From the NCBI GenBank assembly GCA_965204745.1, contig OZ242010.1, positions 2,656,001-2,720,000 on the forward strand: DNA of 64,000 bases. The letters are read 5' to 3'. Shown here one piece after another: positions 1 to 64,000 of the stretch. The notes beneath the pieces were generated by a model. The model had not been told where the DNA came from and did not search any database. It saw nothing but the letters and a program-made list of their open reading frames with translations. Within the stretch, counting starts at the first letter, position 1, and every line of letters starts with the position of its first letter. The translations under genes and the position numbers were made by a program. Source of the DNA: Candidatus Latescibacterota bacterium (GTDB lineage: Bacteria; Latescibacterota; UBA2968).

Positions 1-523
1 GAATATTCACCTGAATATCGCGTGCGATGAGACGTGTGCTGCGGATGTGGTAGCTCTGCGCGTGGTTGCGGCTCTGTTCGCGGATGATCTCCTGCTTGAG
101 TTGGTCAATGCGTCTGGTGAGGGCTTGCAGTTGAAGCCGTTGCTCGCTCGGCGCTTGCCAAGGCACAAAAGGCATGCGCTCGGCATAGTCGAGGATCAAC
201 AACGCATCCTTCGCATCCGTCTTCGCCCGTTGCATGCAGGCTTGGGCGTACTTGCTCATCGCTTTGGGATTGACGACCATGACCTTTGTGTGGCGATGCC
301 GATGCAAGGCCAAGGCCACCCCCAAACTGTAAAGCCCGGTCGCTTCGAGGCACACAGAGACCATGTGCCCGCCCTTCGTGAGCCACTTCAGCAACCGCTT
401 ATGCGCTTGGGGATCATTGGCAAAGGTCGCTTGCATGACAGCTTGTCCGGGTCTGGACAGGGCAACGGACAACGTGCGGGCACTGACATCAATGCCGGCA
501 AAAGCGGGGTGAGATTTCGACAT
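1..523 (-). CDS. IS110 DEDD recombinase, N-terminal part
   Basis: Same sequence as the 57672 gene: GIDVS, CLEATG and KTDAKDA motifs. Confidence 0.9.
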   Translation of the reverse strand, partial: MSKSHPAFAGIDVSARTLSVALSRPGQAVMQATFANDPQAHKRLLKWLTKGGHMVSVCLEATGLYSLGVALALHRHRHTKVMVVNPKAMSKYAQACMQRAKTDAKDALLILDYAERMPFVPWQAPSEQRLQLQALTRRIDQLKQEIIREQSRNHAQSYHIRSTRLIARDIQVNI

Positions 524-534
524 GGGGGCCTCCT

Positions 535-785
535 GTGATGAGGGGGTTGTAAGGGATCTGGTGCGCGCTCGGGGTCGCGTCCCGACCATTGACGCCAAGT
601 CTACCGGTCTTGTATATGCAGCCTCAAGGGGCTTAGATACTCTTCGGCATAGACCCGGCGGTCGGGGGGCCTATCTTACCTACAAGGTCATCGCCTTCAA
701 GAGGGGCCGGCCTTCCCCGAGCCGGGCATCAAGATGGCTTATCTCGATACGAGGGCGCAACTCCTAATTAACCCTTACTTCCAAG
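535..785 (-). ncRNA. putative bridge RNA region of IS110 copy 1
   Basis: Non-coding end upstream of the recombinase, identical to 57410-57660, which carries target- and donor-matching loops. Confidence 0.7.
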
Positions 786-788
786 ATA

Positions 789-1110
789 CAAGAGGTAAGA
801 GGCTAGAGGTAAGAAGTGAGAGGTGAGAAGTGAGAGGCGAGATGGAGGGTTAGCCACAAAAGGCACAAAAGGCACAAAAGGAGTACAGGGCGATAGCCGT
901 TCAAAGGCACGAGCGGAGTACAACTGGCGATAGCCCGTTCAAAGGCACGAGCGGGCAACTGGCGACAACCCGTTCAAAGGCGAGCAGTGTGTAGGGGCGA
1001 TGCCCCTGTGCTTGTTTTTCGCCTTTCGCGTCTTGCGTCTTGCGTCTCACCTCTTCCCGCTTGTTTTTCGCCTTTCGCGTCTTGCGTCTTGCGTCTCACC
1101 TCTTCCCGCT
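789..1110. repeat. cluster of purine-rich heptamers, GGCACAAAA nonamers, GTACAACTGGCGA units and a 49-bp tandem duplication (1010-1107)
   Basis: Read directly. Related units recur at 4005-4160 and, inverted, at 14040-14195. Confidence 0.8.
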
Positions 1111-2068
1111 CGATTTCAAAGCCCAAGTCGGCGATCATGCGATGGGTGGCTTCCACATCGAGGCCGCCCGTGGTCAAATACCCTTCCATGAAGAGCGAGT
1201 TGGCCGGGTAGAGCGCGAGGGGTTGGAGGGAGCGGAGATTTTTTTCTCGCCCGCCCGCGACTCGGATTTCGGTCGCTGGGTTGACAAAGCGGAATACGCA
1301 CAAGGCGCGCAGGCAGTCGTGCGGGGTCAGGGCGTTGTGATCGGACAGGGGCGTGCCCGGGATGGGGTGCAGGAAATTGACCGGAATGGAGTTGACGCCC
1401 AAATCGCGCAAGGACACGGCCATGGCGATGATGTCCGCGTGGGTTTCGCCCATGCCAATGATGCCGCCGCTACACGTCTCGAGGCCGGCTTTTTGGATGT
1501 TGTACAGGGTTTCCAGGCGGTCTTCGTACGCGTGCGTAGAGACGATGTTCGGGGTGTGCGCTCGGCTGGTATTGAGGTTGTGGTTGACGCGATCCACACC
1601 GGCGTCTTTGAGGCGCTGCGCGTTTTCTGCGGTGAGCAGGCCCAAGCAACAGCAGATGTCGATATCGACTTCGCGTTTGATTTGGCGCACGGTGTCGGTC
1701 AGGGCGTCCAATTCCCCGTTGGTGGGCGCGCGCCCACTGGTGACGATGCAGTAGCGATACGCGCCGTTTTTATGGGCTTGGCGCGCGGCATCCACGATTT
1801 CACGGGCAGGCCGCAGGGGGTATTTGTCGATAGTTGCGGTGGAGATGGATGATTGCGAGCAATAGGCGCAGTCTTCCGGGCACAAGCCGCTTTTGGCATT
1901 CATCAAAACATGGATGTGGACTTTGCGCCCGAAGTGGTGGCGGCGCACCTGAAAGGCCGCGTGCAACAAGGGCAAAATGTCGCGGTCCGGAGTTTGCAGA
2001 ACCGCGTGCATGTCAGCGGTTGACAGGCCGTCGCCACAGAGGGCTTTGTCGGCATAATCGGTGTACAT
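974..2068 (-). CDS. bioB: biotin synthase (radical SAM)
   Basis: CPEDCAYCSQS motif, NHNLNTS, CSGGIIGMGE, SIPVNFL, IRVAGGRE. Start taken at MYTDY, not at 2740. Confidence 0.95.
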   Translation of the reverse strand: MYTDYADKALCGDGLSTADMHAVLQTPDRDILPLLHAAFQVRRHHFGRKVHIHVLMNAKSGLCPEDCAYCSQSSISTATIDKYPLRPAREIVDAARQAHKNGAYRYCIVTSGRAPTNGELDALTDTVRQIKREVDIDICCCLGLLTAENAQRLKDAGVDRVNHNLNTSRAHTPNIVSTHAYEDRLETLYNIQKAGLETCSGGIIGMGETHADIIAMAVSLRDLGVNSIPVNFLHPIPGTPLSDHNALTPHDCLRALCVFRFVNPATEIRVAGGREKNLRSLQPLALYPANSLFMEGYLTTGGLDVEATHRMIADLGFEIEREEVRRKTQDAKGEKQAGRGETQDARRERRKTSTGASPLHTARL

Positions 2069-2148
2069 AGTGCGTCCTGAATTTGTGTGATGGTCGGGCG
2101 GAGATTCGCAACTCGATGGCCGCCAAAGTCGTCCAACGCCTGTACCTT

Positions 2149-2670
2149 TTAGCGGTAAAACGCCAAGCCAATGGCCGCGGTGGCGACAATGGCCAGGGCC
2201 GGATGCAGGTTGAGAAAGTAGATGGCGACAAACGCGCCGCAGGCGATGAGGCCCGTGTGCCAAGAGGTGACGGATTTGGGACACATTTCCCAGATCACGA
2301 CGAGCAACAACCCGACCACGGCCGGGCGCACGGCTTTGAGCATGGCCTGCACGAGCGGGGTGTCTTTGTATTTGAGGAAGAACAGGGCGAGGATCATCAT
2401 CATGAGCAACGAGGGGAAGACCGTGCCAAAGAGGGCGACCAAGAGGCCGGGGATATGGGCGACTTTGTACCCGATGTACGCGGCCATTTTGGTGGCGATG
2501 GGACCGGGCAGGGCATAGCCCATCGCAAGGGCGTCTGTAAATTCCTCGATAGTCATCCAGCCGTTGACATCCACGACTTCCTCTTGGACGAGGGGGATCA
2601 TCGAAGGCCCGCCGCCGTACGCGAAGACGCCGACTTTGGTGAATGAGATGAACAAGCGCAACAGGTCCAT
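2149..2670 (-). CDS. short-chain chromate transporter (CHR family)
   Basis: KVGVFAYGGG, ALPGPIA and KAVRPAVVGL motifs; hydrophobic. Confidence 0.85.
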   Translation of the reverse strand: MDLLRLFISFTKVGVFAYGGGPSMIPLVQEEVVDVNGWMTIEEFTDALAMGYALPGPIATKMAAYIGYKVAHIPGLLVALFGTVFPSLLMMMILALFFLKYKDTPLVQAMLKAVRPAVVGLLLVVIWEMCPKSVTSWHTGLIACGAFVAIYFLNLHPALAIVATAAIGLAFYR

Positions 2671-2771
2671 TGCGTTCCTCCTCTTTGTTTTGCGTGCGAA
2701 TTTGCAATATATCCTTTTCGCGGATTTGAGACAAGGCCATTTATCGGCATCTTGAAACGCGCCCGCTGATT

Positions 2772-3122
2772 TTACCTCCCCAACATCCTGCCCAAAGGTC
2801 GCCCGCCCACCAGGTGCATGTGAATGTGATACACCTCTTGCCCCCCGTTGCGGTTGCAGTTGATGATCAGGCGATACCCGTCTGCGGCAATCCCCTCATC
2901 CGCTGCGAGTTTCGCCGCCACAGTCAGCATGCGGCCCAGCGCGGGTTCGTCTTCTGTGGTCGCGTCATTCACCGTCGGAATCAATTTGTTGGGGACGATT
3001 AACACATGCGTGGGGGCTTGGGGATTGATGTCCCGAAATGCCGTCACTAGATCGTCCTGATACACGATATCCGCGCTGATTTCGCGGCGGATAATTTTGC
3101 TGAAAATCGTTTCTTCTGCCAT
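2772..3122 (-). CDS. hinT: histidine triad nucleotide-binding protein
   Basis: [34 protein letters not shown] triad; GGAG RBS upstream. Confidence 0.93.
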
Positions 3123-3210
3123 GGTGCTCTCCTGTGTTGGACGTTTGAACGCGCTGCATGATAGCGAATGGGCGTCATTTTGCCAACCAAATGTTTGCGA
3201 TAAAAAATTC

Positions 3211-3239
3211 TTGAAGTTATCCATGCAACCCTGTATATT
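3211..3239 (+). promoter_or_regulatory. sigma70-like promoter for rpmG-rpmB
   Basis: TTGAAG-17 nt-TATATT. Confidence 0.55.
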
Positions 3240-3296
3240 GACCTTTCCATTCCGCCGCGTGTTGATGGCTCACACAAAAAGACACTGGAGGTCACC

Positions 3297-3461
3297 ATGG
3301 CCAAGCGACAGGGCAACCGCATACTCGTCAAAATGAAAAGCACGGAAAGTTCGCACTATTACCACACGGAAAAAAATCGGCAAAATCATCCCGACCGCCT
3401 CGAACTCAAAAAATTCGATCCCACATTGCGTAAGCATGTGCTCTATCGAGAAGACAGATAA
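3297..3461 (+). CDS. rpmG: 50S ribosomal protein L33, Cys-free form (absent from the ORF track)
   Basis: Translates to [62 protein letters not shown]. Confidence 0.93.
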
Positions 3462-3476
3462 CAAGGAGATTTTTCT

Positions 3477-3719
3477 ATGGCCAGACGTTGTAGCATCACG
3501 GGAAAGGGACCGCTCGCCGGCAATCATGTGTCCCATTCCAACCGCAAAGTTAAACGGGTGCAAAAGCCCAATCTAAAAAGCAAACGCATTTACGTGCCCG
3601 AACTCGGTCGCTTTGTGCGTATCAAACTCTCGGCTCGCGCCCTGCGTACCGTGAACAGGAAAGGGCTGTTGCCTTTTCTCAAAGACCGGGGCCTTTCACT
3701 GGAGGAAGTCGCGCTGTAA
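3477..3719 (+). CDS. rpmB: 50S ribosomal protein L28
   Basis: MARRCSITGK..GNHVSHSNRKVKR..KPNL; AAGGAG RBS. Confidence 0.95.
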   Translation: MARRCSITGKGPLAGNHVSHSNRKVKRVQKPNLKSKRIYVPELGRFVRIKLSARALRTVNRKGLLPFLKDRGLSLEEVAL

Positions 3720-3732
3720 CACATAACTATCT

Positions 3733-3882
3733 CGGATTCAGGTCGCCAATAGGGAAAACGGTGAAAATCCGTTGCGGTCCCGCCGCTGTAACTGGAGATG
3801 CTCCTCGCCTGTATGCCACTGGCAACGCGCTGGGAAGGCGCGAGAAGCGATGATCCAGAAGCCAGAAGACCTGCCTGAATCT
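3733..3882 (+). ncRNA. cobalamin riboswitch
   Basis: AATAGGGAA..CGGTGAAAATCCG..GCGGTCCCGCCGCTGTAA, GCCACTG..GGGAAGG, and B12 box AGCCAGAAGACCTGCC; lies upstream of btu-like genes. Confidence 0.95.
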
Positions 3883-3961
3883 CAGACCTTGTTCGTTTCC
3901 TCGTGGATTGGGAAAAAGGTGAGAGAATGTCGGTAATGCGGTGTACCGCGTACTGAATCTG

Positions 3962-3996
3962 TCCCTGATTTCTGTGAGGAAATCGGGGATTTTTTT
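3962..3996 (+). terminator. intrinsic terminator, probable riboswitch expression platform
   Basis: TCCCTGATTTC-loop-GAAATCGGGGA followed by a T run. Confidence 0.75.
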
Positions 3997-4330
3997 GGTT
4001 AAAGGTGAGACGGGAGAGGTAAGACGGGAGAGGTAAGACGGGAGAGGTAAGACGTAAGAAGGCCACAAAAAGCACGAGCGGGGTACAACTGGCGACAGCC
4101 AGTTCAAAGGCACAAAAGGGGTACAACTAGCGATAGCCCGTTCAAAGACACAAAAGGTAGTAGCATGTAGGGGTGCGGGCCTGTGCTCGCCCGAAGCAGT
4201 AGTCAGTGGTCAGTATGTTGTGTTGACATTTTATTTTTTTTCACTTTACGCACCGATTAGCAAACGTGTTGCTTGCTCATTTAAGGCGTTTCCTTTGATG
4301 GCTTAGGGTTGCTCTGATGGCGTTTTGCGA

Positions 4331-4563
4331 GGGGACCTATCCCCCGGCCCCTTTCCTACGAGGAAAGGGGAGTAAAGCTCCTTTGATGGCTTAGGTTGAT
4401 CTGATGGCGTTGACCGAGGGCATAAAGCGATTAAAAATCCCTCATCAATCCCCTCGCAAAACCGCTCACTGTTCCCCCCTTCCTCGCAGGAAGGGGGGCT
4501 AGGGGGGTAGGTCCCGATAAGGAGCGACTATTCCAGTTTCTCAAACCGAGAGCATATCCTGCA
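4331..4563 (+). repeat. composite hairpin (REP/MITE-like) repeat
   Basis: GGGACCTATCCCCCGGCCCCTTTCCTACGAGGAAAGGGG plus an inverted partner; homologous to 8155-8545, 11578-12110, 26007-26240 and 32324-32525. Confidence 0.85.
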
Positions 4564-4634
4564 AATAGTGCCTGATTTTCCCGATAAACACCTCAACGGG
4601 GCGGTGCCCCCGTGCCCGGTCGAATCGGCGAAAG

Positions 4635-5756
4635 GTGAACGCCATGTCCAACATCAAAATACTATTCCTCTGTTGCATCGCGGTTTGGGGCGCGGTTGTG
4701 CCCATCGAGGCGCGATTGAATTTGCATTATGCACGCGGTTTCCGGGTGGATTATTTCAAAGGGTACAAGGTCGTCACCGTGCATGCACGCCAGCGCGGTG
4801 CAGAGGCATCGTTTCAGTACGTGTTGGTGCAGCGCGGGCATGCGCGGCCCGATGGGTATGAGGGCGTTCCGCATATCGAAATCCCGGTGCGGACTTTGAT
4901 TGCGACCTCCACTACGCACTTGCCGCACATCGAAAAGCTCGGTGAACTCGACCGTCTCATTGCGATAGACAACATCAAATACGTCAATTCACAGGCCATC
5001 AATCGGCGTTTTGAAGCCGGCAAATTGACCGAAATCGGGCGGGGCACGGCCATGGATAGAGAAAAGGTCTTGGTGCTCCAACCCGATCTCCTCATCACAG
5101 ACGCGGCCGATAACACCCATCTCGCGCTACAACAGGCCGGCATCCCGGTTGTGATAAACGCCGCGTACGCCGAACCCTCTTTGCTCGGTCGCGTGGAGTG
5201 GATCAAACTGATCGCTGCTTTTTTTGACAAAGAAGAACGGGCATCCGCCCAATTTGACGGGGTGGTTGCCCGCTACGAGGCGCGCAAAGCATTGACGCAA
5301 CATTTGCCGGCAAGTGCTCGCCCCTCGGTGTTTGTAGGCTCGCTCTGGCGCGGAACGTGGTTTATGTCCGGCGGCGAGACGTACGCGGCGCAACTGCTCA
5401 AAGACGCGGGCGCGAATTACCTGTGGGCAGACGACGACTCGCAACAGAGTTTGTCGCTCGATTTTGAAACAGTGTACGAAAAGGCGCACGATGCGGATTG
5501 CTGGATCACCATGCAAAATGCGTGGGTGTCTCGAAGCGATGTTGCGACTGCGGACGAGCGGTACCAAACATTCTCCGCCTTCAAATCCGGGCAAATTTTC
5601 AACGCCAATGCACGTCTCAACAAATACGGCGGCAATGATTACTGGGAAACCGGGCTGATAGAACCCGACATGCTCTTGGCTGACATCATCAAGATTCTGC
5701 ATCCCAATTTGCTACCAGACCACCAACTCAAATACTACCGAAAACTCGATCCGTAG
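4635..5756 (+). CDS. cobalamin/siderophore ABC transporter substrate-binding protein (BtuF-like)
   Basis: Signal peptide; IPVRTLIATSTT, LQPDLLI, GRVEWIK, GGNDYWETG; follows the riboswitch. Confidence 0.88.
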   Translation: MNAMSNIKILFLCCIAVWGAVVPIEARLNLHYARGFRVDYFKGYKVVTVHARQRGAEASFQYVLVQRGHARPDGYEGVPHIEIPVRTLIATSTTHLPHIEKLGELDRLIAIDNIKYVNSQAINRRFEAGKLTEIGRGTAMDREKVLVLQPDLLITDAADNTHLALQQAGIPVVINAAYAEPSLLGRVEWIKLIAAFFDKEERASAQFDGVVARYEARKALTQHLPASARPSVFVGSLWRGTWFMSGGETYAAQLLKDAGANYLWADDDSQQSLSLDFETVYEKAHDADCWITMQNAWVSRSDVATADERYQTFSAFKSGQIFNANARLNKYGGNDYWETGLIEPDMLLADIIKILHPNLLPDHQLKYYRKLDP

Positions 5757-5869
5757 TCCGAATCCAATGGTTTAGAACAAGGGAAAACGCACGGGCGGAC
5801 GATGGGCAGAGTGGGGCACGCACGGACGAGGTGGAAGGGATGGGCGGGCCGCTGGGCGGAGACTTTTTT

Positions 5870-8065
5870 ATGCGCTACATCATTTTCTTTCTGTGCTTGC
5901 ACACCCCGCTTTGGGCCGCGCAACTCGTCGGGCGGGTCGTTGATGCAGAGACCCAGAGGCCCGTCGCAAATGCGAGTGTTCGCATCCACAATGCCGCGGT
6001 TGCGACTCAGACGGATGGAACTGGACGCTTTGCGTTTCTCGATCTGTCGCTCGGCCCTTATACCCTCGCCATATCCCATGTGGCCTACGACTCGGTCGAG
6101 CGCGCCGTGCAGGCGACCGAAACCGGCGAACTTTTGATCGCGCTTTCGCCCAAAACGCTTTCGCTCGACGAACTCTCGGTCATCGCGGATCCCAGCGGCA
6201 CGGGCGATATTTACAGGCATTCGGCGTATGCGACCGTGATCACGCGCGAATATTTTGACGGGCGAGAAACCTCCTTGCCCGATGTATTGGCCGAAGCCGT
6301 GGGCGTGCAGGTCAAACGCTTGGGGGGCTTGGGCGCGTTCAGCGCGATTTCCCTGCGCGGATCATCCGCCGATCAGGTCGAGGTCTATCTCGATGGCATG
6401 TTGCTCAATGCCGCGGTTGGCGGGGGCGTCGACCTCGGCAATCTCCCGCTCGCGCACGTCGGGCAAATTGAAATCTATCGCGGCGCGGGGGGCAATGGCT
6501 TGGGCGGCGCGGTGCATGTGCGGACGCGCCCCACCGCCGAGCAGGGATCGCGCGAGATTCGCGGATCGTGGGGGTCGTTTGACACGCGATCACTCAGCGG
6601 CGCGATAGCGGGCGGGGTTGGGCAGTCGCGGTTTTTGGCGGTGGCCGATTACGCACACAGCGACAACGATTTTGGATTTCTCGACGACAATGGCACGGAA
6701 TACAATGCCGATGACGATGCGTGGCACAGTCGGCAGAACAACGCCCACCTATCGGTCAATTTTTTGGGCAAATGGCGGCACGCATTCGGCACGCGCAGAA
6801 CCCTGTCCGTCCAAGAGACCGCGTACTGGAAACGCCAGGGCATCCCCGGCATTGGCAACAACCAATCGCAACATGCCCAACTACGCGCCTTCCGAACCTT
6901 TACTGAAATCGCTTATGAAGATCGCGCCTTGTTGCGCGGCATCACCCTGCGCCAGTCGCTCTATTTTACCCATACCAAAGAGCGGTTCCGCGATCTCGAT
7001 GGCGAAATCGGCATTGGCCGCCAAGACAACGATTACCGCACGCGCACGTACGGATGGCGAGGTCAGATCCAAACCGTTCTCTTGTCGTGCGGTGATATTG
7101 CGGCATCGCTCGACCTGCATCGCGAGACCTATTTGCCCACGACCCGCATCGGCACGAGCGTCAATTTGTTCGACAGCCAGCGGTGGATCATGTCTGCGCG
7201 CGCGCGCCTGGACATCCCGTTGCCGCGCAATATCGGCTTATGGTCTTTTGGCGTGGAACAACGCCGCATCCACAGTTCGTTCACCGGTGCCAATCCCTTC
7301 AATTTTTCGCCTCTCGCGCCCGATTCGACCCATAAGCGCGATTTGACCAGCTTGCGGTCGGGCGTGCGACTTGACCTGACGCCCAACACAATGCTCAAAG
7401 CCAATGCCGGGCGCGTGTTTCGAGTGCCTTCTTTTTACGAACTTTTCGGCGACCGCGGCGGCATCGTGGGCAATGTCGATCTCGTGCCGGAGCGCGGGCG
7501 CACTTGGGATGCGGGTCTGCGTTATGCAGACGAGACGACCGAGCTAGAGGGCGCGTATTTTGACCATCGCTATGAAAATTTGATCCAGTTTGTCCACACG
7601 TCACAAGCCACGGCGCGCCCGGTCAACATCGGCAATGCGCGCGTGCATGGGCTTGAGTTCACCGCGCAAAAACGCTTTGGCGACCACGTCAATCTGTCGG
7701 GTAATTACACTTTTCAGCGCGCCAAAGACAAATCCGATATCCCCCATCTCAGCGGCAATACCTTGCCCAACCGCCCGCCCCACGCGCTTTTTGCCCGCAT
7801 CGCGACGCGCATGGGCCGTTGCACGGTTTTTTACGATTACACGTTTGAAGATGGCAATTTTCTCGACCGCGCCAATCGCCGCCCATTGTCCGCGCGGCAC
7901 ATTCACAACGCGGGCGTAAAAATACCGGTCGAGCGACGGGTTCGCATTGGCCTTGAGGCGAAAAATTTGAGCGGTTCACAAATCGCCGATACCTGGGGCT
8001 ATCCCCTGCCGGGACGGGCGTTTTTTATCAGCATATCCACAGGAGGAACCACAGATGAACACTGA
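5870..8065 (+). CDS. TonB-dependent receptor, BtuB-like, with N-terminal carboxypeptidase-regulatory-like domain
   Basis: Plug motif ISLRGS..QVEVYLDG, GNVDLVPERG, YPLPGR C-terminus. Confidence 0.9.
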   Translation: MRYIIFFLCLHTPLWAAQLVGRVVDAETQRPVANASVRIHNAAVATQTDGTGRFAFLDLSLGPYTLAISHVAYDSVERAVQATETGELLIALSPKTLSLDELSVIADPSGTGDIYRHSAYATVITREYFDGRETSLPDVLAEAVGVQVKRLGGLGAFSAISLRGSSADQVEVYLDGMLLNAAVGGGVDLGNLPLAHVGQIEIYRGAGGNGLGGAVHVRTRPTAEQGSREIRGSWGSFDTRSLSGAIAGGVGQSRFLAVADYAHSDNDFGFLDDNGTEYNADDDAWHSRQNNAHLSVNFLGKWRHAFGTRRTLSVQETAYWKRQGIPGIGNNQSQHAQLRAFRTFTEIAYEDRALLRGITLRQSLYFTHTKERFRDLDGEIGIGRQDNDYRTRTYGWRGQIQTVLLSCGDIAASLDLHRETYLPTTRIGTSVNLFDSQRWIMSARARLDIPLPRNIGLWSFGVEQRRIHSSFTGANPFNFSPLAPDSTHKRDLTSLRSGVRLDLTPNTMLKANAGRVFRVPSFYELFGDRGGIVGNVDLVPERGRTWDAGLRYADETTELEGAYFDHRYENLIQFVHTSQATARPVNIGNARVHGLEFTAQKRFGDHVNLSGNYTFQRAKDKSDIPHLSGNTLPNRPPHALFARIATRMGRCTVFYDYTFEDGNFLDRANRRPLSARHIHNAGVKIPVERRVRIGLEAKNLSGSQIADTWGYPLPGRAFFISISTGGTTDEH

Positions 8066-8154
8066 TGAACACTGATGGACAGATTAGGTTCTGTTGACAT
8101 TGACGAGCAAAGCAACTGGCTTGAGCGATTTATCGAGAAAATCAAGCCCTATCT

Positions 8155-8545
8155 CAGGATATGCTCTCGATTTGAGAAACTGGAACAGTCGCTCCTTATC
8201 GGGACCTACCCCCCTAACCCCCCTTCCTGCGAGGAAGGGGGGAACGCGGATGGGTTTTGCGAGGGTGTTGATGAGGGATTTTTAATCGCTTTATGCTCTA
8301 TCGGGACCTACCCCCTAACCCCGTTACTCGCTACGCTTCGTTGTAGGCTACGCCTGTGCCTGCGAGGAAGGGGGGAACGCGGATGGGTTTTGTGAGGGGA
8401 TGGTGTGAGGGATATTTAATCGCTTTATGCCCTCGTGCAACGCCATCAGAGCAACCCAGAGCGAGAAGCCATCAAAGGAGCTTTACTCCCCTTTCCTCGT
8501 AGGAAAGGGGCCGGGGGATAGGTCCCCTCGGTCAACGCCATCAAA
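8155..8545 (-). repeat. composite hairpin repeat, inverted copy with an internal duplication
   Basis: Reverse complement of 4331-4563. Confidence 0.85.
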
Positions 8546-8692
8546 GGACCAAACGCCTTAGAGGCGCGGGCCGAGGTCACGCACACGGCGGGATGAGGAC
8601 GGGATGGGCACGCACGGGCGGTTGGGCGGTGAGGTGAGGCCGCACGGGCGGCGGGGTGGAGAGGTGGACTGAACTTTTCAAAGGAGCGTATC

Positions 8693-9844
8693 ATGAAGTT
8701 GTTTGTGATTTTGGTGTCCTGTTTGATTGTCGCTTGTTTGATGGCGGCGTGTGAAAAAAAAGACAACCCTATGACAAGTGACCCCGATTTGGCATTGCAG
8801 ACAAATCTGGCGGTTATGACGACGACGGATTACAATAGTGGCAACCTGTCCAGTTTGGATTTGCAGACGCACGTCGCGACCCGCGATCACCTGACGATTC
8901 ATTCCGATGCTGTGGTGCGCGTTTATCGGGACGAGGTGTACGTCCTCAACCGGTTGGGACAAGACAATGTGATCGTTTTGAACAGCGGGGATTTGAAGAC
9001 GCCGCTGACGCAGTATTCAACTGGCAATGGCAGCAACCCGCACGACTTGGCGTTTGTCAGCGAGGATAAGGCGTACATCTCGCGGTACGAACGCACGCAG
9101 TTGCTCGTCGTCAATCCGGTGACGGGCGATTCCCTGGGCGCGGTTGATCTGTCGGGATTTGCCGACGCGGATGGCTTGCCCGAGATGTCTCAACTCGCCC
9201 TGTACGGCAATCGCCTGTTTGTCGCGTGTCAGCGTTTGGACAGGGACAATGGCTATGTGCCTGCGGATGTTTCGATTATTGCGGTCATTGACGTAACAAC
9301 CGATCAGGTGGTGGATGTGGATGAGAACGCCGCGGGCGTGCAGGGCGTTGCGATGGCGGGCAAGAATCCCGCAGGCGCGGTGCAACGCGGTGGGAAGTGG
9401 ATATTGAGCACGGTCAATACGTTTGCGGATTTGACGGATGGCGGTATAGAAGTGATCGATCTGGCAAATTTGAGGAGCGAGGGCATCGCCCTTGGCGAGA
9501 TGGCTTTGGGCGGCAATTTGAGTTCTCTGACGATGGTTTCCGATAGCGAGGGGTATGTCGTCGTCACAGATGCGAATTTTGCCAATGCGGTCAAACGCTT
9601 TGATTTGGCAACGCAGTTTGTGTCCCCGAGTTTGGAGGGTCTTTCGGGCGGATTCGTCCCCGGTTTGGGCGCGTTTGGCAACGGGTTGTACGTGTTGGAC
9701 CGGGGCAGTTTTACCGATCCCGCATCTGCTGGCGTGAAGGTTTTCGATGTGAATACCCATCAACTCGTCGCCGGCCCCATCAGCACGGGGTTGCCGCCTT
9801 CGAGCATTGCATTTGTGGGTAGCCCCGCGGATTCTGGCGGATGA
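8693..9844 (+). CDS. beta-propeller lipoprotein (YncE/BtuG-like)
   Basis: Lipobox LMAAC, NPHDLAFVSEDKAYIS, repeated beta-strand units; B12 gene context. Confidence 0.75.
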   Translation: MKLFVILVSCLIVACLMAACEKKDNPMTSDPDLALQTNLAVMTTTDYNSGNLSSLDLQTHVATRDHLTIHSDAVVRVYRDEVYVLNRLGQDNVIVLNSGDLKTPLTQYSTGNGSNPHDLAFVSEDKAYISRYERTQLLVVNPVTGDSLGAVDLSGFADADGLPEMSQLALYGNRLFVACQRLDRDNGYVPADVSIIAVIDVTTDQVVDVDENAAGVQGVAMAGKNPAGAVQRGGKWILSTVNTFADLTDGGIEVIDLANLRSEGIALGEMALGGNLSSLTMVSDSEGYVVVTDANFANAVKRFDLATQFVSPSLEGLSGGFVPGLGAFGNGLYVLDRGSFTDPASAGVKVFDVNTHQLVAGPISTGLPPSSIAFVGSPADSGG

Positions 9845-9856
9845 TTGGAGGGTTGA

Positions 9857-10396
9857 ATGAAAAAGCGACACGTCAAAAAGGGCTTGGTCATGGTCAATAC
9901 CGGCGATGGCAAGGGCAAGACCACCGCCGCGCTGGGGGTGATGACCCGCGCATGGGGGCGCAAAATGCGCGTGGGGGTGATTCAGTTTTTGAAGCACGAG
10001 AACGCCAATTTCGGCGAGATTCGCGCGGCCAGACGCATGGCAATCGACTGGATTGGCACAGGGGATGGGTGGACGTGGAAGAGCAAGGACATCGATGAGA
10101 CGCAGGCGCGGGCATTGCGCGGTTGGGAACTGGCACAGGAGCGCATTGCGAGCGGAGAATACGATCTGTTTATTTTGGACGAGTTCACGTATCTGATGGA
10201 TTTTGGCTGGTTGGATGCGACCGAGGTGGTGGCCTGGCTGCGCGAGAACAAGCCCGAGATGTTGCACGTCATCATCACGGGCCGAAACGCGCCCGATGCG
10301 TTGATCGCCCATGCCGATTTGGTGACAGAGATGCGAGAGATCAAGCATCCGTTCCGCGATCAGGATATCGTCGCGCAGCCGGGGATCGATTTTTAG
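9857..10396 (+). CDS. cobO: corrinoid adenosyltransferase
   Basis: [52 protein letters not shown]. Confidence 0.95.
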
Positions 10397-10505
10397 ATAC
10401 GAATAGACGCACGGGCGTAGCCTACAACACAGCGCAACCAGTCCTGCACCCAAAACCAGTGGTCAGTCTCCGCTTTCGAGCAGATGCTACGCCGGTTGCG
10501 TTTGG

Positions 10506-11555
10506 ATGGTTATGCAGGCGAGCCCGTTCGATGTGGAAATACAACCCGTGACCGATCCCGTTCTCACAACCCAAAATCTCGCTGTGGGGTATGACCGCCC
10601 GCGTCGCGTCGTGGCCGGCGAGATCGACTTGTCGCTCATGCGCGGGGAATTTGTGTGTTTGCTCGGGCCCAATGGCGCGGGCAAATCCACGCTTATACGC
10701 ACACTCGCGGGCATGCAACCGCCGCTCGCTGGGCGCATCTATCTCATGGGCAAAGCCCTCGCGGCGCTATCTGCAACCGACAGAGCGCGCACCCTTAGCG
10801 TGGTGCTCACAGATCGCATCGGCGTCGGCATCGCAGTGGCCCGCGATTTGGTCGCCTTGGGGCGATACCCGCACACCAACTGGATCGGTCGCCTCACGGA
10901 TGAAGATGAACGGGCCGTTTCATGGGCACTTCAAGCCGCGGGCGCATCGCACCTCGCGCATCGCAATGTGGCCGAACTCAGCGATGGGGAGCGTCAAAAA
11001 GTGATGATCGCCCGCGCCCTGGCACAACAGCCCGATCTTTTGATTTTGGACGAACCCACGGCTTTTCTCGATCTGCCCCGCCGCGTGGAAATCATGGCCT
11101 TGTTGCGAAACCTCGCACACGCCACCGGCAAAGCGATCTTGCTTTCCACGCACGACTTGGACTTGGCCCTGCGCTGTGCGGATCGAATCTGCCTATTGCC
11201 CATCGATGGCGCGATGCAAACCGGCGCGCCCGAGGATCTGATCCTCAACGGGGCTTATGAACGCGCATTCCAAAGCGAGGGCATCCGCTTTGACGCGGAC
11301 ACCGGGGCCTTTGTGCTCGCCGCACAACGCGGGCATTCCGCTGTTTCGGTTTCGGGACAAGGGCGAGTCGCCCATTGGACAAAGCACGCACTCAACCGCG
11401 CCGGGTTCCGCGTGACAGATGCACTATCGGCTTGCCACATCAGCATTCGGGAAGGCGATCCCCCTTCTTGGCGCGTAGAACGCGATGGCGCGGTTCGGGA
11501 ACACGCCTCGATTTGCGAATTGATCGCGTCGCTCGGGTGTCTGAATCGGGATTGA
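10506..11555 (+). CDS. ABC transporter ATPase (BtuD/FecE-like)
   Basis: GPNGAGKST, LSDGERQK, LILDEPT. Confidence 0.92.
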   Translation: MVMQASPFDVEIQPVTDPVLTTQNLAVGYDRPRRVVAGEIDLSLMRGEFVCLLGPNGAGKSTLIRTLAGMQPPLAGRIYLMGKALAALSATDRARTLSVVLTDRIGVGIAVARDLVALGRYPHTNWIGRLTDEDERAVSWALQAAGASHLAHRNVAELSDGERQKVMIARALAQQPDLLILDEPTAFLDLPRRVEIMALLRNLAHATGKAILLSTHDLDLALRCADRICLLPIDGAMQTGAPEDLILNGAYERAFQSEGIRFDADTGAFVLAAQRGHSAVSVSGQGRVAHWTKHALNRAGFRVTDALSACHISIREGDPPSWRVERDGAVREHASICELIASLGCLNRD

Positions 11556-11577
11556 CACCTGCGAAAGACGAGAAAGA

Positions 11578-12110
11578 GGGACCTATCCCCCGGCCCCGTT
11601 ATTCGCTTTGCTCATTGTAGGCTACGCCTGTGCCTACGAGGAAAGGGGGAGCGCATGGCTTTCTTGAAGGGTTGCATCCAAGGCTGTTTTGATGGCTTTG
11701 GGACCTATCCCCCGGCCCCTTTCCTGCAAGGAAAGGGGAGTAAAGTTTCTTTGATGGCTTATATCAATGGCTACTCTGATAGCGTTGTGCGAGAGTACCT
11801 ATCCCCCGGCCCCGTTATTCGCTTCGCTCATTGTAGGCTACGCCTGTGCCTACGAGGAAAGGGGAGTAAAGCTCCTTTGATGGCTTCTTTTGTGAGGGGA
11901 CCTATCCCCCGGCCCCTTTCCTACGAGGAAAGGGGAGTAAAGTGCCTTTGATGGCTTCTCGCTATGGTTGCTCTGATGGCGTTGACCGAGGGCATAAAGC
12001 GATTAAAATCCCTCACCCCATCCCCTCGCAAAACCGCTCACTGTTCCCCCCTTCCTCACAGGAAGGGGGGTTAGGGGGGTAGGTCCCAATAAGGCATAAA
12101 GCGATTGCGA
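11578..12110 (+). repeat. tandem array of the composite hairpin repeat
   Basis: Four ACCTATCCCCCGGCCCC...GGAAAGGGG units plus an inverted partner. Confidence 0.85.
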
Positions 12111-12215
12111 AAGCCGCGAAAGAGAGCGGACGGGCACGCACGGGTGGCTGGGGGGAGAGGTGGACTGACTACTGACTACTGACCACTGACTACTGATTCT
12201 AAACCATACATCGCC

Positions 12216-13286
12216 ATGTCTCTACCCATAGAACATAAAACGCAGAGAGGGTCTCGGCGCGTTGTCGCGTTGGGGTTGTTCCCATTGCTCTTGATCGCGT
12301 TTGGTTTGAGTTTGTCCCTCGGGTCGGTTCGCATTCCCCTGACAGATCTGTTGGGCATTCTCGTGGGCCGCGACGCGTCTGTTCCCGCATGGGTGGTCAT
12401 CGTTCACACCATCCGCTTGCCCAAAGCCCTGACCGCTGTGTTGGCGGGCGCCGCGCTTTCCGCGAGTGGGTTGCAAATGCAAACGCTTTTTCGCAATCCA
12501 TTGGCCGATCCCTTTGTGCTCGGCATCAATGCGGGTGCCAGTTTGGGCGTTGCTATCGTGGTGCTGAGTGTGGGATCAATCGGCGGCGTGCTCATCGCTG
12601 GCTTGGGCCTTTTGGGCGATTTGAGTTTGGTCGTCGCGGCCAGTTTGGGCGCAGGGGCCGTGCTCGGCTGCGTGTTGCTCATTTCCGCCCGAGTGCAAAG
12701 CGCGATGACCCTGCTCATTCTCGGCCTGATGTTCGGGTACGCGACCGGGGCCTTTGTCAGCATTTTGATTTATTTTGGCGTTCCCGAACAAATCCAATCC
12801 TACATTTTGTGGACGTTTGGGAGCTTTGGCAGTGTGACGTGGCGGCAAATGCCCGTGTTCTCGGCTGCGATTTTCCTCGGTCTCGCGCTGGCGTTTTCGT
12901 GCGTCAAGCCGCTCAACGCGCTGTTGCTCGGGGAAAATTACGCCCGCAGCATGGGCTTGAATGTCAAACGCGCCCGCGTGTGGATTTTGGTCAACGCATC
13001 CATCCTATCAGGCGCGACCACGGCGTTTTGCGGCCCCATCGCGTTTTTGGGCCTGGCCGTGCCCCATCTCTGCCGCAGCTCGTTGCACACATCCGACCAT
13101 CGCGTGCTGATGCCCGCTGTCACCTGTTTGGGCGCGACACTGGCCCTGTTGGCCGATCTGATCGCCCACTTGCCGGGCAGCCAATACGCCTTGCCCCTCA
13201 ATGCGGTGACATCCCTCATCGGCGCGCCCATCGTAATCGGCTTCATCCTCCACCGCAAAAACCTGATCCAAGCGAATATCCATTGA
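12216..13286 (+). CDS. ABC permease (BtuC/FecCD family)
   Basis: IRLPKAL, MQTLFRNPLADPFVLG, ARSMGLNV, CGPIAFLGLAVPH. Confidence 0.93.
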   Translation: MSLPIEHKTQRGSRRVVALGLFPLLLIAFGLSLSLGSVRIPLTDLLGILVGRDASVPAWVVIVHTIRLPKALTAVLAGAALSASGLQMQTLFRNPLADPFVLGINAGASLGVAIVVLSVGSIGGVLIAGLGLLGDLSLVVAASLGAGAVLGCVLLISARVQSAMTLLILGLMFGYATGAFVSILIYFGVPEQIQSYILWTFGSFGSVTWRQMPVFSAAIFLGLALAFSCVKPLNALLLGENYARSMGLNVKRARVWILVNASILSGATTAFCGPIAFLGLAVPHLCRSSLHTSDHRVLMPAVTCLGATLALLADLIAHLPGSQYALPLNAVTSLIGAPIVIGFILHRKNLIQANIH

Positions 13287-13351
13287 CTTTTTGCGGTCAG
13301 TGCTCTATTTTGTTATCCACATGAAGCCAAAACAAAAACTTGGAAATTGTC

Positions 13352-13627
13352 ATGCCACCCGTCACTGTCACACTGGATACCGATTTGGCTACCTTGTTGC
13401 AGAAACGCGATCAGCCCATTCAGAAAACGGCTCGCGAAATGATCATTCTGGAGCTCTACCGTCAAGGAAGCATATCCAGCGGCAAGGCGGCGCAATTACT
13501 GAACCTGTCGCGCTGGGAGTTTATCCAACATGCATCCCAACTGGGCATTGCTTTCTTTGATCTCAACGCTGAGGAATGGCAACGCGAACGGCTTCGGGCT
13601 GATGAGGCCGAACCATTGACTTTTTGA
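13352..13627 (+). CDS. UPF0175-family antitoxin-like HTH protein, no adjacent PIN partner
   Basis: LELYRQGSISSGKAAQLLNLSRWEF motif. Confidence 0.8.
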   Translation: MPPVTVTLDTDLATLLQKRDQPIQKTAREMIILELYRQGSISSGKAAQLLNLSRWEFIQHASQLGIAFFDLNAEEWQRERLRADEAEPLTF

Positions 13628-13652
13628 GGTCCGTTCTCTCTTTTCTACAAGT

Positions 13653-13931
13653 ATGAATTTTCACACCAAACATCCGCTCGTCAAAGCACTGATCGCCGTA
13701 TTGCTCGTTGGCGCGTTTGCCTGTGCGGTTGGGCACATGCTCGATCACGGGATGCACGAAGACCATTGCGCGATTTGCCATTGGGTTTACGGTGGCACTT
13801 ATCTCGTCAGTGCCGCAGTCGCGCTCGGTGCCTTGTACGTGCATTGTTTTCTCTTTTGGTCGAATCCGACATTTTTCCCCCACCTGTTTTTCCTCGCGCC
13901 GAAAGGCCGTTCCCCTCCAGCAGTCTCCTGA
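13653..13931 (+). CDS. DUF2946-like putative leader peptide (His-rich CxxC, C-terminal RSPP)
   Basis: N-terminal hydrophobic segment, HMLDHGMHEDHCAICH, end PKGRSPPAVS; upstream of a TonB receptor. Confidence 0.7.
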   Translation: MNFHTKHPLVKALIAVLLVGAFACAVGHMLDHGMHEDHCAICHWVYGGTYLVSAAVALGALYVHCFLFWSNPTFFPHLFFLAPKGRSPPAVS

Positions 13932-14219
13932 AAATCAGTTTCCCTTTCCGCAAACCTCTGCATCTGACCCTTTCGCTCATCGTTGAGGATGGGTACAGGT
14001 GTACCTCTTTGGGCGATCACAGGGGCACCGCCCCTACATCGCCTCTGAACTGGCTGTTGCCAGTTGTACCACTTTTGTGCCTTTGAACTGGCTGTTGCCA
14101 GTTGTACCTCGCTTGTGCCTTTTGTGGCTATCGCCTTTTGTGGCTATCGCCTTTTGTGCCTTTTGTGCCTTTTGTGCCTTTTGTGCCTTTTGTGGCTCAT
14201 CTTACTTCAGGAGACTTCC

Positions 14220-14693
14220 ATGTTTTTTCGATTGAAATATCTCGTGGCAGTGCTGGCCCTGTGTGTGGTCGGCTGTGGCAGTGATGATCCCGTGTCCCCG
14301 CAGGAAGAACATTTCGAACCCGAGGGCTTGGTCCTCATCGAATCCGGCAGGCGATTCTTTCGCTACTTTCAGGGAGAGATCGACGCCGGTAGTGGTCGGG
14401 ACGATCACCTCGACGTACCACTTGGCGATGAGACCCCCCACTGGCGCGTCCAATTTTTGGACGAAAATGGCGATGACCTCGCCTCCCCGGATGATACGGA
14501 ATTCACCTTGGGCTGGGAAATTGCCGATGAAACCATCGTCGAAGTCGTCCAAGACGAGGGTGACGAGGGCAAATTTGAATTTCACCTACACGGCCTCAAA
14601 GAAGGAGAAACCACCATCAGACTGCTGGTAAACCACGGAGGCCACGCAGACTTCCGCACGACGCCCCTTCCCGTGCATGTCGTCGCGCAATAA
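14220..14693 (+). CDS. acidic lipoprotein with His motifs, putative metal-binding TonB-receptor partner
   Basis: Lipobox VVGC, EEHFEPEG, NHGGHADF; AGGAG RBS. Confidence 0.7.
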   Translation: MFFRLKYLVAVLALCVVGCGSDDPVSPQEEHFEPEGLVLIESGRRFFRYFQGEIDAGSGRDDHLDVPLGDETPHWRVQFLDENGDDLASPDDTEFTLGWEIADETIVEVVQDEGDEGKFEFHLHGLKEGETTIRLLVNHGGHADFRTTPLPVHVVAQ

Positions 14694-14760
14694 GCGCGTC
14701 CCCTAGCTTTGGACGGGATGGAGTTGCTATCCCGTCCATTTATTTTCTCAGGAGTCCAGT

Positions 14761-17112
14761 ATGAAATTGAAAATGTCAGCATCAGCTGGGACGGGGGCGC
14801 AGGGGTCGCCACGAGCAATGAGCGCGGGCGATTCGTCTTGCACTTGTTCCCGGGCATGCACCACCTCTCCTTTTCGCGCACTGGCTACCGCACAGCGCGC
14901 AGGAAAGTCGTGGTTCTCGCCGGGAAAATGCCCTTTTTGTAAATTGCCCATCCTCTTTCCCCTCGTCTATATTCTCGCGCTCGGCGCGGCGGAGGGGGCA
15001 GTGTTGCTCGAAGGCTATATTTTTGACCGCACAACCCAACGTGCGATTGAAAATGTCGGCATTAGCTGGGACGAGGGCGCAGGAGTTGCCACGAGCAATG
15101 CGCGCGGGCGATTCGTCTTGCGCTTGTCCCCGGGCGCGCACCACCTCTCCTTTTCGCGCATTGGCTACCGCACAGCGCGCAGGGAAGTCGCGGTTCTCGC
15201 CGGGAAAATGCCCATCTTGTACATCGCGATGACCGCGCGGGAAATCGAATTGGACACCCTGGACGTGGTCGCCAAAACCGCTGAAACCCGCTTTGAAGCC
15301 CTCCACGAACTCACGGGCACGCTCGCGGGAGACGAACTCGAACGGAAATACAGCCGCACCCTCGCGGAAACGATCAAAAATGAAATCGGCGTTGCCATTC
15401 GCAGCATGGGGCCTGCGCCCGCGCGCCCGGTCATTCGCGGCTTGAGTGGGGACCGCGTGCAGATCAACTTGGATGGGATTCGCACGCGCGACTTGTCTGC
15501 CACCTCAGCGGATCACGCGGTCGCGCTCGAACCCTACGGCATCCAACGCCTCGAAATCATCCGCGGCCCGCGCACCTTGCTCCACAGCGCGTCCGCCATT
15601 GGCGGGGTGATCAATGCGGTCAAATACAAAATCCCCGAAACCCAACCGCATCGCGTTTCTGGCAACGCGGGCGCGTACGGGGAAACGATCAATCGCGGGT
15701 ATCTCTCCGCAACATCCATCACAACGCCTGTGGGACCGCTCGCCCTGTACGCGGAAACCACGTACCGCGATACGCGGGATGTGCAGACGCCTATCGGCAA
15801 GTTGGACAACACGGCCATCGACACGCGCACGTACACCCTCGGCCTGTCATACCCCACGCGCAGGGGGTACATCGGCGCGTCCTTTGACCAATTCACCACG
15901 GAATACGGCGTACCCGGCGGCTTTATCGGCGCGCATCCCAATGGCGCGGATTTGGACATTTCGCGCCGCGTCTTTGATGGCAAGGCCGCCTACACCTTTG
16001 ACCACGCGGTGATCGATGGGGTCGAAGCGAGTTTTGCCAAAACGTTTTATCACCATTTTGAATACGAATCCAGCGGCAGCATCGGCTCGGAATTTCTGTT
16101 TCACACGTACAACGCGGACCTCGAGTTGCACGTCGGCCCGTCCCGCATCGCCTTCGGCTTTGACCACACCAATCTCAAACTCGGGGGATATGCTTTTACC
16201 CCGCCCACGCGCGAACAAAACGCGACTGTGGGCCTGTACCGCGAATGGACGCATCGCCAACTCGAACTTCAAGCCGCGGCTCGCTACACCTACGCCCAAT
16301 TTGACCCGCGCCCCGATGCCCGAACCCGCGTGGGCCTGGATGTGGATCGCACCTTTCACACCTGGTCCGCGGCCATCAGCCCGCTCGTATCCCTGTCCGA
16401 CGGATTGCGTGCTGGCCTCGGCCTGAGCAGGTCGCAGCGCGTGCCCACTATCGAAGAACTCTACAACGAAGGCCCGCACTTGGCCGCGTACACGTACGAG
16501 GTGGGCAATGTCGATCTCCACGCGGAAACGAGCATCGGCGTGGAGGTGTTTTTTCACTACTTGCGCCCGGGCTTTGATTTTGTCCTCAGCGGCTATTGGA
16601 ACGAGTTCGACACCTATATCGCCCCGCGCAATACCGGGGCGATCAATTTTACCCAACTCTTGCCGATCTACGCCGCCGATGGCATCGCCGCGCGGTTTTT
16701 GGGCGCGGAAATGCACATGGGCTGGCGGCCCGATGCCCGGCTCAATTTGGAATTGAACAGCAGCTACGTGCGCGGTCAAAACCGGACCGATCACCTGCCC
16801 CTGCCGGAAATGCCCCCGCTCAAACTCAATGCCGAAGCGACTTATCGCTTTCCCCTTTTCGCCCTGGGCTTGACCGCCGAGTTCGCCGCGGCTCAAAACC
16901 GCGTGGACACGCACGAGACCCCAACGGATCGCTACATCGTCACGGGCGCGTTCTTACAACGCCACTTCCAAACCGCCCACACCCGGCACACGGTGATGCT
17001 CTCGGTCCACAACCTTTTCAACCGAGAATACCGCAACCACCTCTCGCGCATTCGCTCCGTCATGCCAGAACCGGGGCGCAACGTGCGGTTGAATTACAAG
17101 GTGTATTTTTAG
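14761..17112 (+). CDS. TonB-dependent receptor, ZnuD-like; start at 14761 (ATG) or 14944 (TTG)
   Basis: ARPVIRGLSGDRV, SADHAV, EIIRGPRTLL, ELYNEGPHLA, YRNHLS, EPGRN, terminal F. Confidence 0.88.
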   Translation: MKLKMSASAGTGAQGSPRAMSAGDSSCTCSRACTTSPFRALATAQRAGKSWFSPGKCPFCKLPILFPLVYILALGAAEGAVLLEGYIFDRTTQRAIENVGISWDEGAGVATSNARGRFVLRLSPGAHHLSFSRIGYRTARREVAVLAGKMPILYIAMTAREIELDTLDVVAKTAETRFEALHELTGTLAGDELERKYSRTLAETIKNEIGVAIRSMGPAPARPVIRGLSGDRVQINLDGIRTRDLSATSADHAVALEPYGIQRLEIIRGPRTLLHSASAIGGVINAVKYKIPETQPHRVSGNAGAYGETINRGYLSATSITTPVGPLALYAETTYRDTRDVQTPIGKLDNTAIDTRTYTLGLSYPTRRGYIGASFDQFTTEYGVPGGFIGAHPNGADLDISRRVFDGKAAYTFDHAVIDGVEASFAKTFYHHFEYESSGSIGSEFLFHTYNADLELHVGPSRIAFGFDHTNLKLGGYAFTPPTREQNATVGLYREWTHRQLELQAAARYTYAQFDPRPDARTRVGLDVDRTFHTWSAAISPLVSLSDGLRAGLGLSRSQRVPTIEELYNEGPHLAAYTYEVGNVDLHAETSIGVEVFFHYLRPGFDFVLSGYWNEFDTYIAPRNTGAINFTQLLPIYAADGIAARFLGAEMHMGWRPDARLNLELNSSYVRGQNRTDHLPLPEMPPLKLNAEATYRFPLFALGLTAEFAAAQNRVDTHETPTDRYIVTGAFLQRHFQTAHTRHTVMLSVHNLFNREYRNHLSRIRSVMPEPGRNVRLNYKVYF

Positions 17113-17503
17113 GTCGTGTGTGCCCATCCACTCCCGAGGCCCGCGCTTGCCACACAAGCGCGGGCCAACGGCTCTCCACCCGTGCGTTCCCTGCCCACCT
17201 CTCCGTGTGCGTGACCCCGGCTTTGCGCGCCAGTAGCATCAGTTCCACCTACCCTCCATCACCCGTAGAGACGGGCCAAACCACTGCTCAAATTCATTCG
17301 CAAATTCAACCTACCCTCTAGCCCCGTAGGGATAGGCCCCCGTGCCTGTCCGTGCATATAGCGGTGGATGGCAGGGATCGAAAATCGCGAATGGCGAAAC
17401 GCTGACCGCTATTTGGTTGCCCATCTCACTTGGGGCGTTTATATTGGGCGCGGCTGAAGCAGGACAAAGCGGTGTTCACAACTTGAACCCAAAGGATGGT
17501 AGC

Positions 17504-19630
17504 ATGGATATAATCTCAAGAGATAGAAAATGGCGAGAAGAGCGCACGTTGCAAAAGGCTCTTGCCAAATGCCGCCGTGCAGCTCAGGAAGGATACGAGA
17601 TCGCGAGTAAGAACCTTGACGGAATCAAGATCGCCATAGATGGGGTTTCGGCTGATTTGAAACAAAACTTGTCAAGCCTGAATCATAGACAAGTCAATAC
17701 GAACGACGTCGACGTTCAGCTTCAAAAACAACGCCAACAAGCGGTCTCAGAACTCTATCAGTTGTACAAAAAATCGCGTGCCTCATTGGAAGAGAAACGT
17801 GCGCAGTTGGACAAATTTTCCATTGCCCTCTTTGGTCGCACGATGACTGGCAAGTCAACATTGATGGAAATTTTGACCAACGGCGACGGTTCATCTATCG
17901 GTAAGGGATCCCAACGCACGACCCGGGACGTGCGTAGCTATGACTGGAAAGGGCTTGAAGTTACCGATGTGCCTGGTATAGCCGCGTTTGAAGGCAGAGA
18001 GGACGAAGAAAAGGCATTTGAGGCCGCTGTGCTATCGGACTTGGTGCTCTTTCTCATCACAGACGACGCACCACAAAACGAAGAAGCCAAGTGTCTCGCC
18101 CGCGTTCGGGCACTTGGCAAGCCGATTCTGGGTATCTGTAACGTTAAAGCCGCTCTCAACAATGCAGATGATGTAAGCCTTTTTTTTCGAAGGAATTGGT
18201 TCAAGCGCAAACGAAAGGATCTCGATGCTATCGTCCGACAATTCCACGAGTTTGCGGAAAGAGACAGTCCGGGTAGCCGAATTTCCTTCGCATATACCCA
18301 TTTGCAGTTAAAGTTCCTGTCTCAACAACCTGGGTACGAGCCGCAGAAGGAAGATTTGGAATCTGCGAGTCGCTTCAACCGCGTTGAAGAACAAATCATT
18401 TTGGAGGTGATCAGCCGTGGAACATTCTTGCGATGGAAGAGCTTCATTGATGGCACTGTCGTTCCAATGCTCAAGTTTAGCGACACACTTTTGGATTTTA
18501 GTGCCCAAAACTCGTCCAGTGATCGCGCTGACAAGAGGCGACAAGTCGAGTCGTGGTCTGATCGATTTCGCAAAAGTGGGAAAGAACGTATTGATATGTT
18601 CATCGAGAAAGAAGTGGGCTCGCTACGCGCTAAAATTTCGGGATTCGTGGAAGACAACTACGAGGCGCGCGATGCTGGCGAGTGCTGGAACCGCTTAGTC
18701 GAGAATCAAGGCATAGATCGAAAGGCAGAGAAACTTGTCGAGCAAATCGTGAATGAATGTAAAGACGAACTGTCAGAAATAGCACCGCAACTTAAATCCG
18801 AACTAAATTTCGTCGGTCGGTTTTCTGGCGACCGCAGGATTAGTATGGATTCTATATTTGACTCAAAACGCGTTTGGAACTGGGGGACCAAACTTCTTTT
18901 TGCGCTTAGTCTTGCCGCCGCTCTTTTTGTCAACGGTCCCCTCGGCTGGGTTGCTGGGGCTACTGCGGCAGTAGTTGGAGTAATCGGGCGGCTCTTCTCG
19001 GGACTCTTTAAGGACAGAGAGGCGAAGGTGCGAAAGCAACGCGCACAACTCGAAAGCAGGCTCAAACGAGATATTAAAAAGATAGAACGTAACCTCCAAA
19101 AGCAACTTGGTGATTGGTTCCACCAAGACCTGCTCAAAAAGCAAGTCTCTGTCTGTCTCGACGAATTCTCGGCTATCACATCGAATCTCTTCAAATTGGC
19201 GGATTCACAAAGAAATCTGGCGTGGGAACTCAACAAGCATCAGAAACGTCTGCACCGCATCCTGATCGACAAAGCACTTGGGCAACTTGGACATAAAGAC
19301 TGTGGGAACCTCATTTCGGATATAGCCCGAGTGTCTGGACTGGCAATTATGCTGCTGATTGAGCCTAACACGACATTCCCCGGAGAAGTGCGTAGGGATT
19401 TAGAGAAACTGCTTGGGGAAAAGGTATTCGTAGTCAACACCCGCAACAAAGTCTCAATTTTAGCCCAAGCCATTGGGCTCGACTGCGACCGGAGTAAAGT
19501 CAGTATCGAATCAGACATTCAAGTGGCACACATTCCGGTAGATGATCTCGATAAGGTTGGCATCTCTCGTATCCGGCTCGCACAGCAGTTGACCGAACTG
19601 CATGTGATGAAATCAAAAGGGAGGGTATAA
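17504..19630 (+). CDS. dynamin-like/Era-type GTPase with long helical C-terminus (1)
   Basis: G1 GRTMTGKST, G3 DVPG, G4-like NVK, hydrophobic hairpin LLFALSLAAALF..; lower GC than flanks. Confidence 0.75.
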   Translation: MDIISRDRKWREERTLQKALAKCRRAAQEGYEIASKNLDGIKIAIDGVSADLKQNLSSLNHRQVNTNDVDVQLQKQRQQAVSELYQLYKKSRASLEEKRAQLDKFSIALFGRTMTGKSTLMEILTNGDGSSIGKGSQRTTRDVRSYDWKGLEVTDVPGIAAFEGREDEEKAFEAAVLSDLVLFLITDDAPQNEEAKCLARVRALGKPILGICNVKAALNNADDVSLFFRRNWFKRKRKDLDAIVRQFHEFAERDSPGSRISFAYTHLQLKFLSQQPGYEPQKEDLESASRFNRVEEQIILEVISRGTFLRWKSFIDGTVVPMLKFSDTLLDFSAQNSSSDRADKRRQVESWSDRFRKSGKERIDMFIEKEVGSLRAKISGFVEDNYEARDAGECWNRLVENQGIDRKAEKLVEQIVNECKDELSEIAPQLKSELNFVGRFSGDRRISMDSIFDSKRVWNWGTKLLFALSLAAALFVNGPLGWVAGATAAVVGVIGRLFSGLFKDREAKVRKQRAQLESRLKRDIKKIERNLQKQLGDWFHQDLLKKQVSVCLDEFSAITSNLFKLADSQRNLAWELNKHQKRLHRILIDKALGQLGHKDCGNLISDIARVSGLAIMLLIEPNTTFPGEVRRDLEKLLGEKVFVVNTRNKVSILAQAIGLDCDRSKVSIESDIQVAHIPVDDLDKVGISRIRLAQQLTELHVMKSKGRV

Positions 19631-19633
19631 CCC

Positions 19634-21352
19634 ATGAAAACCTTAAAACTTCGGCAATGGGCCGAAAAGGGGCAGGCCCTGCTCAATAGGGCAAAAAGCG
19701 TCCTCAAAGACGCGCCTCTTGACAAAGTGCGGGACTTTGCACAGCGAGTTCCGGGAGAAGTGGCACCTCCTGACGAATCCGTGCAAGTGGTCTTTGCTGG
19801 TCAATACAGTGCCGGCAAGTCTTCGATTCTCAAGGCACTGACCGGAGAAGACATCGAGATTGGGGCCGCCATCACGACTCAAAAAGTGCAACAACTCGAC
19901 TGGAAAGGAATCAAAGTGACCGATACACCTGGCGTCCACACGGAGTTGCGGCCCGATCAAGACGCAATAACGTACGAGGCGATCAGCAAAGCCGATCTCT
20001 TGGTCTTTGTCATTACCAACGAATTGTTTGACTCCCATATCGCGGAGCATTTTAGGAAACTCGCCATTGATCGGGAAAAAGCCCACGAAATGCTGTTGGT
20101 TGTGAACAAGATGCAACGATGTGCCGAGGGGAATACACCAGAAGTTCAGAACACAATTCAGGAAGACCTCCGAAAAGTCCTCGCACCGTTCACCCCGGAA
20201 CAACTTCGCATCTCTTTTGTGGACGCCGAATCCGAACTTGAGGCCCGCGCAGACCGGGATGAGGAGCTTCGCAGAATTTTCCGGCGAAGAAGTGGCTTTG
20301 ATGGCTTTATTGATAATCTCGATGCGTTTGTGGAGGAAAAGGGGTTGGCTGCGCGTTATACGACATCGCTCTACACGCTCGAACAGGTGCTCCAAGAGGC
20401 CCTTGCCGCCGAGGCGAGCGATGATATCGATGTAGATGCTTTGCAAGAATTGCTTACTCAGCAACGACGTGCATTAGTGAATGGTAAGGCACAGGTTTCT
20501 CAGTCCGTGGAAAGTAAGGTCCAACAGACTGTAAATGAGATTAGGGAGGAAGGACGCAAGGCGGCGGACCTAATTCGTGGAGGCGCGAACTCCGAGGCTG
20601 TCAATCGGAAATTAACGGTTGCCCAAGGGCGCGTTGAAAAGCAGGCGGATGAGTTGTCGGGACTCATTCAAAAAACGATGGAAGAGGGTATCAGCAATCT
20701 CGCGGGGAGGGTGACGCAAATTGCGGAGAGCGAATTAGCTAAAGAGTTGCTATCGAGGCTAAGAAAAAGAGTCCAAGATCTCGACATGGATCCTGAGACG
20801 TTGTCTAAGATGAAACAAGGTGGAGATGTAACCTACCGACTTGGATCGTTTCTAGTAAGTAAGTCTTTTACTCCCACAACCTCGACCTTCTCCGGTCTGT
20901 TCAAACTCAACCAGTATTCGGGTACAGCAACTCACGGTATGGTTAAAACCACTGGTCATTTTTTTGGGAAATCCTTTAAGTCGTGGGAGGCGGTAAAGTG
21001 GACCCGTAGGATCGCAAATGCTAGTCGGGTTTTGGCTGTATTAGGGATGCTTTTGACCATTTTGACTCAGATCATAGAAGACGCCAGGGCTGCCAAGCTG
21101 GAACAGGAATTGCGCGAAGGCCGGGCGGCGGTGCGGGCAGGATTTGACGAAGCCGCCCATGCGGTTGAACTCCATTTCGATGAAGAGACCAACACCTATG
21201 TCGACGAAACCATCGGCAAGCGCATTGCAGAGGTGGATGAGCAACTCGAGGAACTTAGAGATATGCAGCAATCGCGTAGCGAGCTCTTCCAAGAACTCAC
21301 GGGCCTGTTGGAAGATACCCGATCACTCATCTCGGAAATGCACGCGTCGTAA
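19634..21352 (+). CDS. dynamin-like GTPase (2), LeoA-like
   Basis: G1 GQYSAGKSS, G3 DTPG, G4 NKM, coiled coil and a C-terminal hydrophobic segment. Confidence 0.78.
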   Translation: MKTLKLRQWAEKGQALLNRAKSVLKDAPLDKVRDFAQRVPGEVAPPDESVQVVFAGQYSAGKSSILKALTGEDIEIGAAITTQKVQQLDWKGIKVTDTPGVHTELRPDQDAITYEAISKADLLVFVITNELFDSHIAEHFRKLAIDREKAHEMLLVVNKMQRCAEGNTPEVQNTIQEDLRKVLAPFTPEQLRISFVDAESELEARADRDEELRRIFRRRSGFDGFIDNLDAFVEEKGLAARYTTSLYTLEQVLQEALAAEASDDIDVDALQELLTQQRRALVNGKAQVSQSVESKVQQTVNEIREEGRKAADLIRGGANSEAVNRKLTVAQGRVEKQADELSGLIQKTMEEGISNLAGRVTQIAESELAKELLSRLRKRVQDLDMDPETLSKMKQGGDVTYRLGSFLVSKSFTPTTSTFSGLFKLNQYSGTATHGMVKTTGHFFGKSFKSWEAVKWTRRIANASRVLAVLGMLLTILTQIIEDARAAKLEQELREGRAAVRAGFDEAAHAVELHFDEETNTYVDETIGKRIAEVDEQLEELRDMQQSRSELFQELTGLLEDTRSLISEMHAS

Positions 21353-21435
21353 GGTTGCGCTTGGGCGCGTTGTGGCTACAGATCGAATGGGGTTGGGTGG
21401 GCTGATTGCTGGCGATAGAAAAGGAAACTTTCCCC

Positions 21436-23004
21436 ATGCGCTTTTTTAATACCGCCGGGCCTGTAGTGGCTGAAGACCATTACTGTATCCCGCCCTTAGA
21501 ACGGCTAAATCTCGTCGAGGTGCGTCGACTCATCCGGGACAAACGCTACTTCGTCCTGCACGCGCCTCGGCAGACGGGCAAGACCTCGGCTCTGCTGGCC
21601 TTGCGCGACCTGCTCAACGCCGAAGGCGCGTACCGTTGCGTGTACGCCAATATCGAAGGCGGGCAGGCCATGCGCGAAGATGTGGAACAGGTCATGCGCG
21701 TCATTCTGGGCGAGTTGGCACTCCGGGCGAGTTTGCTGGGCGATGAGTTTCTGGACGAGATTTGGCCCGACATCTTGACCAAGAGCGGGCCGGGTGCTGC
21801 GTTGCGCGTGGCCTTGACGCGCTGGGCCAATGCGGATCCGAAACCGCTGGTGTTGCTCATCGACGAGATAGACGCGCTGATCGGCGACTCGCTCCTATCT
21901 GTGTTGCGGCAGTTGCGCGCTGGCTACGACCAGCGTCCAAAGTATTTTCCGCAAAGCATAGTGCTGTGCGGAATACGCGATGTGCGCGATTACCGCATCC
22001 ATTCCGGTTCTGCAAATGCCGTCATTGCAGGGGGCAGCGCGTTTAATATTAAATCGCGCTCGTTGCGATTGGGCGACTTCTCGCAGGACGAGGTGCGCGC
22101 CTTGCTCGCACAGCATACAAAGGAGACGGGGCAGGCGTTCACCCCCGACGCACTGGACGCGATCTGGCATCAGACGCAGGGGCAACCGTGGCTGGTCAAC
22201 GCCTTGGCAGATCAAACCTGCTTCCGAGATGGTGCCGAGGATCGAAGCGATCCCGTCACTGCTACCGCTGTCGTCGAGGCGAAAGAGCAACTCATCCTGC
22301 GCCGCGAAACGCACCTCGATCAGTTGACCGACAAACTCCAAGAAGAGCGCGTGCGGCGCATTGTCGAACCGATCTTGAGCGGCGGCGATGAGGAACGCCA
22401 CTTCACGGATCGCGATTTGGGGTATGTACAGGATCTCGGGCTCGTGGGTCAAGATCAACCGTATCGCATCGCCAATCCGATCTACGCCGAAGTCGTGCCC
22501 CGCGAATTGACATGGGTGGTCCAAGGGGAATTTGAGCAGGAAACGGTCTGGTACATCCAGGCCGATGGCAGTTTGGATGTGGTCAAATTGCTGGCCGAGT
22601 TCCAGACCTTTTTCCGCGAACATTCCGAGCATTGGGTCAAGCGATTCGCGTATCAAGAGGCCGGCCCCCAGTTGCTGTTACAGGCGTTTTTGCAAAGGAT
22701 CATGAATAGCGGTGGGCGTATCGAACGCGAGTATGGCTTGGGCCGCATGCGTACCGATCTGCTCATCATCTGGCCGCAGGGCGAGCGCAAATTCGTGATC
22801 GAGTGCAAAGTGCTCCGCAAGACCTTGGAACGGACTATCGCCGAGGGTTTGGAACAGACCGCAGACTACATGGATCGCTGCGATGCAGAGGCGGGGCATC
22901 TGGTGATCTTTGACCGCCGCGAGGATCGGCGTTGGCCGGACAAGATATTTCGGGATCGCCGAGCGTCTGACAGTGGCGTTGAGATCGAGGTATGGGGGAT
23001 GTGA
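21436..23004 (+). CDS. AAA ATPase (AAA_35-like) with C-terminal PD-(D/E)XK nuclease-like domain
   Basis: MRFFNTAGP, APRQTGKTS, LLIDEID, REY..GRMRTDL..VIECK. Confidence 0.85.
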   Translation: MRFFNTAGPVVAEDHYCIPPLERLNLVEVRRLIRDKRYFVLHAPRQTGKTSALLALRDLLNAEGAYRCVYANIEGGQAMREDVEQVMRVILGELALRASLLGDEFLDEIWPDILTKSGPGAALRVALTRWANADPKPLVLLIDEIDALIGDSLLSVLRQLRAGYDQRPKYFPQSIVLCGIRDVRDYRIHSGSANAVIAGGSAFNIKSRSLRLGDFSQDEVRALLAQHTKETGQAFTPDALDAIWHQTQGQPWLVNALADQTCFRDGAEDRSDPVTATAVVEAKEQLILRRETHLDQLTDKLQEERVRRIVEPILSGGDEERHFTDRDLGYVQDLGLVGQDQPYRIANPIYAEVVPRELTWVVQGEFEQETVWYIQADGSLDVVKLLAEFQTFFREHSEHWVKRFAYQEAGPQLLLQAFLQRIMNSGGRIEREYGLGRMRTDLLIIWPQGERKFVIECKVLRKTLERTIAEGLEQTADYMDRCDAEAGHLVIFDRREDRRWPDKIFRDRRASDSGVEIEVWGM

Positions 23005-23101
23005 GGAAGGCCGGCGAAATGGGGCATGGTTGCGTACTGTCAGGTCGTAAGGTTGCGCTTGGGCGCGACTCGTTGCACAATTTTGAACCGGGAGTTTTGA
23101 C

Positions 23102-23806
23102 GTGCATCATCCGAAAAAAGAAAAACCCGATCTCCTCGAGCGCGGCGCGCCTGTCGATGGTGAGTCGCAGGTGAGTGATCGGCGGCTCTACATGCAGTTG
23201 CAGGTCTTCACGGGGGTTCGGGATGTGGCCGCTGTGGTTCGCGCACTCGACCAAAGCGGCCTCGAGTACGCGCTCTATTTGGACGCGCACGACCCTTGTG
23301 GTATTGGCGTCGTCTTTCTCGCGAAATCGCCCGATCTGTTTGTGACCGACATCCGCGCCGCGCTCACCCGCGAGCCCTTCTGTTCCTACACGCGCCGGCC
23401 CGAACTCGCCATGCTCGGGCGCACGTACGCCACGGGCTACGAACCGGACCTCGAGTACGCGCTCATCACCCGGCCGCGCAACAATGTGCTCAACCCCGAA
23501 TGGCCCTGGGCGATATGGTATCCCTTGCGCCGCAACGGGGATTTCGCCCGCCTCAACCACAAAGAACAACGCGCAATTCTCATGGAACACGCCGCGATTG
23601 GGCGCGCTTATGGCCGCGAGAATCACGCGCACGACATTCGCTTGGCCTGCTATGGCCTCGATCCCAACGACAATGATTTTGTCATCGGCTTAATCGGAGC
23701 CGAACTCCATCCCCTCTCTCGCGTTGTGCAAGACATGCGAAAAACCCAACAAACCGCGCTCTACATGGAATCGCTGGGGCCGTTTTTTGTCGGAAAAAAA
23801 GTGTGA
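23102..23806 (+). CDS. chlorite dismutase / coproheme decarboxylase (HemQ/ChdC) family protein
   Basis: WYPLRR..F..L...EQ..ILMEH..IG, YGLD..DNDFVIG, GPFFVG. Confidence 0.8.
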   Translation: MHHPKKEKPDLLERGAPVDGESQVSDRRLYMQLQVFTGVRDVAAVVRALDQSGLEYALYLDAHDPCGIGVVFLAKSPDLFVTDIRAALTREPFCSYTRRPELAMLGRTYATGYEPDLEYALITRPRNNVLNPEWPWAIWYPLRRNGDFARLNHKEQRAILMEHAAIGRAYGRENHAHDIRLACYGLDPNDNDFVIGLIGAELHPLSRVVQDMRKTQQTALYMESLGPFFVGKKV

Positions 23807-23846
23807 AAAGTCGCGTGTCCGAACGAGGCAAAGGAGTCATAAGTGC

Positions 23847-24197
23847 ATGAGTTGGCGTCCCTTCATCAAACTCTACCCATCCACGCTCGACATCATACAA
23901 CTGGGCGTCAATCTCATTGTTCGCACAGCTATTCTCACACTCGTGTTGAGTTGTTTCCTGCTCATTGGCCTGAGCTTCAATTGGCTGATAAACTTCGGAT
24001 TAGAGGTATTGGAAGCTCCTGAAATTGGCAAGAAGATATTGTCGCAGATCGCGCTTGTGTATATCTTGGTCGTAGGGGGCGCGGCTACGTTAACTAGCAC
24101 TATGGTCGTGGTTTATTTGACAATCGCCGACCTGCGTAATTTTCCGACCCAAGTGCCGAGCGATAAAAATGGAGGCGATGGTGATGCCAAATATTAA
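23847..24197 (+). CDS. small membrane protein, unknown function
   Basis: Two hydrophobic segments, AAGGAG RBS, lower GC; start uncertain. Confidence 0.5.
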   Translation: MSWRPFIKLYPSTLDIIQLGVNLIVRTAILTLVLSCFLLIGLSFNWLINFGLEVLEAPEIGKKILSQIALVYILVVGGAATLTSTMVVVYLTIADLRNFPTQVPSDKNGGDGDAKY

Positions 24198-24762
24198 GCT
24201 CCTTCTCATGAGAGACTTCAAGTTGGCGATAATACACGCCACCGTGTGGATACTTTTGTTTTGGATTTCAGGATATCCCATAGATGAATGGGCTGTGACT
24301 GCGGTTGTCTTGTACATCCCGCTGTGGTTGTCAATAGAGATCGTTCTCAGGGTGGTATCCTTTACGGCAAGGCGTCTGTCCAATTACGTGAGCCGCGCCG
24401 CACAGAGGGCCGGGATAGAATTTCCCGAGAGTCGGCCTCATGGCCTTTCCAACAAGCGATGCCCTATCGCCGTATTTCTGATATTGTTCTCCACGATCAT
24501 TGGCCTTTCATTGAGCGTTGGCATACCCGCCGCTGGTCTGGTTGGACTCACACCTCTGCCATCTTATTTTTTTTGGGTAGCATTGGGATTTCTCTGTATC
24601 GGAGGGCTGGGCTTGTCGCTGATTTTTGGTATCGCAGCAACCATACTCGCTGTGGTTAACGCGCTACATGAAGGCTTGGGGCCGAGAATCACGCGCTCTC
24701 ACGCAATGACTCGGGATGTAGCCGTTGCCGCTGGGTTTTTCCAAGAATCTATGTCAGCGTAA
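24184..24762 (+). CDS. four-TM membrane protein, unknown function
   Basis: Four hydrophobic segments; GGAGG RBS; overlaps the preceding ORF. Confidence 0.5.
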   Translation: MPNIKLLLMRDFKLAIIHATVWILLFWISGYPIDEWAVTAVVLYIPLWLSIEIVLRVVSFTARRLSNYVSRAAQRAGIEFPESRPHGLSNKRCPIAVFLILFSTIIGLSLSVGIPAAGLVGLTPLPSYFFWVALGFLCIGGLGLSLIFGIAATILAVVNALHEGLGPRITRSHAMTRDVAVAAGFFQESMSA

Positions 24763-24781
24763 ATGGAAATCGGAGTTGTCC

Positions 24782-25990
24782 ATGATCCAGCGGCTTGAAA
24801 CCCTTTATTATCGGTGCTTGCGCCATGTTGAACAGGACCTCGCGCGCTTCCACCTCTTGGCGGGCGCGAATGGCAGTGGGAAAACCGCCTTTCTCGACGC
24901 GCTGGCATTTCTCGGGGATTTCGTGCGCGATGGCCTTGACGCGGCCATTTACAGTCGGGCTAGCGACTTGCGCGACCTCACTTGGCACGGGCTTGCGGAC
25001 CGATTTGAAATCGCGGTTGAATTGCCCGTGCCCGAACGCGAATCCAATCTCTTTTCGGACCGGGACTTCTCGCGCTGTCGCTACGAACTCGCCATCGGCA
25101 CCATCGAAGAAACCGAGGCCATCGGCATTCTCTCTGAGCGCGTGCTCTTGCTCACGGACATCCAGCGGGACGCCCGCGCCATCCAAGAATCGCTCTTTCC
25201 AGTGGATGATCCCACGCCGCAAACCCTGGCCACGCGCCGGTTGCGCGGCATCAAAACCATCGTCAACAAAGTGCCGGGGGGCAACGACAAGTTTTACGAT
25301 GAATCCGGTGCGGGATGGGATCCCACCTTCAAACTCGGCGTGCGGCGTTCCGCACTCGGCAACCTGCCCGAAGACGAAGCGCGTTTCCCCATCGCCACTT
25401 GGCTCAAACACACCCTCTCAAACCGCATTCGCACCCTGACCTTCAACAGCGACCAACTCAGACAGCCCTGCCCGCCGGGGCAACCGCTCGACCTGTTGCC
25501 CGACGCCGGCAACCTGCCATGGGTCGTCGCGGCGATAGAGAAAAACGCGCCGCACAGGCATGCGGCGTGGCTTGCGTGCTTGCACGCGGTTTTGCCGGGC
25601 CTATCGGCTGTTCACGCGGTTGTGCGTCCCGAAGACCAGCACGCCTATCTCGTGGTCAACCACCACAACGACCTCGAAACCCCGTCGTGGATGTTGTCAG
25701 ACGGCACCCTGCATCTGCTCGCCCTGACCCTGCTCGCCCATGCGCCGGATTACGCTGGAACATGCCTCATCGAAGAACTCGAAAACGGCCTTCACGCCGC
25801 CGCTATCGAACCGGTCTTCAACGCACTCTGCACCGTGCCAACCGCCCAAATTTTGGCAACCACGCACTCGCCCATCATTCTCAACTGCGCGGATCCCGAC
25901 CAAGTGCTTTGCTTCATCACCACGGAAACAGGCGCGACTCAGGTGGAGCGGTCAGCGGTCAGCAAACCAAAGCGAAACGCCGATAGCTGA
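24782..25990 (+). CDS. ABC-type ATPase (AAA_21 class, often defence-associated)
   Basis: GANGSGKT, LSDGT signature, LIEELENGLH, QILATTHSP. Confidence 0.82.
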   Translation: MIQRLETLYYRCLRHVEQDLARFHLLAGANGSGKTAFLDALAFLGDFVRDGLDAAIYSRASDLRDLTWHGLADRFEIAVELPVPERESNLFSDRDFSRCRYELAIGTIEETEAIGILSERVLLLTDIQRDARAIQESLFPVDDPTPQTLATRRLRGIKTIVNKVPGGNDKFYDESGAGWDPTFKLGVRRSALGNLPEDEARFPIATWLKHTLSNRIRTLTFNSDQLRQPCPPGQPLDLLPDAGNLPWVVAAIEKNAPHRHAAWLACLHAVLPGLSAVHAVVRPEDQHAYLVVNHHNDLETPSWMLSDGTLHLLALTLLAHAPDYAGTCLIEELENGLHAAAIEPVFNALCTVPTAQILATTHSPIILNCADPDQVLCFITTETGATQVERSAVSKPKRNADS

Positions 25991-26006
25991 TGGGACACAA
26001 ATTATT

Positions 26007-26352
26007 GGGACCTACCCCCCCTGGCCCCCGTTACTCGCTTCGCTTCGTTGTAGGCTACGCCTGTGCCTGTGAGGAAGGGGGGAATGGCGAGAGGTTGTGC
26101 GAGGAGTTTGGGTTTCCAGGGCGTGATCTATTTGCTCAAAGCCATCAGAACAGCTAGGGATACAAACCTTCAAAAAGCCATGCGCTCCCCCTTTCCTTGT
26201 AGGAAAGGGGGCCGGGGGGATAGGTCCTACGAGGAAGCGGGAAGAACCTCTCTCGTTGCGGAGAGGAGCCGGAGGAATGGATGGCTCGTCCAGGTCTTTG
26301 GGCGATTGGTCGCGGCTTGCTTCCTACTCGCTTTCTACTCTTAATTCGCATT
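26007..26352 (+). mobile_element. MITE-like element: hairpin core plus an IS right-end remnant
   Basis: Near-identical to 32324-32626; ends in CTTAATTCGCATTG. Confidence 0.75.
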
Positions 26353-26410
26353 GTCAGTGGTCAGTCCCCGCCCTATCCCCCGAAATCACTCCGCGCTTCG
26401 ATTCGATGCT

Positions 26411-27625
26411 ATGATCTCTGAGCTTCTCAACCGCCGGTTCATCGCCCTGCTCATCGTCTCCTTTTTCAGCAGCTTTGTCGCTGCCCCGGTCAGCACCCTG
26501 TTGCCCATCTACGTGGAAGCGGATTTGCGCGGCACGCCCTTCTTTTCTGCGGGATTGCGTGCGGCCTTTCTCATTTTGGGCGGTGTCTTTGCCGTGCCTG
26601 CGGGGCGCCTGTCCGACGTTTGGGGCGTCAAACCCGTGTATGTGCTCGGCACTTTGGGGCCCGTGCTCGCCGGGGCGATCTTCTTCAGCGGCGATCCCCT
26701 CCTGTTGATGGCGCTGTGTACGGGCATTGGCATTTCGTTTGGCTTCAACAGCGCGGGGGGGCAAAGCTATTTGATCAGCGCGGCGCCTGCTTCTGTGATC
26801 GGCATGGCATCGGCCGGGTATTTTTTAGGCAATACCCTCGGCTCTGCTTCGGGCAACTTGCTCTCTGGCCCCATCGCCGACGCGTTTGGGTTCCAATCCC
26901 TCGGCCTTTTAGTCGCGCTCGCAGGCGTGGGCCTCGTCCTGATGAGCATGGTGATCCTCCCTGTGATTCCCTCGCCGCAATCGGTTGACCGCAGGCACGA
27001 CTTGTCCGCGCTGATGCACCTGTTTCGCCGGCTCGACCTGTGCCTCTTGTTGGGCATTCGCTACTTGCCGACCAGTTATTGGGGGGCCGTCACCCTGCTC
27101 TTGCCCCTGCTCATCTTCCGCATCACGGGCACGAGCAAAGCCGCCACGGATTACACCGCGATCAGCCTGACCATTGCCGCGTGTTTTCAAGTGCTCACCG
27201 GACGACTTTGCGACCGCATGGGCCGCTGGCGTCCCATCCTCGTTTCCGCGTCCCTCGTCGCCATCAGCGCGCTCGGCCTCGCCCTGACCGCCCATCGCCT
27301 CGCGGGCATTTACGTCTTTGGCATCCTCGCAACCGCCTCGGCTTGGTCGCTTTCGACCACGATGCCGGGCCTCATCCAACTCATCGCACGCGAAAACGAA
27401 AAAGGCCGCGTCGTTGGCGCGGCTCACTTGGCTTGGAGTATGGGCATGCTGTCCGGCAGCTTGGGCGGCGGCAAACTCATCGACCGGGGCATTGCCTGGC
27501 CCTTTGGCATCTCAGTCTTGTTTTGCCTCGGCGCACTCGCCTGCGGCATCGGTCTCTATCGCTTGCATGGAAAAAACAACCACGGGCAGGTCCCGACAGG
27601 TGCAAACCGGGATGACCATAGATGA
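26411..27625 (+). CDS. MFS transporter
   Basis: About 12 TM segments; GRLSDVWG and GRLCDRMGR motif A repeats. Confidence 0.9.
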   Translation: MISELLNRRFIALLIVSFFSSFVAAPVSTLLPIYVEADLRGTPFFSAGLRAAFLILGGVFAVPAGRLSDVWGVKPVYVLGTLGPVLAGAIFFSGDPLLLMALCTGIGISFGFNSAGGQSYLISAAPASVIGMASAGYFLGNTLGSASGNLLSGPIADAFGFQSLGLLVALAGVGLVLMSMVILPVIPSPQSVDRRHDLSALMHLFRRLDLCLLLGIRYLPTSYWGAVTLLLPLLIFRITGTSKAATDYTAISLTIAACFQVLTGRLCDRMGRWRPILVSASLVAISALGLALTAHRLAGIYVFGILATASAWSLSTTMPGLIQLIARENEKGRVVGAAHLAWSMGMLSGSLGGGKLIDRGIAWPFGISVLFCLGALACGIGLYRLHGKNNHGQVPTGANRDDHR

Positions 27626-28271
27626 ACGCGGATGGACTTGGGTGGACTAGGTTGTGTTGACATTTTATTTTTTTTGACGTTACGCACAGATTGGCAAATG
27701 TGTTGCTTGATCATTTAATGCGTTTGGTCCTACAGCCTCGTTGGTTGCCTTTGATGCCTTCGGCGACTTACTTTTTTTCAACAGCAAAAAAAAGTAAGCA
27801 AAAAATGCCGCTCTCAAACGCCGAGAGGCTTGCACAGCGCAAAGCGCTTTTGTAACAGCACAATATGCGTCAGCCTGCAAAGTGGGTTGCAACATGGAGG
27901 TTGGTTGCGAGATGGCCTTGCGCGCTGTGCGTGATGGCTTGAGCTGATGGGCTTTTGCGATGGCATGGTTGCAATGGCTTCTCTGAATGACTGCGAAATG
28001 TCAAGGAGAGCACTGGTTGATAGCATTTGGGGATTGCATGCGCGGACAGGCCCCGTGCCTGTCCCTACGGTTGATGAAGACAAGATGAGGCAACGAACTG
28101 CGAACTGCGCGGTGGTCGGGTTGGGTGAGCACTTGGGGCGGATGGGCTTGGGTGGACTGACAACTGACAACTGACTACTGACTACTTGGGGCGGTGGCGG
28201 GGTTGCCTCACCTCTCCCGTCTTACGTCTCACCGAAGGGGGTTGGGCAGGACACGCACGGGCACGCACAGT

Positions 28272-28892
28272 TCATCCGCGTTTATTTTTTTTCCGTCTCT
28301 CCAAAAACCGCGCCTTGCCCCCGTGGCAGGTTTGGCAGGTTGCGGGTTTGCCCGTTTGGATATCCAGCAAGCGATCCGTGAACTGCTCCATCATCATGCG
28401 CGCGGCAACCTTGTTGGGCGTGGGCGCGACCGGATCGAGGCGACCATCGCGCCTTCGCACATGGCAGTAGTCGCACGCCTTGACCCCCAGTGCGGTCTGC
28501 ATGGCTTTCATCAGCGCCACAATTTCACCGCGCGACATCCCCGCCAACCGCGAGGGCTTGGCCGCGCTGGTATCGCGCACCACAAAGCGCGCTGTGCCCT
28601 TGTGACAAAAGGCACAATCGATGGCTTGCCCCGCTGTCGTCACCAATCCATTGACAAAGTGGCGATTCATATCATGCGCGGTTTCTTTGCGTGGCGAGGG
28701 GGCTTTGTAATCGCGCTCGCCGTCCTCGGTCTCAGACGGATGGCAGTATTGGCACGTAACCCCCAGGGCGTTTGAAATCGCCTCCATGCCTTCCTCGCTC
28801 GTGTCGAGTGCGCGTCGGTCGTCTGCGCGTATGGTTGCCCAAACCAAAACAACCGCGCACATAAAAACAAAGCGTTTCACACAAGTCCTCAT
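28272..28892 (-). CDS. exported tetraheme c-type cytochrome (PufC-like repeats)
   Basis: Signal peptide; CQYCH, CAFCH, CDYCH, CQTCH; duplicated M..(I/M)..ALGV.C.YCH unit. Confidence 0.85.
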   Translation of the reverse strand: MRTCVKRFVFMCAVVLVWATIRADDRRALDTSEEGMEAISNALGVTCQYCHPSETEDGERDYKAPSPRKETAHDMNRHFVNGLVTTAGQAIDCAFCHKGTARFVVRDTSAAKPSRLAGMSRGEIVALMKAMQTALGVKACDYCHVRRRDGRLDPVAPTPNKVAARMMMEQFTDRLLDIQTGKPATCQTCHGGKARFLERRKKNKRG

Positions 28893-30235
28893 AAAATTCG
28901 ACCGTCCACCCCATCGGCACAGGTCAGTCCCAACAGATTCATCATCGTCGGCAAAACATCCATCACAGTTGCATCTTCGCACCCCAAACCGGGCGCGTTG
29001 ACAAACCACAGCGCATCGTCAAATGCATGCGTGCCATTCACCGGACTGGGTTCGAGCAAAACGCGCTTGTCAAAACCGCCCTTCAAGTCGTATCCCGGCG
29101 CGGGCACTGCGATAAAATCTGGCGCCGCATCGAGATCATCTCCCCAAAAAGCCTCCTCGCGCATCAGCACGCGGTCAATGACGCGCTCGCCGGTATCGGG
29201 ATCGCGTATCGCCATCAACCCGGCTGTCACATCTCGCCTCACCTGCTCGTATTCCGCCCCCATCGACACACAACCCTCGCGCTCTCTGCCCCTCGCGTTC
29301 ACGTAGAACCGCCCGGGCAGCAGGGAATAACACCGGGTTTGCGGCGATAAATGTCGCAACTGCTCGGGATCGGGCACTGCGTAGGACAACATCCCGGCCT
29401 GCTGTAACCACGCATTCAAATGCACTTCGCGCTGCAAGGTGCAAAATCCGTGATCCGACAGAATCATCAACAGCGTATCCCCGTACATCCGGGCATGCAA
29501 TTCCCCGATGATTTCATCCACCCGCGCGTAAAACCGCTTGAACCAAGCGGTGGATTGCTCATCCCCGCGCTCGACATCGCCCCAGAGAAAGTGGTGCAAG
29601 CGGTCCGTATCCATAAAATGCGCGATGAACAAATCCCAGGCTTCGCGGGCGTAATATCGGAACATCGCCTCTGCGCGTCGGTCGAGCGCGTAAAAAATCT
29701 CGTCGAGAAATTTCTCGCGGTTCTCCCGCGCTTGCCATGCGTCGATATCGATCAAATACCCCATAGACGCCAGTTCCGAAGCGACCGACGCCGGATAAGT
29801 CGCGCCATTCAACGCCGGTGCCAAAAAGCCAGAAATCAGAATGCCATTGACCGGGCGCGGCGGAAACGTGGTCGGCACGCCCATTGAAAAAACCCGCCGT
29901 CCCATGCCGCTGAAGAGATCGACCCAGGTCTCGGCTTTCAGCGTTCTCGAAGACGGGATAAACATCTCGTGCGTTTGTGGCACGCGGTCGATAAACCCAA
30001 AAATCCCGTGTTTGCCGGGGTTGCACCCAGTCGCGATGGACGCCCATGCCGTTGACGATACCGTCGGCACGACCGAGGTCATAGACATCAACGCCCCCTG
30101 TGCGATCAACCCCTGAAAATTGGGCATCACCCCGTCGGCGATCAACCGTTGCAACAAGCTGTATGGCATGCCATCTAAGCCCAGCACAACTGCGCGGCGA
30201 AATTCGGCCTTGTTTTGTCGAAAAAAATTGGGCAT
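28889..30235 (-). CDS. alkaline-phosphatase superfamily nucleotide pyrophosphatase/phosphodiesterase
   Basis: VLGLDG, AWASIATG.NPGKHGIFGF, TDRLHH, ILSDHGF, GTH. Confidence 0.9.
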   Translation of the reverse strand: MPNFFRQNKAEFRRAVVLGLDGMPYSLLQRLIADGVMPNFQGLIAQGALMSMTSVVPTVSSTAWASIATGCNPGKHGIFGFIDRVPQTHEMFIPSSRTLKAETWVDLFSGMGRRVFSMGVPTTFPPRPVNGILISGFLAPALNGATYPASVASELASMGYLIDIDAWQARENREKFLDEIFYALDRRAEAMFRYYAREAWDLFIAHFMDTDRLHHFLWGDVERGDEQSTAWFKRFYARVDEIIGELHARMYGDTLLMILSDHGFCTLQREVHLNAWLQQAGMLSYAVPDPEQLRHLSPQTRCYSLLPGRFYVNARGREREGCVSMGAEYEQVRRDVTAGLMAIRDPDTGERVIDRVLMREEAFWGDDLDAAPDFIAVPAPGYDLKGGFDKRVLLEPSPVNGTHAFDDALWFVNAPGLGCEDATVMDVLPTMMNLLGLTCADGVDGRIL

Positions 30236-30257
30236 GAGCTCTCTCTAATTTACCCTC

Positions 30258-32195
30258 TCACCTCTTCCCTCTCACCTCTTCCCTCTCACCTTTCTCATTG
30301 GGTTGCTTCTCGCTTTGTTTGCGTTTGAGCGCGAAGATCATGTCGAGGTTTTGCAACTGCTCGGTCAGTTTGTCCAAGGCCGTGAGGTCGGGGAGGGCGA
30401 TGGGTTCGCGGATGATGCGTTGAATGTCCGGATGGTCGAAAATGCGTTGGGATGCAGGTTCGTACCCCTCGGCTTGTACGCGAATCCGGCTCGTCGCGGG
30501 TGCCCAGATTTGAAATGTATTGTCGCGCGTCTCGGTCTCGAAGATCGTGCGTCCAATGGGGTCGAGCACCTGGACGACAGCACGGGATACGGAAGAGCTA
30601 TCGGTCAATGTGCCGCGTATGATGGCTTGAACCGGTTGGGGAGGCGCAAAGTTTTCGGTTTCAAAGAAGATCGGATTGGTCAGTGCCACGCGCGACGTGT
30701 CTGTGCCATAGCAACGGGCGAGATACCAGCTATCGACTGAGTCCTCGAGGGTGGTCGAGATGCGGATCTGCCGGGGGTGGTCTGCCAAATCCCAATGCTG
30801 GACCACCTTTGCATTGCGGATGAGTTCGACGCGCGTCAAGTACGCGGCGGCGTCTGCGGCGGACCATGCGCGGATCGTCGCCCGTCTGTTGCGGCCCGCG
30901 GGCAATTGGTCGCCTGGGCCGGCTGCAAAAACAGAGAACGAGACCAAAGGCCCGTTGGTGATCGCGTTTTGACCTTTGGCGATGGCATCCGTCAGTTTGC
31001 TCGGGGTCAGGTTGCCGAGCACTTGAGTGTACGTGCGAAAGTGCCCGTCGGTCGAAAATGCGGTGCCCGCAATGCGATAGCCCCGGTTGAGCAGCGCGAA
31101 CCACGTTGCCCGTGCTTGGGGATGCGCGATGTTGAGCGCGTCAAAGGCCGGGCCGGCGAGTAAGTCAAAGGCCAGACTGGTGTTGCCGGATGTGCCAAAG
31201 AGGTCTGCGTATTCCACGATGCCGCGATCTAACTGCGCCCGCGCATGCACTTCAAACCCGGGTTGTTCGGCGTCATCGATCCCGGTGGCGCCCAAGACCC
31301 AGTGTTTGCCCCACGGGTGTTCGATAGATTTGCCGCGCAGGGTTGGGAGCAACTCGTCCTGCACCGGTGCTGACAATGCCATCCAGTCCAGTTCTCGGGC
31401 GCGTGCAACGGTGTAATCATCAGCGATGGGGGGGACAAAGGTCGAGTCTTCCAGTTCAGGGGGATGCAGGATAGGGGAGGCATTGTCAAAAAGATCGCCG
31501 ACCACCCACCCGTGCGCGCGGAGATCGGCCCAGGCTTTGAAGGGCAATGCCACGCTTTGGTCGCGCTTGGTCGCGAAGTGTAAGACCTGGGGTTCGGGGG
31601 ACAAGTGCGTATAATCGCGCACTGCGGACACGGTGACTTGACCGGGTGGGATGTCGATGACAAACGCGCCGTCGGCAACAAACCCGGGTTCTGTGCCAAA
31701 CCCGGGTTGCAAAACCGCGCCCGAGGAATCCGCGACAATGACCCGGGCCGCTAAGGGTTGTTCCGTGTCCGCGTCAAAAAGGCGCCCGCGCAATCGGGCG
31801 GCGTTTTTATCGGCGACATAAGCGCGGGCGATGAGGTGGGCGAATCGCGCGCGCACCCAGACCCCGCCCACATTTTCAGCGGTGTCTCGCAAGGTGGCCG
31901 TTGCGATGCCATTTTTGATTTTTGCCCAGGGGTCTATTTGCCCGCGGCTCGCTTCAAACAGGACCACGGCCCCGTCATAGTCCACCTCGCCCCGTTCTGC
32001 GCCCTGCGCGGGGAGATGCGAGGGGGTGACAACGCGGCCCTGGATGGTCACGCGCACCCTTGCAATGCGCGCGCCGCGCCTGGGAAAGTCCCCTGCCTGC
32101 AATCGCATGCCAACGGGCACTGCTTCCCCTTCGGGCACTTCGGCGTGAAGATGCCCGGCGAACGAGAAGATAAGCAAAAGACAAAATGCGTTCAT
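30258..32195 (-). CDS. exported CehA/McbA-like (PHP-type) metallohydrolase, divergent
   Basis: Signal peptide, GWVVGDL, W..LLNRGYRI.GTA, TNGP, VELIRN, WY..R, ALTNPIF. Confidence 0.65.
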   Translation of the reverse strand: MNAFCLLLIFSFAGHLHAEVPEGEAVPVGMRLQAGDFPRRGARIARVRVTIQGRVVTPSHLPAQGAERGEVDYDGAVVLFEASRGQIDPWAKIKNGIATATLRDTAENVGGVWVRARFAHLIARAYVADKNAARLRGRLFDADTEQPLAARVIVADSSGAVLQPGFGTEPGFVADGAFVIDIPPGQVTVSAVRDYTHLSPEPQVLHFATKRDQSVALPFKAWADLRAHGWVVGDLFDNASPILHPPELEDSTFVPPIADDYTVARARELDWMALSAPVQDELLPTLRGKSIEHPWGKHWVLGATGIDDAEQPGFEVHARAQLDRGIVEYADLFGTSGNTSLAFDLLAGPAFDALNIAHPQARATWFALLNRGYRIAGTAFSTDGHFRTYTQVLGNLTPSKLTDAIAKGQNAITNGPLVSFSVFAAGPGDQLPAGRNRRATIRAWSAADAAAYLTRVELIRNAKVVQHWDLADHPRQIRISTTLEDSVDSWYLARCYGTDTSRVALTNPIFFETENFAPPQPVQAIIRGTLTDSSSVSRAVVQVLDPIGRTIFETETRDNTFQIWAPATSRIRVQAEGYEPASQRIFDHPDIQRIIREPIALPDLTALDKLTEQLQNLDMIFALKRKQSEKQPNEKGEREEVRGKR

Positions 32196-32293
32196 GTCGT
32201 CGCATCCGTTCCTTCAAATCGTAAAAAAAGGTCATCCAGCTCATCGCCCTTAGGAACAGGCCCCCGTGCCTGTCCTCGCGCCCGGCATTTACA

Positions 32294-32626
32294 AATGCGA
32301 ATAAAGCGTTGCATCCATTTATTGGGACCTACCCCCCTAGCCCCCCTTCCTGTGAGGAAGGGGGGAATGGCGAGAGGTTGTGCGAGGGATTTGGGTTTCC
32401 AGGGCGTGATCTATTCGCTCAAAGCCATCAGAACAGCTAGGGAGACAAACCTTCAAAAAGCCATGCGCTCCCCCTTTCCTTGTAGGAAAGGGGGCCGGGG
32501 GGATAGGTCCTACGAGGAAGGGGAAGAACATCTCTCGTTGCGGAGAGGCGCCGGATGACTCGTCCCTGTCTTTGGGCGATTGGTCTCGGCTTGCTTCCTA
32601 CTCGCTTTCTACTCTTAATTCGCATT
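32294..32626 (+). mobile_element. MITE with IS-derived ends enclosing the hairpin repeat
   Basis: Left end AATGCGAATAAAG and right end CTTAATTCGCATT; both match the element at 59990-60230. Confidence 0.75.
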
Positions 32627-32668
32627 ACAATCAGATTTGGAATACCTAATGCCTCGTCTTGGCAATTA

Positions 32669-33397
32669 TCAATATCGCCAAGTTTCATGCGCGAGCGGCG
32701 CGCGGTTGAGTTCGTCTTTGTACAAGCGCCATTGCGGCATCAAGGCGTCCATCAATGCGCGAAAACGCTCGTTGTGGTGTCGCTCCAAGAAGTGGATCAT
32801 CTCGTGGACGAGAATGTACGCCAAGCACGAGGGGGGCTTCTTGACCAGTTCGAGATTCAGCCAAATGCGCCCGGCACCCGCGTTGCAGGACCCCCAGCGA
32901 GTCTTCATCTTTTTGATCCGCACATCATTGACGATGACGCCGACCCTCGGTTGCCACTTGGCGACGAGCGCGGGCAATTCAGCGCGGAGTTGGTGGCGGT
33001 ACCAGCGATGCAGTACGGCCTCGCGCACCTCTTGGTCGCTGCCCGGGCGCACGCGCAATTCCATCGTGGTGTTGTTGGGCAACCGCACCGCCGGTGGGCC
33101 ATTATGTTCGATCATGTCGATCCGATAGCGACGGCCCCAAAAATAATGGCTTTCGCCGGTCACAAACTCCCGTTGGGATTGGCGATCCTGTTGCGCGAAC
33201 TCGGCCTGTTGCCGGCGAATCCATCCCAAGCGCGAAATAACGGCCAAGCGCACCGCGTCATCGTCGAGGCGCGACGGCGAGGCCACCCGCACGCGACCGC
33301 TTGGCGGATAGACGCCCAGATGCAGATGCTTAATGTCCTTGCGAACGATCTCCACGGATATGCCGCGCACAGTGATGTGTCGTTGATCAATAGTCAT
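32669..33397 (-). CDS. YgjP/SprT-like (DUF45) metallopeptidase associated with type I R-M
   Basis: MKTRWGSC, YILVHEMIH..ERHH; overlaps the hsdR stop. Confidence 0.92.
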   Translation of the reverse strand: MTIDQRHITVRGISVEIVRKDIKHLHLGVYPPSGRVRVASPSRLDDDAVRLAVISRLGWIRRQQAEFAQQDRQSQREFVTGESHYFWGRRYRIDMIEHNGPPAVRLPNNTTMELRVRPGSDQEVREAVLHRWYRHQLRAELPALVAKWQPRVGVIVNDVRIKKMKTRWGSCNAGAGRIWLNLELVKKPPSCLAYILVHEMIHFLERHHNERFRALMDALMPQWRLYKDELNRAPLAHETWRY

Positions 33398-36300
33398 CGC
33401 GTGCCTTTGCGATCCCAAATATCGCGGTTGTGAGTTCCTCGTCTCCTCCGAGCTCCGACTTGATGGCGTTTTGGATCTCGCGCTCTTTGAATCGGTTGTT
33501 CCGCCAGTCCGCTTTTTTCACGCGGCGAATCGCCTGATCGACGGCCAAGGCGGCTGTTTCGGCTTTTCCCTCTTTGAGTTGTTCCCCGCCATGAACGTCC
33601 TTCAAGTTGTCGTACAGGGCGCGTTGGGCCGGACTTTTGATCGCGATGGGATACTGCGCGTTTTCCGGGTGATCGACCCGTTTTGCCAACGCGACAATCC
33701 GTTCCAGATAGGCTTTGTAGTCTATGGTCGCTCGCTTGCGTTGCAGAACCAGGGCGTCGAGCAAGGCCGACATTTTCTCGTAGTACCTGGGGTTGACAGC
33801 CATCTCGTCGATGATGATTCGCCGGACATTGTTTTCGATAGTCTCGGCCATGGCTTCCGGATTTGCGCGAATGCCCGCGGGCAGGGATGCGAGCGAGCGC
33901 TCCCCGCGCTTGGCGATCAGTTGCACGAGCGTCTGATTGTCGAAGGTGGAGATCCGTTCGCTCTCTGCGGCTCGGATGTACGCGTCGAGCAGGTGCCGCA
34001 TGGCCGGCTCGTACATTTTCAGGTCGATATAGTCGCCGCTGGCGAGTTTGACCTCTGCGCGCACGTTTTCGTAGTAGGCCACTTCGTCTTTGATGGCCCG
34101 CGCTTCGGCGGCGGCGTAGCCGGCCTCCTGCATCTCGTTGGCCAAATTGGCGTACGCACGCAGAAACGATCCGACGAGTTTGTAGAGGGTTCCGCGCTTG
34201 CGCTCGTCGTTCTTGCGTTGATCGGGGTCGCCTTCCGCAGCGCAGAAGAAGTGCAGATAGGCCGCTGTATCGCACGGGGGCGCAACCGGCTCGCACAGGG
34301 CAGCGATCTCCTCGCGGAGGTCTTCGAGTCGCTCTCGGGCCTTTTGCAAGCGATTCTCGAGCAATCCGCTGATGTCTTCCGCGTCGTACCCGTCAAATGC
34401 CTCGCCGGTATAATCGTCAATGGCCTGCGACAGGGATCGGAACAAATCCTTGTAGTCGATGATGTAGCCGTATTCCTTGTCCTCGCCGTGGAGGCGGTTG
34501 ACCCGGCAGATCGCTTGGAACAGGCGGTGGTCGCGCATCTGCTTGTCGATGTAGAGATAGGTCGCGGGCGGGGCGTCAAAGCCGGTCAGCAACTTATCCA
34601 CCACGATCAGGAGTTTCATCCGCCTCGGCTCTTCGACGAATCGCTTTTTCACCTCTTGTTCGAATCGCTCCACCTCGTGCATTACTGCGTCTTCCGGCGC
34701 GTTGAAGTGCGCCGCGAGCATCTTTCGGTAAATGTCGTATTGGCGCAATTTCTCGGTGAGGCCCTCGCCGGACACCTCGCCCTTGATGTCCGATACGGCC
34801 GGTTTGTAAGACGTGATGATGGCGCATTTGCCCGCCAAGTCGGTTCGCTGAAATATGTCGAAGAGGCGGCAAGCCGAATAGATGCTGTTCGAGACGAGCA
34901 AGGCGTTGCCGCGACCGCTCTTGAGCCGATCTCGCGTTTCCATGTCGAACTGGATGTCCGCGCCGATCTTCTCCAGCCGGCCCCGTGAACTCATCACCTT
35001 TTGCATCGTGCCCCAGCGTTGCTTGAGTTGGGCCTTTGCACTATCGGTCAATCCCCGGGTCTTGCTCTCGAACCACTGATCGATCTTGGCCTGCGAGGCG
35101 ATGTCCTGATCGATGTCGCGTGCCTCGTAGCGCAGGTCGAGGACGACGCGATCCTGCACGGCCTCGTCGTACTTGTACGTGTGGATGTACGGTCCGAAGG
35201 TCTCGATGCTGCGTTGCTTCTGGTCCTTGAGCAATGGCGTTCCGGTGAAGCCGATCAACGTCGCGTCCGGCAACAATTCTTTCATCGCCGCGTGGAGTTT
35301 GCCGGATTGGGTGCGGTGGCATTCATCCACAAAGACGAATATCTCGCCTTTGGCGCGAAACCCCGCCGGCAAGTTGCTGCGAATTTCTTTGAAGAAGGCG
35401 TCGATGTCGGCATCTTCCGACGCGCCAAACTTGTGAATCAGCGAGCAGATCAGCCATTCGCTGCCCGCGTTGAGCACGCGCGCCAAGTCGCCGCCGCTCG
35501 TCGTGCGATAGATGTTCTCGCTGACGCCCTTGAAGACCTTTTCGATCTGCTCGTCTAATTCCGTGCGGTCCGTGACGATCAGCACCCTGCCATCGGTTAC
35601 GCGCTCGCGGATCCACTTTGCCAACCAGACCATCGTCAGGCTTTTGCCACTGCCTTGGGTATGCCACACAATGCCGCCCTCGCGGCGCAGAACGCGCTGT
35701 TGTGCGGCCCGCACCCCGAAGTACTGATTGTGGCGGCAGGTCTTTTTGGTGCCCGAATCAAAGACGATGAAATAGTGCATGATCTCCAGCAACCGCTTTT
35801 TGTTGCAAAGCTGGCTCAGTTCCCGCAACAACGGATTGTCGCCTGCGTCTAAGTGGGCGTCTGCTTCTTTCCAGCGCAGATAGTATTGCTCCAGCGTCTC
35901 GATCACGCCGTAGCGCAACCCTTCGGTGTCATTGCCGGCCAGCAGGAGTTGAACCGTTGTGTAGAACGGGCGAATAAATTCTTTTTTTTTGCTGTCGAGG
36001 TGTTGCCGAATGCCCTCGGACACCGACACTGTGGACCGCTTCAACTCCAGCACGCCCAAGGCGATGCCGTTGACGTAGAGCACGATATCGGGCCGTCTGG
36101 CGTTTTCCCCGGCAATGCTAACCTCCTCGGCGATGGCAAAGTCGTTGTTGCCCGGGTTCGACCAGTCGATCAGATAGACGGTCTGGGTTTGCTCCCCGAT
36201 GTTTGGACGCACCTTGACGCCGTAGCGGAGGAGGCCATACACCTCGCGGTTCGCGTCGTAGAGCGTTTTGTTGCCGCCGAGCGCGGCGGCCTTGTCCAGT

Positions 36301-36494
36301 GTGTCGAGTGCCTTGTCTCTGACTTTGGCGCCATGCCCTTGCCTCGCCAGCCAGTCGCGGAGCGATTCCTTCTCGACATTGGCGTTGTCGCGCCGCCTCT
36401 GCCAGTTGCCGAGGTACGCATAGCCGAGCGCGTCTTGAAAAAACGCGACCACGCGCTGTTGTGTAAAAATCTCTTTTTGACCGACTGCACTCAT
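33387..36494 (-). CDS. hsdR: type I restriction enzyme R subunit
   Basis: RPDIVLYVNGI..ELK, WHTQGSGKS, VDECHR, GFTGTP, LLTGFDAP, QAICRVNR. Confidence 0.96.
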   Translation of the reverse strand: MSAVGQKEIFTQQRVVAFFQDALGYAYLGNWQRRRDNANVEKESLRDWLARQGHGAKVRDKALDTLDKAAALGGNKTLYDANREVYGLLRYGVKVRPNIGEQTQTVYLIDWSNPGNNDFAIAEEVSIAGENARRPDIVLYVNGIALGVLELKRSTVSVSEGIRQHLDSKKKEFIRPFYTTVQLLLAGNDTEGLRYGVIETLEQYYLRWKEADAHLDAGDNPLLRELSQLCNKKRLLEIMHYFIVFDSGTKKTCRHNQYFGVRAAQQRVLRREGGIVWHTQGSGKSLTMVWLAKWIRERVTDGRVLIVTDRTELDEQIEKVFKGVSENIYRTTSGGDLARVLNAGSEWLICSLIHKFGASEDADIDAFFKEIRSNLPAGFRAKGEIFVFVDECHRTQSGKLHAAMKELLPDATLIGFTGTPLLKDQKQRSIETFGPYIHTYKYDEAVQDRVVLDLRYEARDIDQDIASQAKIDQWFESKTRGLTDSAKAQLKQRWGTMQKVMSSRGRLEKIGADIQFDMETRDRLKSGRGNALLVSNSIYSACRLFDIFQRTDLAGKCAIITSYKPAVSDIKGEVSGEGLTEKLRQYDIYRKMLAAHFNAPEDAVMHEVERFEQEVKKRFVEEPRRMKLLIVVDKLLTGFDAPPATYLYIDKQMRDHRLFQAICRVNRLHGEDKEYGYIIDYKDLFRSLSQAIDDYTGEAFDGYDAEDISGLLENRLQKARERLEDLREEIAALCEPVAPPCDTAAYLHFFCAAEGDPDQRKNDERKRGTLYKLVGSFLRAYANLANEMQEAGYAAAEARAIKDEVAYYENVRAEVKLASGDYIDLKMYEPAMRHLLDAYIRAAESERISTFDNQTLVQLIAKRGERSLASLPAGIRANPEAMAETIENNVRRIIIDEMAVNPRYYEKMSALLDALVLQRKRATIDYKAYLERIVALAKRVDHPENAQYPIAIKSPAQRALYDNLKDVHGGEQLKEGKAETAALAVDQAIRRVKKADWRNNRFKEREIQNAIKSELGGDEELTTAIFGIAKARDDY

Positions 36495-38251
36495 GTTCTC
36501 GCACTCCTTTCCGCACGTTCCGAGATAGCTACCGCGGCCCGCCCATCGTCCGTCAGACGGTATTTTTGCAAAGGGCTTCGCGGCTTGTCCGGGATGGTCC
36601 TTTCCAGTAATCCGTCGTTTAGGAGGCGTGCAAGCCGCTTTCTGAAGTCACCCGTGCGGCGCGAGTAGCCCGCGGCTACCAACAGTTTCTCACTCGGGAC
36701 GGCTTCTTGATCGCACGCCCGCAACATGGCAATCTCTCTGTCTGACAATACAACTTGGCCCTCGTCTTGACCAGCTTGGCCTCGGCTTGGCCCTGGCTTG
36801 GCCTCGGCTTGGCCCTGGCTTGGCCTCGGCTTGGCCCCAGCTTGACCAGCTTGACCTTCAGCTTGGCCCCATCTTGGCCCCATCTTGGCCCCATCTTGAC
36901 CAACTTGGCCTTCAGCTTGGCCCTCGTCTTGACCAGCTTGGCCCTGGCTTGGCCCTGGCTTGGCCCCAGCTTGACCAACTTGGCCCTTGTCCTGCCCCTT
37001 CTCTCCTCCCAACTCTGGCTCCTCCATAACTCGTCCTGCGAGTGCCTTCCGCCGAACCGTTGTGACGAATCCATCGGTGACGGCAAATTCCGGTTCTGGT
37101 AAACCGGCCCCAAAGCAACGGTGGATCATGTCCAGCGTTCCGGTTCCCATTCGTTCAATGTATTCGGCGAGATACAGGGATTCGGCCAGCAAGGAGTTGA
37201 CCGGTAGAGAGTTGTGCGGCTCGCGCAACTTTTCGAGGGTCAGCGGGGGCAACAGCCGGCCGGGATTTCGGACCTCTAAGCGGTCCGCGAACAGCATCAC
37301 TTGTACGCTGCCGTTGCTCGTGTAGTCGCGGTGCGCCACGGCGTTGACGATGGCCTCGGTTACCACTTCCTTGGGCATCTCGTAGGTTACGGGTGCGCGG
37401 ACGCTCTCGGCACGGGTGCCGACGTGCAACGCGATCTTGCTCAACACGAAATCCACCGCTTGATCGACCAACTCAAAGACCGTGCCTTTATAGACTTGGT
37501 AGGATGGAATCGGCTTGGCGACTTCTGTTCCGTGGAAGTGGGCGCATTTGACCTCAGAGGAGATCAGAAACCGCTGTGGCGATTTCCCGAATAACAACAC
37601 CGCAGCATAGGTCAGCCGCCCGTTGTTCAGCAGGTTCAGATGGGCCAGCAATTCCTCGGGCGATGCTTCTTCGGCCAAGGGGAACTGCCGTGCCCTGCGC
37701 GCTCGGCGAATGAACCAATGCACGCGCTCGCTGTCGAGATCGTCCAGTGTTGCCCTTGGGCAGGTAGCCGCGTCGAATGGCCCCCTGCGGATCAATTCCT
37801 CGTTCTTCAGATATTCCACCAACGCGGCGTAGAGTTCGGCTTTCAGTTCTTCGGTAGTGTTGAACCGCTTTCGGATCAGCCCGGCTTGGGCCTTGCCGAG
37901 CAGTGCCTGCATTTTGGGGTGCCGGGCACTGTCGTCCTCGCCCTTGACAAAGATCAACCGGTGGACGCCGAGGGCACTCGCCCGGTCAAACTCTCGTTCT
38001 GTCGGCGCGACACCGGCTTCATCCTCGTTGCCATAGCCAAAGCCGAACAAGCCTACATAGACGTCGCACCGCTCGACTTCGTCCAGATAGAGCGCGTCCG
38101 GCCGTCGGTTTAAGGCCGGGGCATCCTCGAACAGGAACACATCGAAAAATCCGCTCAAAAGCGCGTCGCCGCAAACATAGTCGCGCAACGCCGCCCGCTC
38201 TTGGACGAACTCGCTTTGCACGCTGCTGATGAATAGACGGAGTGGGGTCAT
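36491..38251 (-). CDS. DUF4062 + HATPase_c_4 (RecG-C-like) + wHTH protein with a repeat linker
   Basis: LFISSVQSEF..ER, EAIVNAVAHRDY, IERMGTG, TIPDKPRS..QKYRLT. Confidence 0.85.
   Translation of the reverse strand: MTPLRLFISSVQSEFVQERAALRDYVCGDALLSGFFDVFLFEDAPALNRRPDALYLDEVERCDVYVGLFGFGYGNEDEAGVAPTEREFDRASALGVHRLIFVKGEDDSARHPKMQALLGKAQAGLIRKRFNTTEELKAELYAALVEYLKNEELIRRGPFDAATCPRATLDDLDSERVHWFIRRARRARQFPLAEEASPEELLAHLNLLNNGRLTYAAVLLFGKSPQRFLISSEVKCAHFHGTEVAKPIPSYQVYKGTVFELVDQAVDFVLSKIALHVGTRAESVRAPVTYEMPKEVVTEAIVNAVAHRDYTSNGSVQVMLFADRLEVRNPGRLLPPLTLEKLREPHNSLPVNSLLAESLYLAEYIERMGTGTLDMIHRCFGAGLPEPEFAVTDGFVTTVRRKALAGRVMEEPELGGEKGQDKGQVGQAGAKPGPSQGQAGQDEGQAEGQVGQDGAKMGPRWGQAEGQAGQAGAKPRPSQGQAEAKPGPSRGQAGQDEGQVVLSDREIAMLRACDQEAVPSEKLLVAAGYSRRTGDFRKRLARLLNDGLLERTIPDKPRSPLQKYRLTDDGRAAVAISERAERSART
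36764..36985. repeat. intragenic ~11-nt tandem repeats (CTTGGCCCTGG / CTTGGCCCCAT)
   Basis: Read directly; encode a G/Q/A/K/P-rich linker. Confidence 0.85.
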
Positions 38252-38410
38252 GCCTTGAGCCTTTCATCTCCGGGGCGCGGGGGTTCATCGCCAGCCATTT
38301 TCAGAAGGCGATCAAAGGCCGCCAAGTCAGCGCGGGCCGCCCGCTCTTGGAAATAACGTGCCATCCGCAAGGCGGCTAATTTCTCCGCCACTGTCACATT
38401 GATAAACATG
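38248..38410 (-). pseudogene. 3' fragment of a small HicB/RHH-like antitoxin
   Basis: FINVTVAEKLAALRMARYFQERAARAD..GDEPPRPGDE; second copy at 50803-50940. Confidence 0.6.
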
Positions 38411-38427
38411 GAAGCGTATCCATTCAT

Positions 38428-39024
38428 TTATGAGTTAGCCCGTCTCATTGGGCGGCTCAAGTCATACACACAGCGGGCCCGATCTTTGAAAGCTACATCT
38501 ATCAGGAACTTCAGTGTCGTCTCGTTGATCCTATTTCAGGGTGCGACGGAAATTTTAGCTTCCGGCTCAAGAAGGTTGTCGATAATCCGATCAGGCATAT
38601 ACGGATACCTACGCTCATACTCTGCCCTAGTGTTGATCGATGTCCATGACTTGATGTTAGGATAGACTATTTCTTTTTCGTAATCGTGCGCCACCGAACA
38701 GCGATCGGATACTCCCGGCAGATTAATTATTAGAATCCCCGACTTCTTGTTGACGGCGCCATCGTACATACTGGAGTAAATCTCCCAGTCAATGTGTTTT
38801 CGACGTTTCGTCTCGGTTCCAACCAAGACAATCGTCACCGTGGAGTCCCTCAGATATTTGTCTCTGATAATTTCTCGAATACGTTCGTCGGGGAGATAGT
38901 CAGGGATATCTCCTGTATCGACGGACGCATCAATGAATATCGAGTTCGTAGTGCCGATTTTTACCAATTCATCTTTATACCGTTGGTCATCCTTGTGGTA
39001 ATAGCTAATGAATACCTTGTGCAT
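38428..39024 (-). pseudogene. ThsB-like TIR protein (MTH538-like) with an in-frame TGA at 38536-38538
   Basis: HKVFISYYH, IRDKYLRDSTVTIVLVG, HIDWEI. The frame continues past TGA as NRINE...DLSRPMRRANS. Confidence 0.8.
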
Positions 39025-39883
39025 TGATTCCTCCTTTGGAGTCTATGTTGGTCGGTTCATTGAATATCCGCCGAAGACCGCGCGATACGAGCGTTACCGC
39101 CTGATGGATATGCGGCGTCCGAGCGAGAATGGCGTTATCTTCGGCAGATAATCCGTTGTGCAGATCGCATGGCGAGTAACTTTCAAAGCATGGGCGGCCA
39201 TCCCAGTCAGAACGGGAACCGGCCCAAGGCTCTACAAGCCCGATAGTTTCAGCGATGTCGCGGGCACATCCGCCGAAACCGCCGAGCAAGAATACCGGCT
39301 GATGCGACTGAAGGGACAAGAGCGTTTCCTCGGCGATACCCGGCATACATCCTTTGTAACCGTCCACTCTTCCGCCGAGCACAATGCGCGCCTGAGTTTT
39401 TTCTTTTATGACGGCGCGCATTGTCGTCAGTCCTTCGGTCCATTCGTCGTCATTTGGCTCATGCGTCGGAAATTCCAGTCGTCGTTCCCAATCCAACTGA
39501 GAGCCATCCTGTGCGAGAAAGACGAGGTGCGCGGATTTTTCGTGCCCGGCGGAGAACGCAGCCAGTTTATTCGCTGTCATCCGAATATGCACGGGCCACG
39601 CCAAATAGTCGGTCACAGTGATCTTTCCGCTGTGAGAAGGATGGTCCTGATACCGCACGATCAACTCAAACAACAATTCGGTAAAGCCGTAAAGGCGCAG
39701 ATCGCCGCCGTAAGCCAGACTCGTCCCCGAGGAGAGCAGATGCGATGCGAGTGCGGCCATTGCATCTCGCAGGTGTTCATCGCTCAGTCCGAGCACGGTC
39801 ATGTCAGGGCTTTCCGATATCGAAATCGCCACAGTGGGTGTCATTTTGGTCTTTTGAAGGGTCATTGGTTTTCCTCCATCCAC
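39005..39883 (-). CDS. SLOG-domain protein (TIR-associated type)
   Basis: VAISISES, LAYGGDLR, LTTMR, ARIVLGG, MPGIAEE, PVFLLGGFGG. Confidence 0.8.
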   Translation of the reverse strand: MDGGKPMTLQKTKMTPTVAISISESPDMTVLGLSDEHLRDAMAALASHLLSSGTSLAYGGDLRLYGFTELLFELIVRYQDHPSHSGKITVTDYLAWPVHIRMTANKLAAFSAGHEKSAHLVFLAQDGSQLDWERRLEFPTHEPNDDEWTEGLTTMRAVIKEKTQARIVLGGRVDGYKGCMPGIAEETLLSLQSHQPVFLLGGFGGCARDIAETIGLVEPWAGSRSDWDGRPCFESYSPCDLHNGLSAEDNAILARTPHIHQAVTLVSRGLRRIFNEPTNIDSKGGINAQGIH

Positions 39884-41040
39884 TTCGTCAGTGTCAGGGT
39901 ACGCACGTTTGGCGCGATTTCCGAGAATAACCGAGCCTCGTCAGTGCCTAGCAGTGGTTCAGGATATACAATTGTAGAATCCGTCTTACTCTGGCGATCC
40001 GGTAGCGTCGCCAGCAAGATCAATTCGGGGGGCCGGGCCGTGAACAGCACGTTGGGGTATGTCGCACGAAAAGGCTCGACGCGGCAGTGCCACAGGTAGG
40101 TTCGGAAAACTTCGTCAAGCAGGCATTCCGTGACTGCACCAATCCGATCTCGCTGATCTGAGCTCATCCTAACGATAGGCACATTGCCCATGTATGGGAT
40201 ACTGCGCGGATCAATGTCGCGGAGGCAATCCACGACTACCATTGGCACATGCCGTCGTTTGGCTTCAATTACCTCTATACGGCACCAATCGCGGGACGAG
40301 TAGGAGTCCGTGTGCAACGCCACGAAGGCACTGGTTTCGATCTGATGCAGTATAACCTCCTGAAAGGATAATCCAGGCGGAATGTCATAGACATCAAAAA
40401 AGCTCGACAAAACACTGTTTTGGTGTAGCCAATCGCGGCTACTGCGTGCGACAGATTCACCGTCATCGTCGTGCTTTGAGTGACTGATAAATACTTGGAA
40501 TTTCTTCAAGTATTCGGGAAAAGGTTCCTCTGCTACTTCTGGCCGGCGGAACAGGTCGAGACGATACCTCAGCATTCGGCTAAATTCATTGGTGAGATCG
40601 CGAACGAGACGCCGCTCCCGTTCCGCATCTGGGCCTTCCCAACGATCCCAGCGCAATGCCTGCTCTTCAAATTGCAGTTCACGATCTCCAGCTTCCATTA
40701 CAACGGGGAAGAGTCGAGTGAGTAGTCGGCCTTTAGCCTGTGCGTTTTGGGAAAGTTCCTGAACGTAGTTCGACCATGCTTGGTCGCTGTCGAGTGCCGA
40801 GTCCACCAGCACGACGACTGCGGTAATTTCTGCTTCGTCCCAGTCAATCGGTAGGGGCACAAGATCGCCAGGCACCGCTTCACTGCGGTAGAGAATGCTC
40901 AAGCCTAGATCGCCGGCAACATTTTGATGGAGGTCTCGGCCGAATTTCGAGTGGAGCAAATCAGCCACCTTGCGACCACTTTTATTTGAGGGGTGCCAGA
41001 CGACATAGAGAGCGAAAAATGGGCGCGTTGTTGTTTCCAT
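39862..41040 (-). CDS. TIR-domain protein
   Basis: VFISHSKHD, FFDVYDIPPG, YSSRDWCRIEV with the catalytic Glu. Confidence 0.85.
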   Translation of the reverse strand: METTTRPFFALYVVWHPSNKSGRKVADLLHSKFGRDLHQNVAGDLGLSILYRSEAVPGDLVPLPIDWDEAEITAVVVLVDSALDSDQAWSNYVQELSQNAQAKGRLLTRLFPVVMEAGDRELQFEEQALRWDRWEGPDAERERRLVRDLTNEFSRMLRYRLDLFRRPEVAEEPFPEYLKKFQVFISHSKHDDDGESVARSSRDWLHQNSVLSSFFDVYDIPPGLSFQEVILHQIETSAFVALHTDSYSSRDWCRIEVIEAKRRHVPMVVVDCLRDIDPRSIPYMGNVPIVRMSSDQRDRIGAVTECLLDEVFRTYLWHCRVEPFRATYPNVLFTARPPELILLATLPDRQSKTDSTIVYPEPLLGTDEARLFSEIAPNVRTLTLTKWMEENQ

Positions 41041-41153
41041 ATCGTGTCAAATGCTCCTAAGTGAGTGCGTTACCTCTGAAAGTCAGTTGGCAAAGGCTTG
41101 CGTTCCTGTACCAACGACGCAATGTCTTGGTCTGAGTACGTGACTGCCAGGCG

Positions 41154-42383
41154 TTACTCCGGTTTGACCAACCGCACCCGTCCCGTGAGAAGTTGTTGCA
41201 TCATCCCCTGCTTGATGGCACTGGTCTTATCCCGGCGTCGTTCCAGCGCGGCGATCTCGGCGTCCATGTCGGAGAGGATGGTGGCGATGGCGCGTTGCTC
41301 TCTGATAGGCGGTATCGCGATCACGAGGGGGGCTAAATCTTTTCCATGAACATGTGGTTGAGCACCGCCGGTTTGAGCGCGATAAATTTGTTCTTGTCTG
41401 AGTAGCATCTGATAGAAGATATATTTGATCGAATAGTTTGGAGCATCGCTGATAGTTGAACAGTCCGAAGCGAAAATTGGCCTGTCCCAATAAGCTACAT
41501 AGCCGGCATAAGCACCTGATGCGCTCACCGTTATCGTTTTGCCAGCGCGGTTCGCGTAATTGTGAAAGTAGGCGGGTTTCTTTCCTCCGGCTACAACTGG
41601 CACGATACCGGGCGTTAGAGAGCTTTCGGTTATCGGTTGCCCTTTCCTGATAGAGACTATCTCTCCCAACCGCTTCGTCTCCCACGCCCCGCTGAACCCC
41701 GGCAGGCGCGTCTTGCCGGTGAGGAGTTGTTGCATGGTGGCCTGCTTGATGGCGCGCTTCTTGGCGATCAGCGCGTCCAATGACTGGATTAGGCCATCCA
41801 CATCTGACAACACCTCGGCGATGGCGCGTTGCTCGGAGAGAGGCGGTAGTGGTATGCGAATATCCCTAAGTGCTCGCTTCGATATGCCAAAGACTTTTAG
41901 ACCGGTAGCAAGCCGACGCAACTGTATCTTCACGGGTGTTTTTTCCAGAAGATAGCCGCGATAGCCGGCACGAGTTTTCTCGTTCTTTGCCCTCAAAAGG
42001 AAAGTGTGGAGTCCTGAAACTGCTTCAGTCGCTCCGAGATTGCGAATTTCCACGCTTTTTCCGACACCTGCTTCGTCTTCGGAAGCATCCGCGACAATTA
42101 GATCGCCATCACGAAGGCGAGGAACGGTGACATTTTTATTTGCCAAAAGACGCGGCACTTCGTCAGAACAAAAATCTATGAAGTGATGAAAGCGGGTATG
42201 GATGTCACCGTAATGCACATACGATACAGTGCCAGTATGGCCCAGGTCGGCTCTTGAATTAGAAGCGGTGGGCAAATAGTCGAAAAGCTCGCCAATGGAG
42301 AACACAGACCAATCAGTTGGAATCACCCCAACCTCAGTGTGCTTATATCCTATCGGTGCGGGTTTTGTCGTATCCGCGTTCAT
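41154..42383 (-). CDS. hsdS: type I R-M specificity subunit (allele A)
   Basis: GYKHTEVGVIP.DW, two TRDs, EQRAIA..LSD and KQGMMQQLLTG conserved repeats. Confidence 0.94.
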   Translation of the reverse strand: MNADTTKPAPIGYKHTEVGVIPTDWSVFSIGELFDYLPTASNSRADLGHTGTVSYVHYGDIHTRFHHFIDFCSDEVPRLLANKNVTVPRLRDGDLIVADASEDEAGVGKSVEIRNLGATEAVSGLHTFLLRAKNEKTRAGYRGYLLEKTPVKIQLRRLATGLKVFGISKRALRDIRIPLPPLSEQRAIAEVLSDVDGLIQSLDALIAKKRAIKQATMQQLLTGKTRLPGFSGAWETKRLGEIVSIRKGQPITESSLTPGIVPVVAGGKKPAYFHNYANRAGKTITVSASGAYAGYVAYWDRPIFASDCSTISDAPNYSIKYIFYQMLLRQEQIYRAQTGGAQPHVHGKDLAPLVIAIPPIREQRAIATILSDMDAEIAALERRRDKTSAIKQGMMQQLLTGRVRLVKPE

Positions 42384-42432
42384 GTATGTAACTGTACCTT
42401 TCAAAAAGAAGAACAGGCCGATTTATATTAAA

Positions 42433-43512
42433 TAGGACTTACGCAAAAAAGAACGGGATCGACCCCCCATCCTCACATTGGAGGTCTGTATGGCGAAACC
42501 AACGCGCCTGGATTACTGCCAGTATCTGCTTAGCAGTCCGCTCAATTATACCCTGACTCATTTCGCAGATCACAGCGACCGGTTCACGCATGATATGCTC
42601 AACCGCTATCTGGGTGGGGATCGCGTCTCGCCGCGTGTGATCTGGAAAAACGTCAAACCCCACCTCACGTCGACCGCAAAGGGCGTGATTCTCTTTGATG
42701 ACACGGTCTTAGACAAGCGCTATGCGAAAAAGATGGCCCTCGTGCGTCGGCAATACAGTGGCAATGCGAAGGGGGTCATCAATGGGATCGGTGTGGTGAC
42801 GTGTGTGTATGTCAATCCGGTTACCGATCAGTTTTGGTTGATTGACTATCGCATTTACGACCCAGAAGGGGATGGAAAAACCAAGTTAGACCACGTCAAA
42901 GAGATGTTGTCGCTCTTGGTCTATCACAAAAAGCTGCCTTTTGATCGGGTCGTGATGTTGACTTGGTATGCCACCAAAGCGGTCATGCTTCACATTGAGC
43001 ACTTACAAAAGATCTATTCCTGTCCTATCAAAAAGAATCGCCTCGTGGACGATTCGTCAGGTGAAAACCCCTATCAACGGGTCGATGCCTTAACTTGGAC
43101 AAAACGCGAACAGGCCACAGGAAAACGCATTAAACTCAGAGGGTTCCCTAAAAACCACAAGGTGAACGTATTCCGGGTCGCGTCTGCGACGAGACGCACG
43201 GCGTATATCGTAACCAACGACTTGACTCAAACCGACCCGTCAGTGGCACGAGCAGTGTGTCACTTGCGTTGGAAGATTGAGCAAGTTCACCGGGAAGCAA
43301 AACAGGTGACGGGACTTGAAAAGTGTCAATGCCGATTGGCACGCATTGTGCGAAACCACATCGGGTGTGCCTTCCTCGTTTGGGGACGACTGACCCAAGT
43401 CGCCTATCAGACTGGACAAACCATCTATCAAGTCAAACATGGCTTATGGGAGGACTATTTGAGACAACAACTCAAAACACCGGCGATACCAATGACCCTG
43501 GCGTAAGTCCTA
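42433..43512 (+). mobile_element. IS701-family insertion sequence
   Basis: Terminal IRs TAGGACTTACGC / GCGTAAGTCCTA, flanked by duplicated TTAAA (or TAA). Confidence 0.88.
42490..43506 (+). CDS. IS701-family DDE transposase, probably defective
   Basis: LFDDTVLDK, RRQYSGN, RWKIEQ.HRE.KQ. The second-Asp region reads VVMLTWY instead of the usual MD(S/T)WY. Confidence 0.82.
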   Translation: MAKPTRLDYCQYLLSSPLNYTLTHFADHSDRFTHDMLNRYLGGDRVSPRVIWKNVKPHLTSTAKGVILFDDTVLDKRYAKKMALVRRQYSGNAKGVINGIGVVTCVYVNPVTDQFWLIDYRIYDPEGDGKTKLDHVKEMLSLLVYHKKLPFDRVVMLTWYATKAVMLHIEHLQKIYSCPIKKNRLVDDSSGENPYQRVDALTWTKREQATGKRIKLRGFPKNHKVNVFRVASATRRTAYIVTNDLTQTDPSVARAVCHLRWKIEQVHREAKQVTGLEKCQCRLARIVRNHIGCAFLVWGRLTQVAYQTGQTIYQVKHGLWEDYLRQQLKTPAIPMTLA

Positions 43513-43529
43513 TTAAAGCCTGCGTTAAA

Positions 43530-43655
43530 TATAATAGACAAAGTAAAACGCCCGTGTTCCATTAGATAGGCCAGTGCTTTAGAAAGCACGACTGGATCCT
43601 CTCGCATGATGGCAGAAATAATGTCTGTATCCAGTACTACAGGTCGTAGAGCCAT
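43530..43655 (-). pseudogene. truncated PIN (VapC-like) toxin
   Basis: VVLDTDIIS N-terminal motif; cut at the palindromic repeat. Confidence 0.75.
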
Positions 43656-43888
43656 CAGATGTTTGCCTGTTCAAAGAAATCCCGGCGGCGAGCTATGGCC
43701 TCGATCTCATCGATATCCTGCTCAGAAAGCCCTTGGTACACTTGGGCGGCCAGTTTCAGTATATCCTCGGCCGATGGTTCGGTTAGAGGCTCTATTTCCA
43801 AACGGACTTGCTGTCCTTGGGGAATCTCTGGTGCCTTTACCGGTTTGAAGACGCCATTTTCATAGACGGCTTTCACGATAGGTTTCAT
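43655..43888 (-). CDS. DUF104/AF2212-like antitoxin
   Basis: KAVYENGVFKP...IPQGQQVRL; coupled to the PIN gene. Confidence 0.85.
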   Translation of the reverse strand: MKPIVKAVYENGVFKPVKAPEIPQGQQVRLEIEPLTEPSAEDILKLAAQVYQGLSEQDIDEIEAIARRRDFFEQANI

Positions 43889-44043
43889 GCGTTTCTCCTC
43901 GTCTTAATGTCGCGAGTCTCGAAAAAAAATAAATGGCTGGCTTTCGCGCCATTGGCAACTCATTTCTCCTCCGAGATCAACTGCAAAATTTCCGGTGTCA
44001 GACCGCGCTGGAGCGAGGGCCAAATCGGCATTATTGGCTCGCA

Positions 44044-45180
44044 TTACTTAAAGGCAAGCGCATCGCGGTCATCAAAAGGAATCTCGCGGCGGGATTCCCG
44101 GCGGTTGGCTATCTCCAAGTCCGCGAGCTCTGCTAGAATCTTTCTGGCGACTTGCTTTGCATAAAGTGGTGGTACTGCGTTGCCGATGAGATTACATACG
44201 GCCTCCATCTGATTCGTGATAAAGTGGTAATTCTCTGGAAACGTTTGAAGCAAAGCCGCCTCCCGAACAGAGATAGTGAACCGTCGCTTGTCCGGGTGTC
44301 CGAATCGGCCTTTGCTCGCTGTCGTACATCCGCCCGTGATCGTAGGGGATACGCGATCCCACACCATTCTGCCGTAAGTGTTTGTGAATCCCTTGTATCC
44401 ATTCTGGTGGCAGCGTGGACGCACGGACTCGTCAATTCCCAACCAAGTTTGTCCAGGCTCTGCCGCTTGCAGTCGTGCCTTCACTTGCGGCTGGAGGTCT
44501 CTAACCACATGCCAGTTGTACGCTTGGGGGTTGGCGCGTGCTGTCTTTAGTGTGATGGGTTCTCCCATGTGACCGATGGTTTCCCTCACTGTATTCCAGG
44601 GTTGCAAGGCGGAACCTTCCTCTGGCGACTGAGCGTAGGTCGGTTCAGGGAATGGAATCTTGAATCCAAGCCCGGCCAAGAGGACCAAACGCTGTCGGGA
44701 TTGCGGAACGCCAAAGTCGGCCATCTGCTCAATGCGCCACTCACATTGATAGCCACTCCGATGAAGGATTTTTAGAAACGCATCGAAAACGGGCTTTCCG
44801 CGACTTACAAGGCCAGAGACATTTTCCATCATGACGGCCTTGGGCCGAATAGCCTCAATGAACTCGGCCATGATGAGAAGGAGTGCATTGCGCGGGTCGT
44901 CCTTCTTGTACTTGGTCGTTAGGGAACAGAAGCCCTGGCAGGGCGCGCAACCGGCCAACAATGAGATTGGCTCGCTACCGGTTGTCTGTAAGAGCTCCGC
45001 TGTGTTGACCTCATAGATATCCTTTTCGATCATAAAGGTTCGCCGGTTGTTCCATTTATACGTTCGCGCCGCGATGGGATCGTTTTCCACCGCTGCCGAG
45101 ACATGAAAGCCCGCGTCACGCAAGCCCTTGGTAAGACCGCCACAACCGGCGAATAGATCTATTGCAAAGGGTTTGTTCAT
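44044..45180 (-). CDS. dcm: C5-cytosine DNA methyltransferase
   Basis: [42 protein letters not shown]. Confidence 0.93.
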
Positions 45181-45182
45181 TT

Positions 45183-47127
45183 TTATTCGCCTCCGTTCCG
45201 TAACTCAAGGATTCTCGGGTCGTTCTGTGGGGCACGTTGCGTAACGGCATCGAGAAATTCTTTGTGCATAGATTCAGCGGTTGTCAACAAATTATCCCAA
45301 GTTCGGATATCGAACGTTCCCGCATTTTGCATGGTATTGGCGTGCTCTTCGTCGCCCGGACGAATTCGGTCTGCGATGATTAGCAGTCCCTTTACAACCG
45401 TTCTCTTATATGTGTTGTCCGTTGATCCGTCTTGAAGTGGTTTACGCAAAAAAAGGACATAGTCTTCAAGCTGGCGAAATTCATCCCGCCCCACAAGAGC
45501 ACCCGGACGCTTTACTTCCACTACATGAGCTGTCTGATAGAGATCTCCAAGACAGAAGAAATCAAGGCGTCGCCTACCTTCTTTGCTCTTTGGGACAGAA
45601 ATATTAAATTCGTTGCATATCAGGTTATCTAGAGACTGCTCATGCGTCAACATCGTCCACTTAGGGTCGATGAGCCAGGGATGATCTCGGAGGTAATCCT
45701 GCATGTCCGGCTTCTCTGGAACTCTATCTTTGATCATCTGCGCGAACTTTTGGATGATCTCCACGCGCCCCTTGACGAGATGTGCGGTATTCACGGCTTC
45801 GATGATGTCCCATTCAGAAAGGACTTCTTCGAAATGCTCAATATCGTCTGGCGAGGCCGTGTTTAACCTTCTTATCGCGTCGAGGAAACTCCGATTCGTC
45901 AGCGCGTTATAGGCGAACTCGACGAGTTCATCCGTAATATCCTTGCCATCTTCATGCTTATCGAGTTGAGGGATAGCGCAAATGCGGTCGACGACCGTCT
46001 TGAAAATTTTGCGCTCTTTTTCGGGTAGATTCTCCGCTTGTTCTAGGTAATGCTTTACCTTGGAACTTTTGGTTTTGGCTTCGCGCCTCTTGTCCGCCCA
46101 TGTCTCCAGCAACTCTCTGATCGTCTTGCGTCCCCATTCTTTCAGAGGTACTGCCGTGGGGTCTTCCCATCTAACTGTGCCCCTGTCGGTGGCGATCAGA
46201 TCCTCCCTTTCGTCGAGAAAATCCGCTTTGATTTCGCCTGTGAGATACTGCATTCCGTGCTGACCCCACACGCCACCGCTCAGGTCAAAGAACCAAGGTG
46301 CCTGAGCCAGTTTGCCGCGCACATACACCACAAAGCCGCGCTGTTCTTCCTCTGGGATCGTATCCTTGCAGAAACCTACCCACCATTGTATCTCCTGACC
46401 GTTCGATAGCTCGGCTACTGCCCAACCGCCGGTATTTTCTGGAAACCGAAATTGAAATGGAATCTCTTGTCTCGATATAGGGATTCCATTTACGTGGACC
46501 GTAAAGTTCTGATCGAGCACCAGCAGTCTTCTGGCGATACTCCGTTTGAATTGCTCCTCGTTAATAGCGCGGCTGATTTTCAGACGGGACAGCGTTATCG
46601 TCGTGCCGTTCCCGTCCGCAGTGCTTTTGCCATCATCAGATAGCGTGTCAGCCTCGTATCCTGCGTCATCTGCTAAATTGGGGTTTTTAGTCAACTTCTC
46701 GTAATCCCATGCGAAGTGCTGAATCTCCTGCTCATTGATGGATCGGACCTCAATGAGGTCGGCGATGCCGAATCCAGCGAGTTTGCCGATGCCTTTTCGG
46801 CCTTGGACTTTTCGAGGACTCATGCCGTTATATTCCTGGGTCCACCCAGTTGCCCCTGAGCGTCGATCTCTCCCCACTGCTAGGTAAAGTGAATTGCAAT
46901 CAACGTAATTCATGCCGTGGCCATCGTCTTTGACGACGATTTTATCAGTTTGCTGAATTGGGCGTCCCGTTGGAATCTCGATCCTTATGTTCCTTGCCAT
47001 TGCGTCGTAAGCATTTGAAATAAGTTCAGAAATGGCGGGAACGGCCCCAGAATACATCTGTAAGCCGAGGTGTTTGAAAAGTTGACCGGCCACGGTCGTC
47101 TTATATACGCGGCGGTTATTTTGCATC
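45183..47127 (-). CDS. GHKL (MORC/HATPase_c_3) ATPase fused to a PD-(D/E)XK nuclease
   Basis: [26 protein letters not shown]-terminal R.D....VVEVKRP. Confidence 0.85.
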
Positions 47128-47137
47128 TTTGCTCTCC

Positions 47138-47527
47138 TTAGAAATGCTGGACATTCGCAACTCGCCACTGATTCGTTGCGGAAAGGACAGACGCGATACC
47201 CGGGGAAGTCAGAAGAGAAGCGGCAGACGCTGTCTGTTGAATCTCCGGGTAGGCGCGATAGAACTCCCGGAATTTCCGCAAATTTGTGGGCGAGCAGCCT
47301 TTCAATCCACTGGCCTTGAGTTCGGCGGACAGCCGCACAATCAGTTTTTTGCCGTAGAGCCTGCTACGATCTACCCCGCCTTCCTCGTACTCGACGATGT
47401 ACCAGCCGAACAGCCAGTTGCGCGTCACCAAGTACGTGTCCATGACACGGGCGGCAGAGCGTTGGCTCTCCTCGTGGGTCCGCCGACATAAATCGACGAG
47501 ATGCCCAAAATCAAATTCCCGACTCAT
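47138..47527 (-). pseudogene. DUF1016/YhcG N-terminal fragment
   Basis: NWLFGWYIVEYE.GG.DR..YG, G.S.TNL..FR.FY; the nuclease half is absent. Confidence 0.75.
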
Positions 47528-47564
47528 GGTGTCACCTCCATTTTTTTTTGTTGGTCATCGTCCG

Positions 47565-48740
47565 CTATTCCGCATCTTCTATTGGCTTGTCGATAAATAG
47601 ATTGACGTAATCCGTGTACTCGAATCGACGGTTGCGTTTTCGCCCGGTGATCTCTTGGAGGATGCCGTGCTCGATAAGTTTGGTTACGATATTGTTGGCG
47701 ACGGGATATGTTGACTCAAGCAGGCCCTGAACCTCGGCAACCGAGATAAAGGGTTTTTGGTAGAGATGTTCGAGCACGCGATGTCCATTGGCAGCGGTGC
47801 GCCCAAGTTGATCGGTAATAATCTGCCGGTGGTTCTCGCGCATTGTGAGAATCCTTTGAGCAGTATGCGTGGCTTGTTGGCTAACCAAAAAAACACCTTC
47901 GAGAAAAAAAGTAAGCCAGGACTCCCAATCACCTTGGTCGCGTACATATTGAAGGTGGTCGTAATACTCTTGGCGATACAACTTGAAGAAGTACGAAAGG
48001 TAGAGCACGGGCCTGATCAAGGCTTTCTGATCACATAGCATCAAAGTGATGAGCAGGCGCCCAAGGCGACCGTTGCCATCGCGGAAGGGATGGATAGTCT
48101 CGAATTGTGCGTGGACAAGGCCGACCCTAATCAAGAGCGGGAGCGATGTGTCCTCCTGAAGGAAGCATTCCAACTCGTTCAGGGCATTTGGTACCTCGTG
48201 AGGCGGAGGAGGAACAAAGATGGCATCGGACAAGGGGCCGGGAGGGCCGATCCAGTTTTGTAACAAGCGCAACTCTCCAGGCGTCCTGTCTTGTCCACGA
48301 GTGCCAGTTAGCAACTCCTTGTGGATTTCCCGCAGGAGACAAATAGAGATTGGCCGGCCATCCTCAAGGCATTTGAGACCGTGATTCATGGCGCGAACGT
48401 AGTTGATTACCTCATCGACATCCCGTGGCCGATCAGGGGAGAAAATGCGGGCTTCGGCGGCGAGAACATCATGTAATGAACTCTGGGTGCCTTCAATCTG
48501 GCTGGAGAGCACGGCTTCCTTGCGGACGTACATGGCGACAAAAAGATCGGGATGTGGTAGCGTCTGGATCGAGCCATCGAGACGGCCCAAGGCGTGGTCG
48601 GCCTGCGAGAGCAGAATTTGCATTTTGCCCTGAAGATTGATCGGCGGGTTCGGCGGTAGCGGCTTGGGGATAAAAGCTCGGTAGCCTCTGGCCTGAGCGA
48701 CGTACCGGCCAGCCCGAGTCTGCATTTGCGTCGTTTTCAT
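47565..48740 (-). CDS. Fic family protein with C-terminal HTH
   Basis: SSQIEGT, HPFRDGNGRLGR. Confidence 0.93.
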   Translation of the reverse strand: MKTTQMQTRAGRYVAQARGYRAFIPKPLPPNPPINLQGKMQILLSQADHALGRLDGSIQTLPHPDLFVAMYVRKEAVLSSQIEGTQSSLHDVLAAEARIFSPDRPRDVDEVINYVRAMNHGLKCLEDGRPISICLLREIHKELLTGTRGQDRTPGELRLLQNWIGPPGPLSDAIFVPPPPHEVPNALNELECFLQEDTSLPLLIRVGLVHAQFETIHPFRDGNGRLGRLLITLMLCDQKALIRPVLYLSYFFKLYRQEYYDHLQYVRDQGDWESWLTFFLEGVFLVSQQATHTAQRILTMRENHRQIITDQLGRTAANGHRVLEHLYQKPFISVAEVQGLLESTYPVANNIVTKLIEHGILQEITGRKRNRRFEYTDYVNLFIDKPIEDAE

Positions 48741-48742
48741 AG

Positions 48743-48808
48743 GTAACCGTACCTTTCCAAAAAAAGAACAGGCCGATTTATATTAAAGCCTGCATAAAAT
48801 ATAACCGA
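48743..48808 (-). repeat. ~65-bp palindrome+RBS leader repeat (module boundary)
   Basis: Matches 53635-53700 and the IS-split copy at 42388-42432 + 43513-43534. Confidence 0.9.
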
Positions 48809-48809
48809 A

Positions 48810-49060
48810 GTGAGGGCCAAATCGGCGGGCATGCCGGGAGCCGATAAGCCTCGTCCAAATTTGTGCATCCTGTGGGCGAGAAGCCGGTCAGAGGCGGCCA
48901 GTTCGTCCTGATCAATCTCATAAGCTCCGGTCTCGATGTCGATAACGACGAATTTACCTTCGTCGTTAGGGCCAACATGGGGGCTTATATCTCGGTCGTA
49001 AATCTCATCGCCACGGCGAGCAAATTCCTCTTTGCTGTACCGAGGTTTTGGTACGGGCAT
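48810..49060 (-). pseudogene. small DUF5678-like protein, apparently frameshifted
   Basis: PRYSKEEFARRG..IY, GKFVVIDIETG.YE; the tail appears to shift frame after DRLL. Confidence 0.5.
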
Positions 49061-49136
49061 TTTGTTTCTCCTTTGCATGACAGGCGGCCAAAATCACTCG
49101 CCTCAAGATACTGAACGCAACGGAACGAATCCCTCC

Positions 49137-50402
49137 TCACGGCGAAGTACCCCTCGGACTCGGCGCCGAACCTCGGTGCAACGTCAACCGCAAGTAGTCC
49201 TCGGTCGCCTCAAACTCCGGGTCGACGCCGTTGTGCGCCCGCATCAACGGAACGATCTTGTTCCGCACCCCCATGCCTCGGGCATCAGAATAGCCATAGT
49301 CCCGCAAGGTCTCGGAGATGAGCGGATTGCGGGGAACCCGCTGCCCAGCGATCATCTTTTTGACCGTCATGCCGTTTTGCAGCGCGCCAGGGCTGAGTAT
49401 CTCTATCCGATCCGCATAACGGACTACCTCGATTTCCTCATACCGCGTCCAGTCCCGATGCGTCAGCGCGTTGACAACGCCTTCGCGCAACACTTCCAAC
49501 GGATAGTGCCAGTGTCGCTCCCGGCGCATAGACGCTTCCACTCGACCGGCCTCCTCGGATACAAACGGCCGCATCGCATCGGCAAGGCGTTCGATCAGCC
49601 CCTTTTCCACCCGTTCACGGCCCCCTGACAGCACCTGATAAAGATCGACGAGCGGCCCTTCAATCACTTGGTCGTCAAGGGCCTCGTAGGTTTTCTCCGG
49701 CCCCTCAAAGCACATCCAGCGGACGCCAGCATGGCGCAACAGGCGGCGCGGCCGATAGCCGAACAGGATCAACCCGGCGATCGTACAGGCAGGTGGGCCG
49801 TCTTCCCGCTCGGTCATGAATCCCAGCGCGCAAAGCCGCTCGTTCCAGGCCTCGTCGGTTTCTGGCACTTCCCAGTCGCCGACAATCGCGGTGAGGTAGT
49901 CCATCAGCCGTTCTCGGCTCAAATCGCACAAGCCGCTGCCGGAAACGGGCAATAGCTCCGTGTGAATCAGCCCGCCGGCCGCGAAAAGCCGCGCCTGTTG
50001 CTCGCGCGAGGCCAGCCGCGAGGTGCTGCCAATCCGTATGTAGATGTCTTCCCTGCCGCGATGCCGGACGACATAAGGTTTGGTCGTACCTTGCGTAACG
50101 GTGACAACCGCGACGCGGCGTCCATCATCTATCGGAACTTCCTCGTAAAACGGCAGGATCATGGGATGCACCACGCGCCCAAACACGGCATCCATCACCC
50201 GCTGTTCGAGATCGTCTCGCTGTATGCCGGTGATGCTACCGTCGTCTTCCACGCCAAGCAGGACGCGCCCCCCCTGAAAGTTGGCGAGCGCCACCACCTC
50301 CCGCGCCAGTTGCTCTGGACGCAAATCATCCCGCTTGAACTCCACGCCAGAGTTCTCGCCGCCAGCGATCAGTTCGAGAAGTTCCGCACGTTTCATAACC
50401 AT
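49137..50402 (-). CDS. Schlafen/AlbA_2 + HATPase_c_4 protein
   Basis: GENSGVEFK, VALAN..GG..LLGVEDDG, REGVVNAL.HRDW. Confidence 0.88.
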   Translation of the reverse strand: MVMKRAELLELIAGGENSGVEFKRDDLRPEQLAREVVALANFQGGRVLLGVEDDGSITGIQRDDLEQRVMDAVFGRVVHPMILPFYEEVPIDDGRRVAVVTVTQGTTKPYVVRHRGREDIYIRIGSTSRLASREQQARLFAAGGLIHTELLPVSGSGLCDLSRERLMDYLTAIVGDWEVPETDEAWNERLCALGFMTEREDGPPACTIAGLILFGYRPRRLLRHAGVRWMCFEGPEKTYEALDDQVIEGPLVDLYQVLSGGRERVEKGLIERLADAMRPFVSEEAGRVEASMRRERHWHYPLEVLREGVVNALTHRDWTRYEEIEVVRYADRIEILSPGALQNGMTVKKMIAGQRVPRNPLISETLRDYGYSDARGMGVRNKIVPLMRAHNGVDPEFEATEDYLRLTLHRGSAPSPRGTSP

Positions 50403-50429
50403 CTCCTTTGGAGACCGTCATCCGTATCG

Positions 50430-50940
50430 GCGGCAGAGCGTTGGCTCTCCGCGTGGGTCCGCCGACACAGATCGACGAGATGCCCAAAATCAAATTCCCG
50501 ACTCATCGCGTTCTCCCATCTTTTTGTGGTTGGTCATCGTCCGCTATTCCGAATCTTCCATTCTCGGTTTGAGTACGTGACTGCCATGCGTTACTCCGAT
50601 TTGACCAACCGCACCCGCCCCGTAAGAAGTTGTTGCATCATCCCCTGCTTGATGGCACTGGTCTTATCCCGGCGTCGTTCCAGCGCGGCGATCTCGGCGT
50701 CCATTTGGGCCATACGAACTTTTTGCCTCGCAACTGTTGGACGGACCGCCCGCTCTTGGACGAACTCGCTTTGCACGCTGCTGATGAATAGACGGAGTTG
50801 GGTCATGCTTTGAGCCTTTCATCCCCGGGTCGCGGGGGTTCATCGCCAGCCGTTTTCAGAAGGCGATCAAAGGCCGCCAAATCAGCGCGGGCCGCCCGCT
50901 CTTGAAAATAACGCGCCGTCCGCAAGGCGGCTAATTTTTC
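50430..50940 (-). repeat. mosaic of six gene stubs duplicated from elsewhere in the locus
   Basis: Each piece matches another position in 38191-52620 (listed in findings). Confidence 0.88.
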
Positions 50941-51823
50941 ATCTATTGGCTTGCTTCTTGGAATTGGTTTCATAAAGAGTGTCCGTAATGGCTCCCCGAA
51001 AAACCTCCTCATTGAGGAACTGCAAGAGCTTTTTCGCTTTGGCCTTATCAGCCGGAAAAACTATCCTGTCCTGTGAAATAGCAATCTCGACACCATGCCC
51101 TTTAGAACTCGATTGAATCTCTTGGGCGGAAAAATTATCGAGAACGCAGGAATCTCTGAGCATGGCGAATCGCTTGCGGGACCATTGGTCTGCCCCGGTT
51201 ACCTGTGACTCAATGTCTTCAGGCGCGAGCAACGCATGAGTCAATACCTCTCGAATCTCTTTATTCGATGCATCCTTATAGAAGTCGGATAATGGCAGGA
51301 AGGTGTTGACGTAGCGAAAGTTTTGGAACAACAACTTGCCTTCGTCTGGATCATACACAGCACTCAATTTTCTACCTAGCGTCAAAATCGGACGTTCTAA
51401 ACTTTTGTAGGTATCGCTACTCAGGATCAGAAAATTCCCCGGATGGATAACGTGAGAACGAGTAAAATTCTGGAAGAGCATCAACTCTTTGTTCTGAGTA
51501 CTTCGCGCAAATGCCACAATACCTTTGACAGAATGGTTGGACAACTCATCGTCGCCGAGAGCATCAAGATTCAAGATGGACAGGCTATCTTCATTTTCTA
51601 GCCAGTCAGGTAGTTTGTAGTTCGACAAGCAAAAACGCTCATGTTCCTCTGGTTGGTACCCGGCGTTGAACTCAATCTCGTCTATTTCGCGAATGAATTC
51701 GTCATATTGGCTCTGCCAACTTTCAGCAAGGCTGTCCTGTAACTCTCCACTAAGCGGGATTTGTAACAGGCATGTTTCTGTACGATCCTTGACTATCGCC
51801 GCAAGGTGAAAGTTTTTAAGCAT
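50939..51823 (-). CDS. kwaB: Kiwa KwaB-like (DUF4868) protein
   Basis: Family-like C-terminus LLQFLNEE.F...IT...YETNSKK; coupled to a TM gene in a defence context. Confidence 0.75.
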   Translation of the reverse strand: MLKNFHLAAIVKDRTETCLLQIPLSGELQDSLAESWQSQYDEFIREIDEIEFNAGYQPEEHERFCLSNYKLPDWLENEDSLSILNLDALGDDELSNHSVKGIVAFARSTQNKELMLFQNFTRSHVIHPGNFLILSSDTYKSLERPILTLGRKLSAVYDPDEGKLLFQNFRYVNTFLPLSDFYKDASNKEIREVLTHALLAPEDIESQVTGADQWSRKRFAMLRDSCVLDNFSAQEIQSSSKGHGVEIAISQDRIVFPADKAKAKKLLQFLNEEVFRGAITDTLYETNSKKQANR

Positions 51824-52352
51824 TGGAATTTCCTTTGTGTAGATAAATGTTCTGAGAGAGTGCTACTGTTTGGATTTCTACTCTGGGCCGCCGCAAATCT
51901 TTTTTGCTAATCAGAAGGTTGGACATTCCATGCTGATCCTTTACAGCATAGAACCGATAACGAAATAATAAACGCATTACCGGATTAAAATGAAAGGCAC
52001 GGGCATGGACAAGGGCTATGATAATGATAATAAGTACATACCCGCTCGTGATCGGCTCGCTAGCAAATGTTGAGCCTCCTGATCGGATAAATGGAAGAAG
52101 GTAGATGAATAGGAACGTTAGCACCTCCTGATCTTTGCGTTCAAATTCTTGGATATAGATCATGTGGCTTTGTGCCTTCTTTGACATATGCTTCAACAGT
52201 ACCCAGCAGACAACCACCATTAAAAATGCTATGCCTAGCCATATCCAGCCCTTCCGCGGCTGACCACACTCGAACTGACTGATGGCTATAGCAATCAGTA
52301 CTGGAGACAAGGACGTCGTCACGAAAAAAAATTGGGCGAAGTAATTCATCAT
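51816..52352 (-). CDS. kwaA: Kiwa KwaA-like membrane protein
   Basis: About 4 TM segments; FLFIYLLPFI and FNPVMRL...YRFY motifs. Confidence 0.75.
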   Translation of the reverse strand: MMNYFAQFFFVTTSLSPVLIAIAISQFECGQPRKGWIWLGIAFLMVVVCWVLLKHMSKKAQSHMIYIQEFERKDQEVLTFLFIYLLPFIRSGGSTFASEPITSGYVLIIIIIALVHARAFHFNPVMRLLFRYRFYAVKDQHGMSNLLISKKDLRRPRVEIQTVALSQNIYLHKGNSNA

Positions 52353-52353
52353 G

Positions 52354-53634
52354 TCAAAAACTCCGTGACACAGTTGGTTTGCCCAACCGCACCCGCCCCG
52401 TGAGGAGTTGTTGCATCATCCCCTGCTTGATGGCACTGGTCTTATCCCGGCGTCGCTCCAGCGCGGCAATCTCGGCGTCCATGTCAAAGAGGATGGTGGC
52501 GATGGCGCGTTGTTCGGCAAGTGTGGGAAGGTCGATCTGCACCTGTGCGAGGTTTCGGCTATTGATATGGACGACCGCGTCGCCTTGGGCCATACGAGCT
52601 TTTTGCCTCGCAACTGTTGGGTGATTCATCAGGTAGCCGAGGTAGAGCGAGTTTTGACTCAATGGGGTCAATACTACAACATCGCCACCGACATAGACTT
52701 GCTCTTCACCAAGATATGCGGCACAGCGACCTATTTCTTCTGAAGTTTCACCCGACCCGGCAAAAAGGAGATCGCCCGTCTTGATTGGCAATGACTTCGA
52801 GGCAACAGACAAAGGAATCCGTGCAACTGGATTCAAAACATGATCTTTGTATCGTGTATATAGCTCTCCATAACGGATACACGGAACGCCTTCGTCAGAA
52901 ACATCATCTCGCTTAATTCCACGGCCCTTTGAAAAGGGGCCAATCTCTCCCAACCGCTTTGTCTCCCACGCCCCACCGAACCCCGGGAGGCGCGTCTTGC
53001 CGGTGAGGAGTTGCTGCATGGTGGCCTGCTTGATGGCGCGCTTCTTGGCGATCAGCGCGTCCAATGACCGGATTAGGCCGTCCACATCTGATAACACCTC
53101 GGCGATGGCGCGTTGCTCCTCAACACTCGGTGGACAAGGAATCTCGATCATTCGCACATCGTTGGTATTGATTGCCGGATAATTTGATCCCGCAAGTATC
53201 TTGCTAATTTGTTTGTTCACGACATGACCAAACAGATGGGCAAATAAGAAACCAGGATCGGATAGGTTGGGCTTACTTCTGATGACAGCGAATCCAGTTG
53301 AGCAAACCGCATTTGCGATTTGTCCTCGAAAGAAGAGGTGAGCCATTAGATTTGGGCGAACCGTTGACATAAGGATATCGTTTTCGCGCAGTACTCGTCG
53401 AGCTCTTGAAGGGGCCGTCCGAAAAACAATTTCAGTAAAACCAAGAAGTTGTCCTGTATCCACTTGCTCGAGCGATATATAGTTAAATTCGTAATCTGGG
53501 TCGGTATTATTTGGAAGATTCTCGGGGTCAATATCTGCGATATCTCCCAACCGCTTCATTTCCCATTCCCCATCGAGATCCGGCAAGTCTTCGGTGTTGC
53601 CCTGATCTTGAGGGCGAGTCGTTTCCGCGTTCAT
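52354..53634 (-). CDS. hsdS: type I R-M specificity subunit (allele B)
   Basis: Two TRDs unlike allele A; near-identical conserved central and C-terminal regions. Confidence 0.94.
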   Translation of the reverse strand: MNAETTRPQDQGNTEDLPDLDGEWEMKRLGDIADIDPENLPNNTDPDYEFNYISLEQVDTGQLLGFTEIVFRTAPSRARRVLRENDILMSTVRPNLMAHLFFRGQIANAVCSTGFAVIRSKPNLSDPGFLFAHLFGHVVNKQISKILAGSNYPAINTNDVRMIEIPCPPSVEEQRAIAEVLSDVDGLIRSLDALIAKKRAIKQATMQQLLTGKTRLPGFGGAWETKRLGEIGPFSKGRGIKRDDVSDEGVPCIRYGELYTRYKDHVLNPVARIPLSVASKSLPIKTGDLLFAGSGETSEEIGRCAAYLGEEQVYVGGDVVVLTPLSQNSLYLGYLMNHPTVARQKARMAQGDAVVHINSRNLAQVQIDLPTLAEQRAIATILFDMDAEIAALERRRDKTSAIKQGMMQQLLTGRVRLGKPTVSRSF

Positions 53635-53736
53635 GTAACTGTGCCTTTCTAAAAGAAGAACAGGCCGATTTATATTAAAGCCTGCGTTAAATATAACCGA
53701 ATTGTCACGCCATATTAAACGCTGCGTTTAATATGG
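53635..53736 (-). promoter_or_regulatory. leader repeat with two tandem palindromes immediately downstream of hsdM
   Basis: TTATATTAAAGCCTGCGTTAAATATAA (53670-53696) and perfect CCATATTAAACGC-T-GCGTTTAATATGG (53710-53736). Confidence 0.7.
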
Positions 53737-53770
53737 AAAAGAAATGCTTCCATATTATTCGCTCGCATTA

Positions 53771-56212
53771 CTATGTCCATGCCAACCCCATTTTTTGCAA
53801 GTGCCCCGCGACCTTGTCGCCAAACGTTGCCACTTCTCGCGCCAACTCGGGCAGAGGTTGCGCGTATCGCTCCTCCAATTCCTTCACCCGCGCGGCGAGT
53901 TGTTGGGTCAGCCGTTGCCCCTCGCTGTCGATCAAGGTCTGGATATCGGCAAACCATTTGTGCTCGATGACCAGCGTCTTGATCTCGGTCTCGGTCAGCG
54001 CGGCGTAGTGTTTCAGGGTTTGCTCGTCCAACTCGGTTTGGGCGTCCTTCACGGCTTTGTCGGCTTTGGACTTGGCTTGGAACAAGGCGAGGCAACACGC
54101 GAGGGCGGCGCGTTCTTCGTCGCTCTCGGGTTCGTCCCGAATGGCCTTGAGGCGGTTGACGACGTTGGTTTTGCCGACCGTCCCCTTGTCGTTGACGACG
54201 TCCTCTAACAGACCGCCCTCGCCGGTATGTTCCTCGACAAACTCCTCCAACTCGCGGGCCGCGTCCTCTTGGGCCACGCGCAACACAGCGAGAGCGGCTT
54301 GGTCCGCGGCAAAGTAGCGGGCGACAATTAGGGCCGGGGGGACCAAGTCCATCTTGTACTTCTCGCGCTTGATGGTCAAGTCCGGGGTTTCTTTGATCTT
54401 CTTTGCCTTATCCTCGATGATCCCGCGCGGCGCGGCTGCCTCGAGCCACCCGTCTGCTGCGATGAGATACACATCGTCCTGCATAGTCTCGTCCCAGTAA
54501 TCCATCAGGCATTGGTACACGTCGTAGCGGTCGAGCAGCGGAAGGTCGGCAAAGCGCGTCAGCAGATCCTCCGACAAGTCGTGGATGACCCCTGCGGGAC
54601 GGGCATCGACCGCAAGTGCCCAAAGGCGCGGTTTGTGGGCCTCGCGCCAAGCCGTGAAAACATCGGCAACGCGCCGCTGATAGGACTTGAACTCCGCGTG
54701 CCCGAGAATGACGGCCTTGACCCGTGCGGTCTCGACGCGGGCATCGCTGTAGCCGGCCCGACCGTTGCTTTGGAACAACACCCGGCGCAACGAGGGGAAG
54801 ACGGCCCAGTAATCGCGCAGGGCGTCGAGATCCCGGTCGGGAATGCCGCCGTTCAGATGCGCGTGGAGATCGTGCATGTCCTCTATCTCGCTGGCGTCGA
54901 TATAGCGCGGAATGTTGAGGTTGTAATCATTGGCCGGGCTACCGATCTCCGCGACGGACACCATGCGCGCATAGCCCGGTTGTTCGATCTGGTTGTTGAA
55001 CACATCCACAATCCGGTGAATGTCCTGCGCCCGCAGGCGGTTTTTGTTCCCCTCCTTGAGAAAGCCCCGGCTCGCGTCGATCATGAAAATGCCCTTGCGC
55101 GCATGGGCGTCTTTCTTGTCGATGACCAAAATGCACGCGGGAATGCCCGTGCCGTAGAACAGGTTGGCGGGCAGGCCGATGATACCCTTGATGAACCCGC
55201 GTCGGACGAGGTTTTTGCGAATGTCCGCCTCCTTGTTGCCGCGAAACAACACGCCGTGCGGCAGGATGATCGCGCCCTTGCCCCCGCGCTTGAGGGACTT
55301 GATGAGGTGCAGGAGAAAGGCGTAGTCCCCGTTCTTGGCTGGTGGGATGCCGTACTCGAACCGGCCAAATTCGTCATGTGCCGGATCGAATCCATTCGCC
55401 CATGCCTTGGCTGAAAACGGGGGATTGGCGATAGCAAAGTCGAAGGTCTTGAGCCCGTTGTCCGGGTTCTTGTAATAGGGCGATGCCAAGGTGTTGCCGC
55501 GCCACAACTCGGCGGTCTCGTGACCGTGCAAGATCATGTTCATCCGCGCCAAGGCCCAAGTGGCGTTGTCCATTTCCTGACCGTAGATGCTGATGCCGCG
55601 CGGCGCGATGTCCGCGGCTTTGAGCAGCAAGGAGCCAGAACCGCACGCGAGGTCGTAAATGGTCTGGTCTTGGCGCGTATTTTGGTCGATGCCGAGCACC
55701 TGCGCCATGACGCGCGAGACTTCGGCCGGGGTGTAGAACTGCCCCTTGGCCTTGCCGGACTCGGTGGCAAAGTGCCGCATCAGGTACTCGTAGGCGTCGC
55801 CCAACAGGTCGTCGTCCTCGGCGCGGTTGGCGCGAAAGTCGAGGCCCTCGAAAATGGCGACCAACTTGGAGAGGCGGTCTTGCATCTCCTTGCCCGTGCC
55901 GAGTTTGCTCTCGTCGTTGAAGTCGGCCTGATCGATAACGCCCTTGAGGTCGTTGGCCTCTGCGAGCTTGCCGATGATCTTGTTGATGCGGTCGCCGATC
56001 TCCTTGTCGCCCTTGAGCGCGGCCATGTCGGCAAAGCCGCCTCCTTCGGGCACTTCGATGAGCGCGTCCTGCTTGCCGGCCTTGTCCGAGACATATTTCA
56101 TGAACAACAAGGTCAGCACGTAGTCCTTGTACTGCGAGGCGTCCATGCCGCCGCGCAATTCGTCGCAACTCTGCCAAAGCGATGCGTAGATTTGGGATTT
56201 CTTCAGCGCCAT
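53771..56212 (-). CDS. hsdM: type I R-M methyltransferase
   Basis: LRGGMDASQYKDY, GQFYTP, ACGSGSLL, ANPPFS, YNLNIPRY; start at MALKKS. Confidence 0.96.
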   Translation of the reverse strand: MALKKSQIYASLWQSCDELRGGMDASQYKDYVLTLLFMKYVSDKAGKQDALIEVPEGGGFADMAALKGDKEIGDRINKIIGKLAEANDLKGVIDQADFNDESKLGTGKEMQDRLSKLVAIFEGLDFRANRAEDDDLLGDAYEYLMRHFATESGKAKGQFYTPAEVSRVMAQVLGIDQNTRQDQTIYDLACGSGSLLLKAADIAPRGISIYGQEMDNATWALARMNMILHGHETAELWRGNTLASPYYKNPDNGLKTFDFAIANPPFSAKAWANGFDPAHDEFGRFEYGIPPAKNGDYAFLLHLIKSLKRGGKGAIILPHGVLFRGNKEADIRKNLVRRGFIKGIIGLPANLFYGTGIPACILVIDKKDAHARKGIFMIDASRGFLKEGNKNRLRAQDIHRIVDVFNNQIEQPGYARMVSVAEIGSPANDYNLNIPRYIDASEIEDMHDLHAHLNGGIPDRDLDALRDYWAVFPSLRRVLFQSNGRAGYSDARVETARVKAVILGHAEFKSYQRRVADVFTAWREAHKPRLWALAVDARPAGVIHDLSEDLLTRFADLPLLDRYDVYQCLMDYWDETMQDDVYLIAADGWLEAAAPRGIIEDKAKKIKETPDLTIKREKYKMDLVPPALIVARYFAADQAALAVLRVAQEDAARELEEFVEEHTGEGGLLEDVVNDKGTVGKTNVVNRLKAIRDEPESDEERAALACCLALFQAKSKADKAVKDAQTELDEQTLKHYAALTETEIKTLVIEHKWFADIQTLIDSEGQRLTQQLAARVKELEERYAQPLPELAREVATFGDKVAGHLQKMGLAWT

Positions 56213-56461
56213 GTGTGTTTCTCCGTGGTTATACCAATACCAAACAAAAGCATGCCTACAACGCAACAAATAATAGACGGAATGGGGTACAACTGGCCGG
56301 TTCCCAGTCCATCGTAGGGACAGGCACAGGGGCCTGTCCGAGTAGGATTGCTCCGCGGCACCACGCAAGCCTCCCGCCAGTTGAGTATAACTGCGATAGT
56401 CCATCGTAGGGACAGGCCGAAATTCTCCTCATGTACTTGAAGTTGAAAACCGATAGCTCCC

Positions 56462-57223
56462 CTACCATTCATTGCCGTGATACCGCTTGCCGCGCAACTT
56501 TAATTTTCGTCGCTTCTGGGATTCTTCTTCTCGCTCTCGCATCGCATTGAGAATCCGCGCTGCTTCCTCGGGCGTCATCTCCTCGGGCTGTGCTTGTCGT
56601 TCCTCTCGCTGCTGATCTTCCCGATTGTCATCCGCATTCTGGTCTTGCTGGCCTTGCTGTTGTTGATCTTGCTGATTCTGCTGTTGCTGATCCTGCTCAT
56701 CCTGTCCATCCTGATTTTGCTGGTCTTGCTGGTCTTGCTGGTCTTGCTGGTCTTGCTGTTGCTGATCTTGTTGATCCTGTCCCTTCTGTTGCTGTTTGTC
56801 CCGATCTAGTTTTTCCAACGCCAATTCCAGATTCGCTTTGGCATCCACATCCCCCGGATTCAGTTGTAGCGATTTTTTGTACGCGCCGACAGCTTCTTGA
56901 AATTTCTCCTGCCGAAACAGCGCGTTGCCCAAATTGTAGTACGCGGACGCGGCCAAATGCGGGTGATCGCCCTCCGCAGCGCGGCCTAGTTCCTGCATGG
57001 CCTCGGCGTACTTGCCCTGCTTGTAGAGCGCGTCTCCAGCATTAAAATGCAGTGCCGGACGATCTCGCGCCTCTTGTTGCGCTTCCAAATACCGGCGCAA
57101 CGCGGCTTCGTACTCGCCCTTTTCAAACAGGGCATTGCCCTCTGCGTTCTTTTTTGCCACGGGATCGAGAAACGTCCATCCCAACAACGGCAATGCCAGC
57201 AGAATCAACAAAAATCGTTTCAT
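56462..57223 (-). CDS. BatC-like TPR protein with a Q/D-rich tail
   Basis: TPR motifs (AYYNLGNALF, AKANLELA), poly-QD, terminal W. Confidence 0.85.
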   Translation of the reverse strand: MKRFLLILLALPLLGWTFLDPVAKKNAEGNALFEKGEYEAALRRYLEAQQEARDRPALHFNAGDALYKQGKYAEAMQELGRAAEGDHPHLAASAYYNLGNALFRQEKFQEAVGAYKKSLQLNPGDVDAKANLELALEKLDRDKQQQKGQDQQDQQQQDQQDQQDQQDQQNQDGQDEQDQQQQNQQDQQQQGQQDQNADDNREDQQREERQAQPEEMTPEEAARILNAMREREEESQKRRKLKLRGKRYHGNEW

Positions 57224-57439
57224 AATTTTCTCCTTTAGCGTCTCATCCCCGCCGCCGCGCCGCTACCCAAGTGCGTGCCCCGCTATGTCCGCACCGCCAC
57301 CCGTGCGTGCCCAGCCCTGCATCCACACCGCCGTGTGCGTTGTCCCGGCTCATATTCCCCGACCTCTTGTATCTTCGGGCGAGCGCGGTGGCCTTCTCCC
57401 CTCTTGTATCTTGGAAGTAAGGGTTAATTAGGAGTTGCG

Positions 57440-57605
57440 CCCTCGTATCGAGATAAGCCATCTTGATGCCCGGCTCGGGGAAGGCCGGCCCCTCTTGAAG
57501 GCGATGACCTTGTAGGTAAGATAGGCCCCCCGACCGCCGGGTCTATGCCGAAGAGTATCTAAGCCCCTTGAGGCTGCATATACAAGACCGGTAGACTTGG
57601 CGTCA
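57440..57605 (+). ncRNA. putative bridge RNA (target- and donor-binding loops); ends approximate
   Basis: Two internal-loop hairpins whose loop strands match the target flanks and the element ends. Confidence 0.75.
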
Positions 57606-57671
57606 ATGGTCGGGACGCGACCCCGAGCGCGCACCAGATCCCTTACAACCCCCTCATCACAGGAGGCCCCC

Positions 57672-58679
57672 ATGTCGAAATCTCACCCCGCTTTTGCCGG
57701 CATTGATGTCAGTGCCCGCACGTTGTCCGTTGCCCTGTCCAGACCCGGACAAGCTGTCATGCAAGCGACCTTTGCCAATGATCCCCAAGCGCATAAGCGG
57801 TTGCTGAAGTGGCTCACGAAGGGCGGGCACATGGTCTCTGTGTGCCTCGAAGCGACCGGGCTTTACAGTTTGGGGGTGGCCTTGGCCTTGCATCGGCATC
57901 GCCACACAAAGGTCATGGTCGTCAATCCCAAAGCGATGAGCAAGTACGCCCAAGCCTGCATGCAACGGGCGAAGACGGATGCGAAGGATGCGTTGTTGAT
58001 CCTCGACTATGCCGAGCGCATGCCTTTTGTGCCTTGGCAAGCGCCGAGCGAGCAACGGCTTCAACTGCAAGCCCTCACCAGACGCATTGACCAACTCAAG
58101 CAGGAGATCATCCGCGAACAGAGCCGCAACCACGCGCAGAGCTACCACATCCGCAGCACACGTCTCATCGCACGCGATATTCAGGTGAATATTCGACACT
58201 TCAAACGCCGGATTGCATACTTGGAAAGCCAAGCCCTCGATCTCGTTTTGCACGATGAGCCCCTCAAGCGTGCCTACCAACGCCTCTGCTCGACGCCTGG
58301 CATCGCGCAAACGAGTGCCTTGCGGCTCTTGGCCGAGTTGACCCTTTTGCCAGAGGAGATGCAACCGCCCCAGTGGGTCGCACATGCAGGCCTGGATCCC
58401 AAACCCAAACAATCCGGAACCGCCAATCCACAAAGACGCATCTCGAAAACCGGGAATAAGTACCTCCGCCATGCCCTCTATATGCCTGCCTGGGTGGCCA
58501 TCAGACACGAAGGCCATGTCAAAGCCTTCTATGACCAACTCATCGCCCGCGGCAAGAAACCTTTGCAGGCTATCGTTGCGGTGATGCGAAAGTTGCTCCA
58601 TTCGATCTGGGGCATGTTGCGCCATGACCAAGATTTTGAGGGCGAAAAATTCTATCGAATCACCCCGAAAACCCCTTGA
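57672..58679 (+). CDS. IS110 recombinase (DEDD RuvC-like + Tnp20)
   Basis: GIDVS, LEATG, KTDAKDA, PGIA, AGLDPKPKQSG, ISKTGNKYLR; AGGAGG RBS. Confidence 0.95.
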   Translation: MSKSHPAFAGIDVSARTLSVALSRPGQAVMQATFANDPQAHKRLLKWLTKGGHMVSVCLEATGLYSLGVALALHRHRHTKVMVVNPKAMSKYAQACMQRAKTDAKDALLILDYAERMPFVPWQAPSEQRLQLQALTRRIDQLKQEIIREQSRNHAQSYHIRSTRLIARDIQVNIRHFKRRIAYLESQALDLVLHDEPLKRAYQRLCSTPGIAQTSALRLLAELTLLPEEMQPPQWVAHAGLDPKPKQSGTANPQRRISKTGNKYLRHALYMPAWVAIRHEGHVKAFYDQLIARGKKPLQAIVAVMRKLLHSIWGMLRHDQDFEGEKFYRITPKTP

Positions 58680-58711
58680 CCTTTTAAGAGAGTATCTTGC
58701 CTCTCCCCCTC

Positions 58712-59737
58712 TTACCCCTCAAATCGTCCGCGCCACGCTTCGCGTTCTCGGCGGCGGTCGGACAACAGGGCCTCGCTGGCAAAGCACAGCAGGGCGAGCG
58801 CGAGGGGCCATTGAAATCGGTGGATGTATTGGGCGTAACGCTGCGTGCCCAAATCGCGCTTCTCCATCTCGGAAATCCGGTCGTACACGGCTTGCAAGCC
58901 AATGCCCCCACTGCTAGCGCGCACGTACAACCCGTCGGTGATGCGGGCGATCTCCTTCAAAGTCGCCTCGTCCAAGCGCGTCTTCACGATCTTGCCCTCG
59001 GCATCCTTCAAATAATCCACGCGGTCGCCATCGCGCAGGGGAATCAACTCGCCCTCTGCCGTGCCCACGCCCACGGCAAAAATTCGCACGCCTCGTTCAG
59101 CGGCGGCCCGTGCAGCGGCGATGGGATCATCCGCGTGATCCTCGCCATCGGTAATCAAAATCAACGCCTTGTACTTGCCCTCGGTTGCCCCAAATCCCCG
59201 AATGGCCGTGCGAATGGCCTCGGCAACCGCTGTGCCCTGTTCCGCGATGAGGCCCACATCGGCCTGTCCCAAAAACATCTTGGCCGCGGCGTAATCCAAC
59301 GTGAGCGGGCAGAGCACATGGCTATACCCAGCAAATGCCACCAACCCGATGCGGTCGCCTTCGAGGCGGTCGATCAGCCCTTCAATTTCAAATCGCGCGC
59401 GGTCGAGGCGGTTGGGCTTGATATCCTCGGCCAGCATGCTCAAGGACGTATCCAGCACGATCACCAAATCCACGCCCTTGCGGTGAATCACCTCCAACTC
59501 CGTGCCGAACTGCGGTTGCACCAGTGCCAGCACCAAAAACGCAAACCCCACGCACATCAGCGCGGCCTTGATCCCCTGCCGAACCCGGCTCACGCCCGAC
59601 GCGAGTTTGTCCATCAACGCGGGCGCGCCAAATGCGTGCAATGCCTTCCGCTTGCGCCAAAACGCCCACCAGTAAAACAGCGCGAACACCGGCACCCCGA
59701 TCAAAAAATAAAACGCCTGTAGATCGCCAAATCGCAT
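58712..59737 (-). CDS. BatB-like VWA domain membrane protein
   Basis: LDTSLSM MIDAS, PNRL.RA, PLTLDY, LITDGED. Confidence 0.9.
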   Translation of the reverse strand: MRFGDLQAFYFLIGVPVFALFYWWAFWRKRKALHAFGAPALMDKLASGVSRVRQGIKAALMCVGFAFLVLALVQPQFGTELEVIHRKGVDLVIVLDTSLSMLAEDIKPNRLDRARFEIEGLIDRLEGDRIGLVAFAGYSHVLCPLTLDYAAAKMFLGQADVGLIAEQGTAVAEAIRTAIRGFGATEGKYKALILITDGEDHADDPIAAARAAAERGVRIFAVGVGTAEGELIPLRDGDRVDYLKDAEGKIVKTRLDEATLKEIARITDGLYVRASSGGIGLQAVYDRISEMEKRDLGTQRYAQYIHRFQWPLALALLCFASEALLSDRRREREAWRGRFEG

Positions 59738-59844
59738 CTCATCACCTCTCGTATCTTCGGACGAGCACAGGGGCACCGCCCCTACGGGTCTCACCTCTCG
59801 CCTCTCCTGTCTTCCCTCTTACCAAAGGGGGTTGGGCGGGGCGG

Positions 59845-59990
59845 ACTGACCACTGACCACTGACCACTGACCACTGACCACTGACCACTGACCACTGACC
59901 ACTGACCACTGACCACTGACCACTGACCACTGACCACTGACCACTGACCACTGACCACTGACCACTGACCACTGACCACTGACCACTGAC
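59845..59990. repeat. perfect heptamer array (ACTGACC), about 21 copies
   Basis: Read directly; shorter copies near 4200, 12165, 26352, 28155 and 62272. Confidence 0.95.
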
Positions 59991-60230
59991 AATGCGAATT
60001 AAGAGTAGAAAGCGAGTAAGAAGCAAGCCGCGGCCAATCGCCCAAAGACATGAACGAGTAAGCCATCCTCTGATCGTACCCGAGACGCCATCGAGATGTT
60101 TGTCTTTTGTTCAATCCAACTAAACAAGGCCGCTATCGGCTGTCGCATGCTCGAAACCGCTGAGGGTGAAATTGGTTGCGCCCTCAAGAAAAGACAAGTA
60201 CGCGATGGATTCAACGCTTAATTCGCATTG
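59990..60230 (-). mobile_element. internally deleted IS (MITE) retaining the transposase C-terminus
   Basis: 14-bp terminal IRs CAATGCGAATTAAG / CTTAATTCGCATTG; RQPI..LFSWIEQKT.I..ASRVRS..GL.VHVFGRLAAA resembles a DDE transposase end. Confidence 0.8.
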
Positions 60231-60395
60231 TTTATTGACCCCCATGAAAATGCCCTTCTCCCGATTCAGTGACCCCAACACAGGGATTCCTACTTGGGAG
60301 AAGGGCACATGACCTCGGGTCACCCTTTGCCCGAGACCATAAATTTGGGTTGTAAATATCGTTATATTTTTACCCCTGTGTCAAGAAAAATTTAT

Positions 60396-60722
60396 TCACG
60401 GAGGCATTCCCGCTTGCACGACCACATAGTCGCGCTCGATTTCTCGGTGAAAACACTCGGGCAGTCGCGCCCAGTCGCGGGCATCCATCAGAAATGGGAT
60501 GGTCGATGCTGTGAACGCCGCTTTGAAGGCCATGAGTTGATCGATGGGAATGGGCTCGAGGGTTGGGCCACGCAAGACCAGATCGAGATCGCTCCCCGGA
60601 TGGCTGTTGCCATTGACCCTGCTGCCGTAGGCCCACACTGCAATGCCGGGCAAGTGTTTTTGCAACAGGCGCTCGAGTTGCTTTCTATGCCTCGGCAACA
60701 GGTCCAAACGCTCAGTTCTCAT
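60396..60722 (-). CDS. minimal nucleotidyltransferase (MNT antitoxin)
   Basis: YGSRVNG....SDLDL. Confidence 0.88.
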   Translation of the reverse strand: MRTERLDLLPRHRKQLERLLQKHLPGIAVWAYGSRVNGNSHPGSDLDLVLRGPTLEPIPIDQLMAFKAAFTASTIPFLMDARDWARLPECFHREIERDYVVVQAGMPP

Positions 60723-61143
60723 CGTCCTCTCCAATGATCTTCGCAAGCTCTTGGGCGTCGGCGATGAACCGGGGCAACAATTCCAATGTTTGCTCGGCGA
60801 AATCCCCGCCGTATTGATGCGCGGTGTCGTTGCGATTGTCGCGGTATTTCAGCCAGCGTTCGCAACTTTCAGCGGAAATCAACCCGTGCTTGACAGCATA
60901 CCGAAAAACGTCTCTGAAATTGAGGCGGTCAGCCTGACGGTTGGAGGCGAAAAAGGGTTGTAGCCGCTTTTTCAACAGACTGCCGCACTGCTCCAAGACG
61001 ATTTCAAACTCCTTGACACAGGCAGCGCGGTAAATGTCGTAGATGATCTCGTCCGAATCCTGCTGCTGGATCTCCTCAAATGCAACGATCAGGGTTTGGA
61101 TGCACCGGTTGAGGTAGTCTGTGTTGATGGTCATGGTCGGCAT
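60712..61143 (-). CDS. HEPN nucleotidyltransferase substrate-binding protein (HI0074-like toxin)
   Basis: KEFE...E, W..YRDNRNDTAHQY (RX4H). Confidence 0.88.
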   Translation of the reverse strand: MPTMTINTDYLNRCIQTLIVAFEEIQQQDSDEIIYDIYRAACVKEFEIVLEQCGSLLKKRLQPFFASNRQADRLNFRDVFRYAVKHGLISAESCERWLKYRDNRNDTAHQYGGDFAEQTLELLPRFIADAQELAKIIGEDDEN

Positions 61144-61171
61144 TTTTGATGTGGGGGCGTATCGCTTGACT

Positions 61172-62116
61172 TCAATACCCCTTTTGTTTGTCGATCACGC
61201 TGAGCATTTCTTCGCCCTGTCTGAAACGCCGCAAGTTCTCGCAAAACAGGTTCACGATGCGATCTTGTCTGTTGGGCGACCCGCCTGCGGTGTGCGGCGT
61301 GATGATGACATTGGGCATGCGCCACAGGGGATGATCGTCTAACAGGGGTTCTTCGGGCGTCACGTCTAGACCCGCGCCTGCGATCTGTCCCTTTTCCAAT
61401 GCCGCGAGCAGTGCGTTTTCATCCATGATTTTGCCCCGCGTGACATTGATCAAAAGCGCGTGCGCCTGCATCTTGGCAAAAGCCATGCGATTGAAAAGCC
61501 CGTGCGTTTCTTTTGTCAATGGGCAACAGACCACCACGACATCGGATGCGGATAACAGATCGTAAAAGCGATCCATGCGCCAGCAGGCCGATACGCAATC
61601 GGGCACGGCGACCGCTTCGGGATCTGCTGCGATAATTTTCATGCCAAACGCATGCGCGCGCACGGCCACCTCTTGCCCGGTGCCGCCCAATCCCACAATG
61701 CCCATGGTTTTGTCGATCAATTCCCACGATGCGCGGCGAATGGGCATGCGCTCGTTCCAATCGGGTGTTCTAATCGCGCGTGCGATGCCTCGGGTCAACC
61801 CGAGCAACAGGGCCATCGCGTGTTCGGACAAATGGACGCCCACCGTGCCCTTCGCGCTGGTCAAGATGACCTCGCTGTGGACAAATTCGGGATACATCAT
61901 CCCATCCACGCCCGCGCCCCATGTTTGCACCCACTTCAGGCGTTCGGCGCGTTTGAACATGTCGCGGCTCATGCCTCCAAAAATGATGTCGATCTCGGGC
62001 ATCACCGCCAGCGCATCGCCCTGCGACGCGGGGATGATCAGGTCGATATCCCCAAACGCGGCTCGAATCTGCGCGACGTGGTGATCGTCCAAGCGGTCAT
62101 TGATCAAAACTTTCAC
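61172..62116 (-). CDS. D-2-hydroxyacid dehydrogenase
   Basis: GIVGLGGTG, INVTRG, AGLDV..EEPL, ITPHTAG. Confidence 0.93.
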   Translation of the reverse strand: MKVLINDRLDDHHVAQIRAAFGDIDLIIPASQGDALAVMPEIDIIFGGMSRDMFKRAERLKWVQTWGAGVDGMMYPEFVHSEVILTSAKGTVGVHLSEHAMALLLGLTRGIARAIRTPDWNERMPIRRASWELIDKTMGIVGLGGTGQEVAVRAHAFGMKIIAADPEAVAVPDCVSACWRMDRFYDLLSASDVVVVCCPLTKETHGLFNRMAFAKMQAHALLINVTRGKIMDENALLAALEKGQIAGAGLDVTPEEPLLDDHPLWRMPNVIITPHTAGGSPNRQDRIVNLFCENLRRFRQGEEMLSVIDKQKGY

Positions 62117-62290
62117 GACAACCTCCTATACAAATCTACGGAACGGGGTACAACTATCCGTTAGCGGTCAGAAATCAATACGGCCGGATGGCTTTTCACG
62201 CCTTCGGGCGGCTGGGCGGTCTTCTTCCCTCTCGCGTCTCACCTCTTACCGCTTTGGGCGGCTGGGTGGGGACTGACTACTGACCACTGA

Positions 62291-63295
62291 CTACTGACCA
62301 CTGACTCTTGCGTCTGCCATCTTACTTTTCTTGTACGCCGCGGACTTGAGGCCGTGCTCGGCCATACGCAACTGAAAATACTGTCGGCCAATGCCGCATT
62401 GGCGCGCGGCCTGCGTGACATTGCCCCGGGTTCGCATCAACGCTCGGTGGAGGTACGCCCGCATGAACCTACGCATCGCGTTCTGGCGGGCCTCCTTAAA
62501 CGGCTGCTCAAAAACATCTTTTTTTTTCATTGCACCGCGAATGCGCGGGGGTAGATCAGACACATGGATCAGGTCGCCATCGCCCATCAGCAACAACCGG
62601 GCGACCTCGTTTTGCAACTCGCGCACATTGCCCGGCCAGGGATAGCACGCCATCTGTTGCATGGTTTCCGAGGAAAACGTGCGCGTGCGTCCATTGTTCT
62701 GTTGGGAAAAGTGCGCGACCAAAAGGGGCAGGTCGCTCTGCCGCTTCCGCAGGGGCGGTATGTAGATGGGCACCACATTTAAGCGGTAAAACAGGTCTTC
62801 TCGAAACGTCCCCTCGCGCATCATTTGCCGCAAATTGCAGTGCGTTGCGGTGATCAGGCGCACATTGGATTTGTGGATGGTGGTCTCGCCCAAGCGGCGA
62901 AATTCCCACTCTTGAATGAGGCGGAGAAATTGCAACTGGAGATCGGTTGCCAACTCGCCTATTTCATCGAGAAATAGGGTGCCGCCCTGGGCGGCTTCGA
63001 CCAAGCCAGAGCGCGTTTCACTCGCGCCGGTAAACGCGCCGCGCACATAGCCGAACAACTCGCTACGCCCCAAATCAGACGAGAGCAACCCGCAATCCAC
63101 CGCGATAAATGGCCTCTTGTTGCGGTGGCTGATGTCGTGAATATAACGCGCGAGCAACTCCTTGCCCGTGCCGGTTTCACCCGTGATATTGACGGGCAGT
63201 TCGCTATTTGCCACGCGACACGCCCGCCTCCGCACTTCCAAAAGCAAGGGGTGCTCTCCCGTAAAGGGCCATTTATTGCGTTTGGATTTTTGCAT
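62291..63295 (-). CDS. sigma54-dependent activator (AAA+ and Fis HTH, no sensor domain)
   Basis: [44 protein letters not shown]. Confidence 0.92.
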
Positions 63296-63489
63296 GCTAT
63301 CCCTCCCGTTGCAAAAGATCATAATGAGAAATCGCCACGACACAAAGCGAAACATAGCATCCACTATGCCTCAATGAATGCCATGGATCGCGCCGCGCAA
63401 CAGTGCCGCTGGCGTAATCAAACGAGATATTACAGCGGGAATATTACAGCAAAATTAAGTCCATGTAAAAAGGGCGTTTCTTCTTATTT

Positions 63490-63714
63490 TTACCCATTGT
63501 CCGATGAATTGAATTGAACGATCTTCTTCCATAAAATTTGCCCTTCCGAATCGCAGAACGCTTTCATAAACGCCATCGTAAATTTGTTGATGACCTTGCT
63601 GTACTCATTCAAAAACCGATCATTTTTTTCCTTTGCCCGATGTCCAAGTGGTTCAATAATTTCAGTATATAAGGACTCATTCGCGGTGATTTCATGTTGT
63701 GTGATGGGCTTCAT
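63490..63714 (-). pseudogene. remnant of a type II restriction endonuclease (PmeII-like C-terminus)
   Basis: LYTEIIEPLGH.AKE.N...INKFT..F...G.I.W.K.VQFNS; only 74 aa; directly after an MTase. Confidence 0.55.
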
Positions 63715-64000
63715 AGGGAGTCTTTTCTTCAAAGAGGGTGTATTGGGCGGGCGTGGTATTTTTTATGGCCAGTTCGTAATTTTCCGGCAAGACTTCGATT
63801 CCCACCGAGTTTCTGCCCATCTCGCGGGCCACCTGACAGGTCGTGCCCGAACCGACAAATGGATCGAGTACCCAATCGCGCTCTTGCGTGAAAAGTTTAA
63901 TAAACCATGCGGGTAGTGTTTTGGGGAACACTGCGCTGTGTTTTTTATTGCCGCATTCCGTTGCCAGATGGAGCACATTGGTCGGATAAACCATGTCGCG
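63692..64000 (-). CDS. N4/N6 DNA methyltransferase, C-terminal part
   Basis: HSAVFP..LP, VLDPFVGSGTT, GIE. Confidence 0.9.
   Translation of the reverse strand, partial: RDMVYPTNVLHLATECGNKKHSAVFPKTLPAWFIKLFTQERDWVLDPFVGSGTTCQVAREMGRNSVGIEVLPENYELAIKNTTPAQYTLFEEKTPYEAHHTT

Follow-up and report, generated by a model that had tools for sequence, protein, structure and literature searches.

CccR, a Fic-HTH protein of Yersinia pseudotuberculosis, is described as repressing its own promoter through inverted repeats, at a site made up of two 10-bp repeats 26 bp apart (PMC9755527). The SoFic dimer of Shewanella oneidensis binds its own promoter no more than 100 bp before the start codon, and the accessible text of that report does not give a defined operator motif (bioRxiv 10.64898/2026.07.09.737422). 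Defence genes nested between hsdM/hsdS and hsdR are described for PrrC in EcoprrI and TgvAB in Vibrio VPI-2, and DarTG2, in a Type I restriction-modification (R-M) operon, comes with a dedicated local repressor, RptR, that binds promoter repeats (PMC12707154, PMC11411939, PMC12255303). Loci in which hsdS is phase variable include the pneumococcal SpnIII/ivr and tvr and the 'epigenetic invertons' (PMC6265443, PMC7672463, PMC6620402).

We analysed a stretch of 64,000 nucleotides (the window; contig OZ242010.1, positions 2,656,001 to 2,720,000) from a Candidatus Latescibacterota bacterium, in which defence genes lie nested in a Type I R-M operon, as they do in the PrrC, TgvAB and DarTG2 loci. Here, however, the nested genes are Kiwa, Schlafen, SoFic, GHKL-Dcm, a toxin-antitoxin relic, TIR-SLOG-TIR and DUF4062, and hsdS is present as two full genes plus a stub. 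The Fic protein resembles CccR and SoFic in being a class II Fic whose C terminus is a DNA-binding domain and whose own gene has a palindrome just upstream, to which it is predicted to bind. In contrast to the CccR site, this is a 27-bp palindrome that forms arrays with a 40-nt period and is conserved across phyla, and unlike in either precedent, copies of the site also precede genes other than fic, namely the two hsdS genes. The candidate regulator differs from RptR in being a toxin-type enzyme, and the RptR site (TAGCTA direct repeats) is unrelated to the palindrome. As in phase-variable hsdS loci, the hsdS copies have common conserved regions that would allow exchange of target-recognition domains, but the repeats in the window are direct rather than inverted, no adjacent recombinase was found, and exchange would irreversibly delete the 11 kb between them. 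In integrons and dif-module cassette arrays a short structured repeat heads successive gene blocks, as it does here; in the window, however, no integrase was found among the ORFs scanned, the borders are imprecise, and the repeat is missing at most junctions and in every one of 20 related loci and bears promoter- and RBS-type features of one gene family.

Composition of the hsdM-hsdR interval

The hsdM-hsdR interval spans 17 kb and is a modular composite, in which a leader of ~65-70 nt, consisting of a 27-bp AT-rich palindrome and an RBS, heads three blocks of 4.9, 5.3 and ~5.9 kb. The three copies (L1, L2 and L3) lie on the same strand as the genes (minus) and lead into hsdS-B, fic and hsdS-A, respectively. 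Pfam and PADLOC searches bore out the gene calls of the original prediction, which had been made from the sequence alone. In order of transcription, the features are:

53771..56404, minus strand: hsdM, 877 aa (Pfam N6_Mtase, HsdM_N; PADLOC MTase_I, E = 0)
53750..53766, minus strand: U0, a half-unit palindrome remnant adjoining the hsdM stop codon, 40 nt upstream of P0
53710-53736, no strand assigned: P0, a perfect 13+1+13 palindrome, CCATATTAAACGC-A-GCGTTTAATATGG, just after hsdM
53635-53704, minus strand: leader L1 (palindrome PL1 at 53670-53696, then a GAAAGG RBS, then the hsdS-B ATG)
52354..53634, minus strand: hsdS-B, 426 aa (Pfam Methylase_S; PADLOC Specificity_I)
50939..52352, minus strand: Kiwa pair, KwaA at 51816-52352 (PADLOC, 4e-36) and KwaB at 50939-51823 (1e-58)
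50746..50940, minus strand: copy of the DUF4062 upstream region and first 61 nt, matching 38191-38385 at 95%
50562..50740, minus strand: hsdS 3' stub, 96% to the hsdS-A 3' end at 41125-41267 (PADLOC Specificity_I C-terminus)
50429..50562, minus strand: copy of the fic 3' end, intergenic region and DUF1016 5' end, matching 47450-47583 at 90%
49137..50402, minus strand: Schlafen gene, AlbA_2 and HATPase_c_4 (Pfam)
48822..49078, minus strand: small conserved gene, the first part of 'orf113', truncated at the L2 left junction
48741-48812, minus strand: leader L2 (palindrome PL2 at 48778-48804, then the RBS, then the fic ATG)
47565..48740, minus strand: SoFic-type fic, 391 aa (Pfam Fic_N, Fic; PADLOC SoFic, 4e-116)
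47138..47527, minus strand: DUF1016_N stub, 129 aa (Pfam; PADLOC PDC-S02)
45183-47168, minus strand: GHKL ATPase (Pfam HATPase_c_3; PADLOC REase_II)
44044-45180, minus strand: Dcm methyltransferase (Pfam DNA_methylase; PADLOC MTase_II)
44012..44046, minus strand: scar after the Dcm stop codon, read from the sequence (repeat D19)
43655-43888, minus strand: AF2212-like antitoxin (Pfam AF2212-like)
within 43535..43888, minus strand: PIN-like stub (translation MALRPVVLDTD...), cut at the L3 palindrome edge
43513-43534, minus strand: 5' part of leader L3 (left arm and centre of its palindrome, PL3)
42433-43512, plus strand: insertion sequence (IS), 1080 bp, splitting L3 (DDE transposase ORF 42478-43506)
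42384-42432, minus strand: 3' part of leader L3 (right arm of PL3 and RBS), preceding hsdS-A
41154..42383, minus strand: hsdS-A (Pfam, PADLOC; start placed by homology)
39862-41040, 39005-39883 and 38536-39024, minus strand: TIR_2, SLOG cluster 2 and a ThsB-like TIR (Pfam)
36491..38251, minus strand: DUF4062 / HATPase_c_4 / Fic-like_C protein (Pfam)
33387..36494, minus strand: hsdR, 1035 aa (Pfam HSDR_N, SWI2_SNF2; PADLOC REase_I)

Self-comparison reproduced the predicted ~65-bp direct repeat at three sites, the third split by the IS, and located all three leaders where they had been said to supply the RBS of hsdS-B, fic and hsdS-A. L1 matches L2 at 88% of 77 nt (E 4e-21, self-comparison of 25 kb) and L3 at 89% of 66 nt, the part beyond the IS at 24/24 positions, and the leader repeats have an exact core of 30 nt. 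The leader is absent from the rest of the 5.48-Mb genome, and a genome search for the palindrome, which the original prediction had proposed, returned four sites with up to five substitutions, every one of them within this locus. The palindromes of L1, L2 and L3 are imperfect (outer arms 9/10) and differ from P0 at 7/27 positions. P0 lies 40 nt upstream of PL1 and fits the consensus of palindrome arrays upstream of fic genes, while the window's own fic has a single unit, the degenerate palindrome. U0 was read from the sequence and belongs to inverted-repeat pair I3.

The IS in L3 has inverted repeats TAGGACTTACGC, a 5-bp target duplication (TTAAA) and 13 near-full-length copies in the genome; its transposase, putatively IS701, gives weak Pfam matches to DDE_Tnp_1 and DDE_5 only. 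The PIN-like ORF, which has no Pfam match and which we take to be PIN from its motif, ends at the left edge of PL3, in agreement with the predicted cut at the repeat. The central and C-terminal conserved regions of hsdS-B and hsdS-A are 94-95% identical, and homology with hsdS-B and with orphan hsdS genes indicates that hsdS-A probably starts at ATG 42383; the same homology disfavours TTG 42404. The Fic protein has the motifs HPFRDGNGRLGR at residue 217 and SSQIEG at residue 79, and its residues 46-382 can be aligned with solved SoFic chains and residues 25-371 with 7cb8.

Scars and related loci

The interval has a mosaic structure, evident in repeats D3, D5, D6 and D8 and in the stubs. Besides the leaders there are at least four further repeat scars, involving hsdS, DUF4062 and DUF1016 stubs, and an ORF at 50591-50806 is a fusion with a DUF4062-like start and an hsdS-like end. 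In the scar after Dcm, 17 nt shared with the sequence that follows the hsdM stop codon are joined to 18 nt shared with the sequence that precedes L2. The three leaders have different left borders, two of which truncate genes upstream, a pattern that fits illegitimate recombination rather than a precise crossover site. Several breakpoints coincide with palindrome edges or are only a few bases away, the PIN-like stub ending exactly at PL3, and so the palindromes may also promote breakage. In genome G018 an hsdM deletion ends in a half-unit.

Cargo is equally variable in 20 orthologous hsdM-hsdR loci, with intervals of 3.3 to >15 kb, and the palindrome occurs in 0/20 of them. Most relatives have a DUF4062 homologue or a related HATPase_c_4 gene upstream of hsdR (17 loci in which hsdR was reached, some matches being weaker ones to the HATPase_c_4 region). 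The order hsdS-Kiwa-(DUF4062-like)-hsdR is found on its own as a single arrangement in locus L115, and a similar Fic...GHKL...Dcm...hsdS order as a separate single arrangement in L018. The Schlafen gene shares 76-94% identity with its copies in relatives, although hsdM of those relatives reaches only 73-79%, and residues 2-71 of 'orf113' are 84-87% identical in two relatives, where the ORFs continue differently. Orphan hsdS genes in three genomes have a tight junction of hsdM tail, stop codon, AA and ATGAACGCGG, and in the window and in a relic in G018 (leader-hsdS fragment-DUF4062 upstream region-hsdR fragment) the palindrome and leader are placed between the hsdM stop codon and the hsdS ATG. 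Among 168 genomes of the phylum, the leader precedes hsdS in G000 and G018 only. The palindrome is found behind two hsdM families that are 29% identical to each other, with varied genes after the palindrome, and the number of units varies among genomes.

The direct repeats of the locus could also be put to recurrent use, with RecA driving deletion or duplication so that subpopulations differ simultaneously in hsdS specificity and abortive-infection cargo. Direct repeats long and identical enough for RecA are present in the leader core and in hsdS conserved regions (140-176 nt, 94-95% identical); the stubs show that such events have occurred before; and a third hsdS, an orphan outside this locus that is 97-99% identical in the 5' end and central conserved region, could act as a reservoir. 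We nevertheless consider this switching doubtful. Related strains from other samples do break from the window, but at 47245 and 47545, away from the leader; contig-level data reveal no full-block deletion between two leaders or hsdS repeats; relatives have one full-length hsdS per locus; and direct-repeat deletions, unlike shufflon inversions, are irreversible.

A palindrome upstream of a fic clade

The repeat is homologous to the 5' regions of fic genes, with a clade-specific distribution. When one genome per species was scanned for the pattern, 50 palindrome loci were returned, and in 18 of these, from many phyla, a Fic homologue starts about 50-210 nt downstream by tblastn coordinates (54-79% identity; 16 near full length and two fragments). 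The 23 fic-linked arrays contain 55 units, with 1-5 per array and a 27-bp palindromic consensus of CCATATTAAA[C/G]GCAGCCTTTAATATGG; of 32 adjacent pairs, 29 are spaced at exactly 40 nt and the others at 39-41 nt. In an unbiased sample of Fic homologues from the window's phylum, the palindrome accompanies 7/7 with at least 62% identity and 0/23 with 47-50% identity, many of the latter having other AT-rich palindromes at -35 to -50. A predicted wHTH helix, '(T/S)Y..AN..(V/I)', is present in 23/23 proteins of the palindrome clade and differs in the other 23, and helix sub-types go along with palindrome sub-types. Cyanobacterial and Microvirga plasmid homologues have further variant palindromes, and fic leaders from other phyla likewise contain the RBS stretch (GAAAGGCAC-like). 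Solo fic genes without R-M context, lying among housekeeping genes, are also preceded by the palindrome, at ordinary intergenic promoter positions. A few consensus-like palindromes occur without fic (e.g. L033, L054).

Because palindrome type tracks the sequence of the wHTH helix, the palindrome is probably a Fic operator/promoter. Operator function is less certain for the leader copies than for P0, since their palindrome is degenerate. A simple sigma-70 scan scored no better than 9 of 12, a weak match, near L1 and had no match at L2 or L3, and the region has eight sigma-70 sites, fewer than shuffled sequence (mean 11.1).

That the palindromes instead act as hairpins in the transcript, in processing or attenuation after hsdM or as translation leaders, seems to us unlikely. 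The arrays do lie inside a co-directional operon directly 3' of hsdM, the P0 RNA is predicted to form a hairpin of -12.6 kcal/mol (z -3.4), and predicted folding of the L1 region as a whole is more stable than that of shuffled sequence (z -2.9), with neighbouring units pairing alternatively. However, the palindrome repeated in the leaders is predicted to fold only weakly (-4.2 kcal/mol, z -0.66; L2 z -0.8), no T-tract follows the palindromes, the promoter-like positions of solo fic arrays fit poorly, and it is the sequence itself, not just its pairing, that is conserved across phyla and tracks the Fic helix type.

The original prediction had suggested that the palindrome may be a recombination site at which defence modules are inserted or excised behind hsdM by a trans-acting recombinase. 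The modular interval, the leader-headed blocks and the RecA-usable repeats on which it drew are real, and the precisely cut PIN-like stub, the half-unit and variable unit number in other genomes and the two hsdM families would suit such a site, but it is highly improbable given that the motif goes with fic, even solo fic, that orthologous loci vary as much without it, an outcome of the kind that the prediction itself had named as refuting it, that the leader is so rare before hsdS, that its left borders differ and truncate neighbours, and that other junctions of the same locus lie at unrelated repeats (the hsdS 3' stub and the DUF4062 5' and DUF1016 5' copies). As the prediction itself had remarked, no recombinase is visible (Pfam detected neither a tyrosine nor a serine recombinase domain in the window ORFs scanned), and a neighbouring IS110-family element targets CCTCTYRC repeat arrays, not palindromes (27 copies examined).

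Proposed origin of the locus

With the leader regarded as a fic control region copied before two other genes, the locus has the look of a patchwork that ordinary recombination has produced, not of a dedicated gene-cassette system. The reading we favour, at a probability of roughly 0.6, is that a fic 5' control region also stands before hsdS and that recombination assembled the locus as a mosaic from variants of one Type I scaffold. The scaffold would have the order hsdM, slot 1, hsdS, slot 2, DUF4062-type gene and hsdR, and at least three variants of it would be combined in the interval. Homologous and illegitimate recombination would have built the mosaic, through steps that could have followed more than one order, and left several stubs. 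In this lineage hsdS would have captured the fic leader by its insertion between the hsdM stop codon and the hsdS start codon. The fic control region would comprise one or more palindromes at 40-nt spacing followed by a ~40-nt leader with an RBS, the promoter presumably lying within or between palindrome units, and the palindromes would most likely serve as operators for dimeric Fic, bound through its C-terminal winged helix, so that Fic would regulate its own expression.

A leader repeated before hsdS-B, fic and hsdS-A

The repeat reported in the original prediction is real: a leader of ~70 nt heads hsdS-B, fic and hsdS-A on the minus strand, which is the gene strand.

L1: 53635-53704, minus strand, leader before hsdS-B
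L2: 48741-48812, minus strand, leader before fic
L3: 42384-42432 plus 43513-43534, minus strand, leader before hsdS-A, interrupted by a 1080-bp insertion sequence (IS) with target duplication TTAAA

L1 and L2 align over 77 nt at 88% identity (E 4e-21) and L1 and L3 over 66 nt at 89% identity, with the piece of L3 detached by the IS matching at 24 of 24 positions. Within the 5.48-Mb genome, the leader and its palindrome are confined to this locus. Two further elements had been missed: a perfect 13+1+13 palindrome (P0) at 53710-53736, 40 nt upstream of the palindrome of L1, and a half-unit palindrome another 40 nt upstream that abuts the hsdM stop codon. As RNA, P0 is predicted to form a stable hairpin (-12.6 kcal/mol, z -3.4), and the repeated leader palindrome a weak one (-4.2 kcal/mol, z -0.66).

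The earlier gene calls for the locus hold in Pfam and PADLOC searches. It carries hsdM, hsdS and hsdR together, as in a Type I restriction-modification (R-M) system, and adjacent KwaA (PADLOC 4e-36) and KwaB (1e-58) genes, as in Kiwa. The trio at 38536-41040 (TIR_2, SLOG cluster 2 and a ThsB-like TIR) is without a SIR2 or Macro effector; it gives weak ThsB matches alone in PADLOC, with nothing for the SLOG protein, and looks like a Thoeris-like variant. In the DUF4062 gene, a tandem repeat with an 11-nt period (36751-36997) encodes a Gly/Gln/Ala/Pro-rich linker between HATPase_c_4 and Fic-like_C, and shows small indels in contigs of the public run X10. Contigs of all four public runs compared have an extra CGAG after 48868, inside a small conserved gene upstream of L2, which is either a strain difference or a frame-shifting assembly error. 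Outside the locus, the 3' half of a TPR protein gene (56462-57223) consists of degenerate tandem repeats, CTG/TTG-rich on the plus strand, with copies 9-24 nt apart. Two genes for large GTPases (MMR_HSR1; Dynamin_N also matches one of them weakly) stand in a row with an AAA_22/AAA_16 ATPase and an AAA_21 ATPase at 17342-25990, 8-16 kb from hsdR; the four may form a further defence cluster.

Palindrome arrays upstream of fic genes

Of 61 related genomes searched with a 111-nt query, 10 have the motif, the window's own included. In genome G001, three units 40 nt apart immediately precede a solo fic gene surrounded by housekeeping genes; insertion borders could not be read there against an empty site, because the same site in the window's genome holds a different gene. 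In five fetched loci the motif lies at most ~50 nt after the stop codon of a different hsdM family, 29% identical to that of the window. In three of them fic or a decayed fic fragment follows, directly or within ~1.3 kb; the remaining two have an IS21 element or unrelated ORFs there instead. In genome G057 the motif precedes fic and then GHKL, Dcm and hsdS genes, an order that resembles the middle block of the window. A Fic C-terminal fragment that follows palindromes in locus L016 was considered as a domesticated regulator and rejected, being merely a 44-aa remnant ORF.

A pattern scan that used one genome per species returned 50 loci from many phyla. A Fic homologue of 54-79% identity starts downstream of the palindrome in 18 of these loci (16 near full length and two fragments), and one more is a decayed leader-hsdS locus in the relative G018. 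Many of the remaining 31 have AT-rich centers and appear chance-like, and a few are consensus-like but orphan; some of the 14 non-fic loci inspected adjoin IS elements. In two Latescibacterota loci (L033 and L054, at ~6001), a consensus-like palindrome without fic lies between a DUF4143/AAA_14 ATPase gene and glnS, perhaps left behind by a fic gene since lost. We counted 55 units in 23 fic-linked arrays, with one to five units per array and a spacing of 40 nt in 29 of 32 adjacent pairs, giving the consensus CCATATTAAA[C/G]GCAGCCTTTAATATGG. The gene-proximal unit is usually degenerate, as is the leader palindrome of the window. A metagenome scan with a 25-nt leader pattern gave no matches, and thus no closely related leader-bearing loci.

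Fic homologues are present in 88 of the 168 genomes of the phylum. Among the 30 loci examined, all seven with Fic identity of at least 62% have consensus palindromes, at -143/-103/-63 or -101/-61/-21, and none of the 23 at 47-50% identity does, many of the latter having other AT-rich palindromes at -35 to -50. The predicted winged helix-turn-helix (wHTH) helix reads '(T/S)Y..AN..(V/I)' in 23 of 23 members of the palindrome clade and is different in the other 23 sequences, so that the kind of site changes together with the DNA-binding helix from one set of homologues to the other (23 vs 23 sequences). Helix sub-types also pair with palindrome sub-types. Plasmid Fic homologues (Synechocystis pSYSX, PCC 7002 pAQ6 and Microvirga) have further palindrome variants. 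In Synechocystis sp. PCC 6803 pSYSX (locus L160) and PCC 7002 pAQ6 (locus L161), Fic is 54-56% identical and a variant palindrome of the ATATTAACGAAA...TTTCGATAATAT type lies just upstream; on pSYSX, fic is surrounded by a cluster of Type I R-M genes encoded on the other strand.

The Fic protein of the window matches Pfam Fic_N (1e-28) and Fic (1e-18), and the PADLOC SoFic model (4e-116) across residues 19-382. Class II Fic proteins are defined by the catalytic motif HxFx(D/E)GNGRxxR and the N-terminal inhibitory motif (S/T)xxxE(G/N). The window protein has HPFRDGNGRLGR at residue 217 and SSQIEG at residue 79; the inhibitory motif of CccR is quoted as S59ARIEG (PMC9755527). Residues 46-382 align in sequence with solved SoFic chains (3eqx and others), a span that takes in the C-terminal winged helix, and residues 25-371 align with 7cb8; the Fic-like_C Pfam domain gave no match at E <= 0.01. 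In all sequence features compared, it is a SoFic-type class II Fic-wHTH protein.

The repeat is therefore best read, from sequence comparison, as an operator, promoter and ribosome-binding site (RBS) leader of the SoFic clade that has been reused before hsdS. A palindromic site lies within ~150 bp upstream of the fic start codon, and conservation of the palindrome sequence itself across phyla argues for recognition by a protein. Binding of Fic-family proteins to DNA has precedents: CccR is reported to repress its own expression via inverted repeats (PMC9755527), the SoFic dimer to bind the 100 bp preceding its own start codon (bioRxiv 10.64898/2026.07.09.737422), and a Coxiella Fic protein to be activated by DNA binding (PMC10628234). 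Literature searches turned up no description of these palindrome arrays. The DUF4062 protein, with its Fic-like_C domain, was rejected as the palindrome binder because it has no BLAST similarity to the Fic C terminus; its homologues in relatives also occur without any palindrome.

The Type I scaffold and the cassette question

Orthologous hsdM genes occur in 33 other genomes of the phylum at 55-91% identity (63-92% among the fetched loci). Twenty 20-kb loci share a backbone of hsdM, slot 1, hsdS, slot 2 and hsdR, in which a DUF4062 homologue or a related HATPase_c_4 gene usually comes between slot 2 and hsdR. Slot 1 may be empty or may contain DUF1016, Schlafen, the two together, or sequence with no identified gene, and slot 2 holds up to ~11 kb of cargo, including Kiwa in one locus. 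The hsdM stop and the hsdR start are 3.3-15.5 kb apart in the 17 loci that extend to hsdR and 17.3 kb apart in the window, and none of the 20 loci has two full-length hsdS genes. Several runs with parts of the locus are labelled as sponge or marine metagenomes. Across genera and families, the Schlafen AlbA_2/HATPase_c_4 protein (49137-50402 in the window; loci L073-L121) keeps 76-94% identity, mostly 85-93%, in genomes with hsdM just 73-79% identical. Its gene stands ahead of the R-M genes, behind them or farther off, a pattern that suggests its recent exchange among these genomes.

The window itself carries several scars. Copies of the DUF4062 5' region (95%) and of the hsdS 3' end (96%) are fused to each other, and Schlafen is preceded by a 90% copy of a fic-3'/DUF1016-5' stretch. 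The left borders of L2 and L3 adjoin, respectively, a truncated small gene and a PIN-like stub, and after Dcm the 17 nt that follow hsdM are joined to the 18 nt that precede L2. The decayed G018 locus has the order leader, hsdS 5' end, DUF4062 upstream region and hsdR 5' end, which points to a simple ancestral order. Together with the scars, this order suggests that three or more variants of one scaffold were strung together in the window and later underwent deletions.

The modular character of the hsdM-hsdR interval stands, as a mosaic, and the proposal that modules enter and leave at the palindrome is not supported. Several breakpoints do lie at palindrome edges, as expected of a cassette site, and the known fragility of palindromes could also account for them. 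The borders of the three leader copies differ, and other junctions in the window are at unrelated repeats. The comparison of hsdM-hsdR intervals across relatives, which the original prediction itself had named as able to overturn it, found that cargo breakpoints do not coincide with the repeat in any of 20 loci. The palindrome is absent from all 20, which have just weak non-palindromic matches away from hsdM. These matches, with ~3-4 substitutions (by eye) in 16 fixed positions, were attributed to chance because none adjoins the hsdM stop and none looks palindromic.

Four public runs were compared over 36-56 kb as Logan contigs, in which rare variants are invisible, disregarding joints with sides of less than 30 nt, and they gave no usable evidence of block loss. 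The points at which related strains depart from the window, 47245 and 47545, lie away from the leader. The joints 41836->53543 (runs X5, X10 and X12) and 41834->53537 were rejected as deletions because they match hsdS-C, an orphan hsdS elsewhere in the genome with a 97% hsdS-B-like 5' end and a 99% hsdS-A-like center. The joint 47472->50452 (X10) falls within a direct repeat, D8, whose exact stretch is longer than the assembler's word, and may be an assembly-graph artefact. The Kiwa bins at 50675-52008 lack cover in run X1, with no contig bridging the gap, and are uninformative.

An integron-like or dif-module-like array would need the same site at every border, in related arrays too, and a dedicated recombinase, neither of which was found in the window. 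As first noted, no recombinase is visible there: Pfam detected no tyrosine or serine recombinase domain in the 22 ORFs of the locus or in 31 ORFs of at least 110 aa outside it, only DDE and DEDD transposases. The DEDD transposase belongs to an IS110-family element (57392-58720) with 77 BLAST matches in the genome and at least 27 near-full copies at 95% identity or more, most examined copies being flanked by CCTCTYRC-type short-repeat arrays. It was rejected as a hidden recombinase on the basis of 27 examined copies in CCTCTYRC repeat arrays, unrelated to the palindrome. The compact 1080-bp IS (42433-43512) encodes a 342-aa DDE transposase between inverted repeats TAGGACTTACGC and has 13 near-full copies in the genome at 95-100% identity; its 5-bp target duplications at these copies vary in sequence, which excluded it as a palindrome-targeting element. 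In each of the four runs, contigs cover this IS 10-50 times as deeply as its flanks. An hsdS shufflon or inverton would need inverted hsdS repeats and an adjacent site-specific recombinase; the hsdS repeats here are direct, no inverted repeats were found between the hsdS copies, and the window ORFs scanned gave no such recombinase.

Probable leader capture by hsdS and possible regulation by Fic

Orphan hsdS genes in the window's genome (position 1556734), G018 and G016 have the same opening codons as hsdS-B. Just before the ATG of each come 30-45 nt of an hsdM tail (...HLAKMGMT, stop) and the dinucleotide AA, which makes for a tight hsdM-hsdS junction. In the window and the decayed G018 locus, the palindrome or palindromes and the leader are wedged between the hsdM stop and the hsdS ATG. 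The RBS stretch of the leader recurs in fic leaders of other phyla. The tight orphan junctions and this recurrence indicate that the leader is native to fic and was captured by an hsdS lineage. Plausibly, fic inserted after hsdM and a later deletion fused its leader to the hsdS start. Among 168 genomes, only the window's own and G018 have the leader with hsdS. The orphan hsdS-C (1556734-1558000, plus strand) is intact, and neither hsdM nor hsdR lies within 9 kb of it. It matches hsdS-B at 97% over its first 98 nt and hsdS-A at 99% across its central conserved region. This gene could serve as a reservoir of target-recognition domains, and similar orphans occur in G018 (4882263) and G016 (1862814).

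Co-regulation of the three blocks by Fic is the most interesting possibility that remains. The fic leader would be a portable Fic-responsive promoter and operator, and the Fic toxin-regulator the hub of the island. A Fic dimer on DNA would hold down three units, hsdS-B with Kiwa, fic with GHKL-Dcm, and hsdS-A with TIR-SLOG-TIR. Infection would drive Fic off DNA or into an active form, so that alternative specificity subunits and abortive-infection cargo would be released together; the IS inside L3 would have uncoupled hsdS-A from this control. Binding of a protein to the palindromes is itself deduced from sequence, and we consider the full scheme unlikely, with a probability of roughly one in five.

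The finding is a variation on two known themes, autoregulation by Fic-wHTH proteins and the nesting of defence genes inside Type I loci. It documents a Type I R-M family in Latescibacterota as a scaffold with two cargo slots, shows by comparison how a triple composite arises from two-slot scaffolds, and removes a tempting integron-like reading as unsupported. It also provides, for one widespread clade of the SoFic-type defence toxins, a concrete motif of 27-bp palindromes arrayed with a 40-nt period. In the published work consulted, such Fic proteins are shown to bind their own promoter region, and no more than that; the motif makes the predicted operator, and the link between DNA binding and toxin activity, directly testable. 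If the sites are functional, a fic control region placed before Type I specificity genes would tie methylation specificity to a toxin-regulator.

Follow-up and report, generated by a model that had tools for sequence, protein, structure and literature searches.

An insertion sequence of the IS110 group was found at 57405-58697 of the window (the whole 64,000-nucleotide stretch of DNA that was analysed); its left end, 267 nt long, contains a bridge RNA of the IS621 kind. It is very probable that the account holds as a whole, namely that an IS110-group element is directed by an IS621-like bridge RNA to the heptamer arrays of its host and recombines at a CT core. Elements of this type were already known. 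The bridge RNA and its aim at the heptamer arrays, both put forward in an initial annotation of the window, were supported by the analysis; the 5-7-nt core and the reconstructed target proposed with them were refuted. The features are listed in Table 1.

Table 1. Position and basis of the features of the insertion sequence, its bridge RNA and its flanks in the window
Feature	Position	Strand	Basis
Insertion sequence, 1293 bp, TGTAT... to ...AGAGTAT plus one core CT	57405..58697	+	52 full-length copies; empty sites
IS110-family DEDD/serine recombinase, 335 aa	57672..58679	+	PF01548, PF02371, NF033542 and PDB ISCro4/IS621 matches
Copy 1, an identical second copy of which the window start leaves only the 5' part	1..790	-	Copy table; direct reading
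Left target (LT) CTCCCCT, last heptamer-array bases before the core	57396..57402	+	Logo of 37 sites; empty paralogues
CT core, left copy	57403..57404	+	Only block that donor and target have in common in all of genomes A, B and C; corresponds to IS621 core
Right donor (RD) TGTAT, read by RDG	57405..57409	+	Reverse complement of 57580-57584; same bases as IS621 donor positions 10-14
-10-like hexamer TATCTT, putative promoter only once joined to the right end	57407..57412	+	Computed circle junction
5' stem-loop of bridge RNA	57445..57469	+	Single-sequence MFE fold; absent from 13-sequence consensus fold
Target-binding loop: basal GGCC/GGCC stem, LTG, AAGG/CCUU hairpin, RTG, handshake guide	57483..57527	+	Consensus fold
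LTG CCCCUCU, top-strand LT(5)+core	57489..57495	+	Direct reading; logo; shuffles; variants
RTG AGGUAAG, complementary to CT+TACCT	57514..57520	+	Direct reading; logo; variants
Target-loop handshake guide AUA, complement of the TAT with which the left donor ends	57521..57523	+	Analogy with IS621 nucleotides 81-82
Donor-binding loop: long basal stem, LDG, AGCC/GGCU hairpin, RDG, handshake guide	57529..57614	+	Folds; compensatory pairs
LDG AGAGUAUCU, top-strand LD(7)+core	57552..57560	+	Identical to 58689-58697
RDG AUACAAG, complementary to CT+TGTAT, 7/7	57580..57586	+	Direct reading; shuffles
Donor-loop handshake guide AC; A can pair with LT -1 (T)	57587..57588	+	Analogy with IS621 nucleotides 166-167
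-35-like hexamer TTGACC in the right end	58676..58681	+	Direct reading; computed junction
Left donor (LD) AGAGTAT, last right-end bases	58689..58695	+	Direct reading; copy table
CT core, right copy	58696..58697	+	Flanks vary immediately after (TA, TG, CC, CA)
Right target (RT) TGCCTCT of the window copy	58698..58704	+	Direct reading; logo

The insertion sequence, its boundaries and its core

Full-length copies were counted in the genome of the window (genome A), and all 52 had exactly the span of the copy at 57405-58697. The recombinase carried both Pfam domains, PF01548 (DEDD, RuvC-like; E 1.2e-24) and PF02371 (Tnp; E 4.8e-20), scored 213.8 bits against NCBIfam NF033542 ('IS110 family RNA-guided transposase', cutoff 140) and matched ISCro4 (7.6e-40) and IS621 (5.8e-36) among PDB sequences (phmmer). 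In the phmmer alignment with 8wt6, for which the chain numbering appears to be offset by 2, residues D12, E60, D103, D106 and S248 aligned with D11, E60, D102, D105 and S241, the catalytic residues of IS621. The IS110 group is described (Durrant et al. 2024, PMC11208160; Hiraizumi et al. 2024, PMC11208158) as having a long non-coding left end and a short right end; here the two measured 267 nt and 16 nt, respectively, with no long sub-terminal inverted repeats and no target-site duplication beyond the core, CT being all that is shared at the empty sites. The whole element found no match in the plasmid collection by megablast. Among the papers listed in one literature search, none combined IS110 with 'heptamer' or 'Latescibacter'; the supplementary orthologue tables of Durrant et al. 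may already include the element or relatives of it.

The boundaries were read from paralogous empty sites, in which the left flank ending in ..CCTCT is joined straight to the right flank, ungapped and over the full length, to read ...CCTCT|TRCC... without TGTATCT. The flanks of the IS at 288695 matched the empty site at 2082430-2082499 with 98.6% identity over 70/70 nt, and further empty-site matches were obtained at 97.1% (70/70) and 98.5% (68 nt). Because the empty sites are without TGTATCT, the element starts at 57405, and the start given in the initial annotation lies 7 nt too far to the right. That annotation placed the start at or after TATCT, with an empty target CCTCTTG-TATCT-TRCCT (TGCCT in the window copy) and a core of 5-7 nt common to donor and target. 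Such a register is extremely unlikely, even though both junctions of the integrated element carry GTATCTT(G), CCTCTTG lies within the target loop and CCTCTTGTAT occurs at 71 IS-free sites of the genome, so that this string also exists outside the IS. The 17-mer CCTCTTG-TATCT-TRCCT has 0 occurrences in the genome and its 13-mer core 2; CTTGTATCTTRCC occurs 2 times and CCCCTCTTRCCT 70 times. This version of the empty target aligned to the same paralogous loci only with a 7-nt gap; TGTATCT belongs to the element. None of the 71 IS-free sites continues with TRCCT. Moreover, the LTG would then exclude the core, the match of the RDG would shrink to 4 bases compared with 7/7 for CT+TGTAT, and the donor would cease to equal that of IS621. 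The register, already contradicted, would give a circle junction reading AGAGTATCTTGGAAG. The test proposed along with it, a search for copies at sites unrelated to CCTCTTGTATCTT, is non-discriminating because 8 of the 13 bases come from the end of the element itself.

The core was defined from sequence, by intersection of the blocks common to donor and target. In genome A this block was TCTT at 48 of the 52 sites and TCT at 4; it was TCT in genome B and CTT in genome C, both of them related Latescibacterota genomes. Since CT alone is common to the blocks of all three, the core is CT, and the donor junction (right end, core and left end) reads AGAGTAT-CT-TGTAT. The longer core fails here as well: in the five copies of the 89% subfamily it would read GT on the left and CT on the right.

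The IS-free modules, CCTCT-TGTATCTT, resemble left junctions (LT-core-RD). A reading of the 71 modules as MITEs was rejected, as GAGTATC was found within 400 nt downstream only where a true IS was nearby. For the same reason, the modules are without the left-donor end that is read by the bridge RNA. They may be relic or decoy half-sites for a bridge-RNA-driven rearrangement of the repeat mosaic.

Guides and fold of the bridge RNA

All four guides were present in the left end; their order is correct, each lies in its proper loop, and each includes the core. The initial annotation had recognised by eye an IS110 element with target- and donor-binding loops in its non-coding left end, and this description was borne out, with the stems kept in the consensus fold. 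Its strings were also recovered in place: CCTCTTG at 57491-57497, GGCC at 57487-57490 and 57524-57527, AAGG at 57498-57501 and CCTT at 57508-57511. At 57514-57523, AGGTAAGATA is the exact reverse complement of TATCTTACCT and forms one G:U with TATCTTGCCT of the window copy, while AGAGTATCT at 57552-57560 equals 58689-58697. Copy 1 on the minus strand also reads ..CCTCT|TGTATCTTGG. TACAAGA is present at 57581-57587, but its assignment as a guide with a 6/7 match to TCTTGGA did not hold, the true RDG being ATACAAG at 57580-57586 with a 7/7 match to CT+TGTAT.

The guide words were compared with dinucleotide shuffles of 57415-57672, using LD+core (9-mer), the reverse complement of core+RD (7-mer), consensus LT+core (7-mer) and the reverse complement of core+RT (7-mer). 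At least two words were found in 31 of 20,000 shuffles and all four in 0/20,000, and chance is thereby excluded as their origin. A consensus fold of 13 sequences kept the stems of both loops, with compensatory changes in 5 of 48 pairs. The GGCC:GGCC stem of the target loop was invariant in 13/13 and its hairpin showed one compensatory change; those of the donor loop fell at alignment columns 133:199, 138:195, 139:194 and 162:171. The single-sequence fold was modestly better than shuffles (z -2.25; 6 of 200 shuffles fold equally well). Rfam 15, which may hold no bridge RNA model, gave 0 matches to 57200-58900 at E<=1.

The LTG matches five LT bases and not seven, as the logo reads CT at -6/-7 and the RNA reads GG. 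It is followed by a two-base linker, UG, whose first base also matches RT+1 and covaries with it in one copy. The reading of the LTG may extend by one base beyond the core, in which case LTG and RTG would overlap by 3 nt. As for the handshake guides, AUA was unchanged in 77/77 parsed copies, and the A of the donor loop is G in genome C, whose LT -1 is C.

Target choice and guide variants

The 37 main-family sites gave the target logo TCTCCCCT-CT-TRCCTCT, in agreement with the earlier proposal that the element is aimed at the CCTCTYR heptamer arrays of the host. Positions -5/-4 were CC in 31 of these 37 sites compared with 10.5% of background sites (p 5e-25). Because the array is made of heptamer repeats, its context accounts for part of the conservation in the logo, and not guide selection. 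Perfect CCCCTCT|TACCT sites were occupied in 20 of 25 cases and G:U-wobble TGCCT sites in 17 of 82 (odds ratio 15, p 1.2e-7).

Both target guides varied together with their sites. The LTG variants CGCCUCU, UCCCUCU and UGCCUCU tracked their own sites, and the RTG variants AAGUAAG, AGGUGAG, AGAAAAG, GGGAG and CCGUUAG tracked the RT of theirs. In the 89% subfamily (five copies), LTG CGCCUCU and RTG AAGUAAG were accompanied by sites CGCCT-CT (3/5) and CT-TACTT (4/5). The copy at 1297051 showed three guide changes, all matching its own site TCCCT-CT-CACCT, and one LDG mismatch. Outside genome A, RTG GGGAG was found with sites CT-CCC in genome B, AGAAAAG with CT-TTTCT in 6 of 7 cases in genome C, and CCGUUAG with CT-AACGG on a Gemmatimonadota contig. 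For all eight guide classes (77 copies in three genomes), own sites scored higher than the sites of the other classes with both guides. That target choice is made mainly by the protein or by the DNA structure of the repeat mosaic, with RNA complementarity secondary, would agree with the sequence-plus-structure target requirement proposed for ISPpu10 in a preprint (bioRxiv 10.64898/2026.03.19.712850), and with the conservation of LT -8 to -6, which the RNA does not match. The latter is expected from heptamer periodicity, however, and in eight guide classes across four genomes LTG and RTG covary base for base with their sites, which leaves this explanation a nearly negligible probability.

The ORF was intact in 51 of the 52 copies, and 34 copies were identical in non-coding end and protein, yet stood in unrelated flanks. 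From these sequences the element has apparently been active recently. On the other hand, the copies could be fossils, or could have spread otherwise by array recombination or segmental duplication, so that the guide matches would be historical and the element inactive. One broken ORF and the placement of the five 89% copies in one repeated host module speak for this. Against it, more paralogues of that module are empty than occupied (15-22 hits per query). With the preferential filling of perfect sites, the intact ORFs and the 34 identical copies also against it, this alternative is very unlikely.

The minority subfamilies, with one- to three-base guide changes, would open other heptamer variants (CGCCT-CT-TACTT, TCCCT-CT-CACCT). 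The guides of the copy at 602797 do not fit its own site, and because one copy's site fits only the guides of another copy, action in trans is suggested. We consider it possible, though rather unlikely, that one genome displays the natural reprogramming of a bridge RNA in progress, together with trans action, an LTG reading past the core and relic or decoy half-sites.

Proposed transposition and comparison with known elements

By homology with IS621, transcription, a circle intermediate and catalysis would be expected. The element would be excised as a circle in which the right end (...TTGACC...AGAGTAT) is joined through CT to the left end (TGTATCTT...). Read by eye, the computed junction brings TTGACC and TATCTT to a spacing of 18 nt, with a 9/12 consensus match, whereas a promoter scan of the integrated copy gave 0 sites. 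From this sigma-70-like promoter, the left end would be transcribed into a bridge RNA about 200 nt long. In its target-binding loop, LTG CCCCUCU would read the target as a copy of the top strand ..CCCCT-CT and RTG AGGUAAG would pair with CT-TACCT; in its donor-binding loop, LDG AGAGUAUCU and RDG AUACAAG would recognise AGAGTAT-CT-TGTAT at the circle junction. Strand exchange at CT by the 335-aa DEDD/serine recombinase would then leave the element inside host CCTCTYR arrays at ..CCCCT-CT-TRCCT. Contigs of four sequencing runs over 56900-59200 showed no element-skipping joint and no circle junction, which is uninformative on expression and excision; their summed depth was higher on the IS, and contig breaks lay near 57395-57407 and 58702-58707.

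With E. coli IS621, as described in PMC11208160 and PMC11208158, the element has in common the Pfam domains and the aligned catalytic D, E, D, D and S, a CT core, and a long left end with a bridge RNA in which a 5' stem-loop is followed by the target loop and then by the donor loop. In both, the left guides (LTG and LDG) have the sequence of the top strand with the core, and the right guides (RTG and RDG) are complementary to the core and right side; the LDG has 9 nt and the handshake bases stand directly 3' of RTG and RDG. Their donors agree at positions 6-14 (A T C T T G T A T; PMC11208158), the -35 lies in the right end and the -10 in the left end, both putative here, and both elements insert into intergenic repeats. 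The element supports the generality of the IS621 rules (LTG as top strand, RTG complementary, CT core, handshake) in an uncultured phylum. No new mechanism was revealed, the long core that would have been a surprise being absent.

It illustrates the bridge RNA code cleanly and in a natural setting: one genome has 52 copies and three guide variants, two related Latescibacterota genomes and one Gemmatimonadota contig add further variants, and every variant matches the sites of its own copies. As a high-copy, apparently recently active orthologue, it is a candidate for recombinase engineering. Two other relatives can be set beside it. ISPpu10 of Pseudomonas putida, according to the preprint, also has all its insertions in one conserved intergenic repeat, but host and repeat differ. 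The IS1111 group shares the recombinase family and RNA-guided targeting through its seekRNA, but has its RNA in a long right end and long sub-terminal inverted repeats, in contrast to the 267-nt left and 16-nt right ends here. Among solved structures the best sequence match was the ISCro4 recombinase (PDB 9t56; E 7.6e-40, residues 7-326), a comparison of the protein alone.

The recombinase is only distantly related to that of IS621 (phmmer E 5.8e-36), and IS621 differs on several further points. The target here is a tandem heptamer array and not a REP palindrome, with 52 copies in one genome; five LT bases are matched instead of seven, and a UG linker follows the LTG. The RTG has 7 nt (2+5) compared with 4 nt in IS621, and the RDG is a contiguous 7 nt whereas that of IS621 is split with bases flipped out, so that the element shows a 7-nt RTG together with a contiguous RDG.

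Element boundaries, copies and empty sites

Blastn of the element interior against the own genome, where the window lies at 2656001-2720000, returned 64 HSPs and 52 full-length copies, of which 37 were at least 99% identical, 10 were 95-96% and five about 89% identical. The 335-aa ORF was kept in 51 of the 52, and the protein was identical in 34. The left junction read ..CCTCT TGTAT[C/G]TTG.. in 52/52 copies, with the flank diverging directly upstream of CCT. The right junction read ..AGAGTATCT in all full-length copies, and the flank diverged directly after it (TA, TG, CC, CA).

In the initial annotation the junction fell within the second TATCT, giving an empty target of CCTCTTG-TATCT-TGCCT. 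For all 52 copies, this empty site and our own, in which the left flank ..CCTCT is joined directly to the right flank, were reconstructed and used as queries against the own genome. Our version found full-length, ungapped, near-identical paralogues (see table), and CCCCTCTTRCCT occurred 70 times. The earlier version aligned to the same paralogous places only with a 7-nt gap; its 17-mer (with R at G) was absent from the genome, its 13-mer CTTGTATCTTRCC was present twice, and in the five 89% copies its proposed core is GT on the left and CT on the right. Shifting the boundary gives a computed circle junction of AGAGTAT-CT-TGTAT, which equals IS621 donor positions 6-14 (dA6, dT7, dC8, dT9, dT10, dG11, dT12, dA13, dT14) as listed by Hiraizumi et al. 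(PMC11208158). The empty paralogues, the missing 17-mer, the GT/CT mismatch and the IS621-like donor therefore define the element as 57405-58697.

Two arrangements of copies were also observed. At 1121607-1124185 of the own genome (minus strand), two tandem copies, one 100% and one 96% subfamily member, were separated by CT-TACCT-CT alone. All five 89% copies (216692, 288695, 1307081, 2197904 and 3989031, named by genome position) lay inside one repeated host module, ..GGTGGCTCTCG CCTCT TACTTCTTGCCTCTTACTTGGGGATAGGGCTTGCGG.., with 15-22 unoccupied paralogues per query.

Recombinase, bridge RNA fold and guides

The 335-aa protein matched PF01548 (E 1.2e-24) and PF02371 (E 4.8e-20) in Pfam. In NCBIfam, model NF033542 ('IS110 family RNA-guided transposase', cutoff 140) scored 213.8 bits. 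Its closest solved structures were the recombinases of ISCro4 (E 7.6e-40) and IS621 (E 5.8e-36). In the sequence alignment, D12, E60, D103, D106 and S248 lay opposite the IS621 catalytic residues D11, E60, D102, D105 and S241 (Hiraizumi et al., PMC11208158), with a chain-numbering offset of two that we inferred. The non-coding left end spans 267 nt and 16 nt separate the ORF from the right end, the same long-left, short-right layout that Durrant et al. (PMC11208160) describe for the IS110 group.

The single-sequence fold of 57405-57672 reached -103 kcal/mol (z -2.25; 6/200 shuffles folded equally well) and comprised a 5′ stem-loop and two loops: the first, closed by GGCC/GGCC, contains an AAGG/CCUU hairpin, and the second is closed by a long stem. 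A consensus fold was computed from 13 sequences: five own-genome variants, four from genome B and three from genome C (two related Latescibacterota), and one from a Gemmatimonadota contig. It kept the stems of both loops and lacked the 5′ stem-loop. GGCC:GGCC was invariant in 13/13, and compensatory changes were present at 5 of 48 pairs, including columns 133:199 (GC to AU in four sequences) and 98:105. The closing stem here was the first GGCC (57483-57486), leaving a 9-nt strand for the left target guide (LTG), the same as in IS621. Part of LTG was paired with part of the right target guide (RTG), which we take to be a by-product of the core common to both.

Every string named in the initial annotation was found in its place. 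When 57415-57672 was shuffled 20,000 times with dinucleotides preserved, no shuffle contained all four guide words (AGAGTATCT, ATACAAG, CCCCTCT and AGGTAAG), and 31 contained at least two; the guide-word observation is real and chance is excluded. LTG and the left donor guide (LDG) are reported to pair with the bottom strand, and hence equal the top strand of the left target (LT) or left donor (LD) plus core; once strands have been exchanged, the two handshake bases that immediately follow RTG and the right donor guide (RDG) on the 3′ side are reported to pair with the partner DNA (Durrant et al., PMC11208160; Hiraizumi et al., PMC11208158). Because the guides fit in the corrected register, three strings were re-read. 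AGGTAAGATA comprises RTG plus handshake; CCTCTTG in the target loop, noted earlier as equal to the left target, is made up of the core with three bases of LT before it and a two-base linker after it; TACAAGA is RDG shifted by one base, and had been compared with the wrong end. The 9-nt LDG has the IS621 format. The base 3′ of RDG is A, pairable with T at LT -1, and in genome C it is G where LT -1 is C.

The promoter scan detected no promoter-like sites in the integrated copy. In the computed junction of right end to left end through CT, TTGACC lies 18 nt upstream of TATCTT, and the two match the consensus at 9/12 positions. Such joining may create a promoter that would drive bridge RNA expression, a predicted parallel to the promoter that IS621 is reported to reconstitute at its junction (PMC11208160, PMC11208158).

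Features of the element and its surroundings (window coordinates; empty paralogues in own-genome coordinates)
Feature	Position	Strand	Remarks
Element, counting one CT	57405-58697	+	
Left core copy CT	57403-57404	+	
-10-like TATCTT	57407-57412	+	
5′ stem-loop	57445-57469		single-sequence fold
LTG CCCCUCU	57489-57495		equals consensus LT(5)+CT
RTG AGGUAAG	57514-57520		complementary to CT+TACCT; one G:U with window copy's TGCCT
Target-binding-loop handshake guide AUA	57521-57523		complementary to TAT, the final three donor bases, as a handshake guide should be
Long stem closing second loop, inner AGCC/GGCU hairpin	57529-57550/57589-57614		single-sequence fold
LDG AGAGUAUCU	57552-57560		equals LD(7)+CT
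RDG AUACAAG	57580-57586		complementary to CT+TGTAT, 7/7, contiguous
IS110-family recombinase ORF, 335 aa	57672-58679	+	PF01548 + PF02371
-35-like TTGACC	58676-58681	+	
Empty paralogue of copy 288695	2082430-2082499		98.6% over 70/70
Empty paralogue of copy 216692	4699861-4699930		97.1% over 70/70
Empty paralogue of copy 956900	2647548-2647481		98.5% over 68 nt
Empty paralogue of copy 1425129	1421727-1421794		
Neighbour ORF	53771-56404	-	large protein, by eye like N6-adenine methylase of type I restriction system
Neighbour ORF	56462-57223	-	TPR-like protein with Q/D-rich tail (by eye)
Neighbour ORF	58712-59794	-	by eye like VWA-domain BatA-like protein

Target choice, guide covariation and core

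The logo of 37 main-family sites read TCTCCCCT-CT-TRCCTCT and the insertion flanks were tandem arrays of CCTCTYR-like heptamers, bearing out the initial proposal that the element is aimed at these host arrays. Runs of at least three units numbered 672 over the two strands of the own genome versus 1 in a shuffled megabase. CC at -5/-4 was found at 31/37 insertion sites versus 10.5% of all 668 CCTCTTRCCT sites (binomial p 5e-25), and array context alone is therefore insufficient for site choice. Among 45 main-guide copies, 20 were at CCCCTCT-TACCT and 17 at CCCCTCT-TGCCT, which were left empty at 5 and 65 sites, respectively. Perfect sites were thus occupied in 20/25 cases and wobble sites in 17/82 (odds ratio 15, p 1.2e-7).

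The heptamer mosaics (CCTCTYR and variants) were intergenic, as at window 57240-57404 and 58698-58730. They were often combined with GC hairpins and with the heptamer units in inverted orientation, an arrangement that recalls BIME/REP mosaics. A second family (CCACTGA/ACTGACC type), which recurs in many IS flanks, lay at about 59790-60030, where it gives rise to a spurious repetitive minus-strand ORF (SVVSGQW repeats).

Ten non-coding end variants were present among the 52 copies. The 89% subfamily had LTG CGCCUCU or UGCCUCU and RTG AAGUAAG; its five sites carried CGCCT (3), CACCT (1) or TACCT (1) 5′ of CT and TACTT (4) or TACCT (1) 3′ of it. In copy 1297051 the target loop differed in three places (LTG UCCCUCU, U to C at the following base, RTG AGGUGAG), and its site, TCCCT-CT-CACCT, fits all of them. 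Copy 602797 was the exception: its own guides misfit the site where it is inserted, and those of copy 1297051 fit it. RNA action in trans, or a later change of the guides, would account for this.

Relatives comprised 26 loci in two Latescibacterota chromosomes and one Gemmatimonadota contig. Genome B (18 loci, 76-78% aa identity) combined LTG (U)CGCCUCU and RTG GGGAG with sites ..[CG/CA/TA/TG]CCT-CT-CCCGT. Genome C (7 loci, 80-84%) had LTG UCCUC-CU or UCCCC-CU and RTG AGAAAAG (AGGAAAG in one copy), and its right target (RT) was TTTCT in 6/7. On the Gemmatimonadota contig (48%), RTG CCGUUAG matched RT AACGG perfectly, the left flank lying beyond the contig. With five positions scored per guide and wobble counted as half, each of the 8 guide classes (77 copies) scored higher on its own sites than on those of the remaining classes, by LTG as well as by RTG; main-class scores (LTG, RTG) were 4.82 and 4.63 on own sites versus 3.58 and 2.95 on the others. 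Donor guides and donor ends were near-invariant across all copies and relatives compared, and the donor is reported as more conserved than the target among bridge-RNA elements (Durrant et al., PMC11208160).

Donor and target had the block TCTT in common at 48/52 own-genome sites and TCT at 4; in genome B the block was TCT, and in genome C it was CTT. Intersecting these blocks leaves only CT in common, the core of IS621, and the 5-7-nt core suggested earlier does not hold. The cut position within the own-genome TCTT is beyond the reach of sequence alone. Base 57496, after the LTG core, also matches RT+1, and both change together in copy 1297051; an LTG/RTG pairing overlap of 3 nt is therefore possible, and is the sole remnant of the longer core.

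Relation to IS621 and element-free modules

The element is an IS621-type system in every defining feature tested. It departs from IS621 only in degree: its RTG is 7 nt long, its RDG is contiguous, LT is matched at five bases instead of seven, the target is a tandem heptamer array instead of a REP palindrome, and the copy number is very high. Durrant et al. (PMC11208160) have described bridge RNAs for the majority of IS110 elements and, in some orthologues, RTGs that are longer. Our literature search found no paper combining IS110 with heptamer or Latescibacter. The element is chiefly of value because it neatly illustrates, in nature, how guides are reprogrammed and sites become saturated.

IS-free CCTCTTGTAT(CTT) modules occurred at 71 sites in the own genome, one of them at window 57363-57375. 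In common with the IS they have the core CT and the opening 8 nt of its left end, and so resemble a left junction that lacks an element; the right-end donor half AGAGTAT was missing within 400 nt of them. Thirty-three of the 71 start CCTCTTGTATCTT[T/C]GGGCGA, followed by a hairpin (..TCGCCC) and further repeat modules. Similar modules also flank related IS in another Latescibacterota genome (loci L045, L050 and L054). Sponge-metagenome-labelled contig sets (runs X6-X9, X14) contained most of the element's words, with four subfamily-type variants showing as alternative letters.
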